From Solirubrobacterales bacterium (GTDB lineage Bacteria > Actinomycetota > Thermoleophilia > Solirubrobacterales > 70-9), in the NCBI GenBank assembly GCA_050697155.1, contig JBOGZD010000001.1, positions 3,670-67,669 of the forward strand: a stretch of DNA of 64,000 bases. The letters run 5' to 3'. This document shows, piece by piece, positions 1 to 64,000 of the stretch. Below the pieces are notes generated by a model that ran no database searches, had not been told where the DNA came from, and was given only the letters and a program-made list of their open reading frames with translations. Positions within the stretch are counted from its first letter, which is position 1, and every line of letters begins with the position of its first letter. The translations under genes were made by a program, and so were the position numbers.

Positions 1-139
1 AGAACAGCTGCTCGAGGAACTGGACCGGCATCTCGCGTCGTTCTGCGACCTGGGCGATCGGGACCGGGCGAGCCCCTGAGCGCGCGAGCTCGGCCATCGC
101 GACGACCGCGTAGCGGGACTTGGAGGTGACCGAGATCAC
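1..139 (-). CDS. Rrf2/IscR-family transcriptional regulator, 5' part only (gene runs off the left edge)
   Basis: Minus-strand translation from GTG (137-139) gives VISVTSKSRYAVVAMAELARSGARPVPIAQVAERREMPVQFLEQLF. This is a typical Rrf2 N-terminal winged helix. It is absent from the ORF track because the window edge truncates it. Confidence 0.55.
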   Translation of the reverse strand, partial: MISVTSKSRYAVVAMAELARSGARPVPIAQVAERREMPVQFLEQLF

Positions 140-304
140 TGCCCGAGGGTTGTAACGGAATCGGGGCGAAAAAATCTCGCTCCTAGCGCGGGCCGCAACC
201 CCGGCCCCGCGCGCCGCAGCTAGGATGGCCGCACCTGGTCATCGGGCCCGGTCGGGCCCACGGAGCGGCAGTCGGGGGCCAAGCCCCGACGTCGGGGCAC
301 TGGA

Positions 305-937
305 GTGGACGAGGAACGACGCTGCCTTGTGGTTGACGGACATCCCACCGTCCGGATGGGGGTCCGCGGACTGCTCGAAAGCCGCTATGAGGTCGAGGAG
401 GCCGAGGATGGGCACGGCGCGCTCGAGATGCTGACCTCGATCAGCGAGTTCGATGTCGCGATCGTCGACCTCGCCGGCGGCGCGGCGAACGGCGACGGCG
501 ACCGCGAAAGCCTCACCGGGATCCCGGCGATCCGCGCGCTGCGCAAGGCACGGCCCGGGCTCGGAATCGTCGCCCACGCGCCGCGCCCCGAGCGCCACAG
601 CGCGGCGCAGGCGATCGACGCCGGCGCGACCGCCTACGTCGCCAAGAGCTCGCCCGCCGACTCCCTCGCCCGGGCCGTCGACGCGGCGGCCGAGTCCGAG
701 ACCTTCGTCGACCCGGCCGCCCGCACGAATCCGTCGATTGGGCCCGGAATCACCCGGCGCCAGCGCGAGATCCTGCAGCTCTACGCCGACGGTAACTCGA
801 CCAGCGAGGCGGCGACCCGGCTGGGCGTCACCCTCGAGACGGTGCGCACCCACACCAAGGCGATCCTCGCCCGCCTCTCGGCGCGCGACCGCGCCCATGC
901 GGTGGCGATCGGCCTCCGCTCCGCCTTAATCGAGTAG
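305..937 (+). CDS. NarL/FixJ-type response regulator (REC + LuxR HTH)
   Basis: N-terminal receiver (LVVDGHPTVRMGVRGLL ... DVAIVDL) and C-terminal LuxR HTH (TRRQREILQLYADGNSTSEAATRLGVTLETVRTHTKAILARL). A 16-bp perfect palindrome at 283-298 lies just upstream. Confidence 0.85.
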   Translation: MDEERRCLVVDGHPTVRMGVRGLLESRYEVEEAEDGHGALEMLTSISEFDVAIVDLAGGAANGDGDRESLTGIPAIRALRKARPGLGIVAHAPRPERHSAAQAIDAGATAYVAKSSPADSLARAVDAAAESETFVDPAARTNPSIGPGITRRQREILQLYADGNSTSEAATRLGVTLETVRTHTKAILARLSARDRAHAVAIGLRSALIE

Positions 938-1074
938 TCAACCGAGCGCGCGGGCTGTGAAAAGCAAGCCTGCCTAGGACGCAGTCCGATCGGCGAAGCG
1001 AGCGTACTGATGACGTACGTGAGCGAGACGATCGGGCGAGGACAACGGCAGGCGCCGCTTTGCAGCAGCCCGTA

Positions 1075-2181
1075 CTACAGCCAGCCTCGGTCGCGGGCGA
1101 TGAGGACGGCCTGGGCGCGGTCGACGGCGCCGATCTTGCGGTAGACGTTGTGCAGGTGCGTGCGGACGGTGCTCACCGAGAGCGTGAGCTCGTGCGCGAT
1201 CTGCTTGTAGACCTTGCCCTCGGCGAGCCCGCGCAAGGCGTCGAGCTCGCGGACCGAGAGCGGGCACGGCTCGCTCGCGCGGCGGCGCTGGCCGCCGGCA
1301 TGCGGGAAGTCGAAGATCAGCGCGCACAGAGCCCGGTCGTCGATCCCGAGCGCCGCCGCCGGCGTCCGCATCGAGTCGGCGGGAACCGTGTCGCCCCCGG
1401 CGTGGTGGACGACCAAGTCGGCAAGCCGGATCGCGGCCGCGTGGCCGGTGGCGTCGACGGTGTGGTGGCGCTCGACCGCGGCCGCGATCGGATCGGGAAG
1501 CGACCAGCGCCGCAGCAGGACCGCACCGACCAGCGCGTGGTCGATGCCGAGCTCGCGGCGCTCGCGGCGAACCCGGTCGTCGGGGGAATGGTCGCGGTCG
1601 TCGAGGTACTCGTCGCCGTGCAGCTCGGCGAGGACCGGTCTCCCCACGTCGTGGAGCAGGGCGGCGACGGCGAGCTGATCTCGCTCCGGCAGCCGGGCGA
1701 GCTCGGCGATCCGCTCGGCGGCGGCCCGCACCGCGACCGCGTGGCGTCGGAAGCGCTCGTGACGCTCGGCCTGCAGCCCGGGGCGGTCGAAGAGGTCGTA
1801 GGTGTCGAGGCCGTCGACGAGCGCGCGAACGCCCTCGGCCCGCAGCCCCTCGACCGCGTCGCGAACCCCGGCGGCGCCCCCCGGCGGGCCGGCGCCGTTG
1901 TTGGCGGCCCGCATCACCGCGATCGCGAGCCCGGCGTCGGATTCGACCAGGTCGGCGAGGTCGTTCGCGGACGGGGGCCGGTGGTCGCAGGCGCCGAGCA
2001 GCCGCCGCCGGGCTTCGGCGAGCGCGGGCAGGCTCGACACCAGGTCGAACGCAGCCGCGAGCCGGCGTCCACCGGCCCCCGACTGACGCTGGCGGCGGCG
2101 CGACCCACGGGTGATCGCCGCCTGACTCATCTCAGCATCGTGCCTCTCATGCGTGCCGCCCACGGCCGCGCCGTGGCTCAT
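1075..2181 (-). CDS. HDOD-domain protein fused to C-terminal LuxR-type HTH
   Basis: HDOD-like blocks (LADLVESDAGLAIAVMRAANN, LLHDVGRPVLAEL, GIDHALVGAVLLRRWSLPDPIAAAVERHH), then LSVRELDALRGLAEGKVYKQIAHELTLSVSTVRTHLHNVYRKIG. Confidence 0.75.
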   Translation of the reverse strand: MSHGAAVGGTHERHDAEMSQAAITRGSRRRQRQSGAGGRRLAAAFDLVSSLPALAEARRRLLGACDHRPPSANDLADLVESDAGLAIAVMRAANNGAGPPGGAAGVRDAVEGLRAEGVRALVDGLDTYDLFDRPGLQAERHERFRRHAVAVRAAAERIAELARLPERDQLAVAALLHDVGRPVLAELHGDEYLDDRDHSPDDRVRRERRELGIDHALVGAVLLRRWSLPDPIAAAVERHHTVDATGHAAAIRLADLVVHHAGGDTVPADSMRTPAAALGIDDRALCALIFDFPHAGGQRRRASEPCPLSVRELDALRGLAEGKVYKQIAHELTLSVSTVRTHLHNVYRKIGAVDRAQAVLIARDRGWL

Positions 2182-2231
2182 CTCCTAGATCGGCAGCAGC
2201 GGACGCCCGGTTTAACCGTGGCCGCCTGCAA

Positions 2232-3620
2232 CTAGTGGCGGGCGCCCATGCGCGTGAGCGCCGCCTCCACCCGGGCGACGCTCTCGGTGCTTCCGAGCGC
2301 CGCCAGCGAGTCGAAGATCCCCGGCGAGACGCTCGTCCCGGTGATCGCCACCCGCAACGGCTGGTAGACGTCCCTGGGCCGCGCGCCGAGGCGCTCGACC
2401 ACCGCTCCGAGCTCGCGCTCCAGCGTCGCCGGGTCGAACGGCTCCGCTGCCCGGAGCGCCTCGAGCGCCGCCTCCAGCCGCGGCCCTGCCTCGGGGCCCA
2501 TCAGCTTCTCCCAGGCGCGCTCGTCCTCGACGGGAGGCTCGAAGAGGAACCGGATCAGGGGCCAGACCTCGGTCAGCGTCTGGGCCTTCTCCTGGGCGAT
2601 CGCGCATGCGGTGCGCAGCCGCTCGCCGTCGGCGGCGGCATCGGCGTGGCCCTCGCGCTCGAGCTCGCCCGCGACCGCCTCCGTGTAGGCGCCGAGGTCG
2701 AGCTCGCGCATGTAGCGGCCGTTGAGCCAGCGCAGCTTGCGCTCGTCGAAGATCGCGGAGGCCCGCCCCACCCGCTCGATCTGGAAGCGCTCGAGCAGCT
2801 CGTCCGTGGCGAGGATCGTGGTGTCGTCGGCGGTCCCCCAGCCGAGCAGGGCGAGGTAGTTGCGCAACGCCGCGGGCAGGTAGCCCCCGGCGCGCAGCTC
2901 CTGCACCGACGCCGCGCCGTGGCGCTTGGAGAGCTTCTTGCCGTCGGGGCCGTGCAGGAGCGGCAGGTGTGCATACCGGGGCGGATCGGACCCGAGCGCG
3001 GCGAGCACGAGCAGCTGCTTTGGGGTGTTCGAGAGGTGGTCGTCGCCGCGGATCACGTCGGTGATCCCCATCTCGGCGTCGTCTACGGCGACCGCGAGGT
3101 TGTAGAGCGGCGTCCCGTCCCCCCGGGCGATGACGAAGTCGTCCTGGAGCCGGTTCTCGAAGCTGACCGGCCCGCGGATCAGGTCCTCGACCACGGTTTC
3201 GCCCTCGTCGGGCACCCGCAGCCTCACCGCGGCGCCGGGGTCGTCTGCGGGCTCGCCCCGGTAGCCGCGGTTGCCGTTGCTCTGCTTCCACGACTTGACC
3301 TCGTCTGCGGTCGCCGGGTCGCGGTAGGCAGCGCCGGCGTCGAGCAGCGCCGAGATCCGCGCCTGGTGGCGCTCCCGCCGCTCGAACTGGCTCACCGGCT
3401 CCCCGTCCCAGTCGAGCTCCAGCCAGCGCAGGGCGTCGATGATCTGGGCGACGTTCTCGGGGGTCGAGCGCTCCCGGTCGGTGTCCTCGATCCGCAGCGC
3501 GAGATGGCCGCCCGCTCCCCGGGCGACGAGCCAGTTATAGAGTGCCGTCCGGGCTCCCCCGATGTGCAGGGCGCCGGTAGGCGAGGGAGCGAAGCGGACT
3601 CTAGGCGGCGACTCGTTCAA
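2232..3620 (-). CDS. gltX: Glutamyl-tRNA synthetase
   Basis: 462 aa. Carries the class I signature RFAPSPTGALHIGGARTALYNW and a KLSKRHG (KMSKS-type) loop. Start is TTG at 3618-3620. Confidence 0.95.
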   Translation of the reverse strand: MNESPPRVRFAPSPTGALHIGGARTALYNWLVARGAGGHLALRIEDTDRERSTPENVAQIIDALRWLELDWDGEPVSQFERRERHQARISALLDAGAAYRDPATADEVKSWKQSNGNRGYRGEPADDPGAAVRLRVPDEGETVVEDLIRGPVSFENRLQDDFVIARGDGTPLYNLAVAVDDAEMGITDVIRGDDHLSNTPKQLLVLAALGSDPPRYAHLPLLHGPDGKKLSKRHGAASVQELRAGGYLPAALRNYLALLGWGTADDTTILATDELLERFQIERVGRASAIFDERKLRWLNGRYMRELDLGAYTEAVAGELEREGHADAAADGERLRTACAIAQEKAQTLTEVWPLIRFLFEPPVEDERAWEKLMGPEAGPRLEAALEALRAAEPFDPATLERELGAVVERLGARPRDVYQPLRVAITGTSVSPGIFDSLAALGSTESVARVEAALTRMGARH

Positions 3621-4489
3621 TGCTGATCGGCGCGCATGTTTCCACAGCCGGCGGGCTCGCCAAGACGGTCGAGCGCGGGGTCGAGCGGGACTGCGACGCG
3701 ATCCAGATCTTCCACCAGAGCCCCCGCGCCTGGCGGCCGACGCGCTACGGCGAGGACGATTTCGCCGCCTTTCGCGATGCGTTCGCGGCCTCGCCGCTCG
3801 AGGCGGTGGTGATCCACGCCGTCTACCTGATCAACTGCGCGAGCAAGGAACGCGAGATCCGGCGCAAGTCGATCGCCTCGCTCACCCATGCGCTGCGGAT
3901 CGGCGACGCGATCGGCGCCGCCGGCGTCGTGCTGCACGCCGGAGCCCGCAAGGGCGAGCCCCACGGCGCGTCGATGAAGCGGGCGGCGAAGGCGATCTCC
4001 AAGGCGCTCACCGAGAGCGAGTCGTGCCCCGTGCTGCTCGAGAACACCGCCGGTACCCAGGGGCCGCTGGGCCGCAACTTCGACGAGCTCGCCGAGCTGA
4101 TCGAGCTCGCCGACGGCGATGGGCGGCTCGGCGCGTGCCTCGACTGCTGCCACCTGCTCGCCTCGGGGTTCGAGATCCGCACTCCGCAGGCGCTCGCGGC
4201 GGTGGTCGAGGAGTTCGACGCGAAGGTGGGGTGCGAGCGGCTGGTCTGCCTGCACGTCAACGACTCGAAGATCCCGCTGGGGGGCAACCGCGACCATCAC
4301 GCGAACCTGGGCGAGGGCGAGCTCGGCGACCGCGGCCTGGCCACGTTCCTCTCCGAGCCGCGCTTCGACGCGCTGCCGGCCCTGCTCGAGGTCCCGGGGC
4401 CCGACGGTCACGGGCCCGACCTCGAGCAGGTCGCGATCGCAAAACGCCTGCGCGAGCGCGGACTGCGGGCCCGCGCTCGCGCAGGGTGA
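3620..4489 (+). CDS. nfo: Endonuclease IV (deoxyribonuclease IV)
   Basis: MLIGAHVSTAGGL start, plus HAVYLINCAS, VVLHAG, LENTAG and CLDCCHL metal-site blocks. Confidence 0.9.
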   Translation: MLIGAHVSTAGGLAKTVERGVERDCDAIQIFHQSPRAWRPTRYGEDDFAAFRDAFAASPLEAVVIHAVYLINCASKEREIRRKSIASLTHALRIGDAIGAAGVVLHAGARKGEPHGASMKRAAKAISKALTESESCPVLLENTAGTQGPLGRNFDELAELIELADGDGRLGACLDCCHLLASGFEIRTPQALAAVVEEFDAKVGCERLVCLHVNDSKIPLGGNRDHHANLGEGELGDRGLATFLSEPRFDALPALLEVPGPDGHGPDLEQVAIAKRLRERGLRARARAG

Positions 4490-4507
4490 TGCGTCTGAGC
4501 GGTTGTT

Positions 4508-4852
4508 CTACTGCTGCGGCTCGCGCGAAACGGCGCGCTGCAGCGCAAGGCCGAGCCCGGCGACTGCGAGCGCGACCGCTGCCATCGCGATCACGTCAAA
4601 GCCGGTGAACGGGAGCGGCCCGACGTTGTCGTTGAGCGTGGCGGTCGGCTCCTCGCCGGGATCGGAGCTGGGGGCACCCGTGGGCGGCTCGCCCTTGGTG
4701 CCCTCGTTGATCACCTGCAAGGTCGAGCGGTACTCGTCGTCGGTCGGCGAGATCTCCTGCGCGCCGGCAAGCGCCGGAGCGAGCATCGATGCGCAAAGCG
4801 CGACCACGAGCGCCCCCGCAAGCTTGGTCTTCAGCACATTCATGGTTCGCAA
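4508..4852 (-). CDS. Small secreted LPFTG-anchored (sortase substrate) protein
   Basis: Signal peptide MNVLKTKLAGALVVALCASMLAPALAGA. C-terminal sorting signal is LPFTG + hydrophobic stretch + QRAVSR. GGAG at 4864-4867 favours the TTG start at 4852; ATG at 4843 is an alternative. The longer track ORF (to 4963) is unlikely. Confidence 0.7.
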   Translation of the reverse strand: MRTMNVLKTKLAGALVVALCASMLAPALAGAQEISPTDDEYRSTLQVINEGTKGEPPTGAPSSDPGEEPTATLNDNVGPLPFTGFDVIAMAAVALAVAGLGLALQRAVSREPQQ

Positions 4853-4911
4853 CGGGACCGATTCTCCTTTGAGATCGAGGTTGGACACACCGACGAGCGT
4901 AGGCCGCCCGG

Positions 4912-4985
4912 GTGAGACGAGCGTGAGCGATGGATGAGAAACGCTCTCACGAACCGATCTCATCGCGCTCTCATGGCCGTCTCAT
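4912..4985. promoter_or_regulatory. Phased hexamer array (3x RTGAGM, then 4x inverted TCTCAY) in a divergent intergenic region
   Basis: GTGAGA 4912, GTGAGC 4923, ATGAGA 4934 (11-nt spacing). Then TCTCAC 4945, TCTCAT 4958, 4969, 4980 (13/11/11-nt spacing). The set is symmetric about ~4942. Confidence 0.6.
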
Positions 4986-5007
4986 CCGCGTGCGGCAGGC
5001 TTAGCCG

Positions 5008-5406
5008 GTGACCGGCCAGCGCATGCTCCTCGCCGGTGCCCAGGCGCTGATCGTGGGCGCCCTGCTGGCGGTGATCTACTTCACCCTGCTCAAGCCGGAC
5101 GACGACGGCACCCTGTTCGGCGTCGATGCGCCCCAGGACCGCCCCCGGGTGGTGCAGAAGCCGCCGCAGGATGGTGAGCGCGACCGTGGCGACCGACGCG
5201 CCGAACGGGTGCGCGAGCCCGGCGCGGCCCCCGGCCCTCGCGGCCGGCTCGTCGGTTTCGGTCCCGCGCCGGGCGTGGCCCCCGGCCCCGGCCAGGGACC
5301 GCCGGGGGGCGACGGCGGGCCACCCGAGGAGGGCGACAGTCCCACCGACGACCAGTATCAGGGCACCCTCGCCCGTCTCGAGGCGATGCTCGACGCGGGC
5401 CCCTAG
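5008..5406 (+). CDS. Membrane-anchored Pro/Gly/Arg-rich protein with C-terminal PTDDQY motif
   Basis: N-terminal TM (LLAGAQALIVGALLAVIYFTLL), a low-complexity linker, and C-terminal SPTDDQYQGTLARLEAML. That motif is shared with the two LPFTG mini-proteins. Coding status of the low-complexity middle is uncertain. Confidence 0.5.
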   Translation: MTGQRMLLAGAQALIVGALLAVIYFTLLKPDDDGTLFGVDAPQDRPRVVQKPPQDGERDRGDRRAERVREPGAAPGPRGRLVGFGPAPGVAPGPGQGPPGGDGGPPEEGDSPTDDQYQGTLARLEAMLDAGP

Positions 5407-5484
5407 CCGGATCGAGCGACACGGTCACCGCGCCACCGGCAAGCCGGCCCGCGGCGAGCCGGCGCGGGTTACGCTGCGCAGGTT

Positions 5485-6921
5485 GTGCTGATCGAATCGC
5501 GCGAATCCGCGCCCGAGCATGCGGCCGAGGCCCCGCTCGCCCGCAAGTCGCTGCTCGCAGGGGTGCGCTCGCGCGTGCTCGTCTCCTTCCTCGCCCTGCT
5601 CGTGGTCTCGACCGCAGCCTCCGTGTTCGTGCTTCGGGAGGTGCTGATCTCGCGGATCGGCGAGGAGGTCGAGGAGGACCTGGCCGCAAGCGTGGAGCCC
5701 TTGCGGGCGCTCTCCGAACAGGCGGACGCGGGCGATTCCATCGGCGGCACGCGGGGACTCCTCGACGCATTCCTCGACCAGAACGCCGCTCCGGTCGACG
5801 GCGCGCTCGTCGCCTTCCTCGACGGCCGGCCGTACGGAGGAGTCTCCACCGCGCCGCCCGAGGCCAACCTGCCGCAGTCGATCGCTCCGCTGGGGACCGA
5901 GACGACGCCCCAGAGCGGCCCGCTCGACACATCGCTCGGCGAGGCCCGGTACGTCGCCGTCCCGATCGCGGGCGAGCCCCCTGCGGTCGTGGTGGCCGTC
6001 GCGCTCACCGACGACAAGCGCGATCAGGTCGAGTCCGCCGTACAGATCGCGGTCGGCGCATCGGCGGTCGTGCTGCTGCTCGCGTCACTGTTCATCTGGC
6101 TCGCCGCGGGGCGCGCGATCGCGCCGCTGAAGGCGCTGTCGCGAACCGCGCGCACGATCAGCGAGACCGACCTCTCGGGCCGAATCCCCGTGAGGGGCGG
6201 CGACGAGATCGCGGAGCTCGGGCGAACATTCAACGGCATGCTCGACCGGCTCGAGGTCGCGTTCGCCGGCCAGAAGGACTTCCTCACCGACGTCAGCCAC
6301 GAGCTGCGCACCCCGATCACGATCGTCCGCGGCCACCTCGAGACGCTCGGCGACTCGCCACGCGAGCGCGAGGAGGCGATCGCGGTGATCCAGGACGAGC
6401 TCGATCGGATGAGCCGCTACGTCGACGACCTGCTGCTGCTGACCAAGGCGCCGCGGCCCGACTTCCTCCGGGTGGGGCCGATCGACCTCGACCTCTTCAC
6501 CCACGATCTGTACGCGAAGACGCGCAGCCTCGGCGACCGCGAGTGGCGCCTCGACGGCACCGGCGTCGGGATCGTGGTCGCCGACCCCCACCGGCTCACC
6601 CAGGCGGTGATGAACCTGGCCGAGAACGCGCTCAAGCAGACCGGCGAAGGCGACCCGATCTGGCTCGGCAGCTCCCTGGTCGGCGACCGGGCGCGGCTCT
6701 GGGTCCGCGACGACGGCCCGGGGATCGATCCGCTCGACCAGCAGCGGATCTTCGAGCGCTTCGCCCGGGGCGGGGGGCCCGGCGCCGTCGACGGCGCCGG
6801 GCTCGGGCTCGCGATCGTGCGCGCGATCGCCGAAGCGCACGGGGGCAGGATCGAGCTCGAGAGCCGGCCGCAGAGCGGCGCCACGTTCACGATCGTGCTG
6901 CCGGTCTCGCCGGTGGAGTGA
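5485..6921 (+). CDS. Sensor histidine kinase (TM-sensor-TM-HAMP-HisKA-HATPase)
   Basis: H-box FLTDVSHELRTPITIVRGHLE, N/G boxes (AENALKQT, DDGPGI, GLGLAIVRAIAEAHGG), HAMP-like RTARTISETDLSGRIPVRGGDEIAELGRTFNGM. Confidence 0.9.
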   Translation: MLIESRESAPEHAAEAPLARKSLLAGVRSRVLVSFLALLVVSTAASVFVLREVLISRIGEEVEEDLAASVEPLRALSEQADAGDSIGGTRGLLDAFLDQNAAPVDGALVAFLDGRPYGGVSTAPPEANLPQSIAPLGTETTPQSGPLDTSLGEARYVAVPIAGEPPAVVVAVALTDDKRDQVESAVQIAVGASAVVLLLASLFIWLAAGRAIAPLKALSRTARTISETDLSGRIPVRGGDEIAELGRTFNGMLDRLEVAFAGQKDFLTDVSHELRTPITIVRGHLETLGDSPREREEAIAVIQDELDRMSRYVDDLLLLTKAPRPDFLRVGPIDLDLFTHDLYAKTRSLGDREWRLDGTGVGIVVADPHRLTQAVMNLAENALKQTGEGDPIWLGSSLVGDRARLWVRDDGPGIDPLDQQRIFERFARGGGPGAVDGAGLGLAIVRAIAEAHGGRIELESRPQSGATFTIVLPVSPVE

Positions 6922-6926
6922 GGGCG

Positions 6927-7595
6927 GTGAGCCGGATCCTGATCGCCGAGGACGAGGCGAGGCTGGCGTCGTTCCTGGAGAAGGGCCTGCGCGCGAGCGG
7001 GTTTGCGACGACCGTGGTCGGGGACGGCCAGCTTGCGAGCACGATGGCGCGCGATGACGACTTCGACCTGCTGGTGCTCGATCTCGGGTTGCCGGGCATG
7101 GACGGCCTCGACGTGCTGCGCGAGCTGCGACGTGGGGGCCAGCGGCTGCCGGTGATCGTGCTCACCGCACGCGGCGACCCGCTCGACCGGGTCACCGGAC
7201 TGGAGACCGGCGCCGACGACTACCTGGCAAAGCCGTTTCACTTCGAGGAGCTCGTCGCTCGGATCAAGGCGCGGTTGCGCGAGGGAGCCGCCTCCGCCTC
7301 CGCCGGGGACGCGCAGCTGCGGGTCGGCGACCTGGGCCTCGACCTGCGCACCCGCTGGGTCACGGTCGCCGGGCGCCGGGTGGAGCTGAGCACGCGCGAG
7401 TTCGAGCTCCTGCGCACCTTCCTCGAGCACCCCAACCAGGTGCTCAGCCGCGAGCAGCTGCTGGCGCTCGTCTGGGACTATGACTACGACCCCGGCTCAA
7501 ACGTGGTCGACGTCTACGTCGGTTACCTGCGGCGCAAGCTCGGCGGCGAGCGGTTCGAGACCGTGCGCGGCGTCGGCTACCGCTTCCGCGCCTGA
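6927..7595 (+). CDS. OmpR/PhoB-type response regulator
   Basis: GTG at 6927, 5 nt after the kinase stop. Receiver (RILIAEDEARL ... LLVLDLGLPGMDG ... ADDYLAKPF) and winged helix (LSTREFELLRTFLEHPNQVLSREQLL ... VRGVGYRF). The Arg-rich N-terminal extension in the track ORF (6543) is rejected. Confidence 0.9.
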   Translation: MSRILIAEDEARLASFLEKGLRASGFATTVVGDGQLASTMARDDDFDLLVLDLGLPGMDGLDVLRELRRGGQRLPVIVLTARGDPLDRVTGLETGADDYLAKPFHFEELVARIKARLREGAASASAGDAQLRVGDLGLDLRTRWVTVAGRRVELSTREFELLRTFLEHPNQVLSREQLLALVWDYDYDPGSNVVDVYVGYLRRKLGGERFETVRGVGYRFRA

Positions 7596-7603
7596 GCGGG
7601 AAC

Positions 7604-8008
7604 TCAGCTCAGGACGTTGCGCAGGTCGAAGGCGCGGATGCCCTCGGGCCCGACGTCGGTGCAGTCGAAGAAGCGTGGGTTGACGCACTCATAGGCGGGG
7701 CCGTCGCCCTCGTAGCAGGGCTCGACCCGAAACTGGCACTGCGGCAGTGGCTCGCCGGTCATCTTGATCCCGCCGAAGCCGCCGCTGTGCTCGGCGAGCT
7801 CGAACATGTCGAGGTCGATCTCGGCTCGAAACACCTTGCGCATGCAGCCGATGTAGCGGGCGCCCGAGAGCGCGTCCTCGTAGCTGTAGAGGAACCGGCA
7901 GCCCATCTCGATACAGCCGCGCGGCTCGATCAGCTTGTCGCAGAACGTGCGGCAGCGACGGCACTCGCCCGTGCGAATCCGGTCTCCTCCACGCTGCTTG
8001 AGCGCCAC
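7604..8008 (-). CDS. Cysteine-rich hypothetical protein
   Basis: 134 aa with 11 Cys (CRRCRTFCDKLIEPRGCIEMGC ... PQCQFRVEPCYEGDGPAYECVNPRFFDC). It begins 11 nt downstream of the dnaE stop on the same strand. No family recognised. Confidence 0.55.
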   Translation of the reverse strand: MALKQRGGDRIRTGECRRCRTFCDKLIEPRGCIEMGCRFLYSYEDALSGARYIGCMRKVFRAEIDLDMFELAEHSGGFGGIKMTGEPLPQCQFRVEPCYEGDGPAYECVNPRFFDCTDVGPEGIRAFDLRNVLS

Positions 8009-8019
8009 GAGACGGAAGT

Positions 8020-11000
8020 CTATGCGGCCAGGGCCCTGGGGCCGAGCAGCTGGTCGAGCTCGGCGCGCAGCGCCCCCGAGGGGGTGACGCGGTACTCGCT
8101 GCCGAAGCGCAGCCGCCGGACGCCCTCGCGCGTGCGCATCTCGAGCAACACCTCGCTCTTGCCGGGGAAGCTCTCGAACAGCGCCTTGAGCTCGTCGACG
8201 ACCCCGGGACCGAACCCCGCCGCGTCGATCCGCAGCAGGATCGGCTTGCCATCGGCGCGGGCCTCAGCCTTCGCCCGCGCCGCCGCGAGCTCGTCCTCGC
8301 CCGGCTCGAAGTGCTCCGCCTCGGCGACCACGAGGCTCATCTCGCCGCGTCCCTTGTGGTCGACCCGCCCGCGTACGACAACCACCCGATCGAGCTCGAT
8401 CGCCGTTGCCGCGTCGCCGGCGGCGTCCCGGATGAACAGCTCCAACCGCCCCTCCAGGTCGTCGAGGGTGGCGAACATGACGTAGCCGCCGGTTCGGGTG
8501 CGCACCTTCTTCGCCTCGCTGACGATCCCGCCCACGGTGACCCAGGAGCCGTCGGGCAGCGCCGCGACCTCGGGGAGCGGCTTGTCGACCCTGGCCCGGA
8601 GCGCGTCGCGAACCTCGCCCAGCGGATGCGCGGACAGGAACGTGCCCAGGGTCTCCTTCTCGAGCCGCAGCAGCTCGCGCTGATCGAACTCCTCCGCGGG
8701 GACGATCGGGTGGCGCGGCGGCGCCAAGCCGCCGGCCGGCGCGTCGCCTCCGGGCCCGCCACCGAGGTCGAAGATCGACCCCTGGCCGCGCCGCGAGTCC
8801 TCCTGAGCCTGGGAGCCCGCCGCCTGCGCGCTCACCAGCACCTCGAGCATCCCGCGGCGGCTGGCGCCGGTCGAGTCGAGCGCGCCGCACTTGACCAGGC
8901 ACTCGATCGCGCGGCGGTTGACGGCGCGGGCATCCACCCGCTCGCAGAACTCCCAGATCGACTCGAACGACCCGCCTCCCTCGCGCGCGGAGATGATCGC
9001 CTCGACCGCGGCGTGGCCGACGTTCTTGACCGCGTCCAGCCCGAACCTGATCGAGTTGCCGCTGACCACGAACCCGTGGTCGGAGGAGTTGATGTCGGGG
9101 GGCTGGACCTCGATCCCCATCGCCTCGCAGCGGTTGACGAAGAACGGCACCTTGTCCTTGGTCTGCATCACCGATGAGATCACCGCGGCCATGTACTCGG
9201 CGGGGTAGTTCGCCTTCAGGTAGGCGGTGCGGTAGGCGATCAGCGCGTAGCAGGCCGCGTGCGAGCGGTTGAAGCTGTAATCGGCAGCGGCGGTCATCAG
9301 CGACCAGAGGTCGCGGGCGACGCGGCGCTCGGTGCCGGAGTCGGCGAGCCCGGCGAGGAACTTATCCTCCATCGTCGCCATCAGGTCGCGCTTCTTCTTG
9401 CCCACCGCCTTTCGCAGGTCGTCGGCCTCGGCGGGGCTGAAGCCCGCCATCCGCTTGGCGATCTCCATCAGCTGCTCCTGGTAGATGCAGCAGCCGTAGG
9501 TCGCCTCGGTGATCGGGCGCAGCCGCTCGTCCGCGTACGTGACCGACTCCGGGTCGCGCTTGCCGCGCGCGTAGTCGTCGATGTAGCGCATCGCCCCGGG
9601 GCGGTAGAGCGAGACCAGCGCGACGATGTCGCCGAACTCCGTCGGCCGCACCTTGCGAAGCGCGTCGCGCATCCCGTCCGACTCGAGCTGGAACACGCCG
9701 ACCGCGTCGCCGCGGGCAAGCATCTCGAACGTCCTGTCGTCGTCGAGCGCGATCCGCTCGGTGTCGAGCTCGATCCCGCGCGAGCGCTTGATGATCTCGA
9801 CCGCGTCCTCGATCACGTCGAGGTTTCGCAGCCCGAGGAAGTCCATCTTCAACAGGCCGATCTCCTCGATCGGCCCCATCGAGTACTGGGTGACGATCTT
9901 GTACTGGCGCTCGGGCTTGCCGTTCTGGCCCCTGGCCGCGGCCGCGCCCCGGTCCTCGGCGAGCTGGAGGGGGACGATCTCGCGCAGCGGCCGATCGGCG
10001 ATCACGACCGCGGCGGCGTGGATCGAGTTGTTGCGGACGATGCCCTCGAGCCCTCGGGCCACGTCGACGATACGGCGCGCGTCGCGGTCGGCGTCGTAGG
10101 TCGCGCGCAGCTCCTCGCCCGGTTTCAGGCAGTGCTCGAAGCTCGGGCTGCGGCCCATGATCGGCTCCGGGATCTGCTTGGCGATCCGGTCCCCGGTGGC
10201 GTAGTCGTAGCCGAGCACCCGGGCCGCGTCGCGAGTCGCCGCCCTCGGCGCCATCTTGCCGAAGGTGATGATCTGGGCCACCGACTCGCGGCCGTACTTC
10301 TCGGCCACGTAGCGGATCACCCGCTCGCGCCCGCGGACCGAGAAGTCGATGTCGATGTCCGGCATCGACTTGCGGGCCGGGTTGAGGAAGCGCTCGAACA
10401 GCAGGTCGTTGGCGAGCGGGTCGAGGTCGGTGATGTTGAGCGAGTAGGCGACGATCGAGCCGGCGGCCGATCCCCGCCCCGGGCCGACCGCGATCCCGTT
10501 GTCCTTGGCGAACTTGACGAAGTCCCAGACGATCAGGAAGTAGGACTCGAACCCCATCTCGGCGATCACCTCGAGCTCGAACCCGGCCCGCTCCCGCGCC
10601 GCGCCCGGCAGCGGCTCGCCGTAGCGGCGCCGCAGGCCGTCCTCGACGAGCCGTCGGAGCATCGCTCCCGGCTCCTCACCGTCGGGGGTCGGGAAGCGCG
10701 GCAGCAGCAGCTTGCCGAGCTCGATCTCGACCTCACAGCGCTCGGCGATCTCGAGCGTGGTCGCGACGGCGCCCGGCCACTCGGCGAACGACCGCTCCAT
10801 CTCGTCCGGGCTCTTGAGGAAGAACTCGTTGGTCTCGAAGGTCAGCTTCGGCTGCTCGAGCGTCGACTTCGTCTGCACGCACAGCAGCGCCGCGTGGTTG
10901 TCGTAGTCCTCGCGGCGCAGGTAGTGGACGTCGGCGGTCGCGACGATCGGCCGGCTGAGCTCGCGCGCGATCGCCGCGATTCCCTGGTTGGCCTTGCGCT

Positions 11001-11544
11001 GCTCGGCGATCCCGTTCTCCTGCAGCTCGAAGTAGACGTTGTCGGCGCCGAAGACGCCGATCAGGTCGTCGACGTGGGCGCGAGCGTCGCCCCGGCGCTC
11101 CTCGACCAGGCGCCGGCAGAAGCGCGACTGCAGGCACCCGGTGAGCGCGATCACCCCGTCGGAGTGGCGGTCGAGCAGGTCCATGTCGACGTTAGCCTTG
11201 CCGCGCTGGAAGCCGTCGAGGAAGCCGGCCGAGGTGAGCTGGATCAGGTTGCGAAAGCCGGCGTCGCTGGCGGCGAGCAGGGTGAGGTGGTTGCGCTCGT
11301 AACGCGCCGCGTCGGTGTGGCGGTCGTCGACGAAGTAGGCCTCGATCCCGAGGATCGGCTTGATCTGAGCCGCGCGGCAGGCCTTGTAGTGGTCGACCGC
11401 GCCGTTCATCACCCCGTGGTCGGTGAGGCCGAGGGCCGGCATCCCAAGCTCCGCGGCGCGGGTCGCAAGCGGCTCGATCTTGCACGCCCCATCGAGCAGC
11501 GAGTACTCGCTGTGGACGTGCAGATGGACGGCCCCCGCGCTCAC
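8020..11544 (-). CDS. dnaE: DNA polymerase III alpha subunit
   Basis: 1174 aa. PHP domain start HLHVHSEYSLLDGA, polymerase core (FLIVWDFVKFAKDNGIAVGPGRGSAAGS, MPDIDIDF), C-terminal OB fold. Confidence 0.97.
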   Translation of the reverse strand: MSAGAVHLHVHSEYSLLDGACKIEPLATRAAELGMPALGLTDHGVMNGAVDHYKACRAAQIKPILGIEAYFVDDRHTDAARYERNHLTLLAASDAGFRNLIQLTSAGFLDGFQRGKANVDMDLLDRHSDGVIALTGCLQSRFCRRLVEERRGDARAHVDDLIGVFGADNVYFELQENGIAEQRKANQGIAAIARELSRPIVATADVHYLRREDYDNHAALLCVQTKSTLEQPKLTFETNEFFLKSPDEMERSFAEWPGAVATTLEIAERCEVEIELGKLLLPRFPTPDGEEPGAMLRRLVEDGLRRRYGEPLPGAARERAGFELEVIAEMGFESYFLIVWDFVKFAKDNGIAVGPGRGSAAGSIVAYSLNITDLDPLANDLLFERFLNPARKSMPDIDIDFSVRGRERVIRYVAEKYGRESVAQIITFGKMAPRAATRDAARVLGYDYATGDRIAKQIPEPIMGRSPSFEHCLKPGEELRATYDADRDARRIVDVARGLEGIVRNNSIHAAAVVIADRPLREIVPLQLAEDRGAAAARGQNGKPERQYKIVTQYSMGPIEEIGLLKMDFLGLRNLDVIEDAVEIIKRSRGIELDTERIALDDDRTFEMLARGDAVGVFQLESDGMRDALRKVRPTEFGDIVALVSLYRPGAMRYIDDYARGKRDPESVTYADERLRPITEATYGCCIYQEQLMEIAKRMAGFSPAEADDLRKAVGKKKRDLMATMEDKFLAGLADSGTERRVARDLWSLMTAAADYSFNRSHAACYALIAYRTAYLKANYPAEYMAAVISSVMQTKDKVPFFVNRCEAMGIEVQPPDINSSDHGFVVSGNSIRFGLDAVKNVGHAAVEAIISAREGGGSFESIWEFCERVDARAVNRRAIECLVKCGALDSTGASRRGMLEVLVSAQAAGSQAQEDSRRGQGSIFDLGGGPGGDAPAGGLAPPRHPIVPAEEFDQRELLRLEKETLGTFLSAHPLGEVRDALRARVDKPLPEVAALPDGSWVTVGGIVSEAKKVRTRTGGYVMFATLDDLEGRLELFIRDAAGDAATAIELDRVVVVRGRVDHKGRGEMSLVVAEAEHFEPGEDELAAARAKAEARADGKPILLRIDAAGFGPGVVDELKALFESFPGKSEVLLEMRTREGVRRLRFGSEYRVTPSGALRAELDQLLGPRALAA

Positions 11545-11612
11545 CGAGCCATCTTCGCAAGCGGCTCAGATGCCACCGGCGCGCGATCCCGCAACCTGCG
11601 AGGATCGCGGCC

Positions 11613-12056
11613 GTGGTTTGGCTGCTGCGCCACGGGGAGGCCGAGGACGCGGCCTCGAATGACGCAGAGCGGCGGTTGACGGCGAAGGGGAAGCGCCAAT
11701 CGATCGCCGCGGGCCGGGCGCTTGCCGCGCTCGGGGCCGAGGTCGAAGCGTGCCTGACGAGCCCGAAGCTGCGCGCCGCCCAGACGGCCCAGCTCGCCTG
11801 CGAGGCGCTCGGGATCGAGCCGGAGGAGGCCGATGGCCTGCGCGGCGGTGATTTCGATCCCGCCGAGCTCGCGGCCGGCCGCGGGTCCGTGTTGCTGGTC
11901 GGACACGAGCCCGACCTCTCGCGGGCGATCGAGGCCGCCACCGGCGCTCGGGCCGAGCTCAAGAAGGGCGGCATCGCGGCGCTCGACGGCGGCATCCTCG
12001 TCACCCTGCTGCGCCCGGGCCAAGTGAAGCGGATCGCGGCGGGCGGCAACGGCTGA
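11613..12056 (+). CDS. sixA: Phosphohistidine phosphatase SixA
   Basis: 147 aa. LLRHGEA catalytic RHG motif, LTAKGKRQ, LLVGHEPDLS. Confidence 0.8.
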   Translation: MVWLLRHGEAEDAASNDAERRLTAKGKRQSIAAGRALAALGAEVEACLTSPKLRAAQTAQLACEALGIEPEEADGLRGGDFDPAELAAGRGSVLLVGHEPDLSRAIEAATGARAELKKGGIAALDGGILVTLLRPGQVKRIAAGGNG

Positions 12057-12199
12057 GCTCCGAAGCCGGACACCCTGAGGGGCGATCGCGGGTCGAGCCC
12101 GCAGGCCTCTTCCTGATCGCACTGCTCGCCGTCGTCTGGTCGTGGTGGGCGTGGCAGGAGGGCGGCTACTTCGAAACGGTCTGGCTCCCCGGCACGATC

Positions 12200-14026
12200 G
12201 TGCTCTGCGCCGCCGCAGCGCTGCTCCTGCTGCTCGGGCCCAGCGCCCGATACCCGCCGTGGCCCCGCAGCGCCGTCGTCGCGCTGGTCGCGCTGGCGGC
12301 GCTCGGGATCTGGTCGGCGCTCTCGGCGGTCTGGAGCCCGTCGCCTGACATCGCCATCGCCGACGGCCAGCGCATCCTCATGTACGCGCTCTCCTTCGGG
12401 CTCGGCGCCTGGATGGCCCGACAGCTCGGTCCGCGGGTCCTGCTCGCGCTCGCCCCACTCGCCGCCGCGGCCGCGTTCGCCGGCGTCGCCGCCGTGGTCG
12501 AGATGCTGACCGCGAGCGATCCGGAGGGCGTAATCGACAACGGCACCCTCCTTTATCCGATCGGCTACCGGAACGCCAACGCGGCGTTCTTCCTGATCGC
12601 CTTCTTCCCCGCGCTCGGCCTCGCCGCCGACCGCGAGCTCGACTGGCGCGCGCGCGGTCTCTGCCTCGGGACGGCGACCATGTCACTCGAGCTGGCGATG
12701 CTGGGCCAGAGCCGGGGCTCGGTACCGGCGGTCGCGGTCGCGATCGTTGTCTACGTCCTGCTCTCGCCGCTCAAGGTCCGTGCGATCTCGTGGCTCGTCC
12801 TCGCTGTGCTTCCAGCCGTGGTCGTCCTCCCTGCCGTGCTGGAGCTGTTCGACGTGGCCAACGCCGACCCGGAGGTAGATCGGAGGGTGCTGGCCGAGCT
12901 CGAGGACGCGGCGCGGGTGGTGGCGCTCACCGCGGGGGCCGCGTTCGCTCTCGGCCTCGTGGCGGCTCGACTCGAGCGCCGCTTGCCCATCCTCGGCAGC
13001 ACGAGCGCCCGCTGGAACCGGCCGATCGCCGGCGGTCTCGCCGCACTCCTGGTCGCGGGAGTCACGGGTTTCGCGGTCGTCAATGGAGACCCAGCGGGAT
13101 GGGTCTCGGACCGAGTGGACGAGTTCCGGTACGCCGGCACGCCCGAGCCGTCTGGCCTGTCGAGCCGGTTCACGCTCGACGTCGGCTCGAACCGCTATGA
13201 CCTCTGGCGCGTTGCGCTCGACGACGCCGCGGAGGAGCCCGTGCTCGGCGACGGTGGCGGCGGCTTCCAGTACTCCTACCTGCGCCAGCGCGAGTCCCCT
13301 CGCCAGGCTCGCGACGCGCACAGCGTCGAACTCGAGGTGCTCTCGGAGCTCGGCTTCCCCGGCCTGCTGATGCTGCTGGCCACGCTTACCTGCGCGGTCG
13401 CGGCGGCGCTGCGCGCCCGCAGGGCCGGCCCGGCGGCGGCGACCCTGACCGCGATCGCCCTGGCGAGCGCCGCGTACTGGCTCGTCCACGCCTCTGTGGA
13501 CTGGTTCTGGACCTATGCGGGCCTGACAGCGCCGACGCTGGCGCTGCTCGGGGCCGCAGCCGCAGCCCCGGGGCCTGCGCCCGGTGCCGGCGGCGGGTCC
13601 CGACTCGCCCGTGGGCTCGCCGCGACGGCCCTCGCCGTCCTCGCGCTGACCGCGATCCCACCGTTGCTGAGCGCCAAGTACATCGACGGCGCGTTCGAAT
13701 CCTGGCGCTCGGACATCGAGACCTCCTACGAGGACCTCGAGCGCGCCCACGACCTGAACCCGCTCAGCGACATCCCGTTCCTCGCCGCCGGCGCGATCGC
13801 CCGGGCGGCGGGAGACCGTGCCCGTGCGGTCGCGGCCTTCGACCGGGCGGTCGAGGAGCGGCCCGAGGAATTCACCGGCCACTTCCTACTCGCGCTGCTC
13901 CAGTCGGAGTCGGAGCCGCGAGTCGCCCGCCGCGAGGCCGCTCGCGCGCTCGAGCTCAATCCCCTCGACGAGCGGGTGCGTGGCCTGGCCGAGCGCCTCG
14001 GCTTGCGTGTGCCCGACCTCGATTGA
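12200..14026 (+). CDS. O-antigen ligase/polymerase-like polytopic membrane protein with C-terminal TPR region
   Basis: Multiple TM segments, a Wzy_C-like loop (RSGSVPAVAVAIVVYVL ...), and a TPR-like C-terminus (YEDLERAHDLNPLSDIPFLAAGAIARAAGDRARAVAAFDRAVEERPEE). The true start is probably upstream of 12200 (see findings). Confidence 0.65.
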   Translation: MLCAAAALLLLLGPSARYPPWPRSAVVALVALAALGIWSALSAVWSPSPDIAIADGQRILMYALSFGLGAWMARQLGPRVLLALAPLAAAAAFAGVAAVVEMLTASDPEGVIDNGTLLYPIGYRNANAAFFLIAFFPALGLAADRELDWRARGLCLGTATMSLELAMLGQSRGSVPAVAVAIVVYVLLSPLKVRAISWLVLAVLPAVVVLPAVLELFDVANADPEVDRRVLAELEDAARVVALTAGAAFALGLVAARLERRLPILGSTSARWNRPIAGGLAALLVAGVTGFAVVNGDPAGWVSDRVDEFRYAGTPEPSGLSSRFTLDVGSNRYDLWRVALDDAAEEPVLGDGGGGFQYSYLRQRESPRQARDAHSVELEVLSELGFPGLLMLLATLTCAVAAALRARRAGPAAATLTAIALASAAYWLVHASVDWFWTYAGLTAPTLALLGAAAAAPGPAPGAGGGSRLARGLAATALAVLALTAIPPLLSAKYIDGAFESWRSDIETSYEDLERAHDLNPLSDIPFLAAGAIARAAGDRARAVAAFDRAVEERPEEFTGHFLLALLQSESEPRVARREAARALELNPLDERVRGLAERLGLRVPDLD

Positions 14027-14057
14027 CGCGCCCCCCGGGGGGCGTGCTGCCGACCGC

Positions 14058-14333
14058 TCAGCGCGGCTTGATCAGATCCCGCTGGAGGGCAAGGGCGACG
14101 GCCTGGGCGCGGGTCCGCGCTCCGAGCTTCGCCTTCGCGTTGCGAACATGGGTCTGCACCGTCGCCGGCGAAAGGCCCAGCAGCTGCGCGATCTCGCGGT
14201 CGGTGGCGCCGCTGGCGAGCAGGGCGAGCACCTCGCGTTCGCGGGCGCTCGGGTCGCGCCCGGCGGTGAGCAGGCTGCCGCCCTCGATGAAGCGGGCGGC
14301 CGCACCGGGCGGGTCGGCGACAGCCTCAGCCAT
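14058..14333 (-). CDS. Small stand-alone LuxR-type HTH regulator
   Basis: REREVLALLASGATDREIAQLLGLSPATVQTHVRNAKAKLG. ATG at 14333 overlaps the stop of the upstream sugar transferase by 8 nt. The track start at 14420 is rejected. Confidence 0.7.
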   Translation of the reverse strand: MAEAVADPPGAAARFIEGGSLLTAGRDPSAREREVLALLASGATDREIAQLLGLSPATVQTHVRNAKAKLGARTRAQAVALALQRDLIKPR

Positions 14334-15759
14334 TGGCTTCCTCCTCGAGCAGGAAACGCCCGTCCGGGGTGCGCAGGGCCCGGTGCGCGTCGCGGAAGAT
14401 CTCAACCGCGGTCTCGGCAAGGATCAGCGTGTCGCCGAACAGTGAGCGCCGCTTGACGTAGAAGAGGTCGTGACAGAGCTTCCACGCCGTGCCCAGGTCG
14501 GAGCCGGCATAGCCGCATCGAAGCGCCGCCCAGCCCGCGATCCCCGGCTTGACGAGCTGGCGGCGGGTGTAGTGGGAGAACTTGTGCTCGAGCTCCGCGA
14601 CGATCTCTGGGCGCTCGGGGCGCGGCCCGACGAGGGTCATCTGGCCGCGAAGGATGTTCCAGATCTGGGGCACCTCGTCGAGGTGGGTTCGGCGCAGGAT
14701 CCTGCCGGCGCGGGTGACGCGCTCGTCCCCTGCGGCCGCCCACTGCGCGCCGTCGCGCTCCGCGTCAACTCGCATCGTCCGCAGCTTCAGCATCTCGAAC
14801 TGCTCGCCGTGCTCGCCGATGCGCCGCTGCCGGTAGAGCACCGGGCCGCGGTCGCCGAGCTTGATCGCCAGCGCCGCCACCGCCAGCACCGGGAGGCAGA
14901 GCACAGCCACCACTGAGCCTACGGCGAGGTCGAACATGCGCTTCGAGGTCGGCGACGAGGCACGGAAGTTGGGATGCATGATGTAGCGGTACCAGGCGGC
15001 GTCGATGGTCCCGATCGGCACGTGCCCGAGGGTCTCCTCGTAGAGCTGGTTGGCGGCGATCATCCGCACCGGCAGGTCGAGGCATTCCTCCGCCACATGA
15101 GCACAGACCTCCTCGAGCGGATCGCCGTTCGGGTCGCCGGCCGTGGGGGCGCAGACCAGCAGCTCGATCCGCTGGGAGACAACCGCGGAGCGGACGTCCT
15201 CGAGTCCGCCCAGCCACCGCAGCCGCCGGTACTCGGCCGGACCCTGGGGAGCAAGCCAGCCGACGATCTCGTACGTCTGCACGTCGCTCGCTGCGAGCTC
15301 GGCGGCGAGATCGGCGGTGAACTCGCGCGGCCCGATCACCGCCACCCGGGCGCGCATCCCGTCCATCAGGCGAGCCTTGATCCAGGCGCCGAGCGCCATC
15401 ACCAGCCCGGCGCCCAGCACGACCGCCTCGTACTGGCCGAGGGCCTGGGAGTTGCCAGCGGCGTCGGCGAGTCGCCAGGCGACGAACCCGCCGAGCAGCG
15501 GCGCGGCGAGCGCGAGCAGGATCCTGGTCGCCGGCATCAGGTGCAGCGGGAATCGGGAGCGCTCGATCAGCTGCGCGGCGGCGAACATCGCGACGAACAC
15601 GATCAGCCCCTGCTCGATCGAGGCCATGTGCGAGTAGGCGATCAGGCCGCCGGCCACCGAGGGCGCCAGCCGCAGCGCGACCAGATCGATCAGCCGCTGC
15701 GCCTCGAGCGCGCGCAGGCCTCGAAGGCCGCCCGTGACGGGGACCGAGTGTGGGCTCAT
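14326..15759 (-). CDS. Polyprenyl-phosphate glycosyl-1-phosphate (priming) transferase, WbaP/EpsL-like
   Basis: N-terminal TM bundle plus the bacterial sugar-transferase domain (KRMFDLAVGSVVAVLCLPVLAV ... GPVLYRQRRIGEHGEQFEMLKLRTM ... DEVPQIWNILRGQMTLVGPRPERP). Confidence 0.9.
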   Translation of the reverse strand: MSPHSVPVTGGLRGLRALEAQRLIDLVALRLAPSVAGGLIAYSHMASIEQGLIVFVAMFAAAQLIERSRFPLHLMPATRILLALAAPLLGGFVAWRLADAAGNSQALGQYEAVVLGAGLVMALGAWIKARLMDGMRARVAVIGPREFTADLAAELAASDVQTYEIVGWLAPQGPAEYRRLRWLGGLEDVRSAVVSQRIELLVCAPTAGDPNGDPLEEVCAHVAEECLDLPVRMIAANQLYEETLGHVPIGTIDAAWYRYIMHPNFRASSPTSKRMFDLAVGSVVAVLCLPVLAVAALAIKLGDRGPVLYRQRRIGEHGEQFEMLKLRTMRVDAERDGAQWAAAGDERVTRAGRILRRTHLDEVPQIWNILRGQMTLVGPRPERPEIVAELEHKFSHYTRRQLVKPGIAGWAALRCGYAGSDLGTAWKLCHDLFYVKRRSLFGDTLILAETAVEIFRDAHRALRTPDGRFLLEEEANG

Positions 15760-15778
15760 GAACGGATCCGCGTCGGGC

Positions 15779-16141
15779 TCACGACATGCCGCCGCCGGTG
15801 GCCGACCGCTCGCGGGCGAGCCGCCTCAGCAGCAGTCCTGCTCCGCCGAGGGCGAGTGCGGCCGCGAGCATGCCGCCGACCTCGAGGCCGGTGAATGGCA
15901 GCCCGGCGACCGTCTCGTCGGCGGTCGCGGACGGGCCGTCCGGTGCCCCGCCGTCGCCCGGCCCGCCGCTCGGCGGTGGGTCGGGCCGCTCACCCTGCGA
16001 GATCACCTCGAGGGTTGATTCGTACTGGTCGTCGGTCGGACCGATCTGCTGTGCGACAGCCGCCGGGGCGGCCACGAGCAGCCCGATCGCAGCGAGCCCG
16101 GCCACCGCCGAGCGAACGCCGCCAAGGCGATGCTTCGTCAT
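15779..16141 (-). CDS. Small secreted LPFTG-anchored protein (paralog of 4508..4852)
   Basis: Signal peptide, IGPTDDQYESTLEVISQG motif, LPFTG + hydrophobic + RRLARER tail. GGGAG lies 5 nt upstream of the ATG at 16141. An alternative ATG is at 16153. Confidence 0.7.
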   Translation of the reverse strand: MTKHRLGGVRSAVAGLAAIGLLVAAPAAVAQQIGPTDDQYESTLEVISQGERPDPPPSGGPGDGGAPDGPSATADETVAGLPFTGLEVGGMLAAALALGGAGLLLRRLARERSATGGGMS

Positions 16142-16411
16142 CTTTGCTCCCATTCATGCCCCCAGTTCTTTTCGCGATCTCGTCCGGCGGATGCCTACTG
16201 ACGGCCTTGACCCACCGAGCGGGCGAGGAACCGGCCGAAGAGCTCAGCCGCCCCAGTGCCCCCGGCCGATGGATACCTGCGGTCCCCCTCCCGGTCAACC
16301 GATCGGCGCCTCAATTACCAGGAAATCCGCCGTGCATTACCTCAAAATGGCTAGTGGTAGGCTGCGGCCGGGCTTCCGTGGGGGCATCGGATACCGATCG
16401 GCACCGAGGCG

Positions 16412-17191
16412 ATGGCTAGCGAGGACATGAGAATGACGGCTGCTGACAGCCCTGGTGCGACGGGCGACCGACGCCCCCCGCTCACGCGGCGTGAGCGCGA
16501 GATCCTCGGCCTCCTGGCCGAGGGCATGAGCGGGGCGGAGATCGCGGCGAAGCTGGTGCTCTCGCCCGAGACGGTGCGCACGCACGTGCGCAACGCGATG
16601 GGCAAGCTCGGCGCCTCCACCCGCTCACAGGCGGTGGTGCTGGCGATGCAGCGCCGGGAGATCGCCGGAGAGGGTGCGGCCGAGCGCCCGCGCGGCGGCA
16701 GGCGGATCTCGTTCGCCGGCCCCGAGGCCGACTCGGTGGCGAGGATGCTCGACGCGCTCGTCTCGCTCTACGACGTCGACGGCGGCGCCGTCTACTTCAC
16801 CGACGAGGATGGGCTCTCGCTGCGCCGGGCGACCGGCGCCGGTGCGGCCAGCGGCGGGGTTGGGCTCCCCGAGACGCTGGCGCTCGGCGACGGCCCGCTG
16901 GGCCGGGTGGCGCTCGAGCGCCGGGCGCAGCTCGTCCACGCAGGGCGCGGAGGCCCGGGGGCCCCGGCGGGGGTGGTGGCTGCCCCGATGCTCGGTGGCG
17001 GGCGGCTGCTCGGGCTGATCGCGCTCGAGGCCAGGCTCAGCCGGCCGATCGGCCGCAGCGAGCTGCTGCTGCTGCAGGCATTCGCGAATCGGGTCGCCGA
17101 GGTGCTCATCGCGGGAACCGGCGTCGAGCGCGGACTCGAGCGCGCGATGGAGCGCTTTCGCTCCTCCTGGACGGCCGCCGGCCGCGGCTGA
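16412..17191 (+). CDS. LuxR-type HTH (N-terminal) fused to a GAF-like domain (C-terminal)
   Basis: TRREREILGLLAEGMSGAEIAAKLVLSPETVRTHVRNAMGKLG, followed by a GAF-like region (LVSLYDVDGGAVYFTDEDGLSLRRATG ... VAAPMLGGGRLLGLIALEA). Confidence 0.7.
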   Translation: MASEDMRMTAADSPGATGDRRPPLTRREREILGLLAEGMSGAEIAAKLVLSPETVRTHVRNAMGKLGASTRSQAVVLAMQRREIAGEGAAERPRGGRRISFAGPEADSVARMLDALVSLYDVDGGAVYFTDEDGLSLRRATGAGAASGGVGLPETLALGDGPLGRVALERRAQLVHAGRGGPGAPAGVVAAPMLGGGRLLGLIALEARLSRPIGRSELLLLQAFANRVAEVLIAGTGVERGLERAMERFRSSWTAAGRG

Positions 17192-17219
17192 GGCGACCTC
17201 CCCGCCGAACCTCGGCGGC

Positions 17220-17591
17220 TCAGCCGAAGACCTCGTCGCTCTCGATCGCGGCCAGGGCGGCGTCGAGATCCCCGTCCATCGGGGCCACCGCGCCGATGTC
17301 GCACAGATCGAGCACCCGCCGCGTGGGCGAGTCGGCGCGGATCACCAGCCGCAGCTCCTGCCGGCGGGCGGCGAGCCGGCGGCCGAGGTCGAAGAGCAGG
17401 TGAACGCCGGAGCTGTCGAGGTACTGGACGTCTGCGATGTCGAGGACGAGCCCGGCGGCGCTCGACGGCAGGCGGTCCGAGATCGCCAGCCTCAGCTCGC
17501 TCGCGTTCGAGCCGTCGACCTCGCCCTCGAGGGTGGCGATCAGCACCCGGTCGCGCTCGCTGAACTCGACGCCGACGAGCCGGTCCCTCAC
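17220..17591 (-). CDS. STAS-domain anti-sigma-factor antagonist
   Basis: Only the last 123 aa of the 712-aa track ORF look real: LIATLEGEVDGSNASELRLAI ... LVLDIADVQYLDSSGVHLLFDL. The GTG start overlaps the upstream stop in a GTGA unit (17588-17591). Confidence 0.8.
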   Translation of the reverse strand: MRDRLVGVEFSERDRVLIATLEGEVDGSNASELRLAISDRLPSSAAGLVLDIADVQYLDSSGVHLLFDLGRRLAARRQELRLVIRADSPTRRVLDLCDIGAVAPMDGDLDAALAAIESDEVFG

Positions 17592-18823
17592 GCCGAAACG
17601 GCCTCCTGCTCGGCGAGCCGGCGGCGCATTCGCACCAGCGTGCCGGCGGAGCCGCGATCGATCTCGAGGCTGTCGACGAGTTGCTCGATCAGGCTCAGGC
17701 CCCGGCCGCGCGAGCCGGAGCGCGGATCCCGCCAGCTGCCGAAATCGCGCACCGTCATCTCGATCCCGTCGCCGGTGCGGTGCGCCCCCACCACATAGGA
17801 GGCCTCGCCGGGCGGATACGCGTGGGCGATCGCGTTCGCGCAGGCCTCCCCCACCGCGACGAGCGACTCGTAGACCTCTGCCTCGCCAGCCCCGGCGGCG
17901 CGCAGCCACGGGCCGAGCGTGCGGCGCATCGGCGCCAGCGACTCCGGCTCGGCGCGCAGGGTCACCTCGATCCGCTCCTCGGTCAGCGGCTCCAGCCGCA
18001 GGGCGAGCAGCGCCACGTCGTCGCGGGGCGCGCGGTCGCGGAAGCGCGACTGCAGCAGCGCCGCACAGACCGCCTCCGGCCCGCCGGGCACGCCGGCGGC
18101 GAAGCCGCGCAGCCATTCGAGCCCCTTGTCGAGGGAGATCTCGGGGCGCTCGACGAGCCCGTCGGTGTACAGCAGCACGGTCGAGCCCGGGGTGAGCGCG
18201 ACGGTGCTCTCCTCGTAGGTCGGGAAGGGCACGACGCCTAGCGGGCTGCCGGCGGGGCCCTCGGCGAAGAACGCCTCGCCTGTCGAATCGATGATCAGCG
18301 GCGGCGGGTGGCCGGCCGAGGCGAGTCGGAGGCTGCCCTCCTCCGGGTCGACGACGGCGTAGATCAGGGTCGCCATCGGCCCGCCCGCGACCTCGCGCGC
18401 GAACGCGTTCATCCGCTCGAGCACCAGCGAGGGCCGGAGCCCTTCGAGCCCGTAGGCCCGCAGCGCGTTCTGGAGCCGCGCCATCCGCGACGCCGCGTCG
18501 AGGCCGTGCCCGACCACGTCGCCGATCGCGATCCCGGCCTGCCCGTCGCGGAGGCCGATCACGTCGTACCAGTCCCCGCCGACCTGGGCATCGGCGCTCC
18601 CGGCGACGTAGCGGGCGGCGACCGAGAGGCCCGGCAGATCGGGCAGGTGCTCGGGCAGCAGGCTCCGCTGCAGGGTCTCGGCGAGGGCGGCGACGTGCTC
18701 GACCTCCTCCGCGGCGCGGCGCAGGCCCTCGAGGGTCGCGTCGATGATCGCCTCGCCTTCGGGCGCGCCCTCCTCCGGGCCCTCCGGGCCGCCGGCCCCC
18801 GCTGACGTCTCCTCCGCGGACAA
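17588..18823 (-). CDS. PP2C (SpoIIE-type) phosphatase fused to an RsbW-like HATPase kinase domain
   Basis: PP2C blocks (VGGDWYDVI, GIAIGDVVGHGLDAA, LLYTDGLVE), then an anti-sigma-kinase-like C-terminus (GEACANAIAHAY ... VRDFGSW ... GRGLSLIEQLVD). The start is uncertain: TTG at 18823 was chosen so the gene does not run into the divergent gene at 18889. Confidence 0.7.
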   Translation of the reverse strand: MSAEETSAGAGGPEGPEEGAPEGEAIIDATLEGLRRAAEEVEHVAALAETLQRSLLPEHLPDLPGLSVAARYVAGSADAQVGGDWYDVIGLRDGQAGIAIGDVVGHGLDAASRMARLQNALRAYGLEGLRPSLVLERMNAFAREVAGGPMATLIYAVVDPEEGSLRLASAGHPPPLIIDSTGEAFFAEGPAGSPLGVVPFPTYEESTVALTPGSTVLLYTDGLVERPEISLDKGLEWLRGFAAGVPGGPEAVCAALLQSRFRDRAPRDDVALLALRLEPLTEERIEVTLRAEPESLAPMRRTLGPWLRAAGAGEAEVYESLVAVGEACANAIAHAYPPGEASYVVGAHRTGDGIEMTVRDFGSWRDPRSGSRGRGLSLIEQLVDSLEIDRGSAGTLVRMRRRLAEQEAVSA

Positions 18824-18888
18824 TTCGCGCCGAGTGTAGTGACCCCGTCGCCCGGTACCGACTGGGCGATCGACTACCTTCGACCCGC

Positions 18889-19848
18889 GTGGAAGGCTCC
18901 AGCGACGCCCAGATCGCGCGCACCCCCGGGGCGCAGGAGCAGCTCGCCAAGGAGTGGCTGCTGCGAATGATCGAGCGCACCCCCCTCGACGACGTCGGCG
19001 AGATCCCGATGGACTGGATCGCCGAGCAGGCCCCGCCGCTGATCGCCGACATCCTCGCGGCGCTCTCGGACCCGCTCGCCGCTCCGGATCGTCCGCTTGA
19101 GCCGGAGGAACGTGAGCGGGCGGCGAAGCTGGCGGGGCTGCGCGACGGCCCGGGGGCCGCGGAGCAGATCCCGCGCGACCTGGCGGCGCTCCAGGCGCTG
19201 CTGGTGGAGACGCTTCGCCGCGAGATCCCCGAGCGCCGCCAGGGTGACTTCGCCCGCGCGGTCGAGCGCCTCGCCGAGGTATTCGGGTCGATCCAGGGGG
19301 CGGTCGCGAGCTCACTGGTCGACGAGCGAACGGGGGGCGCGCGAGTCGATCGCCTCACCGGCCTGCCGGGACCGGTCCAGCTGGACGAGTGGATACGGAT
19401 CCTGCTCGCCGAGCAACGCCGCTACGAGCACGGCTTCGCGCTCGCGCTCGTCGACATCGACGGGCTCGCCAAGATCAACGAGGCCTACGGCCGCGACGCC
19501 GGCGATCGTCTGCTGACCGCGGTCGCGGGGGTGATCCGGAGGCAGATCCGCAACGTCGATCAGGCGTTCCGGCTCGAGGGCGGCGAGTTCCTCGTGCTCT
19601 GCCCTCACCAGGACGCGGCCGGCCTCGTGCCGATGGCGGAGCGGATCGCCAACCTGGTCGAGAGCTCCCAGCTCGCCGAGGGGCCGCGGATCGGGGTCGC
19701 GGTCGGCGTCGCTTCATGCCCCGAGAACGGCGAGGACGCGGAGGCGCTGATCGAGGTCGCGCAACAGGCGACCTACGACGCGAAGGCGGCGGGGCGGCGG
19801 GTCGGCACCGGGCCGGGTGGGCCCGAGCCGGTTCTGCAAGATCAGTAA
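18889..19848 (+). CDS. GGDEF-domain protein with degenerate active site (EGGEF)
   Basis: GGDEF fold recognisable (RLTGLPG ... LALVDIDGLAKINEAYGRDAGDRLL ... AFRLEGGEFLVL ... AQQATYDAKAAGRR). The signature reads EGGEF, and other conserved positions are substituted. Confidence 0.75.
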   Translation: MEGSSDAQIARTPGAQEQLAKEWLLRMIERTPLDDVGEIPMDWIAEQAPPLIADILAALSDPLAAPDRPLEPEERERAAKLAGLRDGPGAAEQIPRDLAALQALLVETLRREIPERRQGDFARAVERLAEVFGSIQGAVASSLVDERTGGARVDRLTGLPGPVQLDEWIRILLAEQRRYEHGFALALVDIDGLAKINEAYGRDAGDRLLTAVAGVIRRQIRNVDQAFRLEGGEFLVLCPHQDAAGLVPMAERIANLVESSQLAEGPRIGVAVGVASCPENGEDAEALIEVAQQATYDAKAAGRRVGTGPGGPEPVLQDQ

Positions 19849-19935
19849 CGCGCACGAAAAGACCCACCAGTAGCTGCGCGAAGTTGCTGAGATCCTGCAG
19901 CTCGCGGCGCCGCGAGCCGATCAACCTATAGAGAG

Positions 19936-20766
19936 ATGACCGGGATCAGGATCAACGCCGCCGCGGAAATGCTCGGAGTCAGCCCGAGCACGCTCCGCAG
20001 CTGGGAGCGCAGGCTCGGCTATCCGCAGCCGCGGCGCACGCCCGGCAATCACCGCCTGTATGAGCTCGAGGAGGTCGAGACGCTGCGCGAAGCGCTGCGC
20101 GAGACCGGCAACATCTCGAGCGCGGTCGACATCGCCCAGCGGCGCGGACGCGGCCCGGCCTCTCCGGCGCGGCTGCTGTCGGCATTCGACCGCTTCGACG
20201 AAGCGGCATCCGATCGTGAGCTCGAAGGGAGCCTTGGCGTGCGCTCGGTCGAGCGCACGGTCACCGAGGTGCTCCTCCCCGCGCTCGAGATGGCCGCGCG
20301 GCGACCCGGTGGCGAGGCGGAGCTGGAACACGCCTGCCGCTGGGCGACGGGCTGGCTTCACGGTGCCCGTCGTCTCGCCCCCGCGGCGACCCGCCCAGAG
20401 GGGGTCCTGCTGCTCGATTCCGGCTCGCCGCTGGGGCTCGAGGCCACCTACGTGCAGGCGCTGGAGCTCTTCCTGCGCCGTGCGGGCCTCCGCGTGCTGC
20501 TGCTCTCCGCCGACCTGGGCGAGGGCCGGTTTCGCAACGCGCTGCGCGCCCTGCACCCCGAGGCCGCCGTGATCTGCGGCGCCGCCGCCCGGCTCGACGT
20601 CCTCGCCGAGCCGCTGCGCCGCCTGCGCAGCGAGAACGGGCCGGCCCGTCTCTACGGCTACCGCGCCGCCCAGCTGGTCTCCGGCCGCGAGGGCATCCCC
20701 GCGTTGGGCGACGATCCCGACGCGGCGACGGCATCGCTGCTCGCCGAGCTCGAGCGCTCGCTGTAG
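19936..20766 (+). CDS. MerR-family HTH regulator with C-terminal B12-binding-like domain
   Basis: IRINAAAEMLGVSPSTLRSWERRLGYPQPRRTPGNHRLYELEEVETL, then a Rossmann-like region (VLLLDSGSPLGLEATYVQALELFLRRAGLRVLLLSADL) without an obvious DxHxxG histidine. Confidence 0.65.
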   Translation: MTGIRINAAAEMLGVSPSTLRSWERRLGYPQPRRTPGNHRLYELEEVETLREALRETGNISSAVDIAQRRGRGPASPARLLSAFDRFDEAASDRELEGSLGVRSVERTVTEVLLPALEMAARRPGGEAELEHACRWATGWLHGARRLAPAATRPEGVLLLDSGSPLGLEATYVQALELFLRRAGLRVLLLSADLGEGRFRNALRALHPEAAVICGAAARLDVLAEPLRRLRSENGPARLYGYRAAQLVSGREGIPALGDDPDAATASLLAELERSL

Positions 20767-20942
20767 CTAAGCCCGGCCGGGCTACCTGCGCATGAATTGC
20801 AGGTTCGGTCGGTCGAACCTGCGCATCTCCCGGCATACCGGAAAGCAACTAGTTGCCACCGGTAGTCGCTCCGGTTAAACACGCGCATGTCCAGCGCAGT
20901 TTTGTCCGCTTCGATGCGGGCTTTTCAACCCGGAGAGGGAAA

Positions 20943-21179
20943 GTGGAAGCAAGTCAGAAGTTCTTCAACGTAAGCGAGGCCGCGGCCCACATCGGCGTGA
21001 GCGCCGCGTCCCTGCGCAAGTGGTCCGACCAGGGTCTCGTGCCCGTCTACCGCACCCCGGGCGGCCAGCGCCGCTACTCCGTCGAGGACCTCGACGAGTT
21101 CATGTCGTCGATGCGGCAGCCGGCGTCGCGTCCCGCGGTTCCGCGCTACGGCCGCAACGCCGGCTCGACGAGCGGCTAG
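20943..21179 (+). CDS. Small MerR/excisionase-type HTH protein (BldC-like size)
   Basis: GTG at 20943, immediately preceded by GGAGAGGGA at 20932-20940. FFNVSEAAAHIGVSAASLRKWSDQGLVPVYRTPGGQRRYSVEDLDEF. The track start at 20853 is rejected. Confidence 0.65.
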   Translation: MEASQKFFNVSEAAAHIGVSAASLRKWSDQGLVPVYRTPGGQRRYSVEDLDEFMSSMRQPASRPAVPRYGRNAGSTSG

Positions 21180-21216
21180 TCAAACCCACAACACGAAGCA
21201 AGAGGGGACCAGGACG

Positions 21217-22617
21217 ATGATCCGGCGGCCGTCGCGAGCCATGATCAGTGGGGGCTTCGCCTTGATCGCCGCCGCGGTAGTCGTCGGGGTCCTGCGCAAT
21301 CCGTTCGCCACGTGGGACCTTTCCCTGCTCGCGATCCTGCTAGCGCTGTCGATCGTCAGCGATCTGTTGAGGATTGAGGTTCCTGCCTATCGGGTCTTCC
21401 TCTCGGCGAGCTTCCTTTCGATCGTCACCGCCGCGGTCTTTCTCGGTGGGCCGCCGGCGATGTTCATCGGCGTGGCGACGATCCTGTCCGTCTGGCTGAG
21501 GGAGCGCTATCGCCTCGACTACCTGCTGATCAACCTCGTCACCTACGCCTGGTTCCCGCTGATCGCGGGGATCGGGTTCCACGAGGCGATCCAGGCGGGT
21601 GATATCGCGAACACGGCCGCGAGCTTCTATCTCCTGGTTTTCGCCGTCTTCGTCTTCGCGCTCGTCGTCGACTTCACCGCGATCGCCGGGTACACCTGCT
21701 GGGAGGAGGGCAGCCGGTTTACGACCAAGGTGCGACGGGCCCTGGTGCCGGTCCTGCCCTCGGAGCTGGCCTCGGCGCTGCTCACGGTCGCCATCGCGGT
21801 TGGCTACGTCGCGTTCGGGCTCGGCGCGCTGACCATGTTCGCCATCGTGGTGCTGGTCTTCCAGTACCTCGTCCGCGAGCTGCTCGTTTCCCAGCGGCGC
21901 GCTGACGAGCTGGAGCTGCGCGCCAGACAGCTCGCCGGGTTCCAGGTCGCCCTGTTGAGCGCGCTCTTGCGAACGCTGGACCTGCGCGACCGGATGACCG
22001 CCCGCCACAGCGCCGCGGTCGCCCGCTACTCGCGCGAGATCGCAGTCAAGGCGGGGCTCTCACGCGAGGAGCAGGAGCTCGTCCACACCGCGGGGCTCCT
22101 GCACGACATCGGCAAGTTCGTGCTCCCGGACGCGATCCTCAAGGCGACTCGACGCCAGCTCACCGACGAGGAATGGGACGAGATCCGCAAGCACCCCTAC
22201 GAGGGCGCTCGGATCGTCTCCCAGATTGACGGCTACCAGCCGATCGGGGAGATCATCCTCGCCCACCACGAGAAGGTCGACGGGACCGGCTACCCGCGCG
22301 GACTGCGGGGGGACGACATCCCGCTGCTCGCCCGGGTGATCGCCGTCGCCGATACCTACGACGTGATGACGGCCCGCGACAGCTACCGCGAGCCGGTCAG
22401 CTCATACGAGGCGATGATCGAGATGCGCCGGGTCGCCGGCAGTCAGCTCGATCAGCGCTTCGTCGACGCCTTCGCCGAGCTGCTCGAGGGCAAGGACCTC
22501 GCCTACAAGCACGGCGAGGACGCCGACTTCGAGCAAGAGCTCGCGCTCGACAAGCGGATCACGGACTATGTCGCGGCTGGGAGCGCCGCACCGTCGGGCC
22601 CCGAGACGGAGCGCTGA
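21217..22617 (+). CDS. Membrane-bound HD-GYP domain protein (c-di-GMP phosphodiesterase type)
   Basis: About 220 aa of polytopic N-terminus, then HSAAVARYS ... LLHDIGK ... HHEKVDGTGYPRGL ... IAVADTYDVMT. The HD and GYP motifs are intact. Confidence 0.9.
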   Translation: MIRRPSRAMISGGFALIAAAVVVGVLRNPFATWDLSLLAILLALSIVSDLLRIEVPAYRVFLSASFLSIVTAAVFLGGPPAMFIGVATILSVWLRERYRLDYLLINLVTYAWFPLIAGIGFHEAIQAGDIANTAASFYLLVFAVFVFALVVDFTAIAGYTCWEEGSRFTTKVRRALVPVLPSELASALLTVAIAVGYVAFGLGALTMFAIVVLVFQYLVRELLVSQRRADELELRARQLAGFQVALLSALLRTLDLRDRMTARHSAAVARYSREIAVKAGLSREEQELVHTAGLLHDIGKFVLPDAILKATRRQLTDEEWDEIRKHPYEGARIVSQIDGYQPIGEIILAHHEKVDGTGYPRGLRGDDIPLLARVIAVADTYDVMTARDSYREPVSSYEAMIEMRRVAGSQLDQRFVDAFAELLEGKDLAYKHGEDADFEQELALDKRITDYVAAGSAAPSGPETER

Positions 22618-22641
22618 ACGCGCCCGCCTGCACGCAGCTAA

Positions 22642-22675
22642 ACGCCGCGTCCACCCGACTCGGGTGCCGCGGCGT
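22642..22675 (+). terminator. Stem-loop after the HD-GYP gene
   Basis: ACGCCGCG-tcc-ACCCG-act-CGGGT-g-CCGCGGCGT, a nested hairpin 25 nt after the stop. There is no clear U-tract, so the call is tentative. Confidence 0.4.
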
Positions 22676-22841
22676 CCAATTCCTCCTGCTTGAAAGCTGT
22701 CCTAGCCCTTGCGATAGCCCATGAGAAAACTTCCCTCTCTGTGGAATTAGCTGCGAGGAGCTTAGCGAACTTGTTAGAAGTTGCAAGTCAGGCGCGGAAG
22801 TTGCATGAATCGGTCCTGTCGTTGAGTACGGTCGCGCCCCG

Positions 22842-24125
22842 ATGGCCGCGCTGAGACCGCTCCGCCTGCCGGGCTTTCCCAGCCTCGGCACGGCCTACTT
22901 CGTCAACGAGCTCGGGAACTGGCTCGGGGAGATCGCGCTCGCGATCCTGGTCTTCGACCAGACCGGCGATCCCCTGGCGACGGCGGCGCTCTTCCTCGGG
23001 ATGCAGTTCGCCCCGGCGGTACTCTCCCCCCCGCTGACCGCGCGGCTCGAGGCGCTGCCCGCACGCACCACGCTGCCGGCGCTGTACGCGGCCGAGGCGG
23101 CCGCGTTCGCCGGGCTCGCCCTGCTCGTCGACCAGTTCGTGCTCGTCGCGGTGCTCGCGCTCGCCACCTTCGACGGCGCAATCGCGTCTACGGCGCGGGC
23201 CCTCACCCGCGCCTCGGCTGCCGCGGTGCTCTCCCCCGCCGGCCAGCTGCGGGAGGGCAACGCGCTGCTCAACGTCGCGTTCACCGCCGGCGCCGCAGGC
23301 GGCCCGGCGCTGGCGGGGCTGGTGGTGGCCGGCGCCGGGGTCGAGGTCGCACTGTTTGCCGACGCCGCGTCGTTCCTCGCCGTGGCGGCGCTGCTGGCGC
23401 TGACCCGGCGACTGCCCCGTCCCGAGACCGAGCCGGGCGAGCAAACGTGGGTCGAGCGGCTGCGAAACGGGCTCGCATACGTGCGCCGCCGGGCCGCCCT
23501 CGGTCGGCTGCTCGGCGCCCAGGCGGTCGCGTTCGTCTTCTTTGCCCTGGTGATCCCGATCGAGGTGGTGTTCGCGAAGGAGACCCTCGACGCCGGCGAC
23601 GCCGGCTACGGCGCACTGCTCGCGAGCTGGGGCGCGGGCATGGTCATCGGCAGCCTCCTATTCGCCTGGCTGCGCCGAGTCCCGCTCGGGGTGCTGCTCG
23701 CCGCCTCGACCGCGGCGATCGGCGCCGCCTACCTCGGCACCGCTGTGGCGCCCTCGCTGGTGGTCGCCTGTGCCGCCTCGGCGATCGGGGGAACGGGGAA
23801 CGGGATCCAGTGGATCGCGCTGGTCACCGCGGTCCAGGAGCTCACCCGGGCCACCTATCAGGCACGCGTGCTGGCGCTGCTTGAGGCCCTGGCGAGCGCG
23901 ATGCCGGGCATAGGCTTCCTGCTCGGCGGCGCGATCACCGCCGCGCTCGACCCGCGTGCGAGCTACGCGGTCGCCGGCGCCGGGGTCCTGGTCGTGCTCC
24001 TGCTCGCGGTCACGGTGCTGAGGCGGACGGATTGGACTCCGGAGCTCGAGCAGGGCCTGCGCCGAAGTGCAAGTTCCGTTGCAGCCGGAGCGGAGCCCGC
24101 GCCGAGGGCGGTGACCGGTCCGTGA
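22842..24125 (+). CDS. MFS transporter
   Basis: 427 aa with about 12 predicted TM segments. The N-terminus is typical of enterobactin-exporter-like MFS_3 proteins (FRLLWLG-type: LRLPGFPSLGTAYFVNELGNWLGEIAL). Confidence 0.75.
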   Translation: MAALRPLRLPGFPSLGTAYFVNELGNWLGEIALAILVFDQTGDPLATAALFLGMQFAPAVLSPPLTARLEALPARTTLPALYAAEAAAFAGLALLVDQFVLVAVLALATFDGAIASTARALTRASAAAVLSPAGQLREGNALLNVAFTAGAAGGPALAGLVVAGAGVEVALFADAASFLAVAALLALTRRLPRPETEPGEQTWVERLRNGLAYVRRRAALGRLLGAQAVAFVFFALVIPIEVVFAKETLDAGDAGYGALLASWGAGMVIGSLLFAWLRRVPLGVLLAASTAAIGAAYLGTAVAPSLVVACAASAIGGTGNGIQWIALVTAVQELTRATYQARVLALLEALASAMPGIGFLLGGAITAALDPRASYAVAGAGVLVVLLLAVTVLRRTDWTPELEQGLRRSASSVAAGAEPAPRAVTGP

Positions 24126-24149
24126 GCATCCGTTAATATCCCGCGCCGC

Positions 24150-24310
24150 CGAGTTCCCTGCGATTCGCGCGATCGGCATCGGTCGGCAAGGCGGGGGATC
24201 GGGGGACCCGAGGGCGGCGCTGCTCTTCGCCGCCAGGGGCGAATCGCGGCCTGTGCCCGCGTAGCGCCATCCGCCGGCGCGAGCCCGCCAGCTAACCCCG
24301 TAGGCGCCGA
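24150..24310 (+). promoter_or_regulatory. ydaO/yuaA-type (c-di-AMP) riboswitch
   Basis: Contains GCGAUUCGCG, GGGGGACCCGA, GGGGCGAAUCGCGG, GAGCCCGCCAGCUAACCCCGUAGGCG in the consensus order. It ends 3 nt before the ATG of an Rpf-like gene. Confidence 0.8.
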
Positions 24311-24313
24311 GCG

Positions 24314-25339
24314 ATGGGCTCCGCCAACCGAAAACAGCCTGGCCTGGCTCCACCATCCGTGGCGTTGGTTGCGCTGTGCGCGATCGCCCTCGCGGCCACT
24401 TTCTTCGCCGCCCGCTCCGGCGCTCAGAGCGTCGATGAGCTGAACTCCCGGATCGCCGGCGCCCGTGAGCAGGCCCAGGCCCTGGGCTCCGAGATCGACG
24501 CCGCCTCGGCGCAACTCGCCGCCACGCAGGAGCAGGCGATCGCGGCCGCGGAGCGCGAGGCGCAGCTCAGCGCAGTGCTCGAGCGGGGGTTGGAGCGCGA
24601 GCGCCGGCTGGAGGCCGCGGTGGCCGTCGCCGAGTCGGAGCTGCGGGAGGCGCGGGCGCGGCTCCGCCGCGCGCTCGTCGTGCTCGCGGACCGGCTGGTC
24701 GCGATCTACAAGAGCAACATGCCCGACGCGACCACCCTGCTGCTCGACTCCGAGGGCTTCGACGACCTCGCCACCCGGGCCGAGTACCTGCAGCGGATCG
24801 AGGAGGCAGACGCGAGCCTCGCCGCCCGGGTGCGGATGCTGCGCGCGGCGGTCGCCGACCACCTCGCCGCGGTCGAGGACGCGGAGGCGCGCGCCGCGGC
24901 GTTCAACGAGCGGGTCGCGACCGCCCGCGACCAGATCGCGGCGGTACGAGCCGAGGCCGAGGCGCAGGCGGCGGCGCTCGCCGACGCGCGGGCCCGCCGC
25001 CAGGCGGCGCTGGAGGGCCTCCAGTCCCAGATCGGCGGCTGGACGGCCGAGGTCCAGCGGCTGGAGCGGATCTCCGCCCAGCAGGCGCAGGAGCAGGTCG
25101 CCGGCTGGGTCGGCGACTGGGCGATCCCGGAGTCGATCGTGATGTGCGAATCCGGCGGGAACTTCGACGCCGTCAACCCGTCCTCGGGCGCCGGCGGCGC
25201 CTACCAGATCCTGCCCTCGACCTGGGAGCTCTACGGCGGCGAGGGCGATCCCGAGGACGCCTCGCCCGAGCAGCAGCACCAGATCGCGAGCCAGATCTGG
25301 GCCGACTCGGGCAGCGGTGCCTGGGTCTGCGCCGGGTAG
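24314..25339 (+). CDS. Secreted coiled-coil protein with C-terminal Rpf-type transglycosylase-like domain
   Basis: Signal peptide, about 230 aa of Ala/Glu/Arg-rich coiled coil, then IVMCESGGNFDAVNPSSGAGGAYQILPSTWELYGG ... GSGAWVCAG. Confidence 0.85.
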   Translation: MGSANRKQPGLAPPSVALVALCAIALAATFFAARSGAQSVDELNSRIAGAREQAQALGSEIDAASAQLAATQEQAIAAAEREAQLSAVLERGLERERRLEAAVAVAESELREARARLRRALVVLADRLVAIYKSNMPDATTLLLDSEGFDDLATRAEYLQRIEEADASLAARVRMLRAAVADHLAAVEDAEARAAAFNERVATARDQIAAVRAEAEAQAAALADARARRQAALEGLQSQIGGWTAEVQRLERISAQQAQEQVAGWVGDWAIPESIVMCESGGNFDAVNPSSGAGGAYQILPSTWELYGGEGDPEDASPEQQHQIASQIWADSGSGAWVCAG

Positions 25340-25373
25340 CCGCCCCGCCGCCCCCGGGACGCGGGAGCAGATC

Positions 25374-25399
25374 AAAAAGCGCGCGGCGTAGCCGCGCGC
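25374..25399 (-). terminator. Rho-independent terminator for the argG transcript
   Basis: Perfect 9-bp stem GCGCGCGGC-uac-GCCGCGCGC followed by UUUUU on the minus strand. It lies between convergent genes. Confidence 0.75.
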
Positions 25400-25439
25400 C
25401 AGGTATTCCGAGCGGGAGCGGAGGAGGCGGCGGAGTTAC

Positions 25440-25592
25440 TCACCCCTCGGGCGGCTCGCGGGTCGCGACCGCGTACACGACCGCCGCGGCCACGGCGCCG
25501 AGGATCGCGCCGGCGATCGTGAGCTGGCGTCCGTAGCGGGCCCAGGCGAGCCGGACGACGATCCGGCCGATCAACTCGTAGAACGCGGACAT
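25440..25592 (-). CDS. 50-aa hydrophobic mini-protein translationally coupled to argG
   Basis: MSAFYELIGRIVVRLAWARYGRQLTIAGAILGAVAAAVVYAVATREPPEG. Its ATG shares one base with the argG TGA (TGATG). It is below the ORF-track cutoff. Confidence 0.45.
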   Translation of the reverse strand: MSAFYELIGRIVVRLAWARYGRQLTIAGAILGAVAAAVVYAVATREPPEG

Positions 25593-26824
25593 CAATCCTC
25601 CTCGCTCGTCCCTCCTACCCTGCTGGCGCGCTCGCGAACGCGATGCGCCATCCGGGTCTGGAGGGTGAACAGCTCGATGAAACCCGGGCTCGCCGCCTGG
25701 CTGAACTCGCCACCGGACTCACCGAAGCCGGCCAGCGCGCGGTCGTAGAGGGCGTACGGCGACGACCGGGCGACCACCGAGGCACTGCCCTTGTAGAGCT
25801 TCACGGTCACCCTCCCGGTGACTACCTCGTTCGCCGACTCCATGTAGGCGTCGAGGTCAGCGCGCAGCGGGTCGAGCCAGAGCCCGGCGTAGCAGAGGTA
25901 GGCCCACCTGCGCTCGAGTACGTGCTTGAGCTCGTTCTGGTGAATCGTCGACACCAGCTTCTCCAGCTCCAGGTGAGCGGGGAGCAGGATCCCCGCTGCC
26001 GGGACCTCGTAGAGGTCGCGAACCTTGAGGCCAACGATCCGGTCCTCGACGTGATCGACGATCCCGACGCCGTGGCGCCGCCCGGCATCCGCCGCCCGCT
26101 GGATCAGCTCGACCAACCCGAGGGCCTCGCCGTCGAGGCTCACCGGACGCCCGCGCTCGAACCCGACCTCGATCAGCTCGGGCTCATCGGGAGCGTCCTC
26201 CGGTCGGGCGACGAGCTGGAAGACGTCGTCCCGGGGCGCTTCGGAGAGGTCCTCGATCGCGCCCCCCTCCGACGAGCGCCCCCAGAGGTTGTCGTCGATC
26301 GAGTACGGAGCCGCCTCCGTGCCGCCCTTGACCGGGATCCCGTGCTCGCGCGCGTAGGCGATCTCCTCCTCTCGTCCCATTCTCCACTCGCGCACCGGGG
26401 CCAGCACCCGCAGCTCGGGGTCGAGCGTCGCGATCGTCCCGTCGAGGCGCACCTGGTCGTTGCCCTTGCCGGTACAGCCGTGCGCGATCGTGTCGCAGCC
26501 CGAGCGCCGGGCCTGCTCGACCGCGAGCTTTGCGATCAGCGGCCGACCGAGGGCGGTGAACAGCGGGTAGCCCCCGCCGTAGAGGGCGTTGGCCTTGATC
26601 GCCCGCAGCACGTACTCCTCGGCGAACCCCTCGCGCGCGTCGACCGTGCGCGCATCGGCGGCACCGAGCTCGCGCGCCTTGCCGACCACCACGTCCCAGT
26701 CCTCGCCCGGCTGTCCGAGATCGACCGTCAGGGTGACGACCTCGGCCCCGTAGCGCTCCTGGATCCAGCGCAGCATCACCGAGGTGTCGAGCCCGCCCGA
26801 ATAGAGCAGCAGCACGCGCTCCAC
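25592..26824 (-). CDS. argG: Argininosuccinate synthase
   Basis: MERVLLLYSGGLDTSV ATP-pyrophosphatase motif, plus AHGCTGKGNDQVR. Confidence 0.95.
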   Translation of the reverse strand: MERVLLLYSGGLDTSVMLRWIQERYGAEVVTLTVDLGQPGEDWDVVVGKARELGAADARTVDAREGFAEEYVLRAIKANALYGGGYPLFTALGRPLIAKLAVEQARRSGCDTIAHGCTGKGNDQVRLDGTIATLDPELRVLAPVREWRMGREEEIAYAREHGIPVKGGTEAAPYSIDDNLWGRSSEGGAIEDLSEAPRDDVFQLVARPEDAPDEPELIEVGFERGRPVSLDGEALGLVELIQRAADAGRRHGVGIVDHVEDRIVGLKVRDLYEVPAAGILLPAHLELEKLVSTIHQNELKHVLERRWAYLCYAGLWLDPLRADLDAYMESANEVVTGRVTVKLYKGSASVVARSSPYALYDRALAGFGESGGEFSQAASPGFIELFTLQTRMAHRVRERASRVGGTSEED

Positions 26825-26893
26825 CTGGGTGGGATCCGCCTCGTAGGAGGCGGTGCGCGGGTGGCCCGCTGTCTCCTCGCCCGTCAGAGCGGC

Positions 26894-28267
26894 TTACGCC
26901 GCGACGGGCTCGCCGGCCATGTATGCCGGAGCCGCCGCGTCGAACATCTCGAGGATCGTCGGCGCTACCGAAACGAGCGGAACCTTCTCGGCGCGGAGGC
27001 TGTGACGGCGGCCCGGAGCCCGGATCCACATCATCCCGTCGGGATGGTGCTCGCCGCTCTTCATCAGGTCGATTTTGTAGAAGAGGTCGAAGAATGGCAC
27101 CGAGCGGCCGTTCCCATCCACGGTCAGCATCGCCTCCGGCTCGACCTTCTCCCAAATCCGACAACCCGACTTGATCTTGTTCTGCGTGCGCTCGGCGCCC
27201 ATCGCGGGCTTGCCGTTCACCCGCACCCCGCGAAGCCGCGCCTCGGCGGACTGCGCGGTCCCCTCGCTCTCGAACTCGAGGTGGAAGTCCTCGGCCATCA
27301 ACGGCGTCACCTCGACCGGGCCCTCGATCCCGATCGTGCGCACGAACTGGTCGAAGTCGAGCGGGCGGTAAAGCGTCTTGCCGCCGATCTGCTCGAACGA
27401 GAGGCTCGGCTGCTGGCTGAGCGCGGTCAGCAGGACGAGCGTCGTGTCGCTGCCGGCGAGGCCGAGCAGCTGGCCGACGATCCTGTCCATCTGCTGGTAG
27501 CCGAACAGGATCGCGTCCTCGTAGACCTCTTGCTCCCCGGGCTCGGGCTTGATCTTGAAGTGCTCGGGCTCCATGTTGCGCCAGTAGAGGTGCTGGTAAT
27601 GGGCGGTGCTGTTGAGGAAGAAGGTCGAGAAATCCGGGCGCTCGCGCCGCCAGTACCAACGGAAGAGGTCGAACTGGAGGCGGTCGAGCAGCACAGCGCG
27701 TCGCCAGCGCGTGCCGGAGAAGCGCTCGGTGGCGACCTGGCGCGCGATCGCGGCGACGGTTGCCGGGCGCAGGCCGTGACCCGCCATGAAGCGCAGGAAC
27801 TCGATCTGCTCGGAGCGCGACAGCGGCGTCTTTGAGCGGGTGTGCTCCTGAACGTTTGCGGAGACGAAGCGGTAGTAGATGTCGAGCGCGCCCTCCGGGT
27901 AGGGGTCGACGTTGGTCGACCACGGGTCGGGAAGCACCCAGCCGTTCAGCGGCGTCTCGTAATTGATGTTCATCGAGCCGCAGACCCAGACGGTCTTGCC
28001 GGCGTCCGAGAGCAGGTCCCAAAGGCTCTTTTGCTCGAGCCTATGGCCGTCGTCGAGATGCTCTATGCCGTGTTCGCGGAACGGGATCCCGGAGTGCACT
28101 GCGACCCACTGGACCCAGGGCTCGAGATGCTCGAAGTCGTCGGCCTCGGTGATCGCGACCTCGGATTCGTCATGGAAGCGCTGGAAATTGGGCAGCTTGC
28201 CCGCGGCGATGAACTTCGCCATCAGGTGTGGCGAGAGCTCGTTGAACTCGACCAGGATCAGCGACAT
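26894..28267 (-). CDS. Alkaline-phosphatase-superfamily (type I phosphodiesterase/nucleotide pyrophosphatase-like) protein, divergent
   Basis: The N-terminus MSLILVEFNELSPHLMAKFIAAGKLPNFQRF parallels the family block VLVIGLDGATxxLIxxxxxxGKLPNL. C-terminal GEHHPDGMMWI. ATG at 28267 is preferred over TTG at 28276. GC looks lower than the flanks by eye. Confidence 0.45.
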   Translation of the reverse strand: MSLILVEFNELSPHLMAKFIAAGKLPNFQRFHDESEVAITEADDFEHLEPWVQWVAVHSGIPFREHGIEHLDDGHRLEQKSLWDLLSDAGKTVWVCGSMNINYETPLNGWVLPDPWSTNVDPYPEGALDIYYRFVSANVQEHTRSKTPLSRSEQIEFLRFMAGHGLRPATVAAIARQVATERFSGTRWRRAVLLDRLQFDLFRWYWRRERPDFSTFFLNSTAHYQHLYWRNMEPEHFKIKPEPGEQEVYEDAILFGYQQMDRIVGQLLGLAGSDTTLVLLTALSQQPSLSFEQIGGKTLYRPLDFDQFVRTIGIEGPVEVTPLMAEDFHLEFESEGTAQSAEARLRGVRVNGKPAMGAERTQNKIKSGCRIWEKVEPEAMLTVDGNGRSVPFFDLFYKIDLMKSGEHHPDGMMWIRAPGRRHSLRAEKVPLVSVAPTILEMFDAAAPAYMAGEPVAA

Positions 28268-28295
28268 TTGCGGCAAGAGTGTAGCCGCCGCCGGT

Positions 28296-29465
28296 TCAGG
28301 CGGAAAGCAGCGACTCGACCCGCTCCACCTCCGCGTCGAGAGTGTGGATGCGGGCGTAGGCGACGCCGGCTTCGATCATCCGCCGCCGCAGCGCCGCGTC
28401 GGCGGCCACCCGACGCGCCGCGTCGACCGCGGCCGCAACATCGCCGGACGGCACCAGGATCGCGGCATCGCCGACCGCCTCGCGAATCCCGCCGACGTCG
28501 GTGGCCACCACCGGAAGCCCTGCCGCCAACGCCTCGATGATCACCTGGGGCAGGCCTTCGGTGCGCGATACGTGCAGCAGCAGGTGGCTCGTCAGGTAGA
28601 GATCGCGAATCGCCTCGTGATCGACGTAGCCGCGGAGCTCGGCGCGGTCCGCGACCCCGAGCTCCGCAAGCCGGCTTCGCAGCTCGTCCTCGAGGAGGCC
28701 CTCCCCGCAGACGGTCAATCGCCACCGAGGATCGTCGGAGCACAGGCGGGCGAGGGCCTCGGCCAGCATCAGCGGGTTCTTCTCCTCGTCGATCCGGCCG
28801 ACGCTGAGAATTCGGAGCTCGCCGTCGTAGGGCCGCGTCAGCGCCTGCCCGGGGTCGACCACCTGCTCTGAGTCGACCAGCGAGACGGCGATCTCCAACA
28901 GTCTCGGCGAGCGCCGGTACCGGCGCCGCAGTGCCGGGCCGACGACGACGGTCGGAAACCGCCGCGCGAGCAGTCGGTAGCAGCCCTCCAGGAGCCTCGC
29001 CACGAGGGCGAGGCCCGGGCGGCCGGGATGCCTGCTGCGGGCGTACTCGGGCAGGTCCTGGCGCACGCCGAGGATCACACGCCGGCGGCGCAGGACGGCG
29101 ATCGCCGCGAAGACGAGTGAGAAGGGGTGCGGCCCGAGCAGCCAGCAGGCATCAACGTCTTCGAGGGAGCGCCAGAAGCGACCGATCGAGCGCCCCATCC
29201 CGCGACCGGCCCGTAGCGGCGAGGCCAGGCTCTCGTAGTAGGGCAGCCCGACGAACTCGATCCGCTCGGACAGCCGGTAATGGGCGAGCTCCCCGCCCTC
29301 GCGCAGCCGGCCGACGACGATCATCCGGTCGATTCGCTCCGCGAGCCGGCCGAGGAACAGGGTGAATGCGCGGCGCGCATAGATCCCGCCGCCGTAATCG
29401 GAGTACTCGTCGTCGGTGTAGACCGCGAGTCGCAGGCTGGACACCCTAGAGCCACGCCTCCGCAA
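28296..29465 (-). CDS. GT4-family glycosyltransferase
   Basis: C-terminal GT1/GT4 signature SRTEGLPQVIIEALAAGLPVVATDVGGIREAV. Confidence 0.8.
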   Translation of the reverse strand: MRRRGSRVSSLRLAVYTDDEYSDYGGGIYARRAFTLFLGRLAERIDRMIVVGRLREGGELAHYRLSERIEFVGLPYYESLASPLRAGRGMGRSIGRFWRSLEDVDACWLLGPHPFSLVFAAIAVLRRRRVILGVRQDLPEYARSRHPGRPGLALVARLLEGCYRLLARRFPTVVVGPALRRRYRRSPRLLEIAVSLVDSEQVVDPGQALTRPYDGELRILSVGRIDEEKNPLMLAEALARLCSDDPRWRLTVCGEGLLEDELRSRLAELGVADRAELRGYVDHEAIRDLYLTSHLLLHVSRTEGLPQVIIEALAAGLPVVATDVGGIREAVGDAAILVPSGDVAAAVDAARRVAADAALRRRMIEAGVAYARIHTLDAEVERVESLLSA

Positions 29466-29468
29466 TCA

Positions 29469-30173
29469 TTGGCCGCCGTGCACCGGCTGCTGCGGATCTT
29501 CTCCATCGCGCTGATCACCGCCGGCCTCGTCGTCCTCGCCGACGTCGGGATGACGCTCGCCTGGAAGGAGCCGGTGTCGACGATCTACGGCTCGATCAAG
29601 CAGGGCGAGGCCGAGGACGAGCTCGCCGAGCTCGAGGGCCGCTTCCCGTCCGCGGCCGACCTGCGGGCGGTCGAGCGCGCGCGAGGTGTCGAGCAACGGG
29701 TCGCGTTGCTCGCCGACCTGTTCGAGCGACGGGTCGAGCGCGGCGACGGGATCGGCCGAATCGAGATTCCGCGGATCGACCTCGACGTGGTCTTCGTCGA
29801 GGGCACCGACACGACGAGCCTGCAGAAGGGCCCCGGGCGCTACCCGGATACGGCCTTCCCCGGGCAGGGCCGGACGATCGGCATCGCCGGACACCGGACC
29901 ACCTACCTGGCCCCCTTCCGCAAGATCGACGAGGTCGAGGACGGCGACGAGATCGTGCTCGACATGCCGTATGCGACCCTCACCTACCGGGTGGAAAAGC
30001 ACGAGATCGTCGAGCCCACGCAGGTCGAGATCGTCCGCGACGTCGGATACGAGCGGCTCGTGCTCACCGCCTGCCACCCGCTCTACAGCGCCGCTCAGCG
30101 CTGGGCGGTGTTCGCGCAGCTCCAGGAGGTGAGCCTGTTCGCCGCCGCGGATCTGATCTGGCACGATCCCTGA
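29469..30173 (+). CDS. Sortase (transpeptidase), class E-like
   Basis: N-terminal TM (LLRIFSIALITAGLVVLADV), then GRIEIPRIDLDVVFVEG, IAGHRTTY and the catalytic TLxTC-type LVLTACHP. TTG at 29469 or GTG at 29478. The track start at 29280 would overlap the divergent GT4. Confidence 0.8.
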   Translation: MAAVHRLLRIFSIALITAGLVVLADVGMTLAWKEPVSTIYGSIKQGEAEDELAELEGRFPSAADLRAVERARGVEQRVALLADLFERRVERGDGIGRIEIPRIDLDVVFVEGTDTTSLQKGPGRYPDTAFPGQGRTIGIAGHRTTYLAPFRKIDEVEDGDEIVLDMPYATLTYRVEKHEIVEPTQVEIVRDVGYERLVLTACHPLYSAAQRWAVFAQLQEVSLFAAADLIWHDP

Positions 30174-30207
30174 ATCCGGTCGAGGCGAGCGGCGGGCGGC
30201 GGGCGGT

Positions 30208-30780
30208 CTACTCGCCCGCGTCGAGAACGTGCTCGACCACGGCGCGCGCGTTTCGAATCGCGAAGTCCTCGCGTAGCCTTTCCTCGATCTCGAGGCGCGT
30301 CGCCCCCACCGCCGCCAGCTGGGTGACGAGCAGCCGGACGCCGGCCGACGGGGGCTCGAGTCGATCGCCCGAGAGGCGCCGGGCGGTCGCGCTCTCGTCC
30401 ACCGCCGGCTCAGGGCCACGCCGGCGCGGCGGAGCCGCCTCCGCGGGCGGCGTTCCTTCGACGCCGAGCTCGCGCCGCGCGCCGCTGATCCGCCGGCTGA
30501 GCTCGGTTGCCTCGGCGTGCAGCTGGCGGGTGGTGTCGGCAAGCGTGTCGATCAATCGGACCGCGCTCGTGTCGTCGGCGACCCCCGCCCTCGGCGCTCC
30601 CAGCGCCGTCAGGAGCTCGTGCGCCGCGATCACGATCTCACCGCTTCGCTCCGCCGCGACCCCGAGCGCATCGGCGAGATCCGTGCTTCGCGCCACCGGC
30701 GAGGCGACGGCGTGACCACCCACGGCGTTAGATTCCGAAGCCGGCGTGCGAGAACGGGAGCGACGACGAATGCCCGTCAT
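30208..30780 (-). CDS. Hypothetical protein
   Basis: ORF in coding-like frame. Start chosen at ATG 30780. No recognisable domain. Confidence 0.35.
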   Translation of the reverse strand: MTGIRRRSRSRTPASESNAVGGHAVASPVARSTDLADALGVAAERSGEIVIAAHELLTALGAPRAGVADDTSAVRLIDTLADTTRQLHAEATELSRRISGARRELGVEGTPPAEAAPPRRRGPEPAVDESATARRLSGDRLEPPSAGVRLLVTQLAAVGATRLEIEERLREDFAIRNARAVVEHVLDAGE

Positions 30781-30929
30781 TCGACGGGCCACGCTAGCGA
30801 AGAAGCTCGCCACCCGCCCGACGTCCGCGGCCCTCTCCTCTCCTGCGGTCGGGTAGCGGGCTGCGGGCCGCGCCTCGATCCGGCCACTCGAGTACGCGCC
30901 GGTAATAATGACGCCCCCCGAGGGATCAC

Positions 30930-32486
30930 GTGGCAAAAACCGGCGACCCGACGAGCGACTGGATTCATCCCCCTGCCGACCAGCAGGGCCTGAAGCGATA
31001 CGTCGAGACGATCCGCGAGCGGCTCTGGCTCGTGATCGCCGCGGTGATCGTGACCACCGCGGTTGCGGTGGCGTACGTCGTGAGCACCAACAAGGTCTAC
31101 GAGGGGGAGGCCGACGTGCTCATCTCCCCGATCCCCGCCGAGGCGGGGGTCGTTGCGAGCCTCGGGCTGATCTCGGAGTCGAACGACCCGCTCCGGGCGG
31201 TCGAGACCGCTGCGACGCTGATCGAGAGCAACGCCGCCGCGGAGGGCGCCGCGGAGAGGCTCGGCCTCGAAGCCGCGCCGCGGAGAATCCTCCGAGACAT
31301 CAGCGTTGAGCCGGTAGCGGAGAGCAACATCGTCACGGTGACGGCCCGCGGCTCGACACCGCAGGCCACGGCCGACCTGGCGAACGCGTTCGCCAGGGCC
31401 GCGATCGAGAGCCGCACCGAGGTCCTCCACGATCGGATCGACGAGGAGCTGCCCAGGCTCGAGGCGCGGATCTCGGGCCTACCCCCCGGTCTCACCCGGG
31501 ACAGCCTCACCGGCCAGCTGGCCCAGCTTGAGACGCTTCGCGCCGGTACCGACCCCACTGCGCAGATCGCCGAGCTGGCGACGCCCCCCAGCTCGGCGGT
31601 GTCGCCCCAGCCGGTGGCCACGGTCATCGCCGGCCTCTTCGCCGGCCTCGTGCTCGGGGTTGGCGGCGCGTTCGCGCTCACCGTCCTCGACCCCCGGCTC
31701 CGCCGCGAGGATCAGCTTCGAGATCGCTATCGCCTCCCGGTCCTCGCCCGGATCCCGCGCGAGCGAGCCCGCGGTGACGAGCCGCTCGGGTGGGACCGTC
31801 TGTCGGCGGCCTCGATCGAGGCCTATCGGACGCTGCGGGCGATCCTCGCCCGACCGCTTGCGCGCGCCGGCGCCGGCTCGATCCTCGTCACCAGCCCGGG
31901 GCCGTCGGAGGGCAAGACGACCGCGGCGATCAACCTCGCGACGTCGCTCGCGCTCGCGGGAAAGCGGGTGATCCTGATCGAGGCCGACCTGCGCCGCCCC
32001 TCGATCGGCCGGACGCTGGGGGTCCGGGTCGAGCGCGGCCTGATCAGCGTCCTGATCGAGGAGGCGACGCTCCAGGACTGCCTGGTGACGCCCGATTCGG
32101 CGAACGAGAACCTCCAGCTCCTGGGCGCGGAGCAGGCCGGAATCTGGGGCGGGGAGCTGCTCTCCCTGCCGGCGGCGCAGTCACTCGTCGACGAGGCCAA
32201 ACTGCTCGCGGACTACGTGGTCATCGACTCGCCACCGCTCGCGACCGTGATCGACGCCCTGCCGCTCGCGCGCACGGTGGACGACGTCCTGCTCGTGGTC
32301 AGGCTCGGCATAAGCCGGCTGAACCGGATCCATGAGCTCGCCGAGCTGCTCACCGACACGGGTATCCGACCCACCGGGTTCGCCGTGATCGGCGTCCAGC
32401 GAACCCGCGAGGCCTACTACGGTGACTACCGCCGCCGGCCCAGCCCGGAGCGCTCGGCGCAGCCGCTGGCGACGCGTTCCGACTGA
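30930..32486 (+). CDS. Wzz-type chain-length determinant fused to BY-kinase (Wzc/EpsB-like)
   Basis: Wzz-like N-terminus with two TMs. Walker A SPGPSEGKTTAAINLA, A' ILIEADLRRP, B VVIDSPP, and a C-terminal tyrosine cluster EAYYGDY. Confidence 0.85.
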   Translation: MAKTGDPTSDWIHPPADQQGLKRYVETIRERLWLVIAAVIVTTAVAVAYVVSTNKVYEGEADVLISPIPAEAGVVASLGLISESNDPLRAVETAATLIESNAAAEGAAERLGLEAAPRRILRDISVEPVAESNIVTVTARGSTPQATADLANAFARAAIESRTEVLHDRIDEELPRLEARISGLPPGLTRDSLTGQLAQLETLRAGTDPTAQIAELATPPSSAVSPQPVATVIAGLFAGLVLGVGGAFALTVLDPRLRREDQLRDRYRLPVLARIPRERARGDEPLGWDRLSAASIEAYRTLRAILARPLARAGAGSILVTSPGPSEGKTTAAINLATSLALAGKRVILIEADLRRPSIGRTLGVRVERGLISVLIEEATLQDCLVTPDSANENLQLLGAEQAGIWGGELLSLPAAQSLVDEAKLLADYVVIDSPPLATVIDALPLARTVDDVLLVVRLGISRLNRIHELAELLTDTGIRPTGFAVIGVQRTREAYYGDYRRRPSPERSAQPLATRSD

Positions 32487-32499
32487 GAGGACATCGGTC

Positions 32500-33894
32500 G
32501 TGCCGGTTCCGCTGCGGACGAGCGAGTGGGTGGCGGCGTCCGCCCTCGGTGCCCTCTGCACCGCGCTTGGCGTTGTCGCCGGCGTCGAACCGAGTTACGC
32601 CGTCTTCGGCGCATTGGGCCTGGCATTCGTCCTGCTGACCTTCGTCGACCTCGCGGCGGGCCTGGTGATCCTGATCTTCGTCGCCTTCACCGAGAGCACC
32701 CCGCTGGGCGCCGGGGCCCTCAGCCTGACGAAGCTCACCGGCCTGCTGCTCGTGCTCGCGTGGATCGCGCGGCTGGCCACGCAGCGAGCCGGTCGCGAGC
32801 GCCTGATCTTCGACGCCTACCCCGCCCTCTCCTATGTCCTGCTGATCTTCGTCGCGTGGGCCGTGGGGAGCACGGTCTGGGCCGAGAACGGCGACGCCGC
32901 GCTGTCGCACTCCTCGCGTCTCCTACTGGTTGCGATCCTCTACATCGTCGTGTACACGGTGGTCCGTGGCCGGCGGGAAGCGGGCTTCGTGATCGGCGGA
33001 CTCGCCGCAGGGGCGACGTTCACGGCGGCGTACGGGCTCGTCCTGCGGCCGGGGGTCAGCGCGACGGAGTCCGGTCGCCTCGTCTCGACCGTGCAGGATC
33101 CCAACTTCCTCGCTGCCCTTCTCGTCGCCGGTGTCGCCCTGACGGTGGCGGGATTCTTCGCGGCGCGAGGATCGGCGCCACTTCGACTCGCCGCGGCCAG
33201 CGGCGCGACGCTCTGTCTGACGGCGTTCTTCCTCACGGGCTCACGCGGTGGCATCGTCGCGTTCGCCGTGGCCTTGCTGGCCACCGTTGCCTTCGGTGGC
33301 CGCGCGCGGGGCCGAGCCCTGATCGCGACAGCGTTGATCGCGCTGGTCGCGGTCATGTACTACGCGGTCTACGCGCCCCCGGAGATCCGGGACCGGATCG
33401 TCAGCGCCACTCAGGGGGAGGCCCAGCGGGAGGAGGGGCGCCTGACGATTTGGACCGTGGGTTGGCGCATGTTCGAGGACAATGCGGTCGCCGGCGTCGG
33501 CGCCGGCAATTTCGGGGACCGATCGATCGAGTACGTGCTCGAGCCGGGGACCGTCTTCCGCACCGATCGCGTCATCGACAACCCGGACGTCGCCCACAAC
33601 ACTTATCTCGGGATCGGCGCCGAGCTGGGACTTGTCGGAGCGGCGCTCTACCTGACCATCGTCGGGGTGTCGACGGCTTGTGCGCTGCAAGCCGCACACC
33701 GCTTCGCGGCGCACGGCGACTGGCGAATGGAGATATTGACCCGGGGAGCGCTGGTCGCCCAGGCCGGACTCCTGACCGCCAATTTCTTCGTCAACGGCGA
33801 GGTGAACAAGGTCACTTGGCTGGTGCTCGCCCTCGGCCCGGCGCTGCTCAGCCTGGCGCGCGCGGGCGAGCCTGCCCGAGCCGATCCTCGTTGA
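32500..33894 (+). CDS. Wzy/O-antigen-ligase-family polymerase
   Basis: About 10-12 TM segments and a Wzy_C-type loop (LTGSRGGIVAFAVALLATV ... NFGDRS ... AHNTYLGIGAELG). GTG at 32500 lies 8 nt after GAGAGGA at 32485-32491. Confidence 0.75.
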   Translation: MPVPLRTSEWVAASALGALCTALGVVAGVEPSYAVFGALGLAFVLLTFVDLAAGLVILIFVAFTESTPLGAGALSLTKLTGLLLVLAWIARLATQRAGRERLIFDAYPALSYVLLIFVAWAVGSTVWAENGDAALSHSSRLLLVAILYIVVYTVVRGRREAGFVIGGLAAGATFTAAYGLVLRPGVSATESGRLVSTVQDPNFLAALLVAGVALTVAGFFAARGSAPLRLAAASGATLCLTAFFLTGSRGGIVAFAVALLATVAFGGRARGRALIATALIALVAVMYYAVYAPPEIRDRIVSATQGEAQREEGRLTIWTVGWRMFEDNAVAGVGAGNFGDRSIEYVLEPGTVFRTDRVIDNPDVAHNTYLGIGAELGLVGAALYLTIVGVSTACALQAAHRFAAHGDWRMEILTRGALVAQAGLLTANFFVNGEVNKVTWLVLALGPALLSLARAGEPARADPR

Positions 33895-33927
33895 GTCGCC
33901 CCGGACCCGCGTAAGCTGGCGCCGATC

Positions 33928-35100
33928 GTGTCGCCCCACCTCGAGGAGAGCGCTCGAGCCCGGCTCGAGGTCGAGATCGTCTCCGATCCTGCGAAGCTCG
34001 AAGCCTTCGAGGCCGCCTGGCGCGAGCTGGCCGTCGCTCGCGCCAACGCCTTCGTGACCCCCGAGTGGTTCCTCGCCTGGCATCGCCATTACGGCCCGGA
34101 GCATGAGCCGCTGGTCTGCGCGGTGCGGGGCCCGGCGGGAGACTTGCGCGGGGTCCTGCCGCTGGTGCTCGCCCGTAATCGCCCCCGGACCGTTCGCTTC
34201 GCGGGCTCGGCCCTCGGCGACCACTTCCACCCGGCCGCCAGCGAGGACGAGGAGGAGCTGGTCGCATCCGCCGCGGCTCGCGCGCTGCGCGCCTGCGACC
34301 GCCGCTGGTCCGCGATCGTGCTCGAGAACGTCGGCGCGGACGCGGCCTGGTGGCGCGAGCTGTCCCAGCGCGACGGCCTCGCACCGGTCATCGACCGCAG
34401 CTCGGTCCTGCCATACGCGCGGCTGGCGGACCGCAGCTGGAACGAGTACATGGCGTCGCGCAGCCGCAACCTGCGGAGCCAGGTGGCTCGTAGACTCCGG
34501 GCGCTCGAGCGCCACCACCATGTCCGGGTGCGCTGGACCGGTGCCGTGGATCGGGTAACGGCGGACATGGAATCCCTGTTCAGGCTCCATGATGCGCGCT
34601 GGCAGGCGCGGACCGGCGAATCGTCGCTCACCAGCGAGCGCGCCCGGGCCTTCCATGCGGACTTCGCCTCTCTCGCACACCGACGGGGTTGGCTGCGGCT
34701 CTGCTTCCTCGACGTCGATGAGCGTCCGGTCGCCGCCTGGTACGGCTGGCGGATCGGAGAGCGGTTCGCCTACTACCAGGCCGGGTTCGATCCCGCCTGG
34801 GCCGACCGAAGCGTCGGCTTCGTGCTCTTCGCACAGACCATTCGCTCGGCTGCGGAGGAGAACGCCGCCGAGTACGACATGCTGCTCGGAGACGAGCCGT
34901 TCAAGGCGCGCTTCGCGGACTCAGAGCGGCGCGTGTGCACGGTGCTGATCGCGCCGCGCATGGCGCCCGCACGCCTCTTGGCCATCGGTGAGACTCGGCT
35001 CCGCCGGGCCGCATCGCGGCTCCCGCACGGCTTGCGCGAATCGGCGAAGCGATACGCACGTGCCCTTCTCGATCGGCTCCCAATGGCGCGCCGGCGTTGA
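33928..35100 (+). CDS. CelD/BcsL-like (FemAB-fold) GNAT family protein
   Basis: AFEAAWRELAVARANAFVTPEWFLAWHRHYG ... SWNEYMASRSRNLRSQVARRLR ... YYQAGFDPAWADRSVGFVL ... YDMLLGDEPFKARFA. Confidence 0.7.
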   Translation: MSPHLEESARARLEVEIVSDPAKLEAFEAAWRELAVARANAFVTPEWFLAWHRHYGPEHEPLVCAVRGPAGDLRGVLPLVLARNRPRTVRFAGSALGDHFHPAASEDEEELVASAAARALRACDRRWSAIVLENVGADAAWWRELSQRDGLAPVIDRSSVLPYARLADRSWNEYMASRSRNLRSQVARRLRALERHHHVRVRWTGAVDRVTADMESLFRLHDARWQARTGESSLTSERARAFHADFASLAHRRGWLRLCFLDVDERPVAAWYGWRIGERFAYYQAGFDPAWADRSVGFVLFAQTIRSAAEENAAEYDMLLGDEPFKARFADSERRVCTVLIAPRMAPARLLAIGETRLRRAASRLPHGLRESAKRYARALLDRLPMARRR

Positions 35101-35171
35101 TCGAACGCGGTCTGGATGGTCCCGGGACCGGCCGGCGTCGGTGCACGGGTGCTCGCCCCTAGACTGGCGCG

Positions 35172-36428
35172 ATGCCACGATCGACTCGCTCGTTCCCGGG
35201 CGGGACCGGGCCCGATAATCCGCCGGCGCTCCTCCTCGGCGGCGGCGTGATCGCCCTCGCCGTCGCGCGCGGCCTCTCGCACGCGGATATCCCGGTGTAC
35301 GCGCTCGGCCACGAGAGCGACCCGGCCCGCTGGTCGCGCCATCACGAGCTGTTCGTCGACACCGGCGCCGGCAAACAATCGCAAGAGCGCTGGCTCGCGT
35401 GGCTCGAGCGTGGACCCCACGAGGGCATCGTGCTGCCCTGCAACGACGACGCGCTCGAGCTCATCGTCCACCACCGGGCCAGGCTCGAGGGGCTCGGGTA
35501 CGTGCTCACCGAGGCAGACGACGGGGTCGTGGCAGCGCTGCTGGACAAGGAGCGGACCTACGAGCTCGCCCGGGCGCTCGAAGTCCCGACGCCCCGGACC
35601 ATCACCATGCGCACGGTCGAGGATCTCGACCTGGTAGCTGAGTCGCTCGGCTTTCCATGCGCGGTGAAGCCCCTTCACTCCCACCGTTTCGCCGAGCACT
35701 TCGGCGCCTGGAGGAAGGTGTTGTTGGCGACCGACGCCGACGAGCTCGAGCGCGTCTTCATCGACCTGGAGCGAATCGGAGTCGCCGCGCTTGCCACCGA
35801 GATCGTTCCCGGGCCCGACGACCAGTTCGTGTCGTTCTACGGGTACCTTGACGAGGCCGGCGAGACGCTGCTCCGGTTCACGAAGCGAAAGCTGCGCCAG
35901 AATCCTCCTCGCTTCGGCCTGGGCTGCTACCACGTCACCGACTGGAACGAGGACGTCGCCGAGGCCGGGCTTGCGTTCTTTCGCGGCATCGGGTTGCGCG
36001 GCCTGGCGTGTGTCGAGTTCAAGCGCGACGCGCGCGACGGCCGGCTGGTCCTGATCGAGGGCAACCCGCGCTTCACCGCCGCAACCGGGCTGCTGCGCGC
36101 GGCGGGCGTCGACCTCGGCCTGTTCACCTACAACCGCCTGCTGGGCAGGCCGCTGCCCCCGGTCGATCCCCGGTATCGACGGGGCCTCCATCTATGGGTC
36201 CCGGGCACCGATGTGCGCGCCGCGCTCGCGTACCGGAAGGCCGGCGACCTCCGGCTGCGGAGCTGGCTTCGGAGCCTGATCGGGCCGCAGCGGTTCCCGG
36301 TCGCAAGCCTCGAGGACCCTGGCGCGGTGCTCGGGGCGATCGGCTACAAGCTCCGCCGGGCGCTGCGCAGGCGGTTGGGTCTCAAGCGCTCGAGGGCTGA
36401 GACGCGGGTTCGCGCCCCAGCGGGTTGA
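35172..36428 (+). CDS. ATP-grasp domain ligase
   Basis: FPCAVKPLHSHRF ... ATEIVPGPDDQFVSFYGY ... GLACVEFKRDARDGRLVLIEGNPRFT. Confidence 0.75.
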   Translation: MPRSTRSFPGGTGPDNPPALLLGGGVIALAVARGLSHADIPVYALGHESDPARWSRHHELFVDTGAGKQSQERWLAWLERGPHEGIVLPCNDDALELIVHHRARLEGLGYVLTEADDGVVAALLDKERTYELARALEVPTPRTITMRTVEDLDLVAESLGFPCAVKPLHSHRFAEHFGAWRKVLLATDADELERVFIDLERIGVAALATEIVPGPDDQFVSFYGYLDEAGETLLRFTKRKLRQNPPRFGLGCYHVTDWNEDVAEAGLAFFRGIGLRGLACVEFKRDARDGRLVLIEGNPRFTAATGLLRAAGVDLGLFTYNRLLGRPLPPVDPRYRRGLHLWVPGTDVRAALAYRKAGDLRLRSWLRSLIGPQRFPVASLEDPGAVLGAIGYKLRRALRRRLGLKRSRAETRVRAPAG

Positions 36429-36957
36429 ACCGCCGCGCCGCCAGTGCGCCGATCAGGGCGCCGACGCCGTCGGCGACGAGGTCGAGGACGATGTCGGCGA
36501 AGCGGACCGAGAGGCCCGTCCCGAGCAGGCGGTCGCCGACGTACTCGCCGATCTCCCAGCAGACGCCCAGGAGAACCACGACTGCGACCAGTCTCACCAC
36601 CGCTCGCCGGCTCCCGGGGGCGACGCCCGGTTCCAGCCGCGACCACACCGGCACCGAGAGCCCCCAGGCGAACATCCCGGAGATCACGAGGTGGGCGACC
36701 GTGCTGCCGAAGCCGGTATGAGCGAAGCCGCCCAACAGAGACACGGAGACGACAGCGGCGGTGGTCGCCGCCAGCACGACCAGGGCCCGCCCGGGCATTC
36801 CGAGGATCCGCACGGCGACCATGCCGAGAAACGCGAGGCCGAAGAGCGTCGTCTCGGTGTCCTCGCCGATCAGCACGAATATCACCGAGGCCACCCCCAG
36901 GCCCGCGATCCCGGCGTCCGGCCAACCCAGTGGCTCACGCCCGACAGGCGAGTGCAT
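36382..36957 (-). CDS. VanZ-like membrane protein
   Basis: Four or five TM segments and C-terminal ADIVLDLVADGVGALIGA (D-x3-D-x2-G-x3-G type). It overlaps the convergent ATP-grasp gene by 47 nt. Confidence 0.45.
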   Translation of the reverse strand: MHSPVGREPLGWPDAGIAGLGVASVIFVLIGEDTETTLFGLAFLGMVAVRILGMPGRALVVLAATTAAVVSVSLLGGFAHTGFGSTVAHLVISGMFAWGLSVPVWSRLEPGVAPGSRRAVVRLVAVVVLLGVCWEIGEYVGDRLLGTGLSVRFADIVLDLVADGVGALIGALAARRFNPLGREPASQPSSA

Positions 36958-36981
36958 CGGCGGCAGGTTAGCGGCGCCGGG

Positions 36982-37638
36982 TCAGCGGTCCGTCGGCTGC
37001 TGCGCCCGAGCCGAGGGCCGGGCCTCCAGCAGCGCCACGAACGCGAGGCTGGTCAGCGCTCCGGACACGATTATCCATCCGGAGACCTCGAGTCCTTCCT
37101 CGAATGCGATTCGGGTCTCGTGCGGCCACTCGGTGCCGTCCTGCTTGAGCTCTTCGGTAGCCGTCGCCCCGAGGTCGACGACGACGGCGGCAACGAGGAG
37201 GATCAGGCCGGCTTGCAGGAGACGACCGGGACGCGCGGGCACCTCGCGCGCGACCGCCCAGGCGAGGACGAGGGCCAAGGCGAAGATCGGCGCGAAGATC
37301 ACGATCTCGATGTGGTCGGCGATCGCGCCGGGGAGAAAGTCGAGCCGGCCCTGGAGGTTGCTGGCGGTCCGCTCGTGGATCTGGGTCAGGTCGTCGAGCG
37401 AGAGGAACGCGAAGATGGCCGCGAGAGCGATGAACCAGCGTCGCCGGGCGGGCACGACGTAGGCGTGCCCCGCGGCCGCGAAGGCGGCGATGGCGCTGCC
37501 GACGACGGTGAGCCAGTTGTTGACGCTGCCCTCGATGCCGGCGTCGAGGTCGGGGATGGCGTCGTCGAGCGCGAGCGCGTTGATGACGCCGCCGATCGTG
37601 ACACCGCAGGCCGCAACGATCGCCACCCCGACCGCCAC
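36982..37638 (-). CDS. Polytopic membrane protein, unknown family (paralog A)
   Basis: Shares NNWLTVV ... PARRxWF ... FLSxDDLxxxHER ... EEGLEVxGWI blocks with 38972..39760. Confidence 0.6.
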   Translation of the reverse strand: MAVGVAIVAACGVTIGGVINALALDDAIPDLDAGIEGSVNNWLTVVGSAIAAFAAAGHAYVVPARRRWFIALAAIFAFLSLDDLTQIHERTASNLQGRLDFLPGAIADHIEIVIFAPIFALALVLAWAVAREVPARPGRLLQAGLILLVAAVVVDLGATATEELKQDGTEWPHETRIAFEEGLEVSGWIIVSGALTSLAFVALLEARPSARAQQPTDR

Positions 37639-37759
37639 CCGAAGAATCTGGTCGGTGGCCGACGCGGGATCGGCAACCTCGGCCGAAGCTGGTGTGATCC
37701 TCTCCTCGATTTGCTGCCCCGGGGCCGCAGCTTAGGCCCGATGCCGCCCGCGGGCCAGT

Positions 37760-38854
37760 CTAAGCACGGGAGGATCCCAGCGCGGCGATCACCGCGTCCG
37801 CGACCTCGTCGGTGCTCGCCGACCCCCCGGGGGGCCGCAGGTCATAGGTGACCGTCCGGCCCTCGCGCACGACCGCGCCGACCGCGGCCTCGACCCGTTC
37901 GCCCGCCTCGCGCTCGCCGAGGTGGTCGAGCAGCATCGCTCCGCTGCGGATCAGTGCGATCGGGTTGGCGCGTCCGCGCCCGGCCAGTCGCGGAGCCGAT
38001 CCGTGTGTCGCCTCGAAGACGACGCACTGCTCGCCGATGTTCACGCCGGGGGCCATCCCGGGGCCCCCGATCAATGCTGCTCCCAAGCCGGAGACGATGT
38101 CCCCGTACATGCGCGGCGTCACCAGGACGTCGTAGCTCTCCGGCTTCGAGACCAGACGCTCGCAGACGGTGTCGACGAGCTCGTCGTCCATTGCCACGTC
38201 GCTGTATCCGTCACCGACCTCGCGTGCCACCTCGAGGAAGAGGCCGTCCGTCTCCGGCATCAGGGAGGCCTTGTGGACGACCGTGACCCGGGAGCGCCCG
38301 TGCGCCCTCGCGTAGGCAAAGGCCTCGCCGATCACTCGGCGGGCCCCCGATTGCGACAGCGGCTTGATCGAAAGGCCGGTGTCATCCGTCAGCTCGGCAG
38401 CACCCGTCTGCCGGATCAGCTCACGCAGCTCGCCACTCACCGCGCGGTCGTGGGCGAATCCGATCCGGGCGTAGAGGTCCTCGTGGTTCATCTTCACCAC
38501 CACCAGGTCGACGCCGGGGCGCGGAGGTGCAACGCCCTCCAGGGCGCGGCAGGGCCGGATCGTGGTGTGCAGGTCGAGCGCCTCGCGAAGCGCGACGTTC
38601 GGGGAACCGTAGGCACGGTCCGCAGAAGTGGTGAGCGGCCCCTTCAGGGCCACGCCGCGCCGCCGAACCGATTCGGCCACCTGTTCGGGCAGCGGGTTGC
38701 CGTGTCGCTCCAGTGCGGCGGCGCCGGCCTCCTGGACCTCCCACTCGATCCTCGCGCCGCTGGCGTCGATGACACGGCAGGCTGCCTCCACGACCTCGGG
38801 GCCGATCCCGTCTCCGGGCACGACGGTCACGGTGTGAAGCTCGGCAGTGGTCAT
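37760..38854 (-). CDS. Isocitrate/isopropylmalate dehydrogenase family enzyme (NAD-IDH-like)
   Basis: VTVVPGDGIGPEVV, ALKGPLTT, RPC, NHEDLY, MYGDIVSGLGAALIGGPGMAPGVNIG. Confidence 0.8.
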   Translation of the reverse strand: MTTAELHTVTVVPGDGIGPEVVEAACRVIDASGARIEWEVQEAGAAALERHGNPLPEQVAESVRRRGVALKGPLTTSADRAYGSPNVALREALDLHTTIRPCRALEGVAPPRPGVDLVVVKMNHEDLYARIGFAHDRAVSGELRELIRQTGAAELTDDTGLSIKPLSQSGARRVIGEAFAYARAHGRSRVTVVHKASLMPETDGLFLEVAREVGDGYSDVAMDDELVDTVCERLVSKPESYDVLVTPRMYGDIVSGLGAALIGGPGMAPGVNIGEQCVVFEATHGSAPRLAGRGRANPIALIRSGAMLLDHLGEREAGERVEAAVGAVVREGRTVTYDLRPPGGSASTDEVADAVIAALGSSRA

Positions 38855-38971
38855 CGCGTGCGCACCACGAGCATCCGGGGGATCCGGGCCCTCGCGGCCG
38901 CCAACTTAACCCAACGCAATGGGCCCGCCCTGGGTGCTCACGCTAGCGTCGCGCCCGCGACGCGACGCGGA

Positions 38972-39760
38972 TCACTGAAAAGGCGTCACGGCTCGCGTCC
39001 GGCGCGCGTCTCCCTGCTGGGAACCGCCCTGCGACGGGCGGGGGGGTCGAGGGCCGCGAGCTCGCGAGCCGAAGGCGAGGAGGCGGAGGCAGACCATGGC
39101 GACCATCCCGCCGCCGACCATGATCCAGCCCGCGACCTCCAGGCCCTCCTCGACGGCCACCCGAACCGGCGCCAGCGACGCGGCTTCGCCGGCCCCCGGG
39201 TCTGGCGTGAGCGCCGTGCCGAGGTCGACCGCGACCGCGACCGCCAACAGCGCGAGCCCGAGCCGCATCACCTGTGCCGCGCGGGGAGCCGCCTCGCGTG
39301 AGAGCACCCAGACGGTCAGAAAGACGAACACGTAAGCGGGCGCGAAGACGGCCACCTCGATGTTGTCGATACCGATCCGGTCGCCGATCCGTTCGTGCAA
39401 GCGCACCAGGTCGTCCATCGAAAGGAAGGTCAGGGTCGCCGCCAGGATCCAGAACCACGCCCGACGAGCCGGAATGATCAGCGCGTGCAGCGCCGCGACG
39501 AGGGCAGCGGCAAAGGTGGCGACCACGGTGAGCCAGTTGTTGAAGCTGATCTCGAGGGCGGCGTTCAGGCCGAAGACGTCATCGTCGAACACGTAGTGGT
39601 TGACGATCGAGCCGACCACGACGGCGCCCGCGCCGACGAATGCCAGCCAAACCGTGATCCGCAGAAGCCGGTCGCCGATCGATTCCGTATCGAGCGTGCC
39701 GCCTTCGAAGTCGCCGCCGGGCCGAGCCCAAGCGCCAGGGTCCAACCTCGGTCTGTTCAT
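38972..39760 (-). CDS. Polytopic membrane protein, unknown family (paralog B)
   Basis: Paralog of 36982..37638 (see that entry). ATG at 39760 preferred over 39772. Confidence 0.6.
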   Translation of the reverse strand: MNRPRLDPGAWARPGGDFEGGTLDTESIGDRLLRITVWLAFVGAGAVVVGSIVNHYVFDDDVFGLNAALEISFNNWLTVVATFAAALVAALHALIIPARRAWFWILAATLTFLSMDDLVRLHERIGDRIGIDNIEVAVFAPAYVFVFLTVWVLSREAAPRAAQVMRLGLALLAVAVAVDLGTALTPDPGAGEAASLAPVRVAVEEGLEVAGWIMVGGGMVAMVCLRLLAFGSRARGPRPPRPSQGGSQQGDARRTRAVTPFQ

Positions 39761-40025
39761 GGTCGCGCGCACCCTCTTCCCGCTATGTCGGCAGCGTCGA
39801 GGGGCTCCTTGAAGCGGTACGTTGACGCGAACCCTTGTGCCACTCGCCCTCCCATACCTGATTTAGCGTACCGCCGGCGCCCCGCTCCACCACCGGCGCG
39901 GGCCCCTCTGGGCGGATCTCTGCCGGCCACTCGAGCCGATGCGGATCTGCTGCAAGAACCGTGCCGGTCGACGCGCACGGCCGCCAGTCGCCAAACTACG
40001 CGGGCGGGCCTGGGCCCGCCGGAAT

Positions 40026-40760
40026 ATGCCTCAGTCCGTGGGAAAGCCGAAGACCGCAGAGCTCCATCCGGGGCCCGGCTTCCGGATCCGGACTGAGATC
40101 GAGCGGCCCGACGCGAAGATCGTCTCCGCCCTGGGCCGCTTCGACACGCCTGCGATCTCGGACCTGATGAACCGCCTCTACACGATGGTGCCGGAGGTCC
40201 GCTGCCTAACGGATCCCGAGCTGCGCCTGGTGGGCACCGCCTGCACGGTCAAGGTGTATCCGGGCGACAACCTGATGGTTCACAAGAGCCTCGATATCGC
40301 AGAGCGCGGCGATGTGATCGTGGTCGACGCGAGCTCGTCCTCGCTGACCGCTGTGCTCGGCGACCTGGTCAGCACCAAGGCTCGCCACCGCGGAGTCGCG
40401 GGGTTCGTAGTCGACGGCCTGATCCGCGACCTGCCGGGGATCCGCGCGCTCGGCGACTTCCCCGTCTTCGCCCGCGGCGTGACTCCGATCGGACCCCTGC
40501 ACCGCGGGCCCGGGGAGATCAATCACGCGATCTGTGCCGGTGGCATCGTCGTCCAGCCCGGAGACGTGATCATCGGCGACCTCAACGGGATCGTCGTCGT
40601 CCCGCGCGAGTTGGCGCCGGAGATGGTGAAGCGCCTCGAAGCGCGCAAGGCCGCGGAGGCCGACTACACCGCCGCGGTGAGCGAGGGCGAGTTCTCGAAC
40701 GCCTGGGTCGACGAGCTGCTCGAGGAGAGCAGGGTGGAAACGACCTACGGCAGCGCCTGA
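40026..40760 (+). CDS. RraA-like / 4-hydroxy-4-methyl-2-oxoglutarate aldolase family protein
   Basis: PAISDLMNR ... VGTACTVKVYPGDNLMVHKSLD ... GDVIVVD ... GDLVSTKARHRGVAGFVVDGLIRD. ATG at 40026. Confidence 0.8.
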   Translation: MPQSVGKPKTAELHPGPGFRIRTEIERPDAKIVSALGRFDTPAISDLMNRLYTMVPEVRCLTDPELRLVGTACTVKVYPGDNLMVHKSLDIAERGDVIVVDASSSSLTAVLGDLVSTKARHRGVAGFVVDGLIRDLPGIRALGDFPVFARGVTPIGPLHRGPGEINHAICAGGIVVQPGDVIIGDLNGIVVVPRELAPEMVKRLEARKAAEADYTAAVSEGEFSNAWVDELLEESRVETTYGSA

Positions 40761-40857
40761 CCGAACGCTTGCCGAGCGGACTGACATCCGCTACCCTGCC
40801 CGTCCCTCGCAACAGCGGGGGCAGCGAGCATCATCACTGGGGGAAGAGAGGGAGTTC

Positions 40858-41769
40858 ATGGACGACCGGTCCGGGGGGAACAGCGCCGTCGCAGAAGCGG
40901 TGATCGATCAGCAGCCACAGTTCACCGCGGCGTACGAGCCCGATGCGGTGTCGGATGAGCTCGTTGCCAAGTTCAACCGCGACGGCTACATCGTGATCGA
41001 GGACGCGGTGAGCCCGGAGACGATCGAGCGCGTGCGCAGCGCGGCCGACCGGATCGTGGCCGAGGGACGCGAGCCCGGACGCTGGTGGGGCAAGCCCGAG
41101 ACCGCGCCGCGACGGGTCGAATACCGGGGCATCTTCAATCTCGACGACGCATTCATGGATCTGCTCGCGCCAACTGCGGTGTTCCCGCTCGTAGTCAAGA
41201 TCATGGGCGCCAACCTGCACATGATGAGCAGCCAGCTCGTTTACCAGAAGCCGCATCAGCCGCCCACGGGGGCCGTCCGCGGCGGCTGGCACCGCGACGT
41301 GATCGGCACCTCGGAGGACCTCGGCTACGACGCCACGCCGCGGCTCGCCCTGCGCGTCGGCTACTACGTCAGCGACATCAGCCAGCCCGGCAGCGGTGCG
41401 ACCCTGTTCGCACCCGGGAGCCACCTGCTCAAGGAACCGATTCCGATGGCGCAGGGGACCGACAACCCCGAGGACTTCGTGCGCCCGAAGGTGAAGCCCG
41501 GCGACGCCGTGATCTGGGAGAACCGCACGTTCCACGCCCCGGAGCGCAACACGAGCGCCGACGTGCGCAAGGCGATCATGATCCAGTACGGGTATCGATG
41601 GCTGCGACCGGTGGACTACCTCACTCATCCTCCCGAGCTCCTCGAACGGTGCGATCCCGTCACCCGCCAGTTGCTGGACTCGACCGACCTCAATCCGGAC
41701 GGATCGATGACCCGGATGAAGGGATCGAAGTCGCTGCTCGAGTGGGCAGCCGAGCACGATCTCGCCTGA
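40858..41769 (+). CDS. Phytanoyl-CoA dioxygenase (PhyH) family Fe(II)/2-oxoglutarate oxygenase
   Basis: FNRDGYIVIEDAVSPETIERVR, GGWHRDV (HxD), PGSHL, NRTFHAPERNTS ... RKAIMIQY. Confidence 0.8.
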   Translation: MDDRSGGNSAVAEAVIDQQPQFTAAYEPDAVSDELVAKFNRDGYIVIEDAVSPETIERVRSAADRIVAEGREPGRWWGKPETAPRRVEYRGIFNLDDAFMDLLAPTAVFPLVVKIMGANLHMMSSQLVYQKPHQPPTGAVRGGWHRDVIGTSEDLGYDATPRLALRVGYYVSDISQPGSGATLFAPGSHLLKEPIPMAQGTDNPEDFVRPKVKPGDAVIWENRTFHAPERNTSADVRKAIMIQYGYRWLRPVDYLTHPPELLERCDPVTRQLLDSTDLNPDGSMTRMKGSKSLLEWAAEHDLA

Positions 41770-41818
41770 GACGGCGCTCCCTCGTCAGCCTTGAACCGAG
41801 AGCACCAGGAGCGTTGAG

Positions 41819-42817
41819 TTGAAGGTCTTCGACTTCGATCCGGCCGAGTACCGGAAGCTATACGCCGAACAGGAGTGGATCCACATCCCCAGCGGCGTGA
41901 CCCCCGAGTTCCTCGAGGCGATGCGGGAGTTCGTGGCCCGGTCGCTGGGTGACCACAAGGTGGCCGGCCCGGGCATCGGCGGGAAGGGGCGCAAGGACCA
42001 GGCGGTCTTCGAGTTCCCGGCGGAGGTCGACTTCCCGGGTGAGGTCTTCGACACGATCGCTCCCCTGAGCGGGCTAAACCGCTCGACGCTCACCCTGTCC
42101 GAGCGACATGTGAACGCCTACTACTCGGACGCCGCCCCGGAGCCGACGGCCCACAAGGATCGCCACTCGTCCCAGATCTCGGTCGGATTGGCGATCGAGA
42201 GCCCGGCGGAGTCGCGGGTCGTCGTTTACCCGTCCGACGATCGGGGGGCGAACCCGTTCAACGTCAGCTTCGCACTGATCGACAGCCTACCTCCCGAGCG
42301 CCATCCGGACAGGATCCTGCCCGACGCGCGAGAAGTCGAGATCGACGACAAGCCCGGGGACGTGGTCGCCTTCCCGGGCTCATCGATTTGGCACCTGCGT
42401 CGCCGCCCGGCCGGCGCGGTGATCTTGTATCTGAAGATGAACGACTTCGGCAGCGATCCGCTGGGCGAGGACCCGAGCACCCCGATACGCCGGCAGGGAA
42501 CCCTCGAGGCGCTGGCCGACAACTCCAACGGCGCCGTGCTCGAGCGGGTCCCCGATCTGTCCCGTCGGCTCGACACGATCACCGAGCGCTACCTGCGCGA
42601 CCAATGGCGCGGACTCATCGAGGCCCAGGTCTGGGAGCAGAAGCCGGTGCAGCTCTCGGAGTGGGAGCTGCAGCTCCTGCGTGAGGTGGACGGTCAGCGC
42701 ACCCTCGCCGCGCTGCTCGGAGACGTCGGCTCCACCGACGAGGAGTCGGCTCTCGCTCGTGTACGGACGCTCGCCGAGCGCGAGATCCTGGATCTGCTGC
42801 CCAGCGGCCCTGCTTGA
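41819..42817 (+). CDS. Putative 2OG/Fe(II)-oxygenase-like protein with C-terminal PqqD/RRE-like segment
   Basis: Possible facial triad AHKDRH ... SSIWHLRR. The C-terminal 70 aa (VQLSEWELQLLREVDGQRTLAALLGDVGSTDEESALARVRTLAEREILDLL) resembles the PqqD pattern. TTG start. Confidence 0.45.
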   Translation: MKVFDFDPAEYRKLYAEQEWIHIPSGVTPEFLEAMREFVARSLGDHKVAGPGIGGKGRKDQAVFEFPAEVDFPGEVFDTIAPLSGLNRSTLTLSERHVNAYYSDAAPEPTAHKDRHSSQISVGLAIESPAESRVVVYPSDDRGANPFNVSFALIDSLPPERHPDRILPDAREVEIDDKPGDVVAFPGSSIWHLRRRPAGAVILYLKMNDFGSDPLGEDPSTPIRRQGTLEALADNSNGAVLERVPDLSRRLDTITERYLRDQWRGLIEAQVWEQKPVQLSEWELQLLREVDGQRTLAALLGDVGSTDEESALARVRTLAEREILDLLPSGPA

Positions 42818-42848
42818 GCCCGCGGCCGCATCGCGGCGGGCAGCTCGC

Positions 42849-43985
42849 TCACGGCGAGCGCTCGTCGAGCAGCTTGCGCAGGATCGGCACGGCGACCTCG
42901 GTCGCGTCGTCAGGCTCAGCGACCAGGTAGTGGTACTGGAACCCCGGCGTCCCGTTCACCTCGACGATCACACCCCCGCAGTCGCGCAGGGGCCGCGACA
43001 GATCCGGGGCGACGAGGTCGATCCCGGCCAGCCGCAGGCCGACGGCGCGCGCCGCGGTCCCGGCCTCGGCGACCAGTTCCGGGGAGATCGCCTCGCGCAC
43101 CGTCTCGTTCTCCCGCGGCGCATTCTGGCTCTCCACCGCCTTGATCGTCACGGACGCTCCGGCGGCGGGCACCGATCCGAGATCGAAACCCTGCCGCTCG
43201 AGCGTGAGCACTGCCTCCAGATCGACCGTCAAGAGCCTGAAGCCCTGCCATCCGCCCCCCTCGAGCCGGCGACGGTTCTCGGCCGCGATCAACTCGGCGA
43301 TGCTCGACCGACCGTCGCCCTGAACCGACGGCGGGCGCCGGCGCACCGCATCGAGCAGCTCGCCGTCGAGCACCAGGACGCGATGGGCGACCCCTTGGGC
43401 CTGGCGTTCGATCAGCAGGCGCGTGTCCGCTCGCGAGGCGCGCAGCCGCGCCCGCACCAGCTCCGCGGCGGTCCGGACCCCGCTCGTGACCCCTCCCCCG
43501 CCGCCCGTCCCGCTCGCGGGCTTGACCACGCAGGGAAGCTCGGATTCGGCCATGAAGGTCTCCGCGCTGCGCAGGTCCCGGTAGTCGAACTCGACGTGCT
43601 CGGGCACGGATACCCCGTCTGCCGCCAGCAGCTCGTGCACGCGCGCCTTGTCGAGCGAGAGGCGGTGGGCGACGATGTCCTCGAGCTCGATCCAGTGAAG
43701 CCAAACCCGTACGCGGCGAGACCCGCTGCGCAACTCGAGGAAGCCGGAACCGAGGTCGCCGAGCGTCGCTCCGACGGCATCCGCGGCCCGCTGCCAGATC
43801 TCCCGGTACACCGCCCTCACCGGCGCACCGTCCAATCGGGCGTCCGCGGCACGCTCGCGCCACCGCCTCCACAGATACCCCGGTCCGGTGGAGCGCACCA
43901 GATCCAGGCCGGCGCCGAGCTGTCGCGCCGGCCCGGCTGGGACGGCGCCGAGGAGGCGGGCGGCGGTGGTCCACATGGCGGGCAT
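42849..43985 (-). CDS. ATP-grasp ligase (cyanophycin-synthetase-N/RimK-like)
   Basis: LPCVVKPASGTGGGGGVTSGV ... LIERQAQGVAHRVLVLDGELLDAV ... LAGIDLVAPDLSRPL ... VIVEVNGTPGF. Confidence 0.7.
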   Translation of the reverse strand: MPAMWTTAARLLGAVPAGPARQLGAGLDLVRSTGPGYLWRRWRERAADARLDGAPVRAVYREIWQRAADAVGATLGDLGSGFLELRSGSRRVRVWLHWIELEDIVAHRLSLDKARVHELLAADGVSVPEHVEFDYRDLRSAETFMAESELPCVVKPASGTGGGGGVTSGVRTAAELVRARLRASRADTRLLIERQAQGVAHRVLVLDGELLDAVRRRPPSVQGDGRSSIAELIAAENRRRLEGGGWQGFRLLTVDLEAVLTLERQGFDLGSVPAAGASVTIKAVESQNAPRENETVREAISPELVAEAGTAARAVGLRLAGIDLVAPDLSRPLRDCGGVIVEVNGTPGFQYHYLVAEPDDATEVAVPILRKLLDERSP

Positions 43986-44065
43986 CTTCCCGTTTCAGGC
44001 CATCGACCGCGCCCCCATGGGTGCCCCGACGATGCTTCGGCTAGCCTGAGCGCGCTGGGCGGGCC

Positions 44066-45115
44066 GTGAAACCGGTTGTAGAGACAGCGTCCGAGCTTGC
44101 GGGTCCGCTCGCGGACGAGTGGGGGGAGCTCGCATCGGCGACCGCAGCGCCGCCATTCCTGCGACCGCGCTGGATCGACAGCTGGTGGCGCGCGTTCGGA
44201 TCCGGCACGCTCGTGATCTTGGTCCTTCGACGGGCGGGCCGCCTGGTCGGGGTCATGCCGCTGGCCCGCCGCCGCGGGGCCCTCGTCTCGACATCCAACT
44301 GGCACACGCCGGCGTTCTCCCCCGTCGTCGAAGACGAGGAGGCCCTCGCCGAGCTGGTCCGGGCGGCCCTCGAACGGACGCGGGTTCGGCTCGATCTCGC
44401 GTTCGTCGACGAGGCGTCGCCGGCAATCGAAACCTGTGTCCGGGTCAGTGAAGCCGGGGGATTTCGACTCTCAAGTCGGGCGCTCCTGCGGTCCCCCTAC
44501 CTGGACATCGAGGGCGACTGGCAGGCCTACGAGGATCAGCTGCCGTCGCGAAAGAAGAAGAAGTATCGGCGGTTCCGGCGGCGTCTGGATGAACAGGGGG
44601 AGGTATCCATCGAGCTCTCGGACGGAACCTCCGGGCTGAGCGAGCTCCTGCGCCAGGGATTCGAGATCGAGGCGGCGGGATACGAGGACAGGCCCGGGAC
44701 GGCGATCATCGCGCGGCCCGAGACGAAGCGCTTCTACACCGAGGTCGCGGAGTGGGCTGCTGAGCGAGGGTGGCTGCGGCTGTGGATGCTGCGGCTCGAC
44801 GGCGCGCCGATCGCATTCGGCTACGGGCTGGAACACGACCGCGTCTACTTCGACCTCAAGATCGGCTTCGAACCCAGGTACGCAGCGCTTGGACCCGGGG
44901 TGCTCCTGTTGAGGGAACGCCTCCAATATGCGTTCACAGCGTCGCTGAGGACGTACGAATTCCTCGGCGCCCCCGAACGGCACAAACTCGACTGGACGGA
45001 GACCCTGCGCGGGCGGATGAAGTTGCAGGTCTTCGCCCCGACGATCGGCGGCATCGCGAGCAGGATCGCGTGGGAGCGCGGGCGCCCGATCGCGAAGCGG
45101 CTGCTCAGGCGGTGA
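44066..45115 (+). CDS. CelD/BcsL-like (FemAB-fold) GNAT family protein, second copy
   Basis: LADEWGELASATAAPPFLRPRWIDSWWRAFG ... DWQAYEDQLPSRKKKKYRRFRRRL ... YFDLKIGFEPRYAALGPGVLL ... YEFLGAPERHKLDW. Confidence 0.7.
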   Translation: MKPVVETASELAGPLADEWGELASATAAPPFLRPRWIDSWWRAFGSGTLVILVLRRAGRLVGVMPLARRRGALVSTSNWHTPAFSPVVEDEEALAELVRAALERTRVRLDLAFVDEASPAIETCVRVSEAGGFRLSSRALLRSPYLDIEGDWQAYEDQLPSRKKKKYRRFRRRLDEQGEVSIELSDGTSGLSELLRQGFEIEAAGYEDRPGTAIIARPETKRFYTEVAEWAAERGWLRLWMLRLDGAPIAFGYGLEHDRVYFDLKIGFEPRYAALGPGVLLLRERLQYAFTASLRTYEFLGAPERHKLDWTETLRGRMKLQVFAPTIGGIASRIAWERGRPIAKRLLRR

Positions 45116-46271
45116 TCCGCCCCGCGAGGCGCTCGTAGATCCGAGCGACCTCGCGGACCGTGACCTCGATGTCGAACTCCCGCCGCCGCCGCTCCCTCGC
45201 CCGCCGACCCATCTGCTCTGCGCGCGCGCGATCCCCGAGCAGCTCCGCGATCGCGTCCGCGAGCGCCAGGTGGTCGCGACGCTCCACCAGCTGGCCGTGG
45301 ACCGCGGGCTCGATCAGGTCCGGAACCCCGCCTACCCGGGTCGAGACGACCGGCAGCCCGGCCTCCATGTACTCGAGGATCGAGAGCGGGGTGCCCTCGA
45401 AGTCAGACGAGGAGGCGGCAACGTCTACGCCTCTGAGCACGTCCGGGACGTCCGGCCGATATCCCAGCAAGGTCACGGTCCCCTCGAGTCCCAGCTCGGC
45501 GATCTGACGCTCCAACGCCCCTCGCTCCTCCCCCTCACCCACGATCAGGATGCGGACTCCAGGCACGCGGTCGGCGAGAACCCCCGCGGCGCGAACGAGC
45601 ACATCGAGCGCCTTCTGGGGTCGAAGCGAGCCAACGTTGCCGACCACCGGCGCCCCGGGCTCGATCCCGAGCTCGCGCCGCACGTCCCGCCCGCTGGGGG
45701 GCGGAAGAGGCGGGATCCCGTTCGGGACGAAGATCAGCTTCTCAGCCGGGATGCGCTCGATCTCGATCATCCGCCGGCGATCCTCTCTGGAGACGGTGAG
45801 GAAGGCATCCACGTTTCGCGCGATCAGGTTTCGATCGAGAAACCTCCTCATCGGCTGGCCGACGAACGACCAGGTGTGTTCGTGGGCGACCACCACCGGC
45901 GTCCGGGCGATCGTCCCGAGGACGGCGCCCCAGAGATTGGAGCCGAACTTGTGAGCGTGAAGCACGTCGATCCGCTCTCGCCTCAGCAGCGAGAGCAGCG
46001 GACGCCACGCTCGCAGGTCGCGTGCGGATCGACGCTCGAGGCCGAGGAACCGGACCCCGGCATCGTCGAGGCGACGGAGCGCCTCGGCGATCTCGGGCTG
46101 ACGCGCGGATCCAGGCGACCACCTGCTCACGCAAAGCGTCCGCTCGAACCGCTCCGGATCGAGTCGCGCGATGATCTCGTGCGCGAGCGTCTCTCCGCCG
46201 CCGGCGGGAAGGATGCCGTCGACGAGGGTGACCACCCGCAGCCTCGATCGGTGTCGGAGATCTCGATCCAT
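45105..46271 (-). CDS. GT4-family glycosyltransferase
   Basis: LRVVTLVDGILPAGGGETLA, SDFEGTPLSILEYMEAGLPVVSTRVGGVPDLI. Confidence 0.8.
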   Translation of the reverse strand: MDRDLRHRSRLRVVTLVDGILPAGGGETLAHEIIARLDPERFERTLCVSRWSPGSARQPEIAEALRRLDDAGVRFLGLERRSARDLRAWRPLLSLLRRERIDVLHAHKFGSNLWGAVLGTIARTPVVVAHEHTWSFVGQPMRRFLDRNLIARNVDAFLTVSREDRRRMIEIERIPAEKLIFVPNGIPPLPPPSGRDVRRELGIEPGAPVVGNVGSLRPQKALDVLVRAAGVLADRVPGVRILIVGEGEERGALERQIAELGLEGTVTLLGYRPDVPDVLRGVDVAASSSDFEGTPLSILEYMEAGLPVVSTRVGGVPDLIEPAVHGQLVERRDHLALADAIAELLGDRARAEQMGRRARERRRREFDIEVTVREVARIYERLAGRITA

Positions 46272-46291
46272 CTAGGCTACGGCGCGCGACG

Positions 46292-47299
46292 ATGCGGGGC
46301 CCTGGGGTTGAGAGCGCGCGACGGATCGCGGTCGGCCGTCGCTTGCCGTCCGGCCGGCCGACAAGGTTCGGAACCTCCGGCGACTTCACCGGAGGGGTCG
46401 GGCCGAACATCGAGCCCCGTGCCATTCGCGGTTACTACATCGATCTGCGGTCCAAGGCTCCGGCGCCGGGGTGGCCTCCGGACTGGTATACCGCCCCGCC
46501 GCGGAACTATGTCTGGATCACGCAATGGGGGCTCGCCTTCCACGAGCACCATCTCGAGGACGGGGACGAGGGGTGGTTGCAGGCCGCGCTTGCGGTCGGC
46601 GATCACCTGCTGGAGCTCCAGGAGCCCGAGGGGCGCCTGGTGGGCGGCTGGGTCCACCGTTTCCCCTACAAGCACACCTATCACCTCCCGCCGCCGTGGC
46701 TCTCCGGGATGGCTCAGGGCCAAGGCGCGAGCCTACTGGTTCGGCTGTACAGCGCGACCGGCGACGAGCGCTACGCGGAGGCCGCGATCCGCGCCCTGGA
46801 GCCAATGCGCCACTCGACACTCGACGGAGGCGTAGCCGGGGATCTCGGCGGCGGGTTCTTTCCCCAGGAGTATCCGACCAACCCGCCCGCGCACGTGCTC
46901 AACGGCGGCATCTTCGCGCTCTGGGGCTGTTACGACGCCGCCCTTGCCCTCGGCGACGACCTGGGCCGACAGCTCGCGGCCGAAGGGATCGCGACCCTCG
47001 CCGAGTCGCTGCCCAGGTGGGACACCGGGTACTGGTCCCGCTATGACCTCTTCCCGCACCCGCTCGCACACCTCGCCACCCCCATGTACCACCGCCTCCA
47101 CACCGACCAGCTGCGGGCGATGGCGTTGATCGACACGAATCCCGAGTTCAGCAGGACCGCTGAGCGGTTCGATGGCTACGCGCGCTCCCGCGTCAACGTC
47201 GGACATGCCTTTGCGCGCAAGGTGCTCTTCCGGCTCGCCGTCCCCCGCAACCGCTGGCTCGCCTTCCGAACGCCGTGGACGCGACGCTCGGGTCGATGA
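46292..47299 (+). CDS. D-glucuronyl C5-epimerase C-terminal-domain-like protein
   Basis: Blocks YVWITQWGLAFHEHHL, PPWLSGMAQGQGASLLVRLYSATGDERY and HVLNGGIFALWGCYD match my memory of the GLCE C-terminal domain (WxSAMAQGQAxSxLxRAY, LNGFxxxLxGLYD). Confidence 0.65.
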   Translation: MRGPGVESARRIAVGRRLPSGRPTRFGTSGDFTGGVGPNIEPRAIRGYYIDLRSKAPAPGWPPDWYTAPPRNYVWITQWGLAFHEHHLEDGDEGWLQAALAVGDHLLELQEPEGRLVGGWVHRFPYKHTYHLPPPWLSGMAQGQGASLLVRLYSATGDERYAEAAIRALEPMRHSTLDGGVAGDLGGGFFPQEYPTNPPAHVLNGGIFALWGCYDAALALGDDLGRQLAAEGIATLAESLPRWDTGYWSRYDLFPHPLAHLATPMYHRLHTDQLRAMALIDTNPEFSRTAERFDGYARSRVNVGHAFARKVLFRLAVPRNRWLAFRTPWTRRSGR

Positions 47300-48057
47300 A
47301 CGACATCCTCGTCCTCTGCTACCACGCGATCAGCGGAGACTGGGAGGCGAGCATCTCGGTGACGCCCGAGCGCTTCGAGGGACAGATTCGGGCGCTGCTC
47401 GAGCGCGGCTACCGCGGCGCGACCGTGAGCGAGGCGCTGACCGGGCCGCGAGAGGAAAAGACCCTGGTCGTGACCTTCGACGACGCCTATCGCTCCGTTG
47501 CCAGACACGCACGCCCGATCCTCGTCGGCCTCGGCGTGCCCGGGACCGTGTTCGTGCCGACCGCGTTCCCCGGGACCGAGCGGCCGATGTCGTGGCCGGG
47601 GATCCATACCTGGCTCGGCGGGCCCCACGAGCACGAGCTGGTTCCCTCGTCGTGGTCGGAGCTCGAGGCGCTCGCGGACGATGGTTGGGAGATCGGCTCC
47701 CACACGCGAACTCACCCGAGGCTTCCGCGGCTCGATGACGCCGCCCTTCGCGAGGAGCTCGAGGGGTCCCGTGCCGACTGCGAGCAGCGGCTCGGGATCC
47801 GCTGCCGCTCGATCGCATACCCCTACGGCGACTGCGACCCCCGAGTCGCAGCGGCCGCGCGCGTAGCCGGCTACGTCGCAGGGTGTGCGATGTCACGGCG
47901 GGTGGAGCGCCATGACCCGCTGCTTTGGCCGCGCGTCGCCATGTACGAGCGCGACCACGGCCGGCGCTTCGATCTCAAGGTGTCACCCGCGCTCAGGTAT
48001 GCCAGGGCCGGAGCGGCCTGGGCGATCCGTGGGACCTTGAAGCATCGGCGAGGATGA
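47296..48057 (+). CDS. CE4 polysaccharide deacetylase
   Basis: ATGA overlap with the upstream gene. Motifs TFDD, GSHTRTHP, IAYPYG. Confidence 0.85.
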   Translation: MNDILVLCYHAISGDWEASISVTPERFEGQIRALLERGYRGATVSEALTGPREEKTLVVTFDDAYRSVARHARPILVGLGVPGTVFVPTAFPGTERPMSWPGIHTWLGGPHEHELVPSSWSELEALADDGWEIGSHTRTHPRLPRLDDAALREELEGSRADCEQRLGIRCRSIAYPYGDCDPRVAAAARVAGYVAGCAMSRRVERHDPLLWPRVAMYERDHGRRFDLKVSPALRYARAGAAWAIRGTLKHRRG

Positions 48058-49577
48058 ACGAGACCGAGTCCCCTCGCGGCCTCACCGGGACGGTGGTCAG
48101 GGGGGTCAGCTTCGCCGGGGGCGGCTTCCTGCTCGCCCGCGGGATCACGTTCGCCGCCTACGTGGCGCTCGCGCGGCTGGTGACCCCGACCGAGCTCGGC
48201 CAGTTCACGGCCGGCACGATCCTGATCGCAATCGGCTTCCTGTTCGCCGAGTCCGGGATGGCCGCGGCGGTCATCCACCGGCGGGACCGGCTCGAGGAAG
48301 CCGCCGCGACGGCGGTGGTCGCAACCGTCCTCATCGGGATCACCACGGCGCTTCTCAACCTGGCGGCGTCGCCTCTGCTGGGGAGCTTCTTCGATGACAG
48401 CGCCACCGTCGCCGCCGTCGCGGCGGCGACGTCAGGGGTGCTGTTCCTAGGTTCCGCTCGCGTAGTCCCGAACGCTCTGCTCCAGCGGCGCTTCTCATTC
48501 CTACGCCGCATCGTCGTCGAGCCCGCATCGGCGCTCGCGTTCGCCGTGGGGGCGATCATCGCCACATCCGAGGGCATGGGCGTCTGGGGCCTCGTCGTCG
48601 GGCAGTACGCGTCGGCCGTCACCGACTTCATCCTCTCGTGGGGCCTCGTCCGCTGGAGGCCGAAGGCGCGCTTGGTGTCATTTGGGATGTGGCGCGAGCT
48701 GGTCGCCTACGCTCGCCACGTCCTCGTCGGGACCGCGATAAGGAGGATCGGGAACCGCATCCCGCTCGCCGCGGCCGGGGGGTTCGTGAGCGCTGCCGCG
48801 CTCGGCCAGTTCCAATACGCGACCCGGGTCGTCGGGGTGCCGTTCGCGTTTCTGGTCTCGGGGATCTCCTACGTCGTCTTTCCGGCCTTCGCGCGGATCT
48901 CCCACGACGCCCGGCGATTCGAGCCGGCCTTCATGCGCTCGTTCCGGTGGACGATGCTGGCCGCGGCTCCCATCGGGATGATCCTGCTCGTGCTCGGAGA
49001 GCCGTTCGCGGTGCTCGTCTTCGGGGAGCGCTGGGAGCAGGCCGGCGAGGCGACCCGAGCGCTGGCCCTGTTCGTGCCCGCCCAGATGGTCGCGCAGATG
49101 ATCGGTGAGGCATTCAAGGGCACGGGACACCCCGTGGAGCGAACCTGGGTCAACGCGATCGGCGTGCTCGCCGGGGTGATCGCAATGGCGGCGTTGATCC
49201 CGCCGTTCGGACTGATCGGCGTGGCGGTCGGGGTCTCGGTGGATGCGCTGGCGGGAGCGATCTCGTCGGTTCGCCGAGCACATCGGGCGATGGGGATTCC
49301 GATGCGCCCGATGCTGGCGGCGATCGCGGCGCCACTCCTGGCCACCGCGCCGATGGTTGGCGTCGTGCTCCCGCTGGACACGCTGCTCGTCGACGCTGGG
49401 GACCGAGGCACGGCGGCGGGCCTTGCCCTCCTGGTGGGTGAGGGCCTGGCCGGGCTCGCGATCTATGCCGCGGCAGTGCGTGCTTTGTCACCCGGGGTCA
49501 CCGGCGAGCTCGCCGCGCTGCTGCGAACTGGGCGCCGCGGCGGCGGCCAGCCGTCCCCGGTCGCGTGGGACGCCTGA
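48054..49577 (+). CDS. Wzx-type (MOP superfamily) polysaccharide flippase
   Basis: ATGA overlap with the deacetylase. About 14 TM segments. N-terminal RGVSFAGGGFLLARGITFAAYVALARLVTPTELGQF is typical of polysaccharide-biosynthesis (PST) proteins. Confidence 0.75.
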   Translation: MNETESPRGLTGTVVRGVSFAGGGFLLARGITFAAYVALARLVTPTELGQFTAGTILIAIGFLFAESGMAAAVIHRRDRLEEAAATAVVATVLIGITTALLNLAASPLLGSFFDDSATVAAVAAATSGVLFLGSARVVPNALLQRRFSFLRRIVVEPASALAFAVGAIIATSEGMGVWGLVVGQYASAVTDFILSWGLVRWRPKARLVSFGMWRELVAYARHVLVGTAIRRIGNRIPLAAAGGFVSAAALGQFQYATRVVGVPFAFLVSGISYVVFPAFARISHDARRFEPAFMRSFRWTMLAAAPIGMILLVLGEPFAVLVFGERWEQAGEATRALALFVPAQMVAQMIGEAFKGTGHPVERTWVNAIGVLAGVIAMAALIPPFGLIGVAVGVSVDALAGAISSVRRAHRAMGIPMRPMLAAIAAPLLATAPMVGVVLPLDTLLVDAGDRGTAAGLALLVGEGLAGLAIYAAAVRALSPGVTGELAALLRTGRRGGGQPSPVAWDA

Positions 49578-49591
49578 ACCGCGGCTCGGCC

Positions 49592-50497
49592 TCAGTCGAG
49601 CCAAGCGTCGAGATCGATGCCGAGCAGAGCGCGTAGCTCCCCAACCTGCTCGGCGATCAGTGGGCGGAGTGGCTCGATGACGGCTGGGGCAACGGGCGGT
49701 CGCTCCTCGAACCGCGTGTTCCATCGCCTGAGCACCGCTCCCCCGCGACGGCGCCACTCCTGCGAGCTCACGGCGTGCATCATCCGGCGAAATGGCTGGG
49801 GCGGGCGGCCGATGAGGCGGCTCATCGCCCGGCTCCTGGGTCGCTTGTTCGGGTTGACCACCTCGAAGGCAGGCGAGAAACTCGAGTCCACGCCGAGAAC
49901 CGCGCACGTGTCGCGGAAGGCGCCCGCGGTGTCGTCGCGGAATCGGTCGTAGACGATCGCGTGGACCCGCTCGCGGCCGAACAGGTCAAGGTAGCGGCGG
50001 AGCTGCTCTCCGTAGCGAACCGCGGAGCGATAGGAGCGCGGTGGGAATCCGGGCGGCGTGCCCGCCCGCTCGCGCTCATCATCGAGCGCCAGCGCGCGCT
50101 CGAAGTCGGGTTCCGGCTCAAGCCCTACGAAGACGAATTGCGAATGCAGCGAAGGCAGCATCTCGACCGGGTTGCGCAGCATGACCAGGATGTCCGCCTC
50201 CGGGCAGAACTCCTTGATCTCCCTCGCCGCGGTCGACGAGTACAGGTACCAGACCGAGGCCTCGCCGCGCCTGCGCCTGCCCTCGAGCCCCTCGAAGTAG
50301 CCCAGGTACTCGTCCCTGGTCGGCGGCCGTGCACCGGGCTTGACCCACATCCGCGGATACAGGTCGGTGGCGAAATGGTGGCTCTCCTTGTGCGGGCACA
50401 TCCCGATCTCGGGGTGCTGGCCGAGGAAGTCGGCCATCGCGGTCGTCCCGCATTTCGGCGCTCCGATGAGCAAGAAATCAGGGCCGACGGGCGTCAT
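49592..50497 (-). CDS. PAPS-dependent sulfotransferase (Sulfotransfer_1-like)
   Basis: 5'-PSB loop FLLIGAPKCGTTAM and 3'-PB region LVMLRNPVEMLPSLHS. ATG at 50497 preferred: the first 13 codons after the track start at 50584 are A/T-rich at third positions. Confidence 0.75.
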   Translation of the reverse strand: MTPVGPDFLLIGAPKCGTTAMADFLGQHPEIGMCPHKESHHFATDLYPRMWVKPGARPPTRDEYLGYFEGLEGRRRRGEASVWYLYSSTAAREIKEFCPEADILVMLRNPVEMLPSLHSQFVFVGLEPEPDFERALALDDERERAGTPPGFPPRSYRSAVRYGEQLRRYLDLFGRERVHAIVYDRFRDDTAGAFRDTCAVLGVDSSFSPAFEVVNPNKRPRSRAMSRLIGRPPQPFRRMMHAVSSQEWRRRGGAVLRRWNTRFEERPPVAPAVIEPLRPLIAEQVGELRALLGIDLDAWLD

Positions 50498-50562
50498 CGC
50501 CACCAGCGTAGTGATCGCCAGCGCGTCGGAGGCGCTCAGGGAGGGATCGGCTGCTTCACCGC

Positions 50563-51579
50563 CTAACGGATCAGATCCGGGCATCGGCTGTCCTCCGCCA
50601 AGCGCAGATCGGCCGCCTCGCGATCGACGAACAGCGGGTCCGCGTGGACGTTGTCGATCGCCTCGAAACCGATGGCTGGGCTCTGGACACCGCCCGACTC
50701 CAGGCTCCGCGCGCCGCCGAAGACGCAGTTGCTTCGGACGAGGTTCCCGGTCCCCTCACGACCGTCCGGCCAAAACGATTCGACGTTGAAGCGGAGGTTC
50801 GAGTTCGTGATCACGTTGTCCTCCACCAGGTTGTCCTCGGAGACCTCGCCATCCTCGCCCGAGAACAGGATCCCTTGTCCGTTGCCGTCGATCACGTTCC
50901 CGGTGATCACCGAACCGTCGGCGTCCGGATAGAGCTGGACCCCGCGGTCCGCGTTCGAGTAGATCCAGTTGCCGCGGATCACGGTCCGGTCGGCGTGGGC
51001 GACGTAGATGCCGTGATCGTGGTTGGTGGCCGGGAGGCGGCCGCAGTCATGGATGCGATTGCGTTCGATCACCGTGCCAACCGCGTCGCCGTAGTCGTCG
51101 TCGCCGAGCACGAAGCAGATCGCCGTGTGGTCATTGGTGACGTCGTTGCCGCGAAAACGGACCGCGTCGCCGTTCACGGTCGGGCTCGGGAGCCCGCGCG
51201 TGTTGCGACCGTTGAGGGTCAGGTTCTCGATCGTCACCGCGTCGCCTCCCTCCCTGATCCAGAGCCGGCCTTCGAGCGTCGCCCGCTCTCCCGGATAGCT
51301 GCTCAGGGTCACGCCGCGGGCGGAGATCGCGATGTCGTCCTCGGAGCGGTGGACGCCATCGCGCAGGCAGGCCGTCTGCTGCGGAGCGAGCGCGGCGACG
51401 AAGTCGTCAACCGAGCCGCCTGGCTTCGCCACCACATCGCAGACGAGGTTGCTGGATCCCATCGGCGCCGACGCTTCATCCGGGTCATCGCCCCATGAGA
51501 TCAGGGCGGCCGCCGCGCCGGCAGCGATCAGCGCGGCGAACGCAACCAGGTACGCGAGCCCACCACGCGGCACGTTCAT
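50563..51579 (-). CDS. Secreted right-handed parallel beta-helix protein, paralog 1 (BH1)
   Basis: Signal peptide from ATG 51579. Periodic N-x-I/V-x-x-N coils. Conserved core HDCGRLPATNHDHGIYVAHADRTVIRGNWIYSNADRGVQLYPDADGS. Confidence 0.65.
   Translation of the reverse strand: MNVPRGGLAYLVAFAALIAAGAAAALISWGDDPDEASAPMGSSNLVCDVVAKPGGSVDDFVAALAPQQTACLRDGVHRSEDDIAISARGVTLSSYPGERATLEGRLWIREGGDAVTIENLTLNGRNTRGLPSPTVNGDAVRFRGNDVTNDHTAICFVLGDDDYGDAVGTVIERNRIHDCGRLPATNHDHGIYVAHADRTVIRGNWIYSNADRGVQLYPDADGSVITGNVIDGNGQGILFSGEDGEVSEDNLVEDNVITNSNLRFNVESFWPDGREGTGNLVRSNCVFGGARSLESGGVQSPAIGFEAIDNVHADPLFVDREAADLRLAEDSRCPDLIR
50879..51108. repeat. 230-bp segment identical to 51904..52133
   Basis: Compared base by base by eye; offset 1025 bp. 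It lies inside BH1 and encodes the conserved NHDHGIY core. Confidence 0.9.
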
Positions 51580-51587
51580 GTTGGAGG

Positions 51588-52577
51588 CTAGCGTTGCAGC
51601 AGCCGGCTGCAGGGGCTGCGATCGCGGAGGCGGAAATCCGCCCCGTTGCGATCGTAATAGTGGGGATTGGCAATGACGTTGCCGAACGCCGAGTACCCAA
51701 GCGCGGGGGTCTCCAGCCCGCCATCCTGATCGCCTCTCGCACCACCGAACAAGCAGTTCCGCCGCACCACGTTGTCCGTCCCGATCGGGCCTTGCCAATG
51801 GTCCTCGACGTTGTGCCGGAGGATCGAGTTGGTAATCGCGTTGCGGGCGACCAGGTTGCGGTCAGAGGAGAGATCGCCGGAGCCCGCGAAGAGGACCCCC
51901 TCGCCGTTGCCGTCGATCACGTTCCCGGTGATCACCGAACCGTCGGCGTCCGGATAGAGCTGGACCCCGCGGTCCGCGTTCGAGTAGATCCAGTTGCCGC
52001 GGATCACGGTCCGGTCGGCGTGGGCGACGTAGATGCCGTGATCGTGGTTGGTGGCCGGGAGGCGGCCGCAGTCATGGATGCGATTGCGTTCGATCACCGT
52101 GCCAACCGCGTCGCCGTAGTCGTCGTCGCCGAGGATCACGCAGCTCGATGAGAGATTGCGGATCCGATTGCCCTCGAGCCGCACGCGGTTCGCCGTCACG
52201 GTAGGGCTCGGCAGGCCCCGAGCGTTGGCGCCGTTCAGGTTCAGGTTGCGGATCGAGACCCGATCGGCCCGCCGTGTGATCCAGATGCGACCGACGAGAC
52301 GGGCCGGCTTTCTCCGGCGAAGACTGGTCAGCGCCACTCGCGGCCGCGTGAACTTGATGTCTCGCCGGTTGGCGCGATAGAGCCCGGGCGCGAGACACCC
52401 CGTTTCGCCGCGCCGGAGCGAATCCACGAACGCGCGGGGGCTCGCACCCACCGTCGCCACGCGGTCGCACCGCCCCTTCCCGGGGTCGGTTGCTGGCGCC
52501 GCGTCAGGCGACGCGAGGCCGGCTAACGTCGCGACCGCGAACGCGGCGCGCACGGATCTGAGCCACGGAGACTGCAC
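51588..52577 (-). CDS. Secreted right-handed parallel beta-helix protein, paralog 2 (BH2)
   Basis: GTG start and signal peptide (AAFAVATLAGLASPDAA). Same core as BH1. Confidence 0.65.
   Translation of the reverse strand: MQSPWLRSVRAAFAVATLAGLASPDAAPATDPGKGRCDRVATVGASPRAFVDSLRRGETGCLAPGLYRANRRDIKFTRPRVALTSLRRRKPARLVGRIWITRRADRVSIRNLNLNGANARGLPSPTVTANRVRLEGNRIRNLSSSCVILGDDDYGDAVGTVIERNRIHDCGRLPATNHDHGIYVAHADRTVIRGNWIYSNADRGVQLYPDADGSVITGNVIDGNGEGVLFAGSGDLSSDRNLVARNAITNSILRHNVEDHWQGPIGTDNVVRRNCLFGGARGDQDGGLETPALGYSAFGNVIANPHYYDRNGADFRLRDRSPCSRLLQR
51904..52133. repeat. 230-bp segment identical to 50879..51108
   Basis: Second copy, inside BH2. Confidence 0.9.
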
Positions 52578-52619
52578 CCGAGCGGGGCAGCCTACAGCCG
52601 CCCGCTGGGCGGGGCGCCG

Positions 52620-54563
52620 TCAGCCGACCACCGTGATGCCAACGGGACGCGACCGGCCCGCGCCCTTGACCTTGGCGCGGAAGTACACGTTTCCGGCGTC
52701 CCCCACCAGACGCGGGGTGACCTCGAAACGGCGCCGAGACACGCGATCGACCGTGAAGCGCTTCCAACGGCCGTCACGCCATCTGTGGATCACTGCCTTC
52801 GATCCGGCGCGGCGGGCGGCACGCGACGACTTGATCCTGCCGCTGAGCTCGACGTACCCGCCAGGCTGGATCGTGGACGTGCTGCTCTTGAACACGAGAC
52901 GCTTGCCGCTCCCACCGCCGCCGGGCTTGGATGTCGGGCCGGACAGCTTGACCTTGAACCCACGGCTGGCGGCGGTCTGGTCGACGTTGCCGGCGGCGTC
53001 ACGCGCGCGGACTGCGAAGTTGTGGGCGCCCGGCCCAAGGGCTGCGTAGCTGTGCGGGCTGGTGCAGGCTGTCCAAGCCGCCCCGTCCAGACGGCACTCG
53101 AAGCTGGACTCGGACTCCGAGGAGGCAAATCCGAACGTTGCGACATCGGTCGTGATCGTCCCCGACGGCCCCGAGGTGATCGTCGTCTCTGGCGGTGAAC
53201 TGTCGGCGGGCGGGTCCTCGGTGGGCGGATCCTCAGCCGGCGGGGGATCGGGAAGATCGACGACGAAGACGGCGCTCGCCGGAGACTGGTCGACGGTGCC
53301 GGCGGCGTCGGTCGCCCGAACCTCGAACGTGTGCTCGCCCGGTGCCAGCGCCGAGTAGGACTTGAGGCTCGTGCACGCTGCCCAAGTAGCGCCGTCGAGG
53401 CGGCATTCGAAGCTCGAGTCGGGCTCCGAGGAGGAGAAGCCGAAGCTGGCTGTATCAGTGGCGATCGTGCCCGAGGGGCCGGAGGTGATGGTCGTCTGCG
53501 GGGCCGTGGTGGCGGGTGGCTCCTCGGTCGGCGGCGGGCCGGTATCAGACAGCATTCGCCCGCAGCTCGAGTCCGGGTCGACGGTGTAGTCACCGCGCGC
53601 CGGATCGACGAAGCTCGGCTTCGCGACCACGTTCGAGGACGCCGTGAAACTCGCCTTCTCTATGCCGCTGTCGTCGGAGTCGCCTCGATACGAGCTGCCT
53701 GAGGTCCAGACACAGTTGTTGCGCGCGACGTTTCCGACGCCCCGTGGCCCCTGCCAGTGGTCCTCGATGTTGTACCGGATGGTCGAATTCACGATCACGT
53801 TGTTTTCGACCACGTTGTCGTCAGACGACGAGCTCGTGCCCCCGGAGAACAGGACGCCCTGGCCGTTGGCGTCGATGACGTTTCCGACGACGAGGCTGCC
53901 GTCCGCGTCCGGGTAGAGCTGGACCCCCCGGTCCGCGTTCGCGTAGATCCAGTTGCCACGGATCACGGTCCGGTCGGCGTGGGCGACGTAGATGCCGTGA
54001 TCGTGGTTGGTGGCGGGAAGCCTGCCGCAGTGGTGAATGCGGTTGCCCTCGATCAGGGTGCGGTCGGCGCGACCGTAGGAGCCATGACCGAGGTTGAAGC
54101 AGATCCCCGTGTGTGCGTTGGTGACGTCGTTACCGCGGAAGACCGTGTCGTGTGCGTGCACGGTCGGGCTGGGCATCCCGGTGGGGTTGCGGCCATCGAG
54201 GTCCAGGTTCTCGACCCTGACCCCGTCGGCTCCCGGGGCCACCCAGATCCGGCCGACGATCTTCGCGCGCTCGCCCGGGTAGCTCGTGAGCACGATCTCG
54301 CGCGTCGTGATCTTGATCAGGTCGTTGAGGGCGAATACGCCCGAGCGGAAGCATCCAGTCTGCCCCGGCGACAGCGACCCGGCGAGCTTGACGGCGCTTT
54401 GAAAGGGGGCCGCGGCGGCTCCTGTGGCACTGTCGGAGCCGGTCGGGGACGCATAGCGGTCACATGACACCGCGGCTGCCGTTTCCTGCGCGCGAACCGA
54501 GGCGGTCGCAAGACCGATGACGAGCAGGATTGCGATGAGCATCGACAGGCCGCGCCTTGACAT
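52620..54563 (-). CDS. Secreted beta-helix protein, paralog 3 (BH3), with two Ig-like repeats and a basic C-terminal domain
   Basis: GGAG lies 6 nt before the ATG. Signal peptide, a beta-helix core (HHCGRLPATNHDHGIYVAHADRTVIRGNWIYANADRGVQLYPDADGS), two ~80-aa repeats, and an Arg/Lys-rich C-terminal ~95 aa. Confidence 0.75.
   Translation of the reverse strand: MSRRGLSMLIAILLVIGLATASVRAQETAAAVSCDRYASPTGSDSATGAAAAPFQSAVKLAGSLSPGQTGCFRSGVFALNDLIKITTREIVLTSYPGERAKIVGRIWVAPGADGVRVENLDLDGRNPTGMPSPTVHAHDTVFRGNDVTNAHTGICFNLGHGSYGRADRTLIEGNRIHHCGRLPATNHDHGIYVAHADRTVIRGNWIYANADRGVQLYPDADGSLVVGNVIDANGQGVLFSGGTSSSSDDNVVENNVIVNSTIRYNIEDHWQGPRGVGNVARNNCVWTSGSSYRGDSDDSGIEKASFTASSNVVAKPSFVDPARGDYTVDPDSSCGRMLSDTGPPPTEEPPATTAPQTTITSGPSGTIATDTASFGFSSSEPDSSFECRLDGATWAACTSLKSYSALAPGEHTFEVRATDAAGTVDQSPASAVFVVDLPDPPPAEDPPTEDPPADSSPPETTITSGPSGTITTDVATFGFASSESESSFECRLDGAAWTACTSPHSYAALGPGAHNFAVRARDAAGNVDQTAASRGFKVKLSGPTSKPGGGGSGKRLVFKSSTSTIQPGGYVELSGRIKSSRAARRAGSKAVIHRWRDGRWKRFTVDRVSRRRFEVTPRLVGDAGNVYFRAKVKGAGRSRPVGITVVG
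52947..53495 (-). repeat. Tandem duplication encoding two Ig-like modules within BH3
   Basis: Residues 357-436 (53256..53495) and 460-539 (52947..53186) are TTITSGPSGTIxTDxAxFGFxSSExxSSFECRLDGAxWxACTSxxSYxALxPGxHxFxVRAxDAAGxVDQ. They are separated by a Pro/Asp/Glu linker. Confidence 0.8.
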
Positions 54564-54574
54564 CCGGGTCTCCT

Positions 54575-54652
54575 TTGGTGGCTGAGCCGTCTCGCGAACG
54601 AGACCTCTGGCTTTGCGTCCCCACCTCGCGGCGGGTTTGCCTTTTCAATGGA
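54575..54652 (-). promoter_or_regulatory. c-di-GMP-I (GEMM-I) riboswitch candidate
   Basis: The minus-strand RNA is UUGAAAAGGCAAACCCGCCGCGAGGUGGGGACGCAAAGCCAGAGGUCUCGUUCGCGAGACGGCUCAGCCACC. GGCAAACC, a 6-bp stem with a GNRA loop (GCGA), GGGACGCAAAGCC and a bulged second hairpin parallel the Vc2 aptamer order. The SD AAGGAG follows immediately. Confidence 0.7.
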
Positions 54653-54858
54653 GCCCGATGAACGGGGCCCCTCTTGTCGCGAGTCCTATCGGGCCGCTCG
54701 CGCGCGGCGGTGAGCTCGGGTCGCCGCGCTGGACGTTGGTTTGATGCAGGAATTCGCCCAGAACCTGCAGCGAAACCACCCACAACCTGCAACCGCGCGG
54801 TTGTCGCGCGGCGCAGCCGGGCCGGGTAACCGGCGGCCCGATAGCGACCTGGTGGCGG

Positions 54859-56118
54859 TCAGCGCCTGACCTTGACCCGCACCGGCCGCGAGCGGCCGAT
54901 GCCCGGCACCTTCGCGCGTAGGCGGAGCCTGCCGGCCGACGAGCGCGCGCGCTTGCGGATCGTGAACCTGTTGCGCGTGTTGACCCGAGCGCGCGCGAAG
55001 CGCTTCCATCGGCCTCGCTCGCGCACCTGGATCACGGCCCGCCTGCCGCCTCCCGAGACGGCGCCCTCGAGCTCGCCCCGCAGCCTGAAGCGCTGCTGCG
55101 GTTGGACCCGGCGGCGATTCGCCGAGAGCTTGACCTGAGCACGCGACGGTGCCCCGCCGAGACAGGGACTGCTCGCCTGGAGGTTGTAATCGGGCTTCGA
55201 GGCGTCGACGTAGTACGGGTCCGCGACCCGGTTGTCGACCGCGACGAATCCGTCCTGCGGCGATTCGATCCCGCCGTCGCCATCGTCGCGAGCACCGCCC
55301 GAGACGCAGTTGGCACGCGCCACGTTGCCGTAACCGGATTCACCCTGCCAGTGGGACTCGATGTTGTAGCGGATGGTCGAGTTCGTGATCACGTTCTTCT
55401 CGACCACGTTGTTGTCAGACGCGGAGTCGTCGCCGCCGGCGAAGAGCACCCCCTGGCCGTTGCCGTCGATCACGTTGCCGGTCACCAGCGATCCGTCGGC
55501 GTCGGGGTAGAACTGGATGCCGCGATCGGCGTTGCCGTAGATCCAGTTGCCTCGGATCACCGTGTTACGCGCCTCGGCGAGGTAGATCCCGTGGTCATGG
55601 TTGGTCGCCGGCAGGTCGCCACAATCGTGGATTCGGTTGCCCTCGATGAGCACGCCGTCCGGAGGCGGGGAATCCTCGTAGGCGTCGACGTGCACGCAGA
55701 TCGCGGTGTGGTGGTTGGTGATGTCGTTGTTTCGCAGGACCACCCGGTCGGCGTAGATGATCGGACCGAGCAGGCCCTCCGGGTTGCGGCCGTCGAGGTT
55801 CAGGTTCTCGATCACGGCGTCGTCGGCCGTCTCGTTGAGCCGGAGCCGGCCCTGGAGCGTCGCGAGCTCGCCCGGATAGGACGTGAGCCGGATCGCCGAG
55901 GTGTTCACGATGAACTGGTCCGCGACGTAGGTTCCGGCGCGCACACACCCGGTCTGTCCGGGGGCAAGGTCGTCCAGCAGCTCCTGGACGCTGTCGCCCG
56001 AGGTCGCCACCAGGTCGCAACCGGCGTCCTGCCCAAGCGCGCCGGCGGGTGCCATCCCACCCGCCGCGAGCGCGAGCGCAACAGTCGCGACCAATACCGA
56101 CATGTGCCTGAACGGCAC
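54859..56118 (-). CDS. Secreted beta-helix protein, paralog 4 (BH4), with basic C-terminal domain
   Basis: GTG at 56118 lies 6 nt after AAGGAGA (alternative ATG at 56103). Signal peptide, core HDCGDLPATNHDHGIYLAEARNTVIRGNWIYGNADRGIQFYPDADGS. The C-terminus is homologous to that of BH3 (GRWKRF ... LRAKVPGIGRSRPV). Confidence 0.7.
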   Translation of the reverse strand: MPFRHMSVLVATVALALAAGGMAPAGALGQDAGCDLVATSGDSVQELLDDLAPGQTGCVRAGTYVADQFIVNTSAIRLTSYPGELATLQGRLRLNETADDAVIENLNLDGRNPEGLLGPIIYADRVVLRNNDITNHHTAICVHVDAYEDSPPPDGVLIEGNRIHDCGDLPATNHDHGIYLAEARNTVIRGNWIYGNADRGIQFYPDADGSLVTGNVIDGNGQGVLFAGGDDSASDNNVVEKNVITNSTIRYNIESHWQGESGYGNVARANCVSGGARDDGDGGIESPQDGFVAVDNRVADPYYVDASKPDYNLQASSPCLGGAPSRAQVKLSANRRRVQPQQRFRLRGELEGAVSGGGRRAVIQVRERGRWKRFARARVNTRNRFTIRKRARSSAGRLRLRAKVPGIGRSRPVRVKVRR

Positions 56119-56364
56119 GCGCGTCTCCTTTCGCCTCCGGTGCCCGTTGGAGGCGGTATCGGCGCCGGTTCGCGATCGCGCCGTGGGCCGCGGGCCGGTC
56201 GGACGGATGTCGTAGTGCAACGCCTGGACTCCCCTGGGGCTCACGCGGCACGCGTCCCGTCCGTGGGCCACGCTCCGCTGTCCAACGAGTGCGACGGCGC
56301 ATCCGGCGACCGTCTAAGGGAGAGTTTCTACCGCAAAACGGTTAGCCGTCTTGCAGTAGGTCTG

Positions 56365-57576
56365 TCACGCAAGCCGTGTCGCGGCGGTCTCCTCGAGCAG
56401 ATCCGCCATCCGCGCGGCCTGGTCCTCGCGTAGATGCGCTGCCGCGAAGTCGCGCCCGCGCGCGGCGAGCTCGCCGGCCAGCGCGCGGTCGTCGCGTAGC
56501 TCGCGTACCGCCGCGGCCAGCGCAGTCGGGTCGCCATGGGGTACCGCAATGCCGACTTCGGCCGCCTCGATGACACGCCGCAACTCGCCCTGGCAGGCAG
56601 CGATCACCGGACGCCCCACCGCGCAGTAGTCATAGAGCTTCGAGGGCACCGTCCACTCTTGGCGCTCGGAGACGAGCAGGGCGTCGGCCGCCCGCAGATG
56701 CCGCGCGACCTCGGATGGCGGCATGAGCTTGCGCAGCTCGACGGCCCCGGGCCGGGCCGTCGAGGCGAGGCGCTCGACGTCTGCCCGCCGCGGTCCCTCG
56801 CCGATGATGAGGAGGGTCGCCCCATCGCCGAGGCGGCCGGCGGCATCGATCGCGACCTCGAGCCCGTGCGCGAGTCCGATGTTGCCGGCGTACGCCCAGA
56901 TGAACCGCTGCTCGGGGAGACCGAGCGTGGTGCGCTCGGGTGGGGTCTCGCCGGCTGCCAGCCATTCGCGGGTGGTGCCGTTGCTGATCACCTCGATCCT
57001 GCTTCCGGCCGGGGACCGCTCGGCGACGTGGCGGCGGAACGCGTCGTTGACCGTCACCGTTGCGGCTGCCCTGCGGTAGAGGCCCCGCTCCAGGCGCTCG
57101 GCCAGGGCGATCACGCGCCGGTTCGACAGCTCGCCGAGGGCGACCGCCGACCCCGGCCAAGGATCGCGCACGTCGAGCACCCAGGGTGCCCGGTGGCGGC
57201 GGGCGAGCACTGCCCCCGCCGCCCCGACGGGCAGGGGCGGCGAGCTGGCGAGGATGACGTCGGGGCGTGCCAGCAGCGACCCTGCCGCCGACGCCATCGC
57301 GGCGTACGTACCGTAGAAGCCGAGCCGCGTCGCGAGGGTCTTGCGCGGGCGCGCGAAGACCCAGACGTACCGCACCAACGCGCCGTCGACCTCGCGCCTG
57401 ATCACCGCCGCGCCGCGATACCCCGGTTCGATCACGCCCCGGGGATGGTTGGGCACGGCGCAGAGCACTTCGACGTCATGCCCGCGTCGAACGAGCTCCC
57501 CGACGAACGGCTCGAGCCGAAACCTGGCAGCGGTCACCTCGGGGGCGAAGTGCTGGGTCAGGATCAGCGCTCTCAT
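56365..57576 (-). CDS. GT4-family glycosyltransferase (WbuB-like)
   Basis: MRALILTQHFAPEVTAARFRLEPFVGELVRRGHDVEVL start. C-terminal nucleotide-sugar binding half. Confidence 0.75.
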   Translation of the reverse strand: MRALILTQHFAPEVTAARFRLEPFVGELVRRGHDVEVLCAVPNHPRGVIEPGYRGAAVIRREVDGALVRYVWVFARPRKTLATRLGFYGTYAAMASAAGSLLARPDVILASSPPLPVGAAGAVLARRHRAPWVLDVRDPWPGSAVALGELSNRRVIALAERLERGLYRRAAATVTVNDAFRRHVAERSPAGSRIEVISNGTTREWLAAGETPPERTTLGLPEQRFIWAYAGNIGLAHGLEVAIDAAGRLGDGATLLIIGEGPRRADVERLASTARPGAVELRKLMPPSEVARHLRAADALLVSERQEWTVPSKLYDYCAVGRPVIAACQGELRRVIEAAEVGIAVPHGDPTALAAAVRELRDDRALAGELAARGRDFAAAHLREDQAARMADLLEETAATRLA

Positions 57577-57595
57577 CCGGCCGGGCGAGGCTTCA

Positions 57596-58573
57596 GTGAC
57601 CGGCGCCGCGCTGTCGGAGGACGCCCAGCACGCGGCGGGATTCTACGTTGCTACCGTGGCGCCGCGAGTGGTGGGCGCGGATCGATCCGAGGGGCAGAGG
57701 CCGATCGTCATCGTCGGGACCGGTCGTTGCGGCTCGACCCTCTTGCACCGGGTGCTCGCCCGCCACGACGATCTCGGCTGGATCTCGAGTTGGAACGAGG
57801 TGTTTCCGGGCCAGCCGTGGCTCGCCGCCTTCTCCCGTCTCTACGAGTGGCGTCTCCCTGCTGGGGTCAAGGAGTCGAAGCCCTTTCCGAAGCCGTTCGA
57901 GGCATATCGGTTCTGGGAGCACTACCTCCCCGGGTTCTCGCGGCGCGATCGACCGCCCAGCGCCGAGGATGTCGACGTGGCGGGGATCGGACCCGTCCGC
58001 GACGCCACGGCAACTGTCCTCGACCATCACGGCCGCGATCGGTTGCTGGTGAAGGTGACGGGTTGGTCGCGCATCGCGTATTTCGACCGCATCTACCCGG
58101 ATGCCCGGTTCGTGTCGCTGCGGCGCGACCCACGTTCGGTCGTCAGCTCGTGGATCAAGGCGGGTTGGCTCGACGTCACGAGCCCCCCCGAGAGCGCGAG
58201 CTGGCAGTGGGGCCACGTTCCGCCGCCCTACCTCGAGCTCTGGCGCGAGCTCGGCGGCGGTCCCGCGCTCTCGGTTGCGCTCAAGATCCGGCTCGATCTC
58301 GACGACCTCGCCCGGAACGCGGCGCTTTTTCCCGACCGCTGCCACGAGCTTCGGTACGAGGAGCTGATCGAACAGCCGCGGCTGAGCCTGCGAGCGCTGT
58401 GTGACTTCGCCGGACTGCCGTGGACACGGTCGTTCGCCGACGTCATCGGCTCGGTCGGGTTCCACGACCGATCCGAGAAGTGGCAGCGATACCTCGGCAC
58501 CGACGACGCGAAGCGCGTGCTCGCGTTCATCCGGCGAAGCGAAGCCGTGGGGGTCACCGACCGCGTGCGCTGA
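57596..58573 (+). CDS. PAPS-dependent sulfotransferase (Sulfotransfer_3-like)
   Basis: 5'-PSB IVIVGTGRCGSTLLHRVL and 3'-PB FVSLRRDPRSVVSSW. The start is uncertain: GTG at 57596 is the first in-frame start clear of the divergent GT4. Confidence 0.7.
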   Translation: MTGAALSEDAQHAAGFYVATVAPRVVGADRSEGQRPIVIVGTGRCGSTLLHRVLARHDDLGWISSWNEVFPGQPWLAAFSRLYEWRLPAGVKESKPFPKPFEAYRFWEHYLPGFSRRDRPPSAEDVDVAGIGPVRDATATVLDHHGRDRLLVKVTGWSRIAYFDRIYPDARFVSLRRDPRSVVSSWIKAGWLDVTSPPESASWQWGHVPPPYLELWRELGGGPALSVALKIRLDLDDLARNAALFPDRCHELRYEELIEQPRLSLRALCDFAGLPWTRSFADVIGSVGFHDRSEKWQRYLGTDDAKRVLAFIRRSEAVGVTDRVR

Positions 58574-58603
58574 GCGTCGTCGGTTCGGCCGAGGATTCCG
58601 ACG

Positions 58604-59608
58604 ATGGCATCCGTACACCTGCTCTCCGCGGCGCGCGAGGGAGCCGGAGCGCACCCCAAGGCACGCTTGGATCTCGAGCAGATGCGGGCCGCGGCCCGCG
58701 CCGACCGACTGGGCCTCCACGACGTCGTCGAGGACCCGCGCAGGGCCGACCTGATCCTGTTCGTTGAGACGTCGGTGGCCGCCGGGCACTACTTCGAGCT
58801 CGTCAGGGCTCACCCCATCTATCGGGAGTTCACATCGAAGAGCTATCTGTTCTCCGCGACCGACAAGGTGATCCCGTTCCTGCCCGGCGTCTACGCATCG
58901 ATCGAACGACGCTGGTACTGGCCGTCCTGGACGCGGTCGGGTCACTACGTCGGGGTCAAGGAGGAGGGCGCCCTGCGGTACGACCCCGACCATCGCCCCT
59001 CGCGGCTGTTCTCGTTCGTCGGCAGGGCCAACATGCACCGGGTACGCGAGCGCATCATGCGGCTGCGCCACCCTGACGCGATCCTGATCGACACCCAGGC
59101 GGAAGCGCTCGCGGACCGGCAAGGGGAATCCCTCCCGCTGCCCCCCGAGGAGTTCGTCGCGCGCTATGTGCGTGCGATCAACGACTGCGCCTTCGTGCTC
59201 TGTCCGCGAGGCGGAGGCGCCGCGAGCTTCAGGCTGTTCGAGACGATGATGCTCGGCCGCGTCCCGGTGATCATCTCGGACCAGTGGGTTCCGCCGGTCG
59301 GCCCCGACTGGGATCGCGTCAGCGTCCGGGTCGGCGAACGGCGCATCGAGGAGATCCCGCGACTGCTGGAGGCGCACGCTGCGGACGCCCGGGCAATGGG
59401 CGAGGCGGCACGAGCGACGTGGCTGGAGTGGTTCGCCCCGGACACCTCCTTCCACCGCATCGTGGACTGGTGCCTCGAGCTGGCGCGCTCAGCGCCGCGG
59501 CGGAGCGGGGTGCGCCGGTACGCACCCCACCTGCAGATGCTCCGCCCCTATCACTCGGCCCGCTGGGTCGCCAAGCGGATCGGGCGCGGCGGCCCGGCCG
59601 CGCTCTAG
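58604..59608 (+). CDS. Exostosin-family (GT47-like) glycosyltransferase
   Basis: RLFSFVGRANMHRVRERI ... CAFVLCPRGGGAASFRLFETMMLGRVPVIISDQWVPP, the exostosin C-terminal signature. Confidence 0.7.
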   Translation: MASVHLLSAAREGAGAHPKARLDLEQMRAAARADRLGLHDVVEDPRRADLILFVETSVAAGHYFELVRAHPIYREFTSKSYLFSATDKVIPFLPGVYASIERRWYWPSWTRSGHYVGVKEEGALRYDPDHRPSRLFSFVGRANMHRVRERIMRLRHPDAILIDTQAEALADRQGESLPLPPEEFVARYVRAINDCAFVLCPRGGGAASFRLFETMMLGRVPVIISDQWVPPVGPDWDRVSVRVGERRIEEIPRLLEAHAADARAMGEAARATWLEWFAPDTSFHRIVDWCLELARSAPRRSGVRRYAPHLQMLRPYHSARWVAKRIGRGGPAAL

Positions 59609-59877
59609 GGCGCCTCGGTCCCGCCGCTGCCGTCGGTCTCGGTGACCGTCTCGGTGGTCGTCGTGGTCGTCGGAACCGTGGTCTCGGTCGCCGTCGTGGT
59701 CGGGGTCGTCGTCGGCGCCGTGGTCGTCGTCGTCGGAGCGGTCGTCGGCAGGCTCGTCTGCGCGGCCGTCGTCTGTTCGTCGTCGCCGGAGTCGGCGGCG
59801 ACGACCGCGAGCGCGACCCCGAGTCCGATCACCGCCGCGACCAGGATCGCGACCAGGGTCTTCATCGCCCCGCTCAT
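59605..59877 (-). CDS. Membrane-anchored Thr/Pro-rich (mucin-like) small protein
   Basis: MSGAMKTLVAILVAAVIGLGVALAVVAA TM, then TTAAQTSLPTTAPTTTTTAPTTTPTTTATETTVPTTTTTTETVTETDGSGG. The start (59877 or 59865) is uncertain. Confidence 0.5.
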   Translation of the reverse strand: MSGAMKTLVAILVAAVIGLGVALAVVAADSGDDEQTTAAQTSLPTTAPTTTTTAPTTTPTTTATETTVPTTTTTTETVTETDGSGGTEAP

Positions 59878-60004
59878 CCCCGGTCGCGGGGGTTCCCGCG
59901 GCGGCGGCGCGGCGCCCGGCGGCGGCCCCGGGGCGTCCATCCGCCTGGTCGGATCCTCGTGCACGGGCGCGAGTCTAGACCCGCGATCGGACCGCCCCAG
60001 CGGC

Positions 60005-61198
60005 TCAGAGCGAGCCCGCGAGCCGCTCGAGCGCCTCGTCGACTTCCGGCTCGCCGATCACGAGCGGAGGCAGCAGCCGCAGCATCCGCTCGCCCGGGAC
60101 GTTGATCACCAGCCCGCGCTCGAGGGCGCGATTGCCAACCGCGGCCGCGTCGATGCCCTCGGCGAGCGTGACCCCGGCCATCAGCCCGCGGCCGCGGACC
60201 TCGGCGACCCCGTCGAGCGCGCCGAGGTCCGAGCGCAGCCGCTCGCCGGTGTGGCGCGAGCGCGCCAGCAACGCCTCGTCGTCGATCACCTCGAGCGCCG
60301 CCAGCGCCGCTGCGGCGGCGATCGGCCCGCCGGCGAAGGTCGAGCCGTGCTCGCCGCGTCCGAGCCCCTCGCCGACCTCCGGCGTGGTCACGATCGCGCC
60401 CACCGGCAGCCCGCCGCCGAGCGCCTTCGCCGCGGTGAGCACGTCGGGGGCGACCGGAAGCTGCTCGTATGCCCATAGCGACCCGGTCCTCCCCATTCCG
60501 GTCTGGATCTCGTCGAAGACCAGGAGCGCCCCGGCGGCGTCGCATGCCTCGCGCGCGGCCGCGATCACCTCGTCGGCGACCGGGAACACGCCCGCCTCGC
60601 CCTGGATCGGCTCCAGCATCACCGCCGCGGTGCGCTCGCCGACGGTGGCGCGAATCGCGTCGGGATCGTCGCGCCGGACCGAGACGAAGCCGGCGGGCAG
60701 CGGGCCGAAGAGGTCCTCGCGGGCGAGGCGCGGGGTCGCCGCCAGCGCGGCCAGTGTGCGGCCGTGGAAGGCGTGGTCGAGGACGACGATCTCGGGCGAC
60801 TCGATACCGCGCTCGTGCGCGTGCCTGCGGACCAGCTTGATCGCACCCTCGTTTGCCTCAGTGCCGGTGTTGGCGAGGAAGACCCTCCCGCCGAGGCTCG
60901 ATTCCGAGAGTCGCTCGGCCAGCCGCAGGTTCGGCTCGGAGTAATAGAGATTCGAGCTTCCCGCGAATCGCTCGGCCTGGTCGCGGATCGCCGCGACGAT
61001 TCGCGGATGGCAGTGGCCGGCGTTGTGGACGGACAGGCCGGCGAAGAAGTCGAGGTACTCGCGGCCCTCGGAGTCCCACAGCCTCGCGCCCTCGCCGCGC
61101 ACGAACTCGACCGGAGCGCGCGTGTAGGTGGGCATCGCGTAGCGCCCCTCCAGCCGTTGAAGCGCGGCGATCTTCTCCCCGGCGGCGGTCCCGGTCAC
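60005..61198 (-). CDS. argD: Acetylornithine aminotransferase
   Basis: GTGA overlap with the argB stop. MPTYTRAPVEFVRGEGARLWDSEGREYLDF, DEIQTGMGRTG, AKALGGG (PLP lysine). Confidence 0.92.
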   Translation of the reverse strand: MTGTAAGEKIAALQRLEGRYAMPTYTRAPVEFVRGEGARLWDSEGREYLDFFAGLSVHNAGHCHPRIVAAIRDQAERFAGSSNLYYSEPNLRLAERLSESSLGGRVFLANTGTEANEGAIKLVRRHAHERGIESPEIVVLDHAFHGRTLAALAATPRLAREDLFGPLPAGFVSVRRDDPDAIRATVGERTAAVMLEPIQGEAGVFPVADEVIAAAREACDAAGALLVFDEIQTGMGRTGSLWAYEQLPVAPDVLTAAKALGGGLPVGAIVTTPEVGEGLGRGEHGSTFAGGPIAAAAALAALEVIDDEALLARSRHTGERLRSDLGALDGVAEVRGRGLMAGVTLAEGIDAAAVGNRALERGLVINVPGERMLRLLPPLVIGEPEVDEALERLAGSL

Positions 61199-62058
61199 GG
61201 CGTGACCATGGTCCCGATCCCCGCGTTGGTGAACAGCTCGAGCAGCAGCGAGTGCGGGCGGCGGCCGTCGATGATGTGCGCCGAGCCGACCCCGCCCCGG
61301 ATCGCCTCGACGCAGCCGGCGAGCTTTGGCCGCATCCCGCCCTCGATCGCGTCCAGGGCGGCCGTGACCTGATCCACCGAGGCGCCGGAGATCAGCGACC
61401 CCTGGTCCTCGGGATCGTCCAGCCATCCCGAGACGTCGGTGAGGAAGATCGCCTTGTGGGCGCGCAGCGCCGCCGCGACCTTGCCGGCCGCCGCGTCGGC
61501 GTTGACGTTGTAGGAGTTGCCGTCGCGGTCGACGCCGGCGGAAGCGATCACCGGGATGTAGTCGCCGGCGATGTGGTTGAGCACGTCGACGTCGACGCGC
61601 TCGATCTCGCCGACCAGGCCGACCTCGTCGGCGTTTGGATGGGGCGAGATCGCAAACAGCGCCCCGTCCTCGCCCGAGAGCCCGACGGCGGGCTGGCCGT
61701 GACGGTTGAGCCGCATGACGATGTCGGCGTTCACCTTGCCGAGCAGGACCATCTTCGAGACCTCGACCGTCTCGGCGTCGGAGACCCGCATCCCCTCGAC
61801 GAAGCGCACCTCCATCCCCAGCCGCTCCATGTAGCGGGTGATGTCCGGACCGCCGCCGTGGACGATCACCGGGTTGAGGCCGACGTACTTGAGCAGCACT
61901 ACGTCGGTCGCGAACCCGTCGCGCAACCCCTCCTCCCGCATCGCCGCGCCGCCGTACTTGATCACCACCGTGCGCCCGTGGAACTCGCGGATGTAGGGCA
62001 ACGCCTCGAGCAGCGTCTCAACGCTGGCCTCTCCTGTTCTGGGCTGAGTCTCGGTCAT
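61195..62058 (-). CDS. argB: Acetylglutamate kinase
   Basis: LPYIREFHGRTVVIKYGGAAM, VHGGGP, NVNAD. Confidence 0.95.
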   Translation of the reverse strand: MTETQPRTGEASVETLLEALPYIREFHGRTVVIKYGGAAMREEGLRDGFATDVVLLKYVGLNPVIVHGGGPDITRYMERLGMEVRFVEGMRVSDAETVEVSKMVLLGKVNADIVMRLNRHGQPAVGLSGEDGALFAISPHPNADEVGLVGEIERVDVDVLNHIAGDYIPVIASAGVDRDGNSYNVNADAAAGKVAAALRAHKAIFLTDVSGWLDDPEDQGSLISGASVDQVTAALDAIEGGMRPKLAGCVEAIRGGVGSAHIIDGRRPHSLLLELFTNAGIGTMVTP

Positions 62059-62083
62059 CGGTCGTCTAGCGTGAACGATCCGC

Positions 62084-63250
62084 TCAGGTCCTGTACTCGG
62101 AGTTCAGGCTGACGTAATCCGGGGTCAGGTCGGAGAAGTAGATGTGGGTCCCGGCTCGGCCGCGACCGAGCCGGATCGAGATCTCGGCCTCCGGCTCGTC
62201 GGAGCCGAGCCCCTCGGCGTCGATCTCGTGCGATCCGAGATCGGCGAGCGGCTGCCCGGCGAGCGCCATCCCGGCCGCCTGGGCGACCCGGCCCCAGTTC
62301 GGATCGCGCCCGTAGAGCGCCGTCTTCACGAGCGGCGAGTTCGCCACCGCGCGGGCGACGCGCTCGGCCTCGCCGTCGGTCGCCGCCTCCGCGACGGCGA
62401 TCCGGCCGACCCTGGTCGCGCCCTCGCCGTCGGCGACGATCTCCAGCGCGAGCTGGAGCAGCACCGCCTCGAGCACGCCGGTCGGAAGCGGCGCCCGCGC
62501 GCCGCCTGTCGCCTGGAGCAGCACCGTGTCGTTGGTCGACATCTGGCCGTCGACGGTGATCCGCTCGAACGAGCCGGCGACCGCGGCGCGCAGCGCGGCC
62601 TCGGGTTGCTCGACCACGGCGTCGGTCTGGACGAAGCAGAGCATCGTCGCGAACCCCGGCTCGATCATCCCCGCCCCCTTCGCCTGCGCCGAGAGGGTTA
62701 TCCCGCCGGTGCGAACCGTGCACTGTTTCGGCGCTCGGTCGGTGGTCATGATCGCCTCGGCGAAGCGACGGCCGCCGACCGGTTCCAGCCGCTTCGCGGC
62801 GGCGGCGATTCCGGCCTCGATCCGGCCGATCGGCAGCGGCTTGCCGATCCCGCCGGTCTCGGCAACGGCCACCGACCGAACCGGCAGGGCGAGGGCGTCG
62901 GCGGCCGCGGCGCGCATGGCGAGCGCGTCCCGGTAGCCGGGCTCGCCAGTGGCGGCGTTGGCATTGCCCGAGTTGACCACCGTGCCGCGCACGGCCGCCT
63001 GGTCGAGCTCCGAGCGGCAGACCCTGACGGGCGCCGCGGCGGCGGCGTTTCGGGTCAGCAGGATCGCCGAGCGCGTCTCCGGGCTCTCGCTGAGCAGCAG
63101 GCCGAGATCGATGCCCCGTGCGCCCTTTACCCCGCAGGGCACGCCGGCGGCGCGAAACCCCGGCGCCAGCTCTGCCGGATCGGCGAGCTCGACGCCCGCC
63201 GGAGCCTCGACCCACCGCGAGCGGAAGAAGCTGTCGACCGCCGCGGTCAC
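62084..63250 (-). CDS. argJ: Bifunctional ornithine acetyltransferase / N-acetylglutamate synthase
   Basis: 388 aa. Autoprocessing site GFATMLCFVQTD. KGAGMIEP. Confidence 0.95.
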   Translation of the reverse strand: MTAAVDSFFRSRWVEAPAGVELADPAELAPGFRAAGVPCGVKGARGIDLGLLLSESPETRSAILLTRNAAAAAPVRVCRSELDQAAVRGTVVNSGNANAATGEPGYRDALAMRAAAADALALPVRSVAVAETGGIGKPLPIGRIEAGIAAAAKRLEPVGGRRFAEAIMTTDRAPKQCTVRTGGITLSAQAKGAGMIEPGFATMLCFVQTDAVVEQPEAALRAAVAGSFERITVDGQMSTNDTVLLQATGGARAPLPTGVLEAVLLQLALEIVADGEGATRVGRIAVAEAATDGEAERVARAVANSPLVKTALYGRDPNWGRVAQAAGMALAGQPLADLGSHEIDAEGLGSDEPEAEISIRLGRGRAGTHIYFSDLTPDYVSLNSEYRT

Positions 63251-64000
63251 TCGAACCCCTCGGTCTCCTCGAGTCCCAGCATCAGGTTCAGGTTCTGAAC
63301 CGCCTGGCCCGCGGCGCCCTTCCAGAGGTTGTCGATCGCCGCGAACACAACCGCGCGCCGCTCGCCCGCGAGGGTCGCCTGGATCCGGCAGAGATTGGTC
63401 TCCCGCACGTCGCGAACCCCCGGCGGGGCCTCGACCAACTCAACGAACGGGTCGCCGGCATAGCGGTCGGCGAACAGCGCGCCGAGGGCGTCCGAGTCGA
63501 TCGCCTCGGTCAGCGTCACGTAGCAGGTCGCGAGCAGCCCTTGATCGAGCGGCAGCAGGTGGGGAACGAAGGTGAGCGGGACTGCCACGCCCAACCGTTC
63601 CAGCTCCTGCTCGATCTCCGGCTGGTGGCGGTGGCCGTCGACGCCGTAGGCGAGGAAGTTCTCATCGACGTTGACGAAGCTGAGCTCGTCCCCGCGGGCG
63701 CGCCCGGCCCCCGAGACGCCCGACTTCGCGTCGACCACCACCTCGTCGACCAGCCTGCGCTCGGCGAGCGGGGCGAGGGCGAGCAGCGCCGCGGTCGGAT
63801 AGCAGCCCGGGTTCGCGACCAGCTCGGCCTCGCGGATTCGGTCGCGGGCGAGCTCGGTGAGCCCGTAGACGGCGCCCGCGAGCAGGCTGGGGTCGCCGTG
63901 TGACCCGTACCAGCGCTCGTAGGTGGAGGCGTCGACGAGCCGGAAGTCGGCGGAGAGATCGACGACCTGAATCCCCAGCCCGCGCATCTCGGCGACTACG
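63247..64000 (-). CDS. argC: N-acetyl-gamma-glutamyl-phosphate reductase, 3' part (5' end beyond the right edge)
   Basis: Active-site ANPGCYPTAALLAL, C-terminal DNLWKGAAGQAVQNLNLM. 4-nt overlap with the argJ start. Confidence 0.92.
   Translation of the reverse strand, partial: VVAEMRGLGIQVVDLSADFRLVDASTYERWYGSHGDPSLLAGAVYGLTELARDRIREAELVANPGCYPTAALLALAPLAERRLVDEVVVDAKSGVSGAGRARGDELSFVNVDENFLAYGVDGHRHQPEIEQELERLGVAVPLTFVPHLLPLDQGLLATCYVTLTEAIDSDALGALFADRYAGDPFVELVEAPPGVRDVRETNLCRIQATLAGERRAVVFAAIDNLWKGAAGQAVQNLNLMLGLEETEGFE

Follow-up and report, generated by a model that had tools for sequence, protein, structure and literature searches.

The 64,000-nucleotide window analyzed here, part of a MAG of an uncultured soil Solirubrobacterales bacterium (Actinomycetota, Thermoleophilia), contains a ~31-kb chromosomal locus (~28.3-59.6 kb, flanked by argG and argDBJC) that, judging from its genes, is of the Wzx/Wzy-dependent surface-polysaccharide type and bears a GAG-style modification kit, the chemistry of the polymer being predicted (Table 1). 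With moderate confidence, we propose that its product is a sulfated, C5-epimerised, heparin-reminiscent surface polymer, built via Wzx/Wzy on lipid-linked units; it is probably not true heparan sulfate (HS), and its route would differ from that of animals. A sulfated, C5-epimerised acidic polysaccharide made via Wzx/Wzy, as suggested in an earlier note on this DNA, is thus still the best reading, and is strengthened by recurrence in relatives and by epimerase-deacetylase fusions. The analysis established family memberships, catalytic residues, missing export signals, gene coupling and cross-genome conservation, the last in 80 related genomes/loci (Thermoleophilia MAGs almost throughout) with a 10-kb neighbourhood. 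The family calls of the earlier note (epimerase, CE4, both sulfotransferases, GT47, Wzx, Wzy, Wzz) were upheld by Pfam, all above curated cut-offs, and its eleven quoted peptide motifs are all (11/11) present in the named ORFs.

Table 1. Features of the polysaccharide locus and the candidate priming enzyme (window positions; loci are the 80 related ones)
Feature	Position	Strand	Pfam match and remarks
Candidate priming phosphoglycosyl transferase	14326..15759	-	Bac_transf 192 bits; outside locus
GT4a glycosyltransferase	28296..29465	-	Glycos_transf_1 123 bits; orthologue in 73/80 loci
Wzz-type chain-length determinant fused to P-loop (BY-kinase-like) ATPase	30930..32486	+	Wzz + AAA_31/ParA
Wzy polymerase	32422..33894	+	Wzy_C 77 bits; ~10 TM peaks; 63/80 loci
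Accessory module, 11 kb	33928..45115		Content by Pfam, see text
GT4b glycosyltransferase	45105..46271	-	Glycos_transf_1 125 bits; orthologue in 76/80 loci
GLCE-family uronyl C5-epimerase	46292..47299	+	C5-epim_C 151.4 bits; 335 aa
CE4 de-N-acetylase, cytoplasmic	47296..48057	+	Polysacc_deac_1 79.2 bits; TFDD + HTRTH metal/catalytic motifs
Wzx flippase	48054..49577	+	Polysacc_synt_3 157.5 bits; ~10 TM peaks
ST1 sulfotransferase	49592..50497	-	Sulfotransfer_3 40.4, Sulfotransfer_1 33.6 bits
Four tandem right-handed beta-helix paralogues	50563-51798, 51588-52577, 52620-54563, 54859-56271	-	Beta_helix/NosD
GT4c glycosyltransferase	56365..57576	-	Glyco_trans_4_4 + Glyco_trans_1_4
ST2 sulfotransferase	57596..58573	+	Sulfotransfer_3 88.7 bits; start approximate
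GT47 (exostosin-fold) glycosyltransferase, stand-alone	58604..59608	+	Exostosin_GT47 60.5 bits

A GLCE-Family Epimerase Is Paired with a CE4 Deacetylase

Alignment and modeling both identify the 335-aa protein as a true catalytic domain of the GLCE family. Besides its significant C5-epim_C match, it hits solved GLCE in the PDB at 2.3e-27, carries the family motifs at aa 73, 134 and 202, and preserves the whole catalytic pentad given for human GLCE (E499/Y500/N510/Y560/Y578; PMC13308652) as E193/Y194/N204/Y251/Y266, a set invariant across 22 homologues. The AF2 model (pLDDT 86.6) matches GLCE in Foldseek at 1e-13 with an rmsd of 1.6-1.9 Å, bearing out the kinship that the earlier note had drawn from motifs. 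The bacterial protein consists of the alpha-barrel domain only, whereas animal GLCE has two further N-terminal domains.

The gene coupling described earlier was also found: the ATGA at 47296-47299 is shared by the end of the epimerase gene and the beginning of CE4, and that at 48054-48057 by the end of CE4 and the beginning of Wzx; GT4b is transcribed divergently from the epimerase gene. CE4 most likely starts at 47296, giving 253 aa, with its motifs at aa 67, 141 and 181. It weakly resembles HfsH, named an oligosaccharide deacetylase in NCBIfam, and the Pfam description has CE4 enzymes as polysaccharide deacetylases. A CE4 gene lies within 10 kb of the epimerase in 62/80 related loci, adjoins it in 51/80 and shares its reading frame in 19/80, and in the confirmed fusion proteins C5-epim_C precedes CE4, matching the order of the window's gene pair. 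Together, the epimerase and the deacetylase form the conserved core of the related loci.

It is conceivable, if rather improbable, that the PF06662 protein does something other than convert GlcA to IdoA, acting on another uronate (ManA/GulA, GalA/AltA or an N-acetyl-aminouronic acid) or on a UDP-sugar. Assays so far cover a single bacterial member of the family, that of Bermanella RED65 (PMC13308652), Raedts et al. anticipated differing specificities among prokaryotic homologues (PMC3068255), and a review of E. coli O-antigens draws a UDP-L-IdoA pathway via “Gae,” with epimerisation at the UDP-sugar level, as a proposal without experimental data (PMC7685785), which also counts against our main reading. 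The missing N-terminal domains of GLCE point the same way. Moreover, the dehydrogenases of L021 and L061 carry GGYCLTKD, a motif that we take to be linked to UDP-HexNAc dehydrogenases. Against such a substrate stand the fully kept pentad, the superposition of the barrel at <2 Å and the fusion to CE4, which points to a glycan substrate with an N-acetyl amino sugar.

Sulfotransferases Are an Addition to the Core

Both sulfotransferases match Pfam Sulfotransfer profiles and keep both PAPS-binding motifs, as claimed previously: GAPKCGTT (aa 41) and RNPVEMLPS (aa 137) in ST1, GTGRCGST (aa 126) and RRDPRSVVSS (aa 261) in ST2. ST1, whose probable start deduced from orthologues is Met30 (~50497) of the long ORF 49592-50584, matches 3RNL in the PDB at 2e-44. 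Its family profile again ranks 3RNL on top, followed by HS 3-OST-1/3/5 and the NST domain of NDST1 (5e-6 to 1e-4), so that, among functionally characterised solved structures, HS 3-OST/NST come first, ahead of cytosolic SULTs. ST2 belongs to a long ORF from 57341 that overlaps GT4c, and most likely starts past 57576, at ~57596; it has orthologues at 400-455 bits in L003, L004, L007, L010, L013 and L018. Its nearest solved structures, at weak similarity, are the CurM ST and TPST, which are not carbohydrate sulfotransferases, and this counts against the main reading.

Sulfotransferases are found in 15/80 related loci and none lies within 10 kb in the other 65/80, the commonest state being epimerase plus CE4 without sulfotransferase; sulfation is therefore an add-on rather than intrinsic to the epimerase-CE4 core. 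In an NJ tree of the epimerases, all five loci of the window's clade with sufficient flank to be counted have sulfotransferases (5/5), 1 to 4 each by ST1/ST2 homology, and L003, L004, L007 and L010 each have at least 3-4 such genes, Pfam-confirmed in part.

The amine freed by CE4 could be re-acylated, not sulfated, which again counts against the main reading. Under this alternative, which we regard as unlikely, the FemAB-like GNAT and ATP-grasp enzymes would N-acylate or aminoacylate the amine, and the sulfotransferases would O-sulfate unrelated positions, yielding an amide-decorated acidic heteropolysaccharide whose likeness to a GAG goes little beyond the epimerised uronate. The accessory module indeed holds two pairs of FemAB-like GNAT (PF13480) and ATP-grasp genes, alongside Iso_dh, RraA-like and PhyH dioxygenase genes, orphan ORFs and small membrane proteins, and probably adds amide-linked substituents. 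PF13480 homologues occur in 28/80 related loci, the prevalence of CE4 plus epimerase without sulfotransferases fits as well, and a deacetylase and a BioF2-like acetyltransferase likewise occur together in an Actinoplanes Wzx/Wzy cluster (PMC13390465). However, in the compact closest relatives the epimerase, CE4 and at least 3-4 sulfotransferases are retained and the Fem/ATP-grasp genes are absent; the whole module is missing in L003, L004, L005, L007 and L010, in which Wzy directly adjoins GT4b, and its individual pieces turn up in 3-8 of the 80 related loci. ATP-grasp ligases could equally amidate uronate carboxyls, and re-acylation is compatible with the sulfated, epimerised polymer rather than exclusive of it.

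As stated in the earlier note, cysDN, cysC and ugd were not found in the window by Pfam analysis of nearly all genes and motif scans; nor was any ugd/UDP-GlcA source, cysDN or cysC found in the related loci, which weighs against the main reading. Nucleotide-sugar 6-dehydrogenases do occur within 10 kb in 4/80 related loci; their presence speaks for a uronic acid, their small number against it.

A Lone GT47 Domain Argues Against an EXT-Type Polymerase

The exostosin assignment of GT47 holds, with a significant Pfam match limited to profile positions 170-293 of 293 (the C-terminal half), the exostosin signature at aa 197, a PDB match to EXT1 at 7.6e-6 and an AF2 model (pLDDT 77.7) that retrieves EXT1/EXT2/EXTL3 in Foldseek (4e-9, TMq 0.54); its 594 homologues are mostly ~330 aa long. 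The accompanying claim of an “EXT-type polymerase” is not supported. Animal EXT is an alternating co-polymerase, whereas the window's GT47 is a lone domain in a 334-aa protein, with no GT64 domain in Pfam, PDB or Foldseek comparison, and GT47-like genes occur in just 11/80 related loci and none turned up within 10 kb in those compact relatives that are rich in sulfotransferases. A role as EXT co-polymerase was rejected for want of GT64, leaving GT47 as one of four glycosyltransferases. The polymerising enzyme would be Wzy, using repeat units from the three GT4 enzymes and GT47.

These results make a true HS analogue very improbable, that is, a GlcA-GlcNAc heparosan-type backbone in whose synthesis an EXT-like enzyme takes part and which then undergoes N-deacetylation/N-sulfation, C5-epimerisation and O-sulfation in the metazoan order. 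In addition to the GT47 evidence, three GT4 genes with Wzx/Wzy imply a repeat unit of several sugars, and the known bacterial heparosan systems (E. coli K5, Pasteurella) rely on other glycosyltransferases. There is no sign of a heparosan backbone, so the “heparan-sulfate-like pathway” of the earlier note is too strong a term; sulfation on nitrogen is likewise unsupported. Such an analogue would nonetheless account for the homologue of each metazoan HS enzyme class (GT47, deacetylase, GLCE homologue, NST/3-OST-like sulfotransferase), and the deacetylase-epimerase coupling mirrors the dependence of GLCE on earlier N-deacetylation/N-sulfation (PMC13308652).

Beyond GT47, ORF 59642-60478 is an antisense artefact encoding poly-Val.

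Proposed Assembly Route

No signal peptide or TM segment was detected in the epimerase, CE4, ST1, ST2 or GT47. Given the lack of signal peptides, the modifying enzymes most likely act in the cytoplasm, on the lipid-linked repeat unit. Animal HS is modified at the polymer level in the Golgi, and the steps would therefore differ in order and location. In the route outlined here, we infer the sugar identities, N- versus O-sulfation, the step order and the lipid-linked substrate. At the cytoplasmic face, a priming transferase would begin the repeat unit on undecaprenyl phosphate; a candidate is the Bac_transf enzyme encoded 15 kb upstream, putatively tied to the locus, and no second initiating transferase was found within the window. 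Three GT4 enzymes and one GT47, assigned by family, would extend the repeat unit, CE4 would strip the N-acetyl from an amino sugar, and the epimerase would flip C5 of the adjacent hexuronic acid, most likely converting GlcA to L-IdoA. The two PAPS-dependent sulfotransferases would add sulfate, and the ATP-grasp and FemAB-like enzymes particular to this genome's locus might add amide-linked groups. Wzx would then flip the unit, Wzy polymerise it and the Wzz/kinase protein (TM peaks in two groups; present in 61-62 of 80 loci) fix chain length.

Parallels exist for parts of this route. The O-antigens of E. coli O112ab and S. boydii 15 contain L-IdoA (PMC3068255, PMC7685785), and both organisms are listed with a pfam06662 protein of 323 aa (PMC3068255). 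Synechan offers a proven case of a sulfated EPS of the Wzx/Wzy type, with two sulfotransferases (PMC8205485). Counting against the main reading, animal GLCE does not accept substrates of fewer than six sugars (PMC13308652), and a lipid-linked repeat unit may fall below this minimum.

Finally, the four beta-helix paralogues, listed as secreted because their N-termini are signal-peptide-like, would probably trim or remodel the polymer extracellularly. They are mutually 47-60% identical and have homologues in 35-40 of 80 related loci, and the first two share a 266-nt block that is 96% identical.

Layout of the polysaccharide locus

Given the G+C content of the window, about 70%, we called genes from third-position GC together with Pfam matches. 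A polysaccharide locus spans about 28.3 to 59.6 kb and is flanked by argG and argD-argB-argJ-argC. It starts with a GT4 glycosyltransferase, a sortase, a Wzz/P-loop kinase, Wzy and an 11-kb accessory block, continues with a GT4 gene, the C5-epimerase, a CE4 deacetylase, the flippase Wzx and the sulfotransferase ST1, and ends with four beta-helix proteins, a GT4 gene, the sulfotransferase ST2 and a GT47 glycosyltransferase. By Pfam, Wzx, Wzy and Wzz co-occur with the three GT4 genes, giving a clustered flippase, polymerase, co-polymerase and several glycosyltransferases, an arrangement that is kept in related loci. The sequence contains every peptide motif quoted in the earlier note, the two ATGA start/stop overlaps lie where the note put them, and all five family assignments made there exceed Pfam curated thresholds in a profile check; the start sites of CE4, ST1 and ST2 need minor correction.

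The most likely product of the locus is a sulfated heteropolysaccharide, predicted to contain an amino sugar freed of its N-acetyl group along with a uronic acid epimerised at C5. This polysaccharide would be assembled and modified on a lipid carrier and then exported by the Wzx/Wzy system. The earlier interpretation is supported in part: a sulfated, epimerised polysaccharide made via Wzx/Wzy is the best reading, and the predicted polymer would resemble a glycosaminoglycan (GAG) through its modifications but not through its backbone or mode of assembly.

Coordinates of features in the window
Feature	Coordinates	Strand	Remark
Upstream signalling cluster	1075-2181, 16412-17191, 18748-19848, 21001-22617
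Further LPFTG ORF	4511-4981
Wzy_C-like gene, Bac_transf and adjoining small LPFTG ORF	12200-16153
Bac_transf priming enzyme and second Wzy_C-like gene, together	12.2-15.8 kb		upstream of locus
Bac_transf priming enzyme	14326-15759		~12.5 kb upstream of locus
argG	25592-26893	minus	flanks locus
Orphan ORF, 460 aa	26894-28276	minus	between argG and first GT4; GC3 0.89
11-kb module	33928-45115		between Wzy and the GT4 gene GT4b
Orphan ORF	41819-42817
Epimerase	46292-47299
CE4 deacetylase	47296-48057
Wzx flippase	48054-49577
ST1	49592 to ~50497	minus
Four tandem secreted beta-helix paralogues	50563-56271	minus	47-60% identical
ST2	~57596-58573	plus
GT47	58604-59608
Rejected ORF	59642-60478	plus
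argD-argB-argJ-argC	60005-63987	minus	flanks locus, other side

A minimal GLCE-family epimerase coupled to a CE4 deacetylase

The epimerase is the most strongly supported element of the locus. Its match to C5-epim_C (PF06662) reaches 151.4 bits against a cut-off of 23.3 and covers profile positions 5-186 of 188, and in the PDB its sequence matches zebrafish GLCE (2.3e-27) and human GLCE (1e-24), with 33-37% identity to the GLCE catalytic domain. The catalytic residues of human GLCE are E499, Y500, N510, Y560 and Y578 (PMC13308652). Residues E193, Y194, N204, Y251 and Y266 of the epimerase align with them, and this pentad is invariant across an alignment of homologues (n=22). Using an AlphaFold (AF2) model of the protein (pLDDT 86.6), we found GLCE (4PXQ/6HZZ) at the top of the Foldseek ranking, with E 1e-13 and an rmsd of 1.6-1.9 Å over ~213 columns, the folds that follow being nine orders of magnitude weaker. 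The three-domain architecture of GLCE is absent, as the 335-aa protein matches residues ~313-578 of the GLCE chain only (TMt 0.37) and consists of the alpha-barrel alone, lacking the beta-hairpin and beta-sandwich domains of the animal enzyme. Judged from sequence and model, the epimerase belongs to the GLCE domain family and not to the animal full-length architecture. An identical protein is encoded on a contig of assembly GCA_975375225.1, and a database lists a 100% identical entry under the name of a Solirubrobacterales MAG. A search of 1.84 billion cluster representatives at 50% identity returned 4113 relatives at E <= 1e-3; tightening the threshold to E <= 1e-30 left 180. The family is modest in size, yet widespread.

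The coupled deacetylase scores 79.2 bits with Polysacc_deac_1 and carries the Asp-Asp (TFDD) and His-x3-His (HTRTH) metal/catalytic motifs. It resembles HfsH, a Caulobacter holdfast protein that NCBIfam names an oligosaccharide deacetylase, in being a CE4-type deacetylase of a surface-polysaccharide pathway. Its match to the HfsH model is weak (2.4e-7; 30.7 bits against an equivalog cut-off of 400) and it is therefore not an HfsH orthologue; the holdfast pathway is not known to include an epimerase or sulfation. Database proteins of ~580 aa are true C5-epim_C and CE4 fusions with the same domain order as the coupled genes, and this conserved fusion is a clue to substrate recognition for the whole bacterial family. 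Single-chain fusions of ~580-630 aa, with the epimerase N-terminal and CE4 C-terminal, are common in metagenomes (database proteins P0242, P0061, P0243 and P0241).

Sulfotransferases and precursor supply

Both sulfotransferases score above the Pfam cut-offs for their families and keep the two PAPS motifs (5'-PSB and 3'-PB), as GAPKCGTT and RNPVEMLPS in ST1 and GTGRCGST and RRDPRSVVSS in ST2. As a single sequence, ST1 matches the uncharacterised bacterial structure 3RNL at 2e-44. A profile built from ST1 and six orthologues again ranks 3RNL first (8e-61), followed by heparan sulfate (HS) 3-OST-1, -3 and -5 and the NDST1 N-sulfotransferase domain (5.5e-6 to 1.3e-4), with cytosolic SULTs (7.5e-3) and TPST (0.03) lower down. 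From this order, in which the HS 3-OST and NST enzymes precede SULT and TPST, ST1 appears to lean towards the GAG-type carbohydrate sulfotransferases. The nearest structures to the ST2 profile are, weakly, the CurM sulfotransferase and TPSTs, and ST2 cannot be classified by such comparison.

The earlier note had remarked that genes for PAPS synthesis and UDP-sugar dehydrogenase are absent from the window, which Pfam and motif scans bear out. Motif scans at strict and at loose settings, run on the window and on 80 related loci, found no ugd, ATP sulfurylase (cysDN) or APS kinase (cysC) in the window or the related flanks, and nucleotide-sugar 6-dehydrogenases lie within 10 kb at only 4/80 loci. 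Their lack near the locus is a real gap; as supply genes are commonly unlinked, it does not refute the hypothesis.

The GT47 protein is not an EXT-type polymerase

The 'exostosin' of the locus matches Exostosin_GT47 at 60.5 bits, in the C-terminal, nucleotide-sugar-binding half of the profile only, and its sequence matches EXT1 and EXT2 in the PDB weakly (7.6e-6). With a model of pLDDT 77.7, Foldseek ranks EXT1, EXT2 and EXTL3 first, the EXT1 match (4e-9) extending over the full model, but TMq is only ~0.54. An EXT-type polymerase, as the protein had been called, would combine GT47 with GT64 and polymerise the chain by itself. The protein is a stand-alone GT47 domain of 334 aa, from a large family of ~330-aa bacterial proteins with 594 matches; it has no second domain, and no GT64-type Pfam family occurs among the genes of the window, so that it cannot act as an EXT-type co-polymerase. 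Wzx, Wzy, Wzz and three GT4 enzymes are present instead, processive alternating polymerisation independent of Wzy is not what the locus encodes, and GT47 occurs in few related loci. Because donor specificity is diverse among GT47 enzymes, the presence of GT47 does not imply transfer of GlcA.

The deacetylase-epimerase pair is the core of the locus type

With each species represented by one genome, a scan gave 267 relatives, of which the best 80, nearly all from Solirubrobacterales or Thermoleophilia MAGs, were examined with 10-kb flanks, using the window proteins as phmmer queries. In these 80 loci CE4 lies within 10 kb of the epimerase in 62, adjoins it in 51 and shares one reading frame with it in 19, and Wzy and Wzz are found in 63 and 61. 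Beta-helix proteins occur in 35/80, at least one sulfotransferase in 15/80 and GT47 in 11/80. Epimerase, CE4 and sulfotransferase come together in at least 14 related loci besides the window. In a neighbour-joining tree of the epimerase, the window clusters with related loci L003 to L008, L010, L011 and L079; in this clade, every locus with enough flank (5/5) carries sulfotransferases, 1 to 4 by homology to ST1/ST2, and L003, L004, L007 and L010 have at least 3-4 sulfotransferase genes each, partly confirmed by Pfam. Five compact relatives in the clade share the order sortase, GT4, Wzz, Wzy, GT4, epimerase, CE4, Wzx, then sulfotransferases and beta-helix genes; they have no 11-kb accessory block, and no GT47 was detected within 10 kb. 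From these counts and the clade distribution, it follows that the deacetylase-epimerase pair is the ancient core of this locus type, that sulfation is a clade-specific addition, stably kept, and that GT47 is one among several interchangeable glycosyltransferases.

The sulfotransferases of L003, L004, L007 and L010 fall into at least three subtypes and lie downstream of Wzx, around positions 13-20 kb of each locus; their number exceeds the two sulfotransferases of the window.

Site of modification and secreted beta-helix proteins

No transmembrane segment or signal peptide was found in the epimerase, CE4, ST1, ST2 or GT47; the N-terminal hydrophobic stretch of the long ST1 ORF sits upstream of the start used by ST1 orthologues. 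As these enzymes carry no export signals and PAPS is cytoplasmic, the best placement for the modifications would be the lipid-linked repeat unit, prior to flipping by Wzx. The same has been proposed for synechan (PMC8205485). Modification before flipping differs fundamentally from the polymer-level modification of the Golgi.

All four beta-helix paralogues have signal peptides and would therefore act outside the cell. They have no sequence match among solved structures in the PDB and give only generic NosD/parallel-beta-helix matches in NCBIfam; they are candidate lyases, hydrolases or epimerases. A sortase is encoded in the same locus, which raised a functional link to these proteins; they carry no LPxTG or LAxTG motif, and from sequence the presence of the sortase nearby probably reflects synteny and not a functional link. 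The paralogues have the motif HDCGxLPATNHDHGIY in common. A 266-nt block of 96% identity between the first and second points to gene conversion. Two Ig-like repeats occur in the third, and the third and fourth have a Lys/Arg-rich C-terminal domain in common.

Comparison with known systems

With the metazoan HS pathway (EXT1/2, NDST, GLCE, 2-/3-/6-OSTs), the locus shares a GLCE-domain homologue with its catalytic pentad, a deacetylase functionally coupled to the epimerase, a sulfotransferase (ST1) closest to NST/3-OST among characterised solved structures, and a GT47-fold enzyme. It differs in lacking GT64 and an EXT-type co-polymerase, having Wzx/Wzy repeat-unit assembly instead; in an epimerase without the two beta domains of GLCE; in a deacetylase that is CE4-type, separate or epimerase-fused, whereas that of NDST is sulfotransferase-fused; and in enzymes that appear cytoplasmic and soluble, unlike the Golgi-lumenal HS enzymes.

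The 2011 survey of prokaryotic pfam06662 proteins by Raedts et al. includes two from Conexibacter woesei and notes a linkage of these proteins to glycosyltransferases; no bacterial GAG-like polymer with animal-type sulfation or C5-epimerisation was then known (PMC3068255). The only bacterial GLCE homologue assayed by 2026 is that of Bermanella marisrubri RED65, for which a GLCE-like mechanism was suggested from sequence alignment (PMC13308652). It too is a pfam06662 protein, but has 448 aa against 335 and was assayed only on animal-derived substrates. A 323-aa pfam06662 homologue, 'Gae', is listed for each of E. coli O112ab and S. boydii 15 (PMC3068255), whose O-antigens have been chemically shown to contain L-IdoA (PMC3068255, PMC7685785). 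Gae is likewise a short single-domain protein and the O-antigen a heteropolysaccharide with a pentasaccharide repeat; the system differs in being a Gram-negative O-antigen with no sulfotransferases or coupled CE4 reported, and a review draws the putative epimerisation at the UDP-sugar level (PMC7685785). Sulfated Wzx/Wzy polysaccharides are proven for synechan, from the xss cluster of Synechocystis PCC 6803 (PMC8205485), and predicted for wps-1 of Actinoplanes missouriensis, sulfated polysaccharides of actinomycetes being so far a matter of prediction (PMC13390465); a few other bacterial genera also make sulfated polysaccharides (PMC11625862). Both xss and wps-1 encode Wzx, Wzy and a PCP along with two sulfotransferases, each from its own subfamily, and sulfation is presumed to be cytoplasmic, on the lipid-linked unit; wps-1 is also actinobacterial and carries an 'HS-sulfotransferase-domain' enzyme. 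Neither has a C5-epimerase or coupled deacetylase, and synechan is based on neutral sugars, without uronic acid. Literature searches (PF06662; Solirubrobacter and sulfotransferase) found no paper on the combination of epimerase, CE4 and sulfotransferase.

We advance only tentatively, as a somewhat improbable proposal, that the polysaccharide of an uncultured soil Solirubrobacterales clade is de-N-acetylated, contains L-iduronic acid as a result of C5-epimerisation, and bears multiple sulfate groups. If so, one bacterial polymer would bear both hallmark GAG modifications, installed cytoplasmically on a lipid-linked unit by a minimal, often deacetylase-fused GLCE domain, which would suggest that the deacetylase-then-epimerase logic of HS biosynthesis predates or parallels the animal pathway. 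The window locus and its at least 14 counterparts are a concrete, testable candidate for such a sulfated, C5-epimerised polymer. Their compact, soluble, cytoplasmic set of a 335-aa epimerase, natural epimerase-deacetylase fusions and bacterial NST/3-OST-like sulfotransferases could be of use in non-animal heparin-type synthesis.

Neighbourhood of the locus

The arginine biosynthesis genes are interrupted by the polysaccharide locus, which separates argG from argD-argB-argJ-argC. In L010, argG (1531-2787) also lies beside the sortase end; the chromosomal site is therefore conserved, and like that of O-antigen loci it looks hypervariable. A recent island is not supported, given the argG-adjoining site common to L010 and a core gene order common to many genomes.

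The 11-kb module, absent from the closest relatives, has a FemAB-like GNAT (PF13480) and ATP-grasp pair at each end; inside are an isocitrate/isopropylmalate-type dehydrogenase (Iso_dh), an RraA-like aldolase, a PhyH dioxygenase, an orphan 332-aa ORF and three small membrane ORFs. Its enzymes may synthesise an unusual acid or amino acid and attach it through an amide link. The orphan ORF at 41819 has no match in Pfam or NCBIfam. The 460-aa ORF beside argG has a good coding signal, yet is present in just 2/80 related loci, and Pfam, NCBIfam and PDB sequence searches gave no match. The ORF rejected at the other end starts with poly-Val, runs mostly antisense to argD and is almost certainly no gene.

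No initiating phosphoglycosyl transferase was found inside 28-60 kb of the window; a Bac_transf gene, encoding a candidate priming enzyme, lies upstream. Together with a Wzy_C-like gene it adjoins a small ORF ending in LPFTG and a hydrophobic tail, likely a sortase substrate, and a further LPFTG ORF lies nearer the window's start. Signalling genes also cluster upstream (HDOD-LuxR, GAF-LuxR, a GGDEF diguanylate cyclase and an HD-type (HD_5) phosphohydrolase), and could place polysaccharide production under c-di-GMP control.

Follow-up and report, generated by a model that had tools for sequence, protein, structure and literature searches.

Among the described class-I c-di-GMP (GEMM-I) riboswitches, the closest point of comparison for the RNA analysed here is Vc2 of Vibrio cholerae (Rfam RF01051, GEMM-I), in which the ligand is contacted by G20, A47 and C92 and in which the C44-G83 interhelical pair is universally conserved (PMC4744006). 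The consensus of a second Rfam family, RF03167 (c-di-GMP-I-GGC), is one core column apart, GACGC-A-AAgCc in RF01051 corresponding to GACGC-G-AAgCc in RF03167, and this column (model column 37) is that of Vc2 A47. The 'GGC' label, as we take it, denotes a G at the A47 equivalent. A further GEMM-I element, Cd1 of the Clostridioides difficile flgB operon, is an OFF switch tied to the sigma-28 regulon.

In Actinomycetota, c-di-GMP also acts through a protein, the RsiG-(c-di-GMP)-sigma-WhiG switch being an anti-sigma mechanism at the level of transcription initiation; the two papers that describe it make no mention of riboswitches (PMC7005675, PMC8325347). Thermoleophilia are reported to possess WhiG together with a single-motif RsiG that binds c-di-GMP (PMC8325347). 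The WhiG/FliA promoter consensus has been given as TAAA...GCCGATAA (PMC8325347) and as T(A/C)AA or CTCA, N16-17, GCCGA (PMC12871210).

The RNA described here lies in a 64 kb window (the whole stretch of DNA that was analysed, 64,000 nucleotides) from a Solirubrobacterales (Thermoleophilia) bacterium, an uncultured soil actinobacterium, where it precedes an operon located inside an exopolysaccharide (EPS) locus. With Vc2 it has in common the three-helix junction, the GGCAAACC and GACGCAAAGCC core strings, a GNRA-capped first hairpin, equivalents of the G20/A47/C92 triad and of the C44-G83 pair, and the location in a 5' leader. It differs from Vc2 in that P1b and P2 are much shorter, the loop is GCGA rather than GAAA, and P1 has only 3-4 bp and runs straight into a helix containing the Shine-Dalgarno (SD) sequence. 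Host and target differ as well, being a Thermoleophilia actinobacterium and an operon of beta-helix enzymes in an EPS locus, respectively. RF03167 is its best-scoring model and shares its compact helix lengths and a near-identical consensus; however, the window has an A at the A47 position, where G defines the variant, and the base before C92 is A as opposed to the consensus G. With the RsiG-WhiG switch the locus shares control by c-di-GMP, the phylum, and a promoter consensus, TAAA/CTCA...GCCGATAA, that is matched upstream of the window leader and of many related aptamers; a coupling between that protein switch and the riboswitch is one that we infer. While Cd1 terminates transcription and lies upstream of a sigma-28 gene, the riboswitch in the window seems itself to be transcribed from a sigma-28-type promoter, with control predicted at the SD. 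What is new here is the host and the gene context of a known RNA switch class, not the mechanism.

A class-I c-di-GMP aptamer upstream of a beta-helix gene

The intergenic leader of 295 nt (54564-54858, minus strand) extends from the stop of an upstream beta-helix gene (54859) to the ATG at 54563. When the complete 64 kb window was scanned with Rfam cmscan at gathering thresholds, two matches were obtained, a c-di-AMP riboswitch described below and RF03167 at 54573-54650 on the minus strand (78 bases; 63.0 bits, with the gathering score at 59; E 1.6e-12), the latter aligned over the full model (positions 1-80 of 80). A full-length match at or above a curated gathering score places the site in the c-di-GMP-I clan (Rfam CL00126), a second family of which also exceeds its own gathering score here, scoring lower than RF03167. 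The segment 54573-54650 is a genuine class-I c-di-GMP riboswitch aptamer.

The original prediction, which had named a c-di-GMP-I riboswitch candidate at this position and suggested a covariance-model search as a check, is thus borne out, and the sequence that it quoted is present exactly on the minus strand. Its class assignment stands as well, with one correction: the highest score belongs to the GGC variant family RF03167 and not to RF01051. All of the elements that it listed are found: the core string GGCAAACC (54641-54634), the GNRA hairpin at 54635-54620 (P1b, CCCGCC-GCGA-GGUGGG, with strands 54635-54630 and 54625-54620 and GCGA as the GNRA loop), GGGACGCAAAGCC, and the second, bulged hairpin P2 (54612-54580). 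P1 is formed by 54649-54646 with 54577-54574. The gene context that it described, i.e. three beta-helix proteins and a sulfotransferase downstream with short or overlapping junctions, together with an intact HD-GYP protein and a GGDEF-type protein elsewhere in the window, likewise holds, as detailed further below.

We built our own covariance model, R1, from 35 related aptamers. R1 scores 83.6 bits at the aptamer, which is its sole match in the window; a second aptamer within the window was considered and rejected, R1 giving one site only. Across the 35 relatives the GEMM-I structure is paired in 94% of the cells, as compared with 30-45% in slid controls, and 72 double-change cells, distributed over 9 pairs, contrast with 17.7 in shuffles, a count exceeded in none of 500 shuffles. 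Note that the search pattern behind the 35 relatives fixed part of the core while leaving free P1, most of P2 and the G83 and C92 columns; the latter two are invariant in 35 of 35 relatives despite lying outside the pattern. In the window, only one of the P1 pairs is flagged as non-standard, and P2 carries two A·C mismatches, at one of which 15 of the 35 relatives are mismatched as well.

The aptamer is conserved together with the gene that follows it. Homologues were searched for with the N-terminal domain alone, since a whole-protein query is swamped by proteins with Ig-like repeats. In all six of the closest homologues (55-66% identity; our loci L005, L006, L131, L130, L132 and L133), a GEMM-I aptamer lies directly upstream of the start codon, while none precedes the homologues at 46-54% identity (L001-3, L007-9, L134 and L135). 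A whole-protein scan of genome contigs returned only three distant Thermoleophilaceae homologues, all lacking the riboswitch. The aptamer-positive loci lie in similar EPS clusters, with genes for a C5-epimerase-like protein, polysaccharide deacetylase, GT4, Wzy, Wzz, a flippase and a sulfotransferase. Three independent short-read (Logan) contigs among the homologous loci (L130, L132 and L133, positions 1-65) begin inside the aptamer core, which suggests that these genomes contain the near-identical core more than once and that the assembly graph breaks at it. Families that recur among 86 ORFs downstream of unrelated pattern matches are subtilases, camelysin-like peptidases and sortases, along with a few beta-helix proteins, a secreted or surface repertoire that is typical of GEMM-I.

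The question of the ligand turns on a few positions. Alignment to the model consensus makes G54641, A54614 and C54578 the canonical G20/A47/C92 triad, with C54617 and G54587 as the equivalents of C44 and G83; the columns of the latter two are both invariant among the 35 relatives, in keeping with the interhelical pair. The 3' strand of P1 is preceded by 'AC'. Since RF03167 is the best Rfam model for the window, L006 and L131, one could argue that the RNA is a specificity variant, either a member of the GGC class or a sensor of another dinucleotide such as 3'3'-cGAMP, rather than of c-di-GMP. Against this speaks the variant-defining column itself, which is A in the window (54614), in every homologous aptamer and in 120 of the 120 loci returned by a metagenome pattern scan in which A or G was allowed. 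Also, RF01051 is the best model for L005 (51.2 bits; gathering score 35) and for the three 5'-truncated orthologous aptamers of L133 (53.9 bits), L130 (42.6 bits) and L132 (36.8 bits). As for cGAMP, aptamers of the cGAMP-type, GEMM-Ib, have an A at position 20. The window has G54641 at this position and so lacks the signature of a c-AMP-GMP (GEMM-Ib) sensor, which argues against cGAMP specificity. We consider a specificity variant very improbable: judged by its binding site, the window RNA is not a GGC variant, RF03167 probably scores best only because its short P1b and P2 geometry resembles that of this high-GC lineage, and the ligand is, with high probability given these positions, c-di-GMP.

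Expression platform and direction of the switch

The SD, GGAG (54573-54570, minus strand), directly follows the aptamer and is separated by a spacer from the ATG (54563-54561), just as the original prediction had placed it. SD sequences (GGAG or GGAGG) begin 2-4 nt past the 3' strand of P1 in 7 of 7 homologous leaders. On the other side of the aptamer, adjoining the 5' side of P1, lies the anti-SD GGGCUCC, which pairs with GGAG-a-CCC, that is, with SD plus spacer, in MFE and constrained folds. This pairing had been predicted correctly, although with coordinates that need amending, the anti-SD being located at 54650-54656 (minus strand) and not at 54654-54660. The accompanying suggestion of translational control fits as well, given that the pairing has a counterpart in three other full-length homologous leaders despite their differing sequences.

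L005, L006, L131 and L116 each have a counterpart of the anti-SD, and the duplexes have energies between -7.8 and -15.0 kcal/mol. While GGGCUCC faces GGAGaCCC in the window, the anti-SD GGGACUCC faces SD plus spacer GGAGAUCC in L005, GUGGUCCUC faces GAGGACUGC in L006, and CAGUcCUC faces GAGuACUG in L131. When the 5' hairpin described below is forbidden, constrained folds produce a continuous helix of anti-SD:SD plus P1 in all four full leaders, and in the window the AUG is buried too, via CAUC:GAUG. In a swap test with five leaders, native anti-SD/SD duplexes averaged -12.1 kcal/mol against -9.6 kcal/mol for swapped ones, with 9 of 120 permutations being equal or better, a result that is suggestive of anti-SD:SD specificity beyond the shared CUCC/GGAG core. 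The test was confined to five leaders, as the pattern used for the 3' end of the aptamer missed about one third of the loci.

A competing partner for the anti-SD is found further 5': the anti-anti-SD GGGGCCC (54665-54671, minus strand) is predicted to form a 7-bp hairpin with the anti-SD in a proposed SD-free (ON) conformer. The isolated 5' fragment of the window folds into this GGGGCCC:GGGCUCC hairpin at -14.7 kcal/mol; for L005 and L006 a comparable 5' hairpin is predicted, for L131 only a weak one. In the swap test with the same number of leaders (five), the anti-anti-SD hairpin was not significant (35 of 120 permutations were as good), and by plain MFE the window leader folds no better than its shuffles (z = -1.29). 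Under a constraint on the aptamer core, the energies of the SD-paired and the SD-free fold are -41.3 and -41.4 kcal/mol in the window, -33.4 and -35.9 in L005, -43.7 and -37.3 in L006, and -32.7 and -34.0 in L131. In these folding models the two states are nearly isoenergetic, such that the binding energy of the ligand could decide between them. The CCGAT motif was also considered as an RNA pairing partner and was rejected: CCCGAU can pair with AUCGGG in the window, whereas L005 lacks this pairing.

These elements suggest the following mechanism. Without ligand, the early-transcribed GGGGCCC:GGGCUCC hairpin would hold the anti-SD, leaving the SD free and the operon translated. Upon binding at the three-helix junction through G20, A47 and C92, c-di-GMP would close P1, which would bring the anti-SD beside the SD and create one long helix over GGAG, the spacer and the AUG. 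This helix would block translation, making the element an OFF switch for three beta-helix proteins and a sulfotransferase. We regard a translational OFF riboswitch in front of a four-gene operon as the best overall explanation, with a probability of roughly 0.55. Its parts differ in firmness: that control is exerted at translation initiation is likely, while the OFF direction, which we infer from the geometry of the leader, is only somewhat favoured.

The same aptamer could instead work in the ON direction, if in the ligand-free RNA the SD region paired with the 5' strand of P2 (GGUCUC:GAGACC) or stayed in the long anti-SD helix, with ligand-driven folding of P2 and the junction setting the SD free. 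ON-type GEMM-I riboswitches such as Vc1 exist (PMC4744006), GAGACC of the window is a perfect complement of the P2 strand GGUCUC, and the unconstrained MFE of L005 does pair the SD region with the P2 strand. This SD:P2 complementarity is, however, weak in L006 (about 4 bp by hand), whereas all of the full leaders have the anti-SD and the SD facing each other precisely on the two sides of P1. Since the ligand needs P1, and P1 sets the anti-SD opposite the SD, c-di-GMP should favour sequestration, and an ON switch is in our view unlikely. A different possibility is that the main effect of the aptamer is on transcription or on the fate of the mRNA, by Rho-dependent termination or by access of RNases to mRNA whose translation is blocked, and less on initiation as such, or that it is an inactive relic. 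Secondary effects on Rho or decay are indeed often seen with translational riboswitches, yet the SD abuts P1, there is no terminator-like element, a consensus scan of 54300-55100 having found no intrinsic terminator between the aptamer and the ORF, and a relic would hardly be expected to have all of its core nucleotides intact and to be kept in six independent homologous loci. We consider this improbable, and retain the translational OFF switch as the preferred reading.

A putative WhiG/FliA-type promoter upstream of the leader

Upstream of the aptamer lies a match to a WhiG/FliA (sigma-28)-type promoter (54686-54714, minus strand), consisting of CTCA (54714-54711), N17 and CCCGATAG (54693-54686). 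Matches were scored as a -35 of T(A/C)AA or CTCA, N16-17 and a -10 of GCCGA, with CGA fixed and at most one mismatch allowed (PMC12871210). These criteria are loose in this GC-rich window, where they produce 21 matches, mostly intragenic, and the match in the window taken alone is weak evidence for a promoter. The argument depends on enrichment across loci and on the presence of GCCGATAG at the equivalent position in L005, L006 and L131. Among high-GC aptamer loci, 20 of 74 upstream sense regions contain a match, compared with 1 of 74 in upstream antisense orientation, 0 of 67 (sense) and 2 of 67 (antisense) downstream, and a mean of 0.7 per 74 in mononucleotide shuffles of the upstream sense regions; among low-GC loci the figure for upstream sense is 1 of 41. 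Our own scoring of the promoter motif gave a similar enrichment. A scan of 54300-55100 for a sigma-70 promoter consensus found none.

The homologous leaders and many unrelated high-GC aptamer loci share one upstream order: CGTCCAG, about 12-22 nt, TAAA/TCAA/CTCA, N15-17 and GCCGAT(A/G)N, of which the two elements nearest the aptamer agree with the published WhiG/FliA consensus sequences. The motif TAAA/TCAA/CTCA, N15-17, GCCGATNN is seen in the window, L006, L131, L027, L035, L036, L071, L083, L106 and others. In the window, the conserved CGTCCAG element, recognised by its recurrence across loci, is at 54729-54735 (minus strand). In 22 of 52 loci, GTCCA precedes the CCGA core by 28-48 nt, where about 0.02 occurrences per locus would be expected, and CGTCCAG/GTCCA is found at two preferred offsets, in loci including L005, L006, L131, L025, L035, L045, L055, L073, L074, L086 and L116. 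Ten loci have a -10 whose end lies 15-16 nt before GGCAAACC, so that transcription there would begin with the first base of P1. Judging by the position of the WhiG/FliA-type match, transcription in the window probably starts near 54679, with both the aptamer and the 5' hairpin lying downstream of this point. As far as sequence can show, this speaks against a start site 3' of the motif, an outcome that the original prediction had listed as refuting.

Two further intergenic WhiG-type matches were observed in the window, both on the minus strand: TAAA-N16-GCCGATCT (2187-2214), right before the gene for an HDOD-HD-LuxR regulator (1075-2181), and TCAA-N16-GCCGACAT (39785-39812), 13 nt before the gene at 38972-39772. 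About 50 nt past the stop of the upstream beta-helix gene there is also a GC-rich hairpin, CCGCGCG-ACAAC-CGCGCGG (54793-54811, minus strand), followed by a U/G-rich stretch. It may act as a U-poor terminator between the upstream gene and the riboswitch transcript, and was not called in the scan for consensus terminators.

We found no paper that ties WhiG promoters to c-di-GMP riboswitches. Tentatively, and with more doubt than conviction, we propose that sigma-WhiG/FliA promoters drive the transcription of many c-di-GMP-I leaders among Thermoleophilia-like soil actinobacteria, and that one messenger thereby shuts genes for secreted lyases, proteases and sortases twice. In such a double lock, RsiG with c-di-GMP would sequester sigma-WhiG and act at transcription initiation, while the OFF riboswitch would act at translation.

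The presumed target operon and its exopolysaccharide locus

The first predicted target gene (52620-54563, minus strand) encodes a secreted right-handed beta-helix protein of 647 aa (Pfam Beta_helix 6.9e-12, NosD 6.9e-11) with a signal peptide, two Big_13-like Ig-like repeats and a basic C-terminal tail. By the ORF list and Pfam, it is followed on the same strand by two more beta-helix proteins (51588-52577 and about 50563-51579) and a sulfotransferase (49592-50584); the junctions of this presumed operon (49592-54563) are, in order, a 42-nt gap, a gap of about 9 nt and a 22-nt overlap. A sequence search of the 647-aa protein against the PDB gave no match, and fold comparison alone was informative. 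The AlphaFold (AF2) model of residues 28-345 (pLDDT 89.9, pTM 0.91) has as its best neighbours the PL9 pectate lyase Pel9A and a rhamnogalacturonan lyase (TM about 0.63), with PL6 alginate lyase, chondroitinase B, V. cholerae RbmB and the mannuronan C5-epimerases AlgE4 and AlgG as further neighbours. On the basis of this model, the beta-helix proteins are putative secreted lyase- or epimerase-like enzymes that act on an acidic polysaccharide.

RbmB, a biofilm-matrix lyase of V. cholerae, bears on the direction of the switch, its presence among the fold matches fitting repression at high c-di-GMP. By this analogy the OFF sign would be sensible if the enzymes degrade or remodel the matrix in the manner of RbmB: the cell would produce them when c-di-GMP is low and shut them off in the sessile, high-c-di-GMP state.

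The EPS locus around the operon encodes GT4 glycosyltransferases, a Wzx-type flippase, two Wzy_C proteins, a Wzz/BY-kinase and a priming sugar transferase, as well as a D-glucuronyl C5-epimerase-like protein (46292-47299, plus strand), an exostosin-like GT47 (58604-59608, plus strand), a second sulfotransferase (57596-58573, plus strand) and a fourth beta-helix gene just upstream. Between about 44000 and 59600 the window thus holds GT47, the C5-epimerase-like protein, two sulfotransferases and four beta-helix proteins, a gene set of the heparan-sulfate-like type, here in an actinobacterium. L006, L131 and L133 contain comparable sets. As was proposed originally, c-di-GMP may directly gate the remodelling of a putative sulfated glycan, the beta-helix proteins being lyase- or epimerase-like by fold only.

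Other parts of the window also point to cyclic dinucleotides. The HD-GYP protein (21217-22617, plus strand; HD_5 E 1.1e-37) has intact HD, HHE and GYP motifs. The GGDEF-domain protein (18889-19848, plus strand; PF00990 E 5.9e-29) carries the degenerate signature EGGEF in place of GG(D/E)EF and may be a catalytically inactive, receptor-type GGDEF. The second Rfam match in the window is a c-di-AMP (ydaO-type) riboswitch, RF00379, at 24137-24320 on the plus strand (38.5 bits against a gathering score of 38), directly upstream of a gene (24314-25339, plus strand) whose product has a C-terminal Rpf-like transglycosylase domain (PF06737, 7.6e-17). A c-di-AMP riboswitch in front of an Rpf-like transglycosylase is a classic actinobacterial pairing, which supports this marginal match.

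Taken as a whole, the locus adds a well-supported c-di-GMP riboswitch with its expression platform for a barely studied and mostly uncultured class of actinobacteria. For canonical aptamers of this lineage, the Rfam 'GGC variant' label can mislead. If the double lock proves true, it would be a coherent arrangement for the low-c-di-GMP (dispersal) state, one that we found described in no paper, and, should the promoter association hold, the locus would offer a testable case in which one second messenger acts on the same genes both via a protein anti-sigma factor and via an RNA. [quoted passage not shown]
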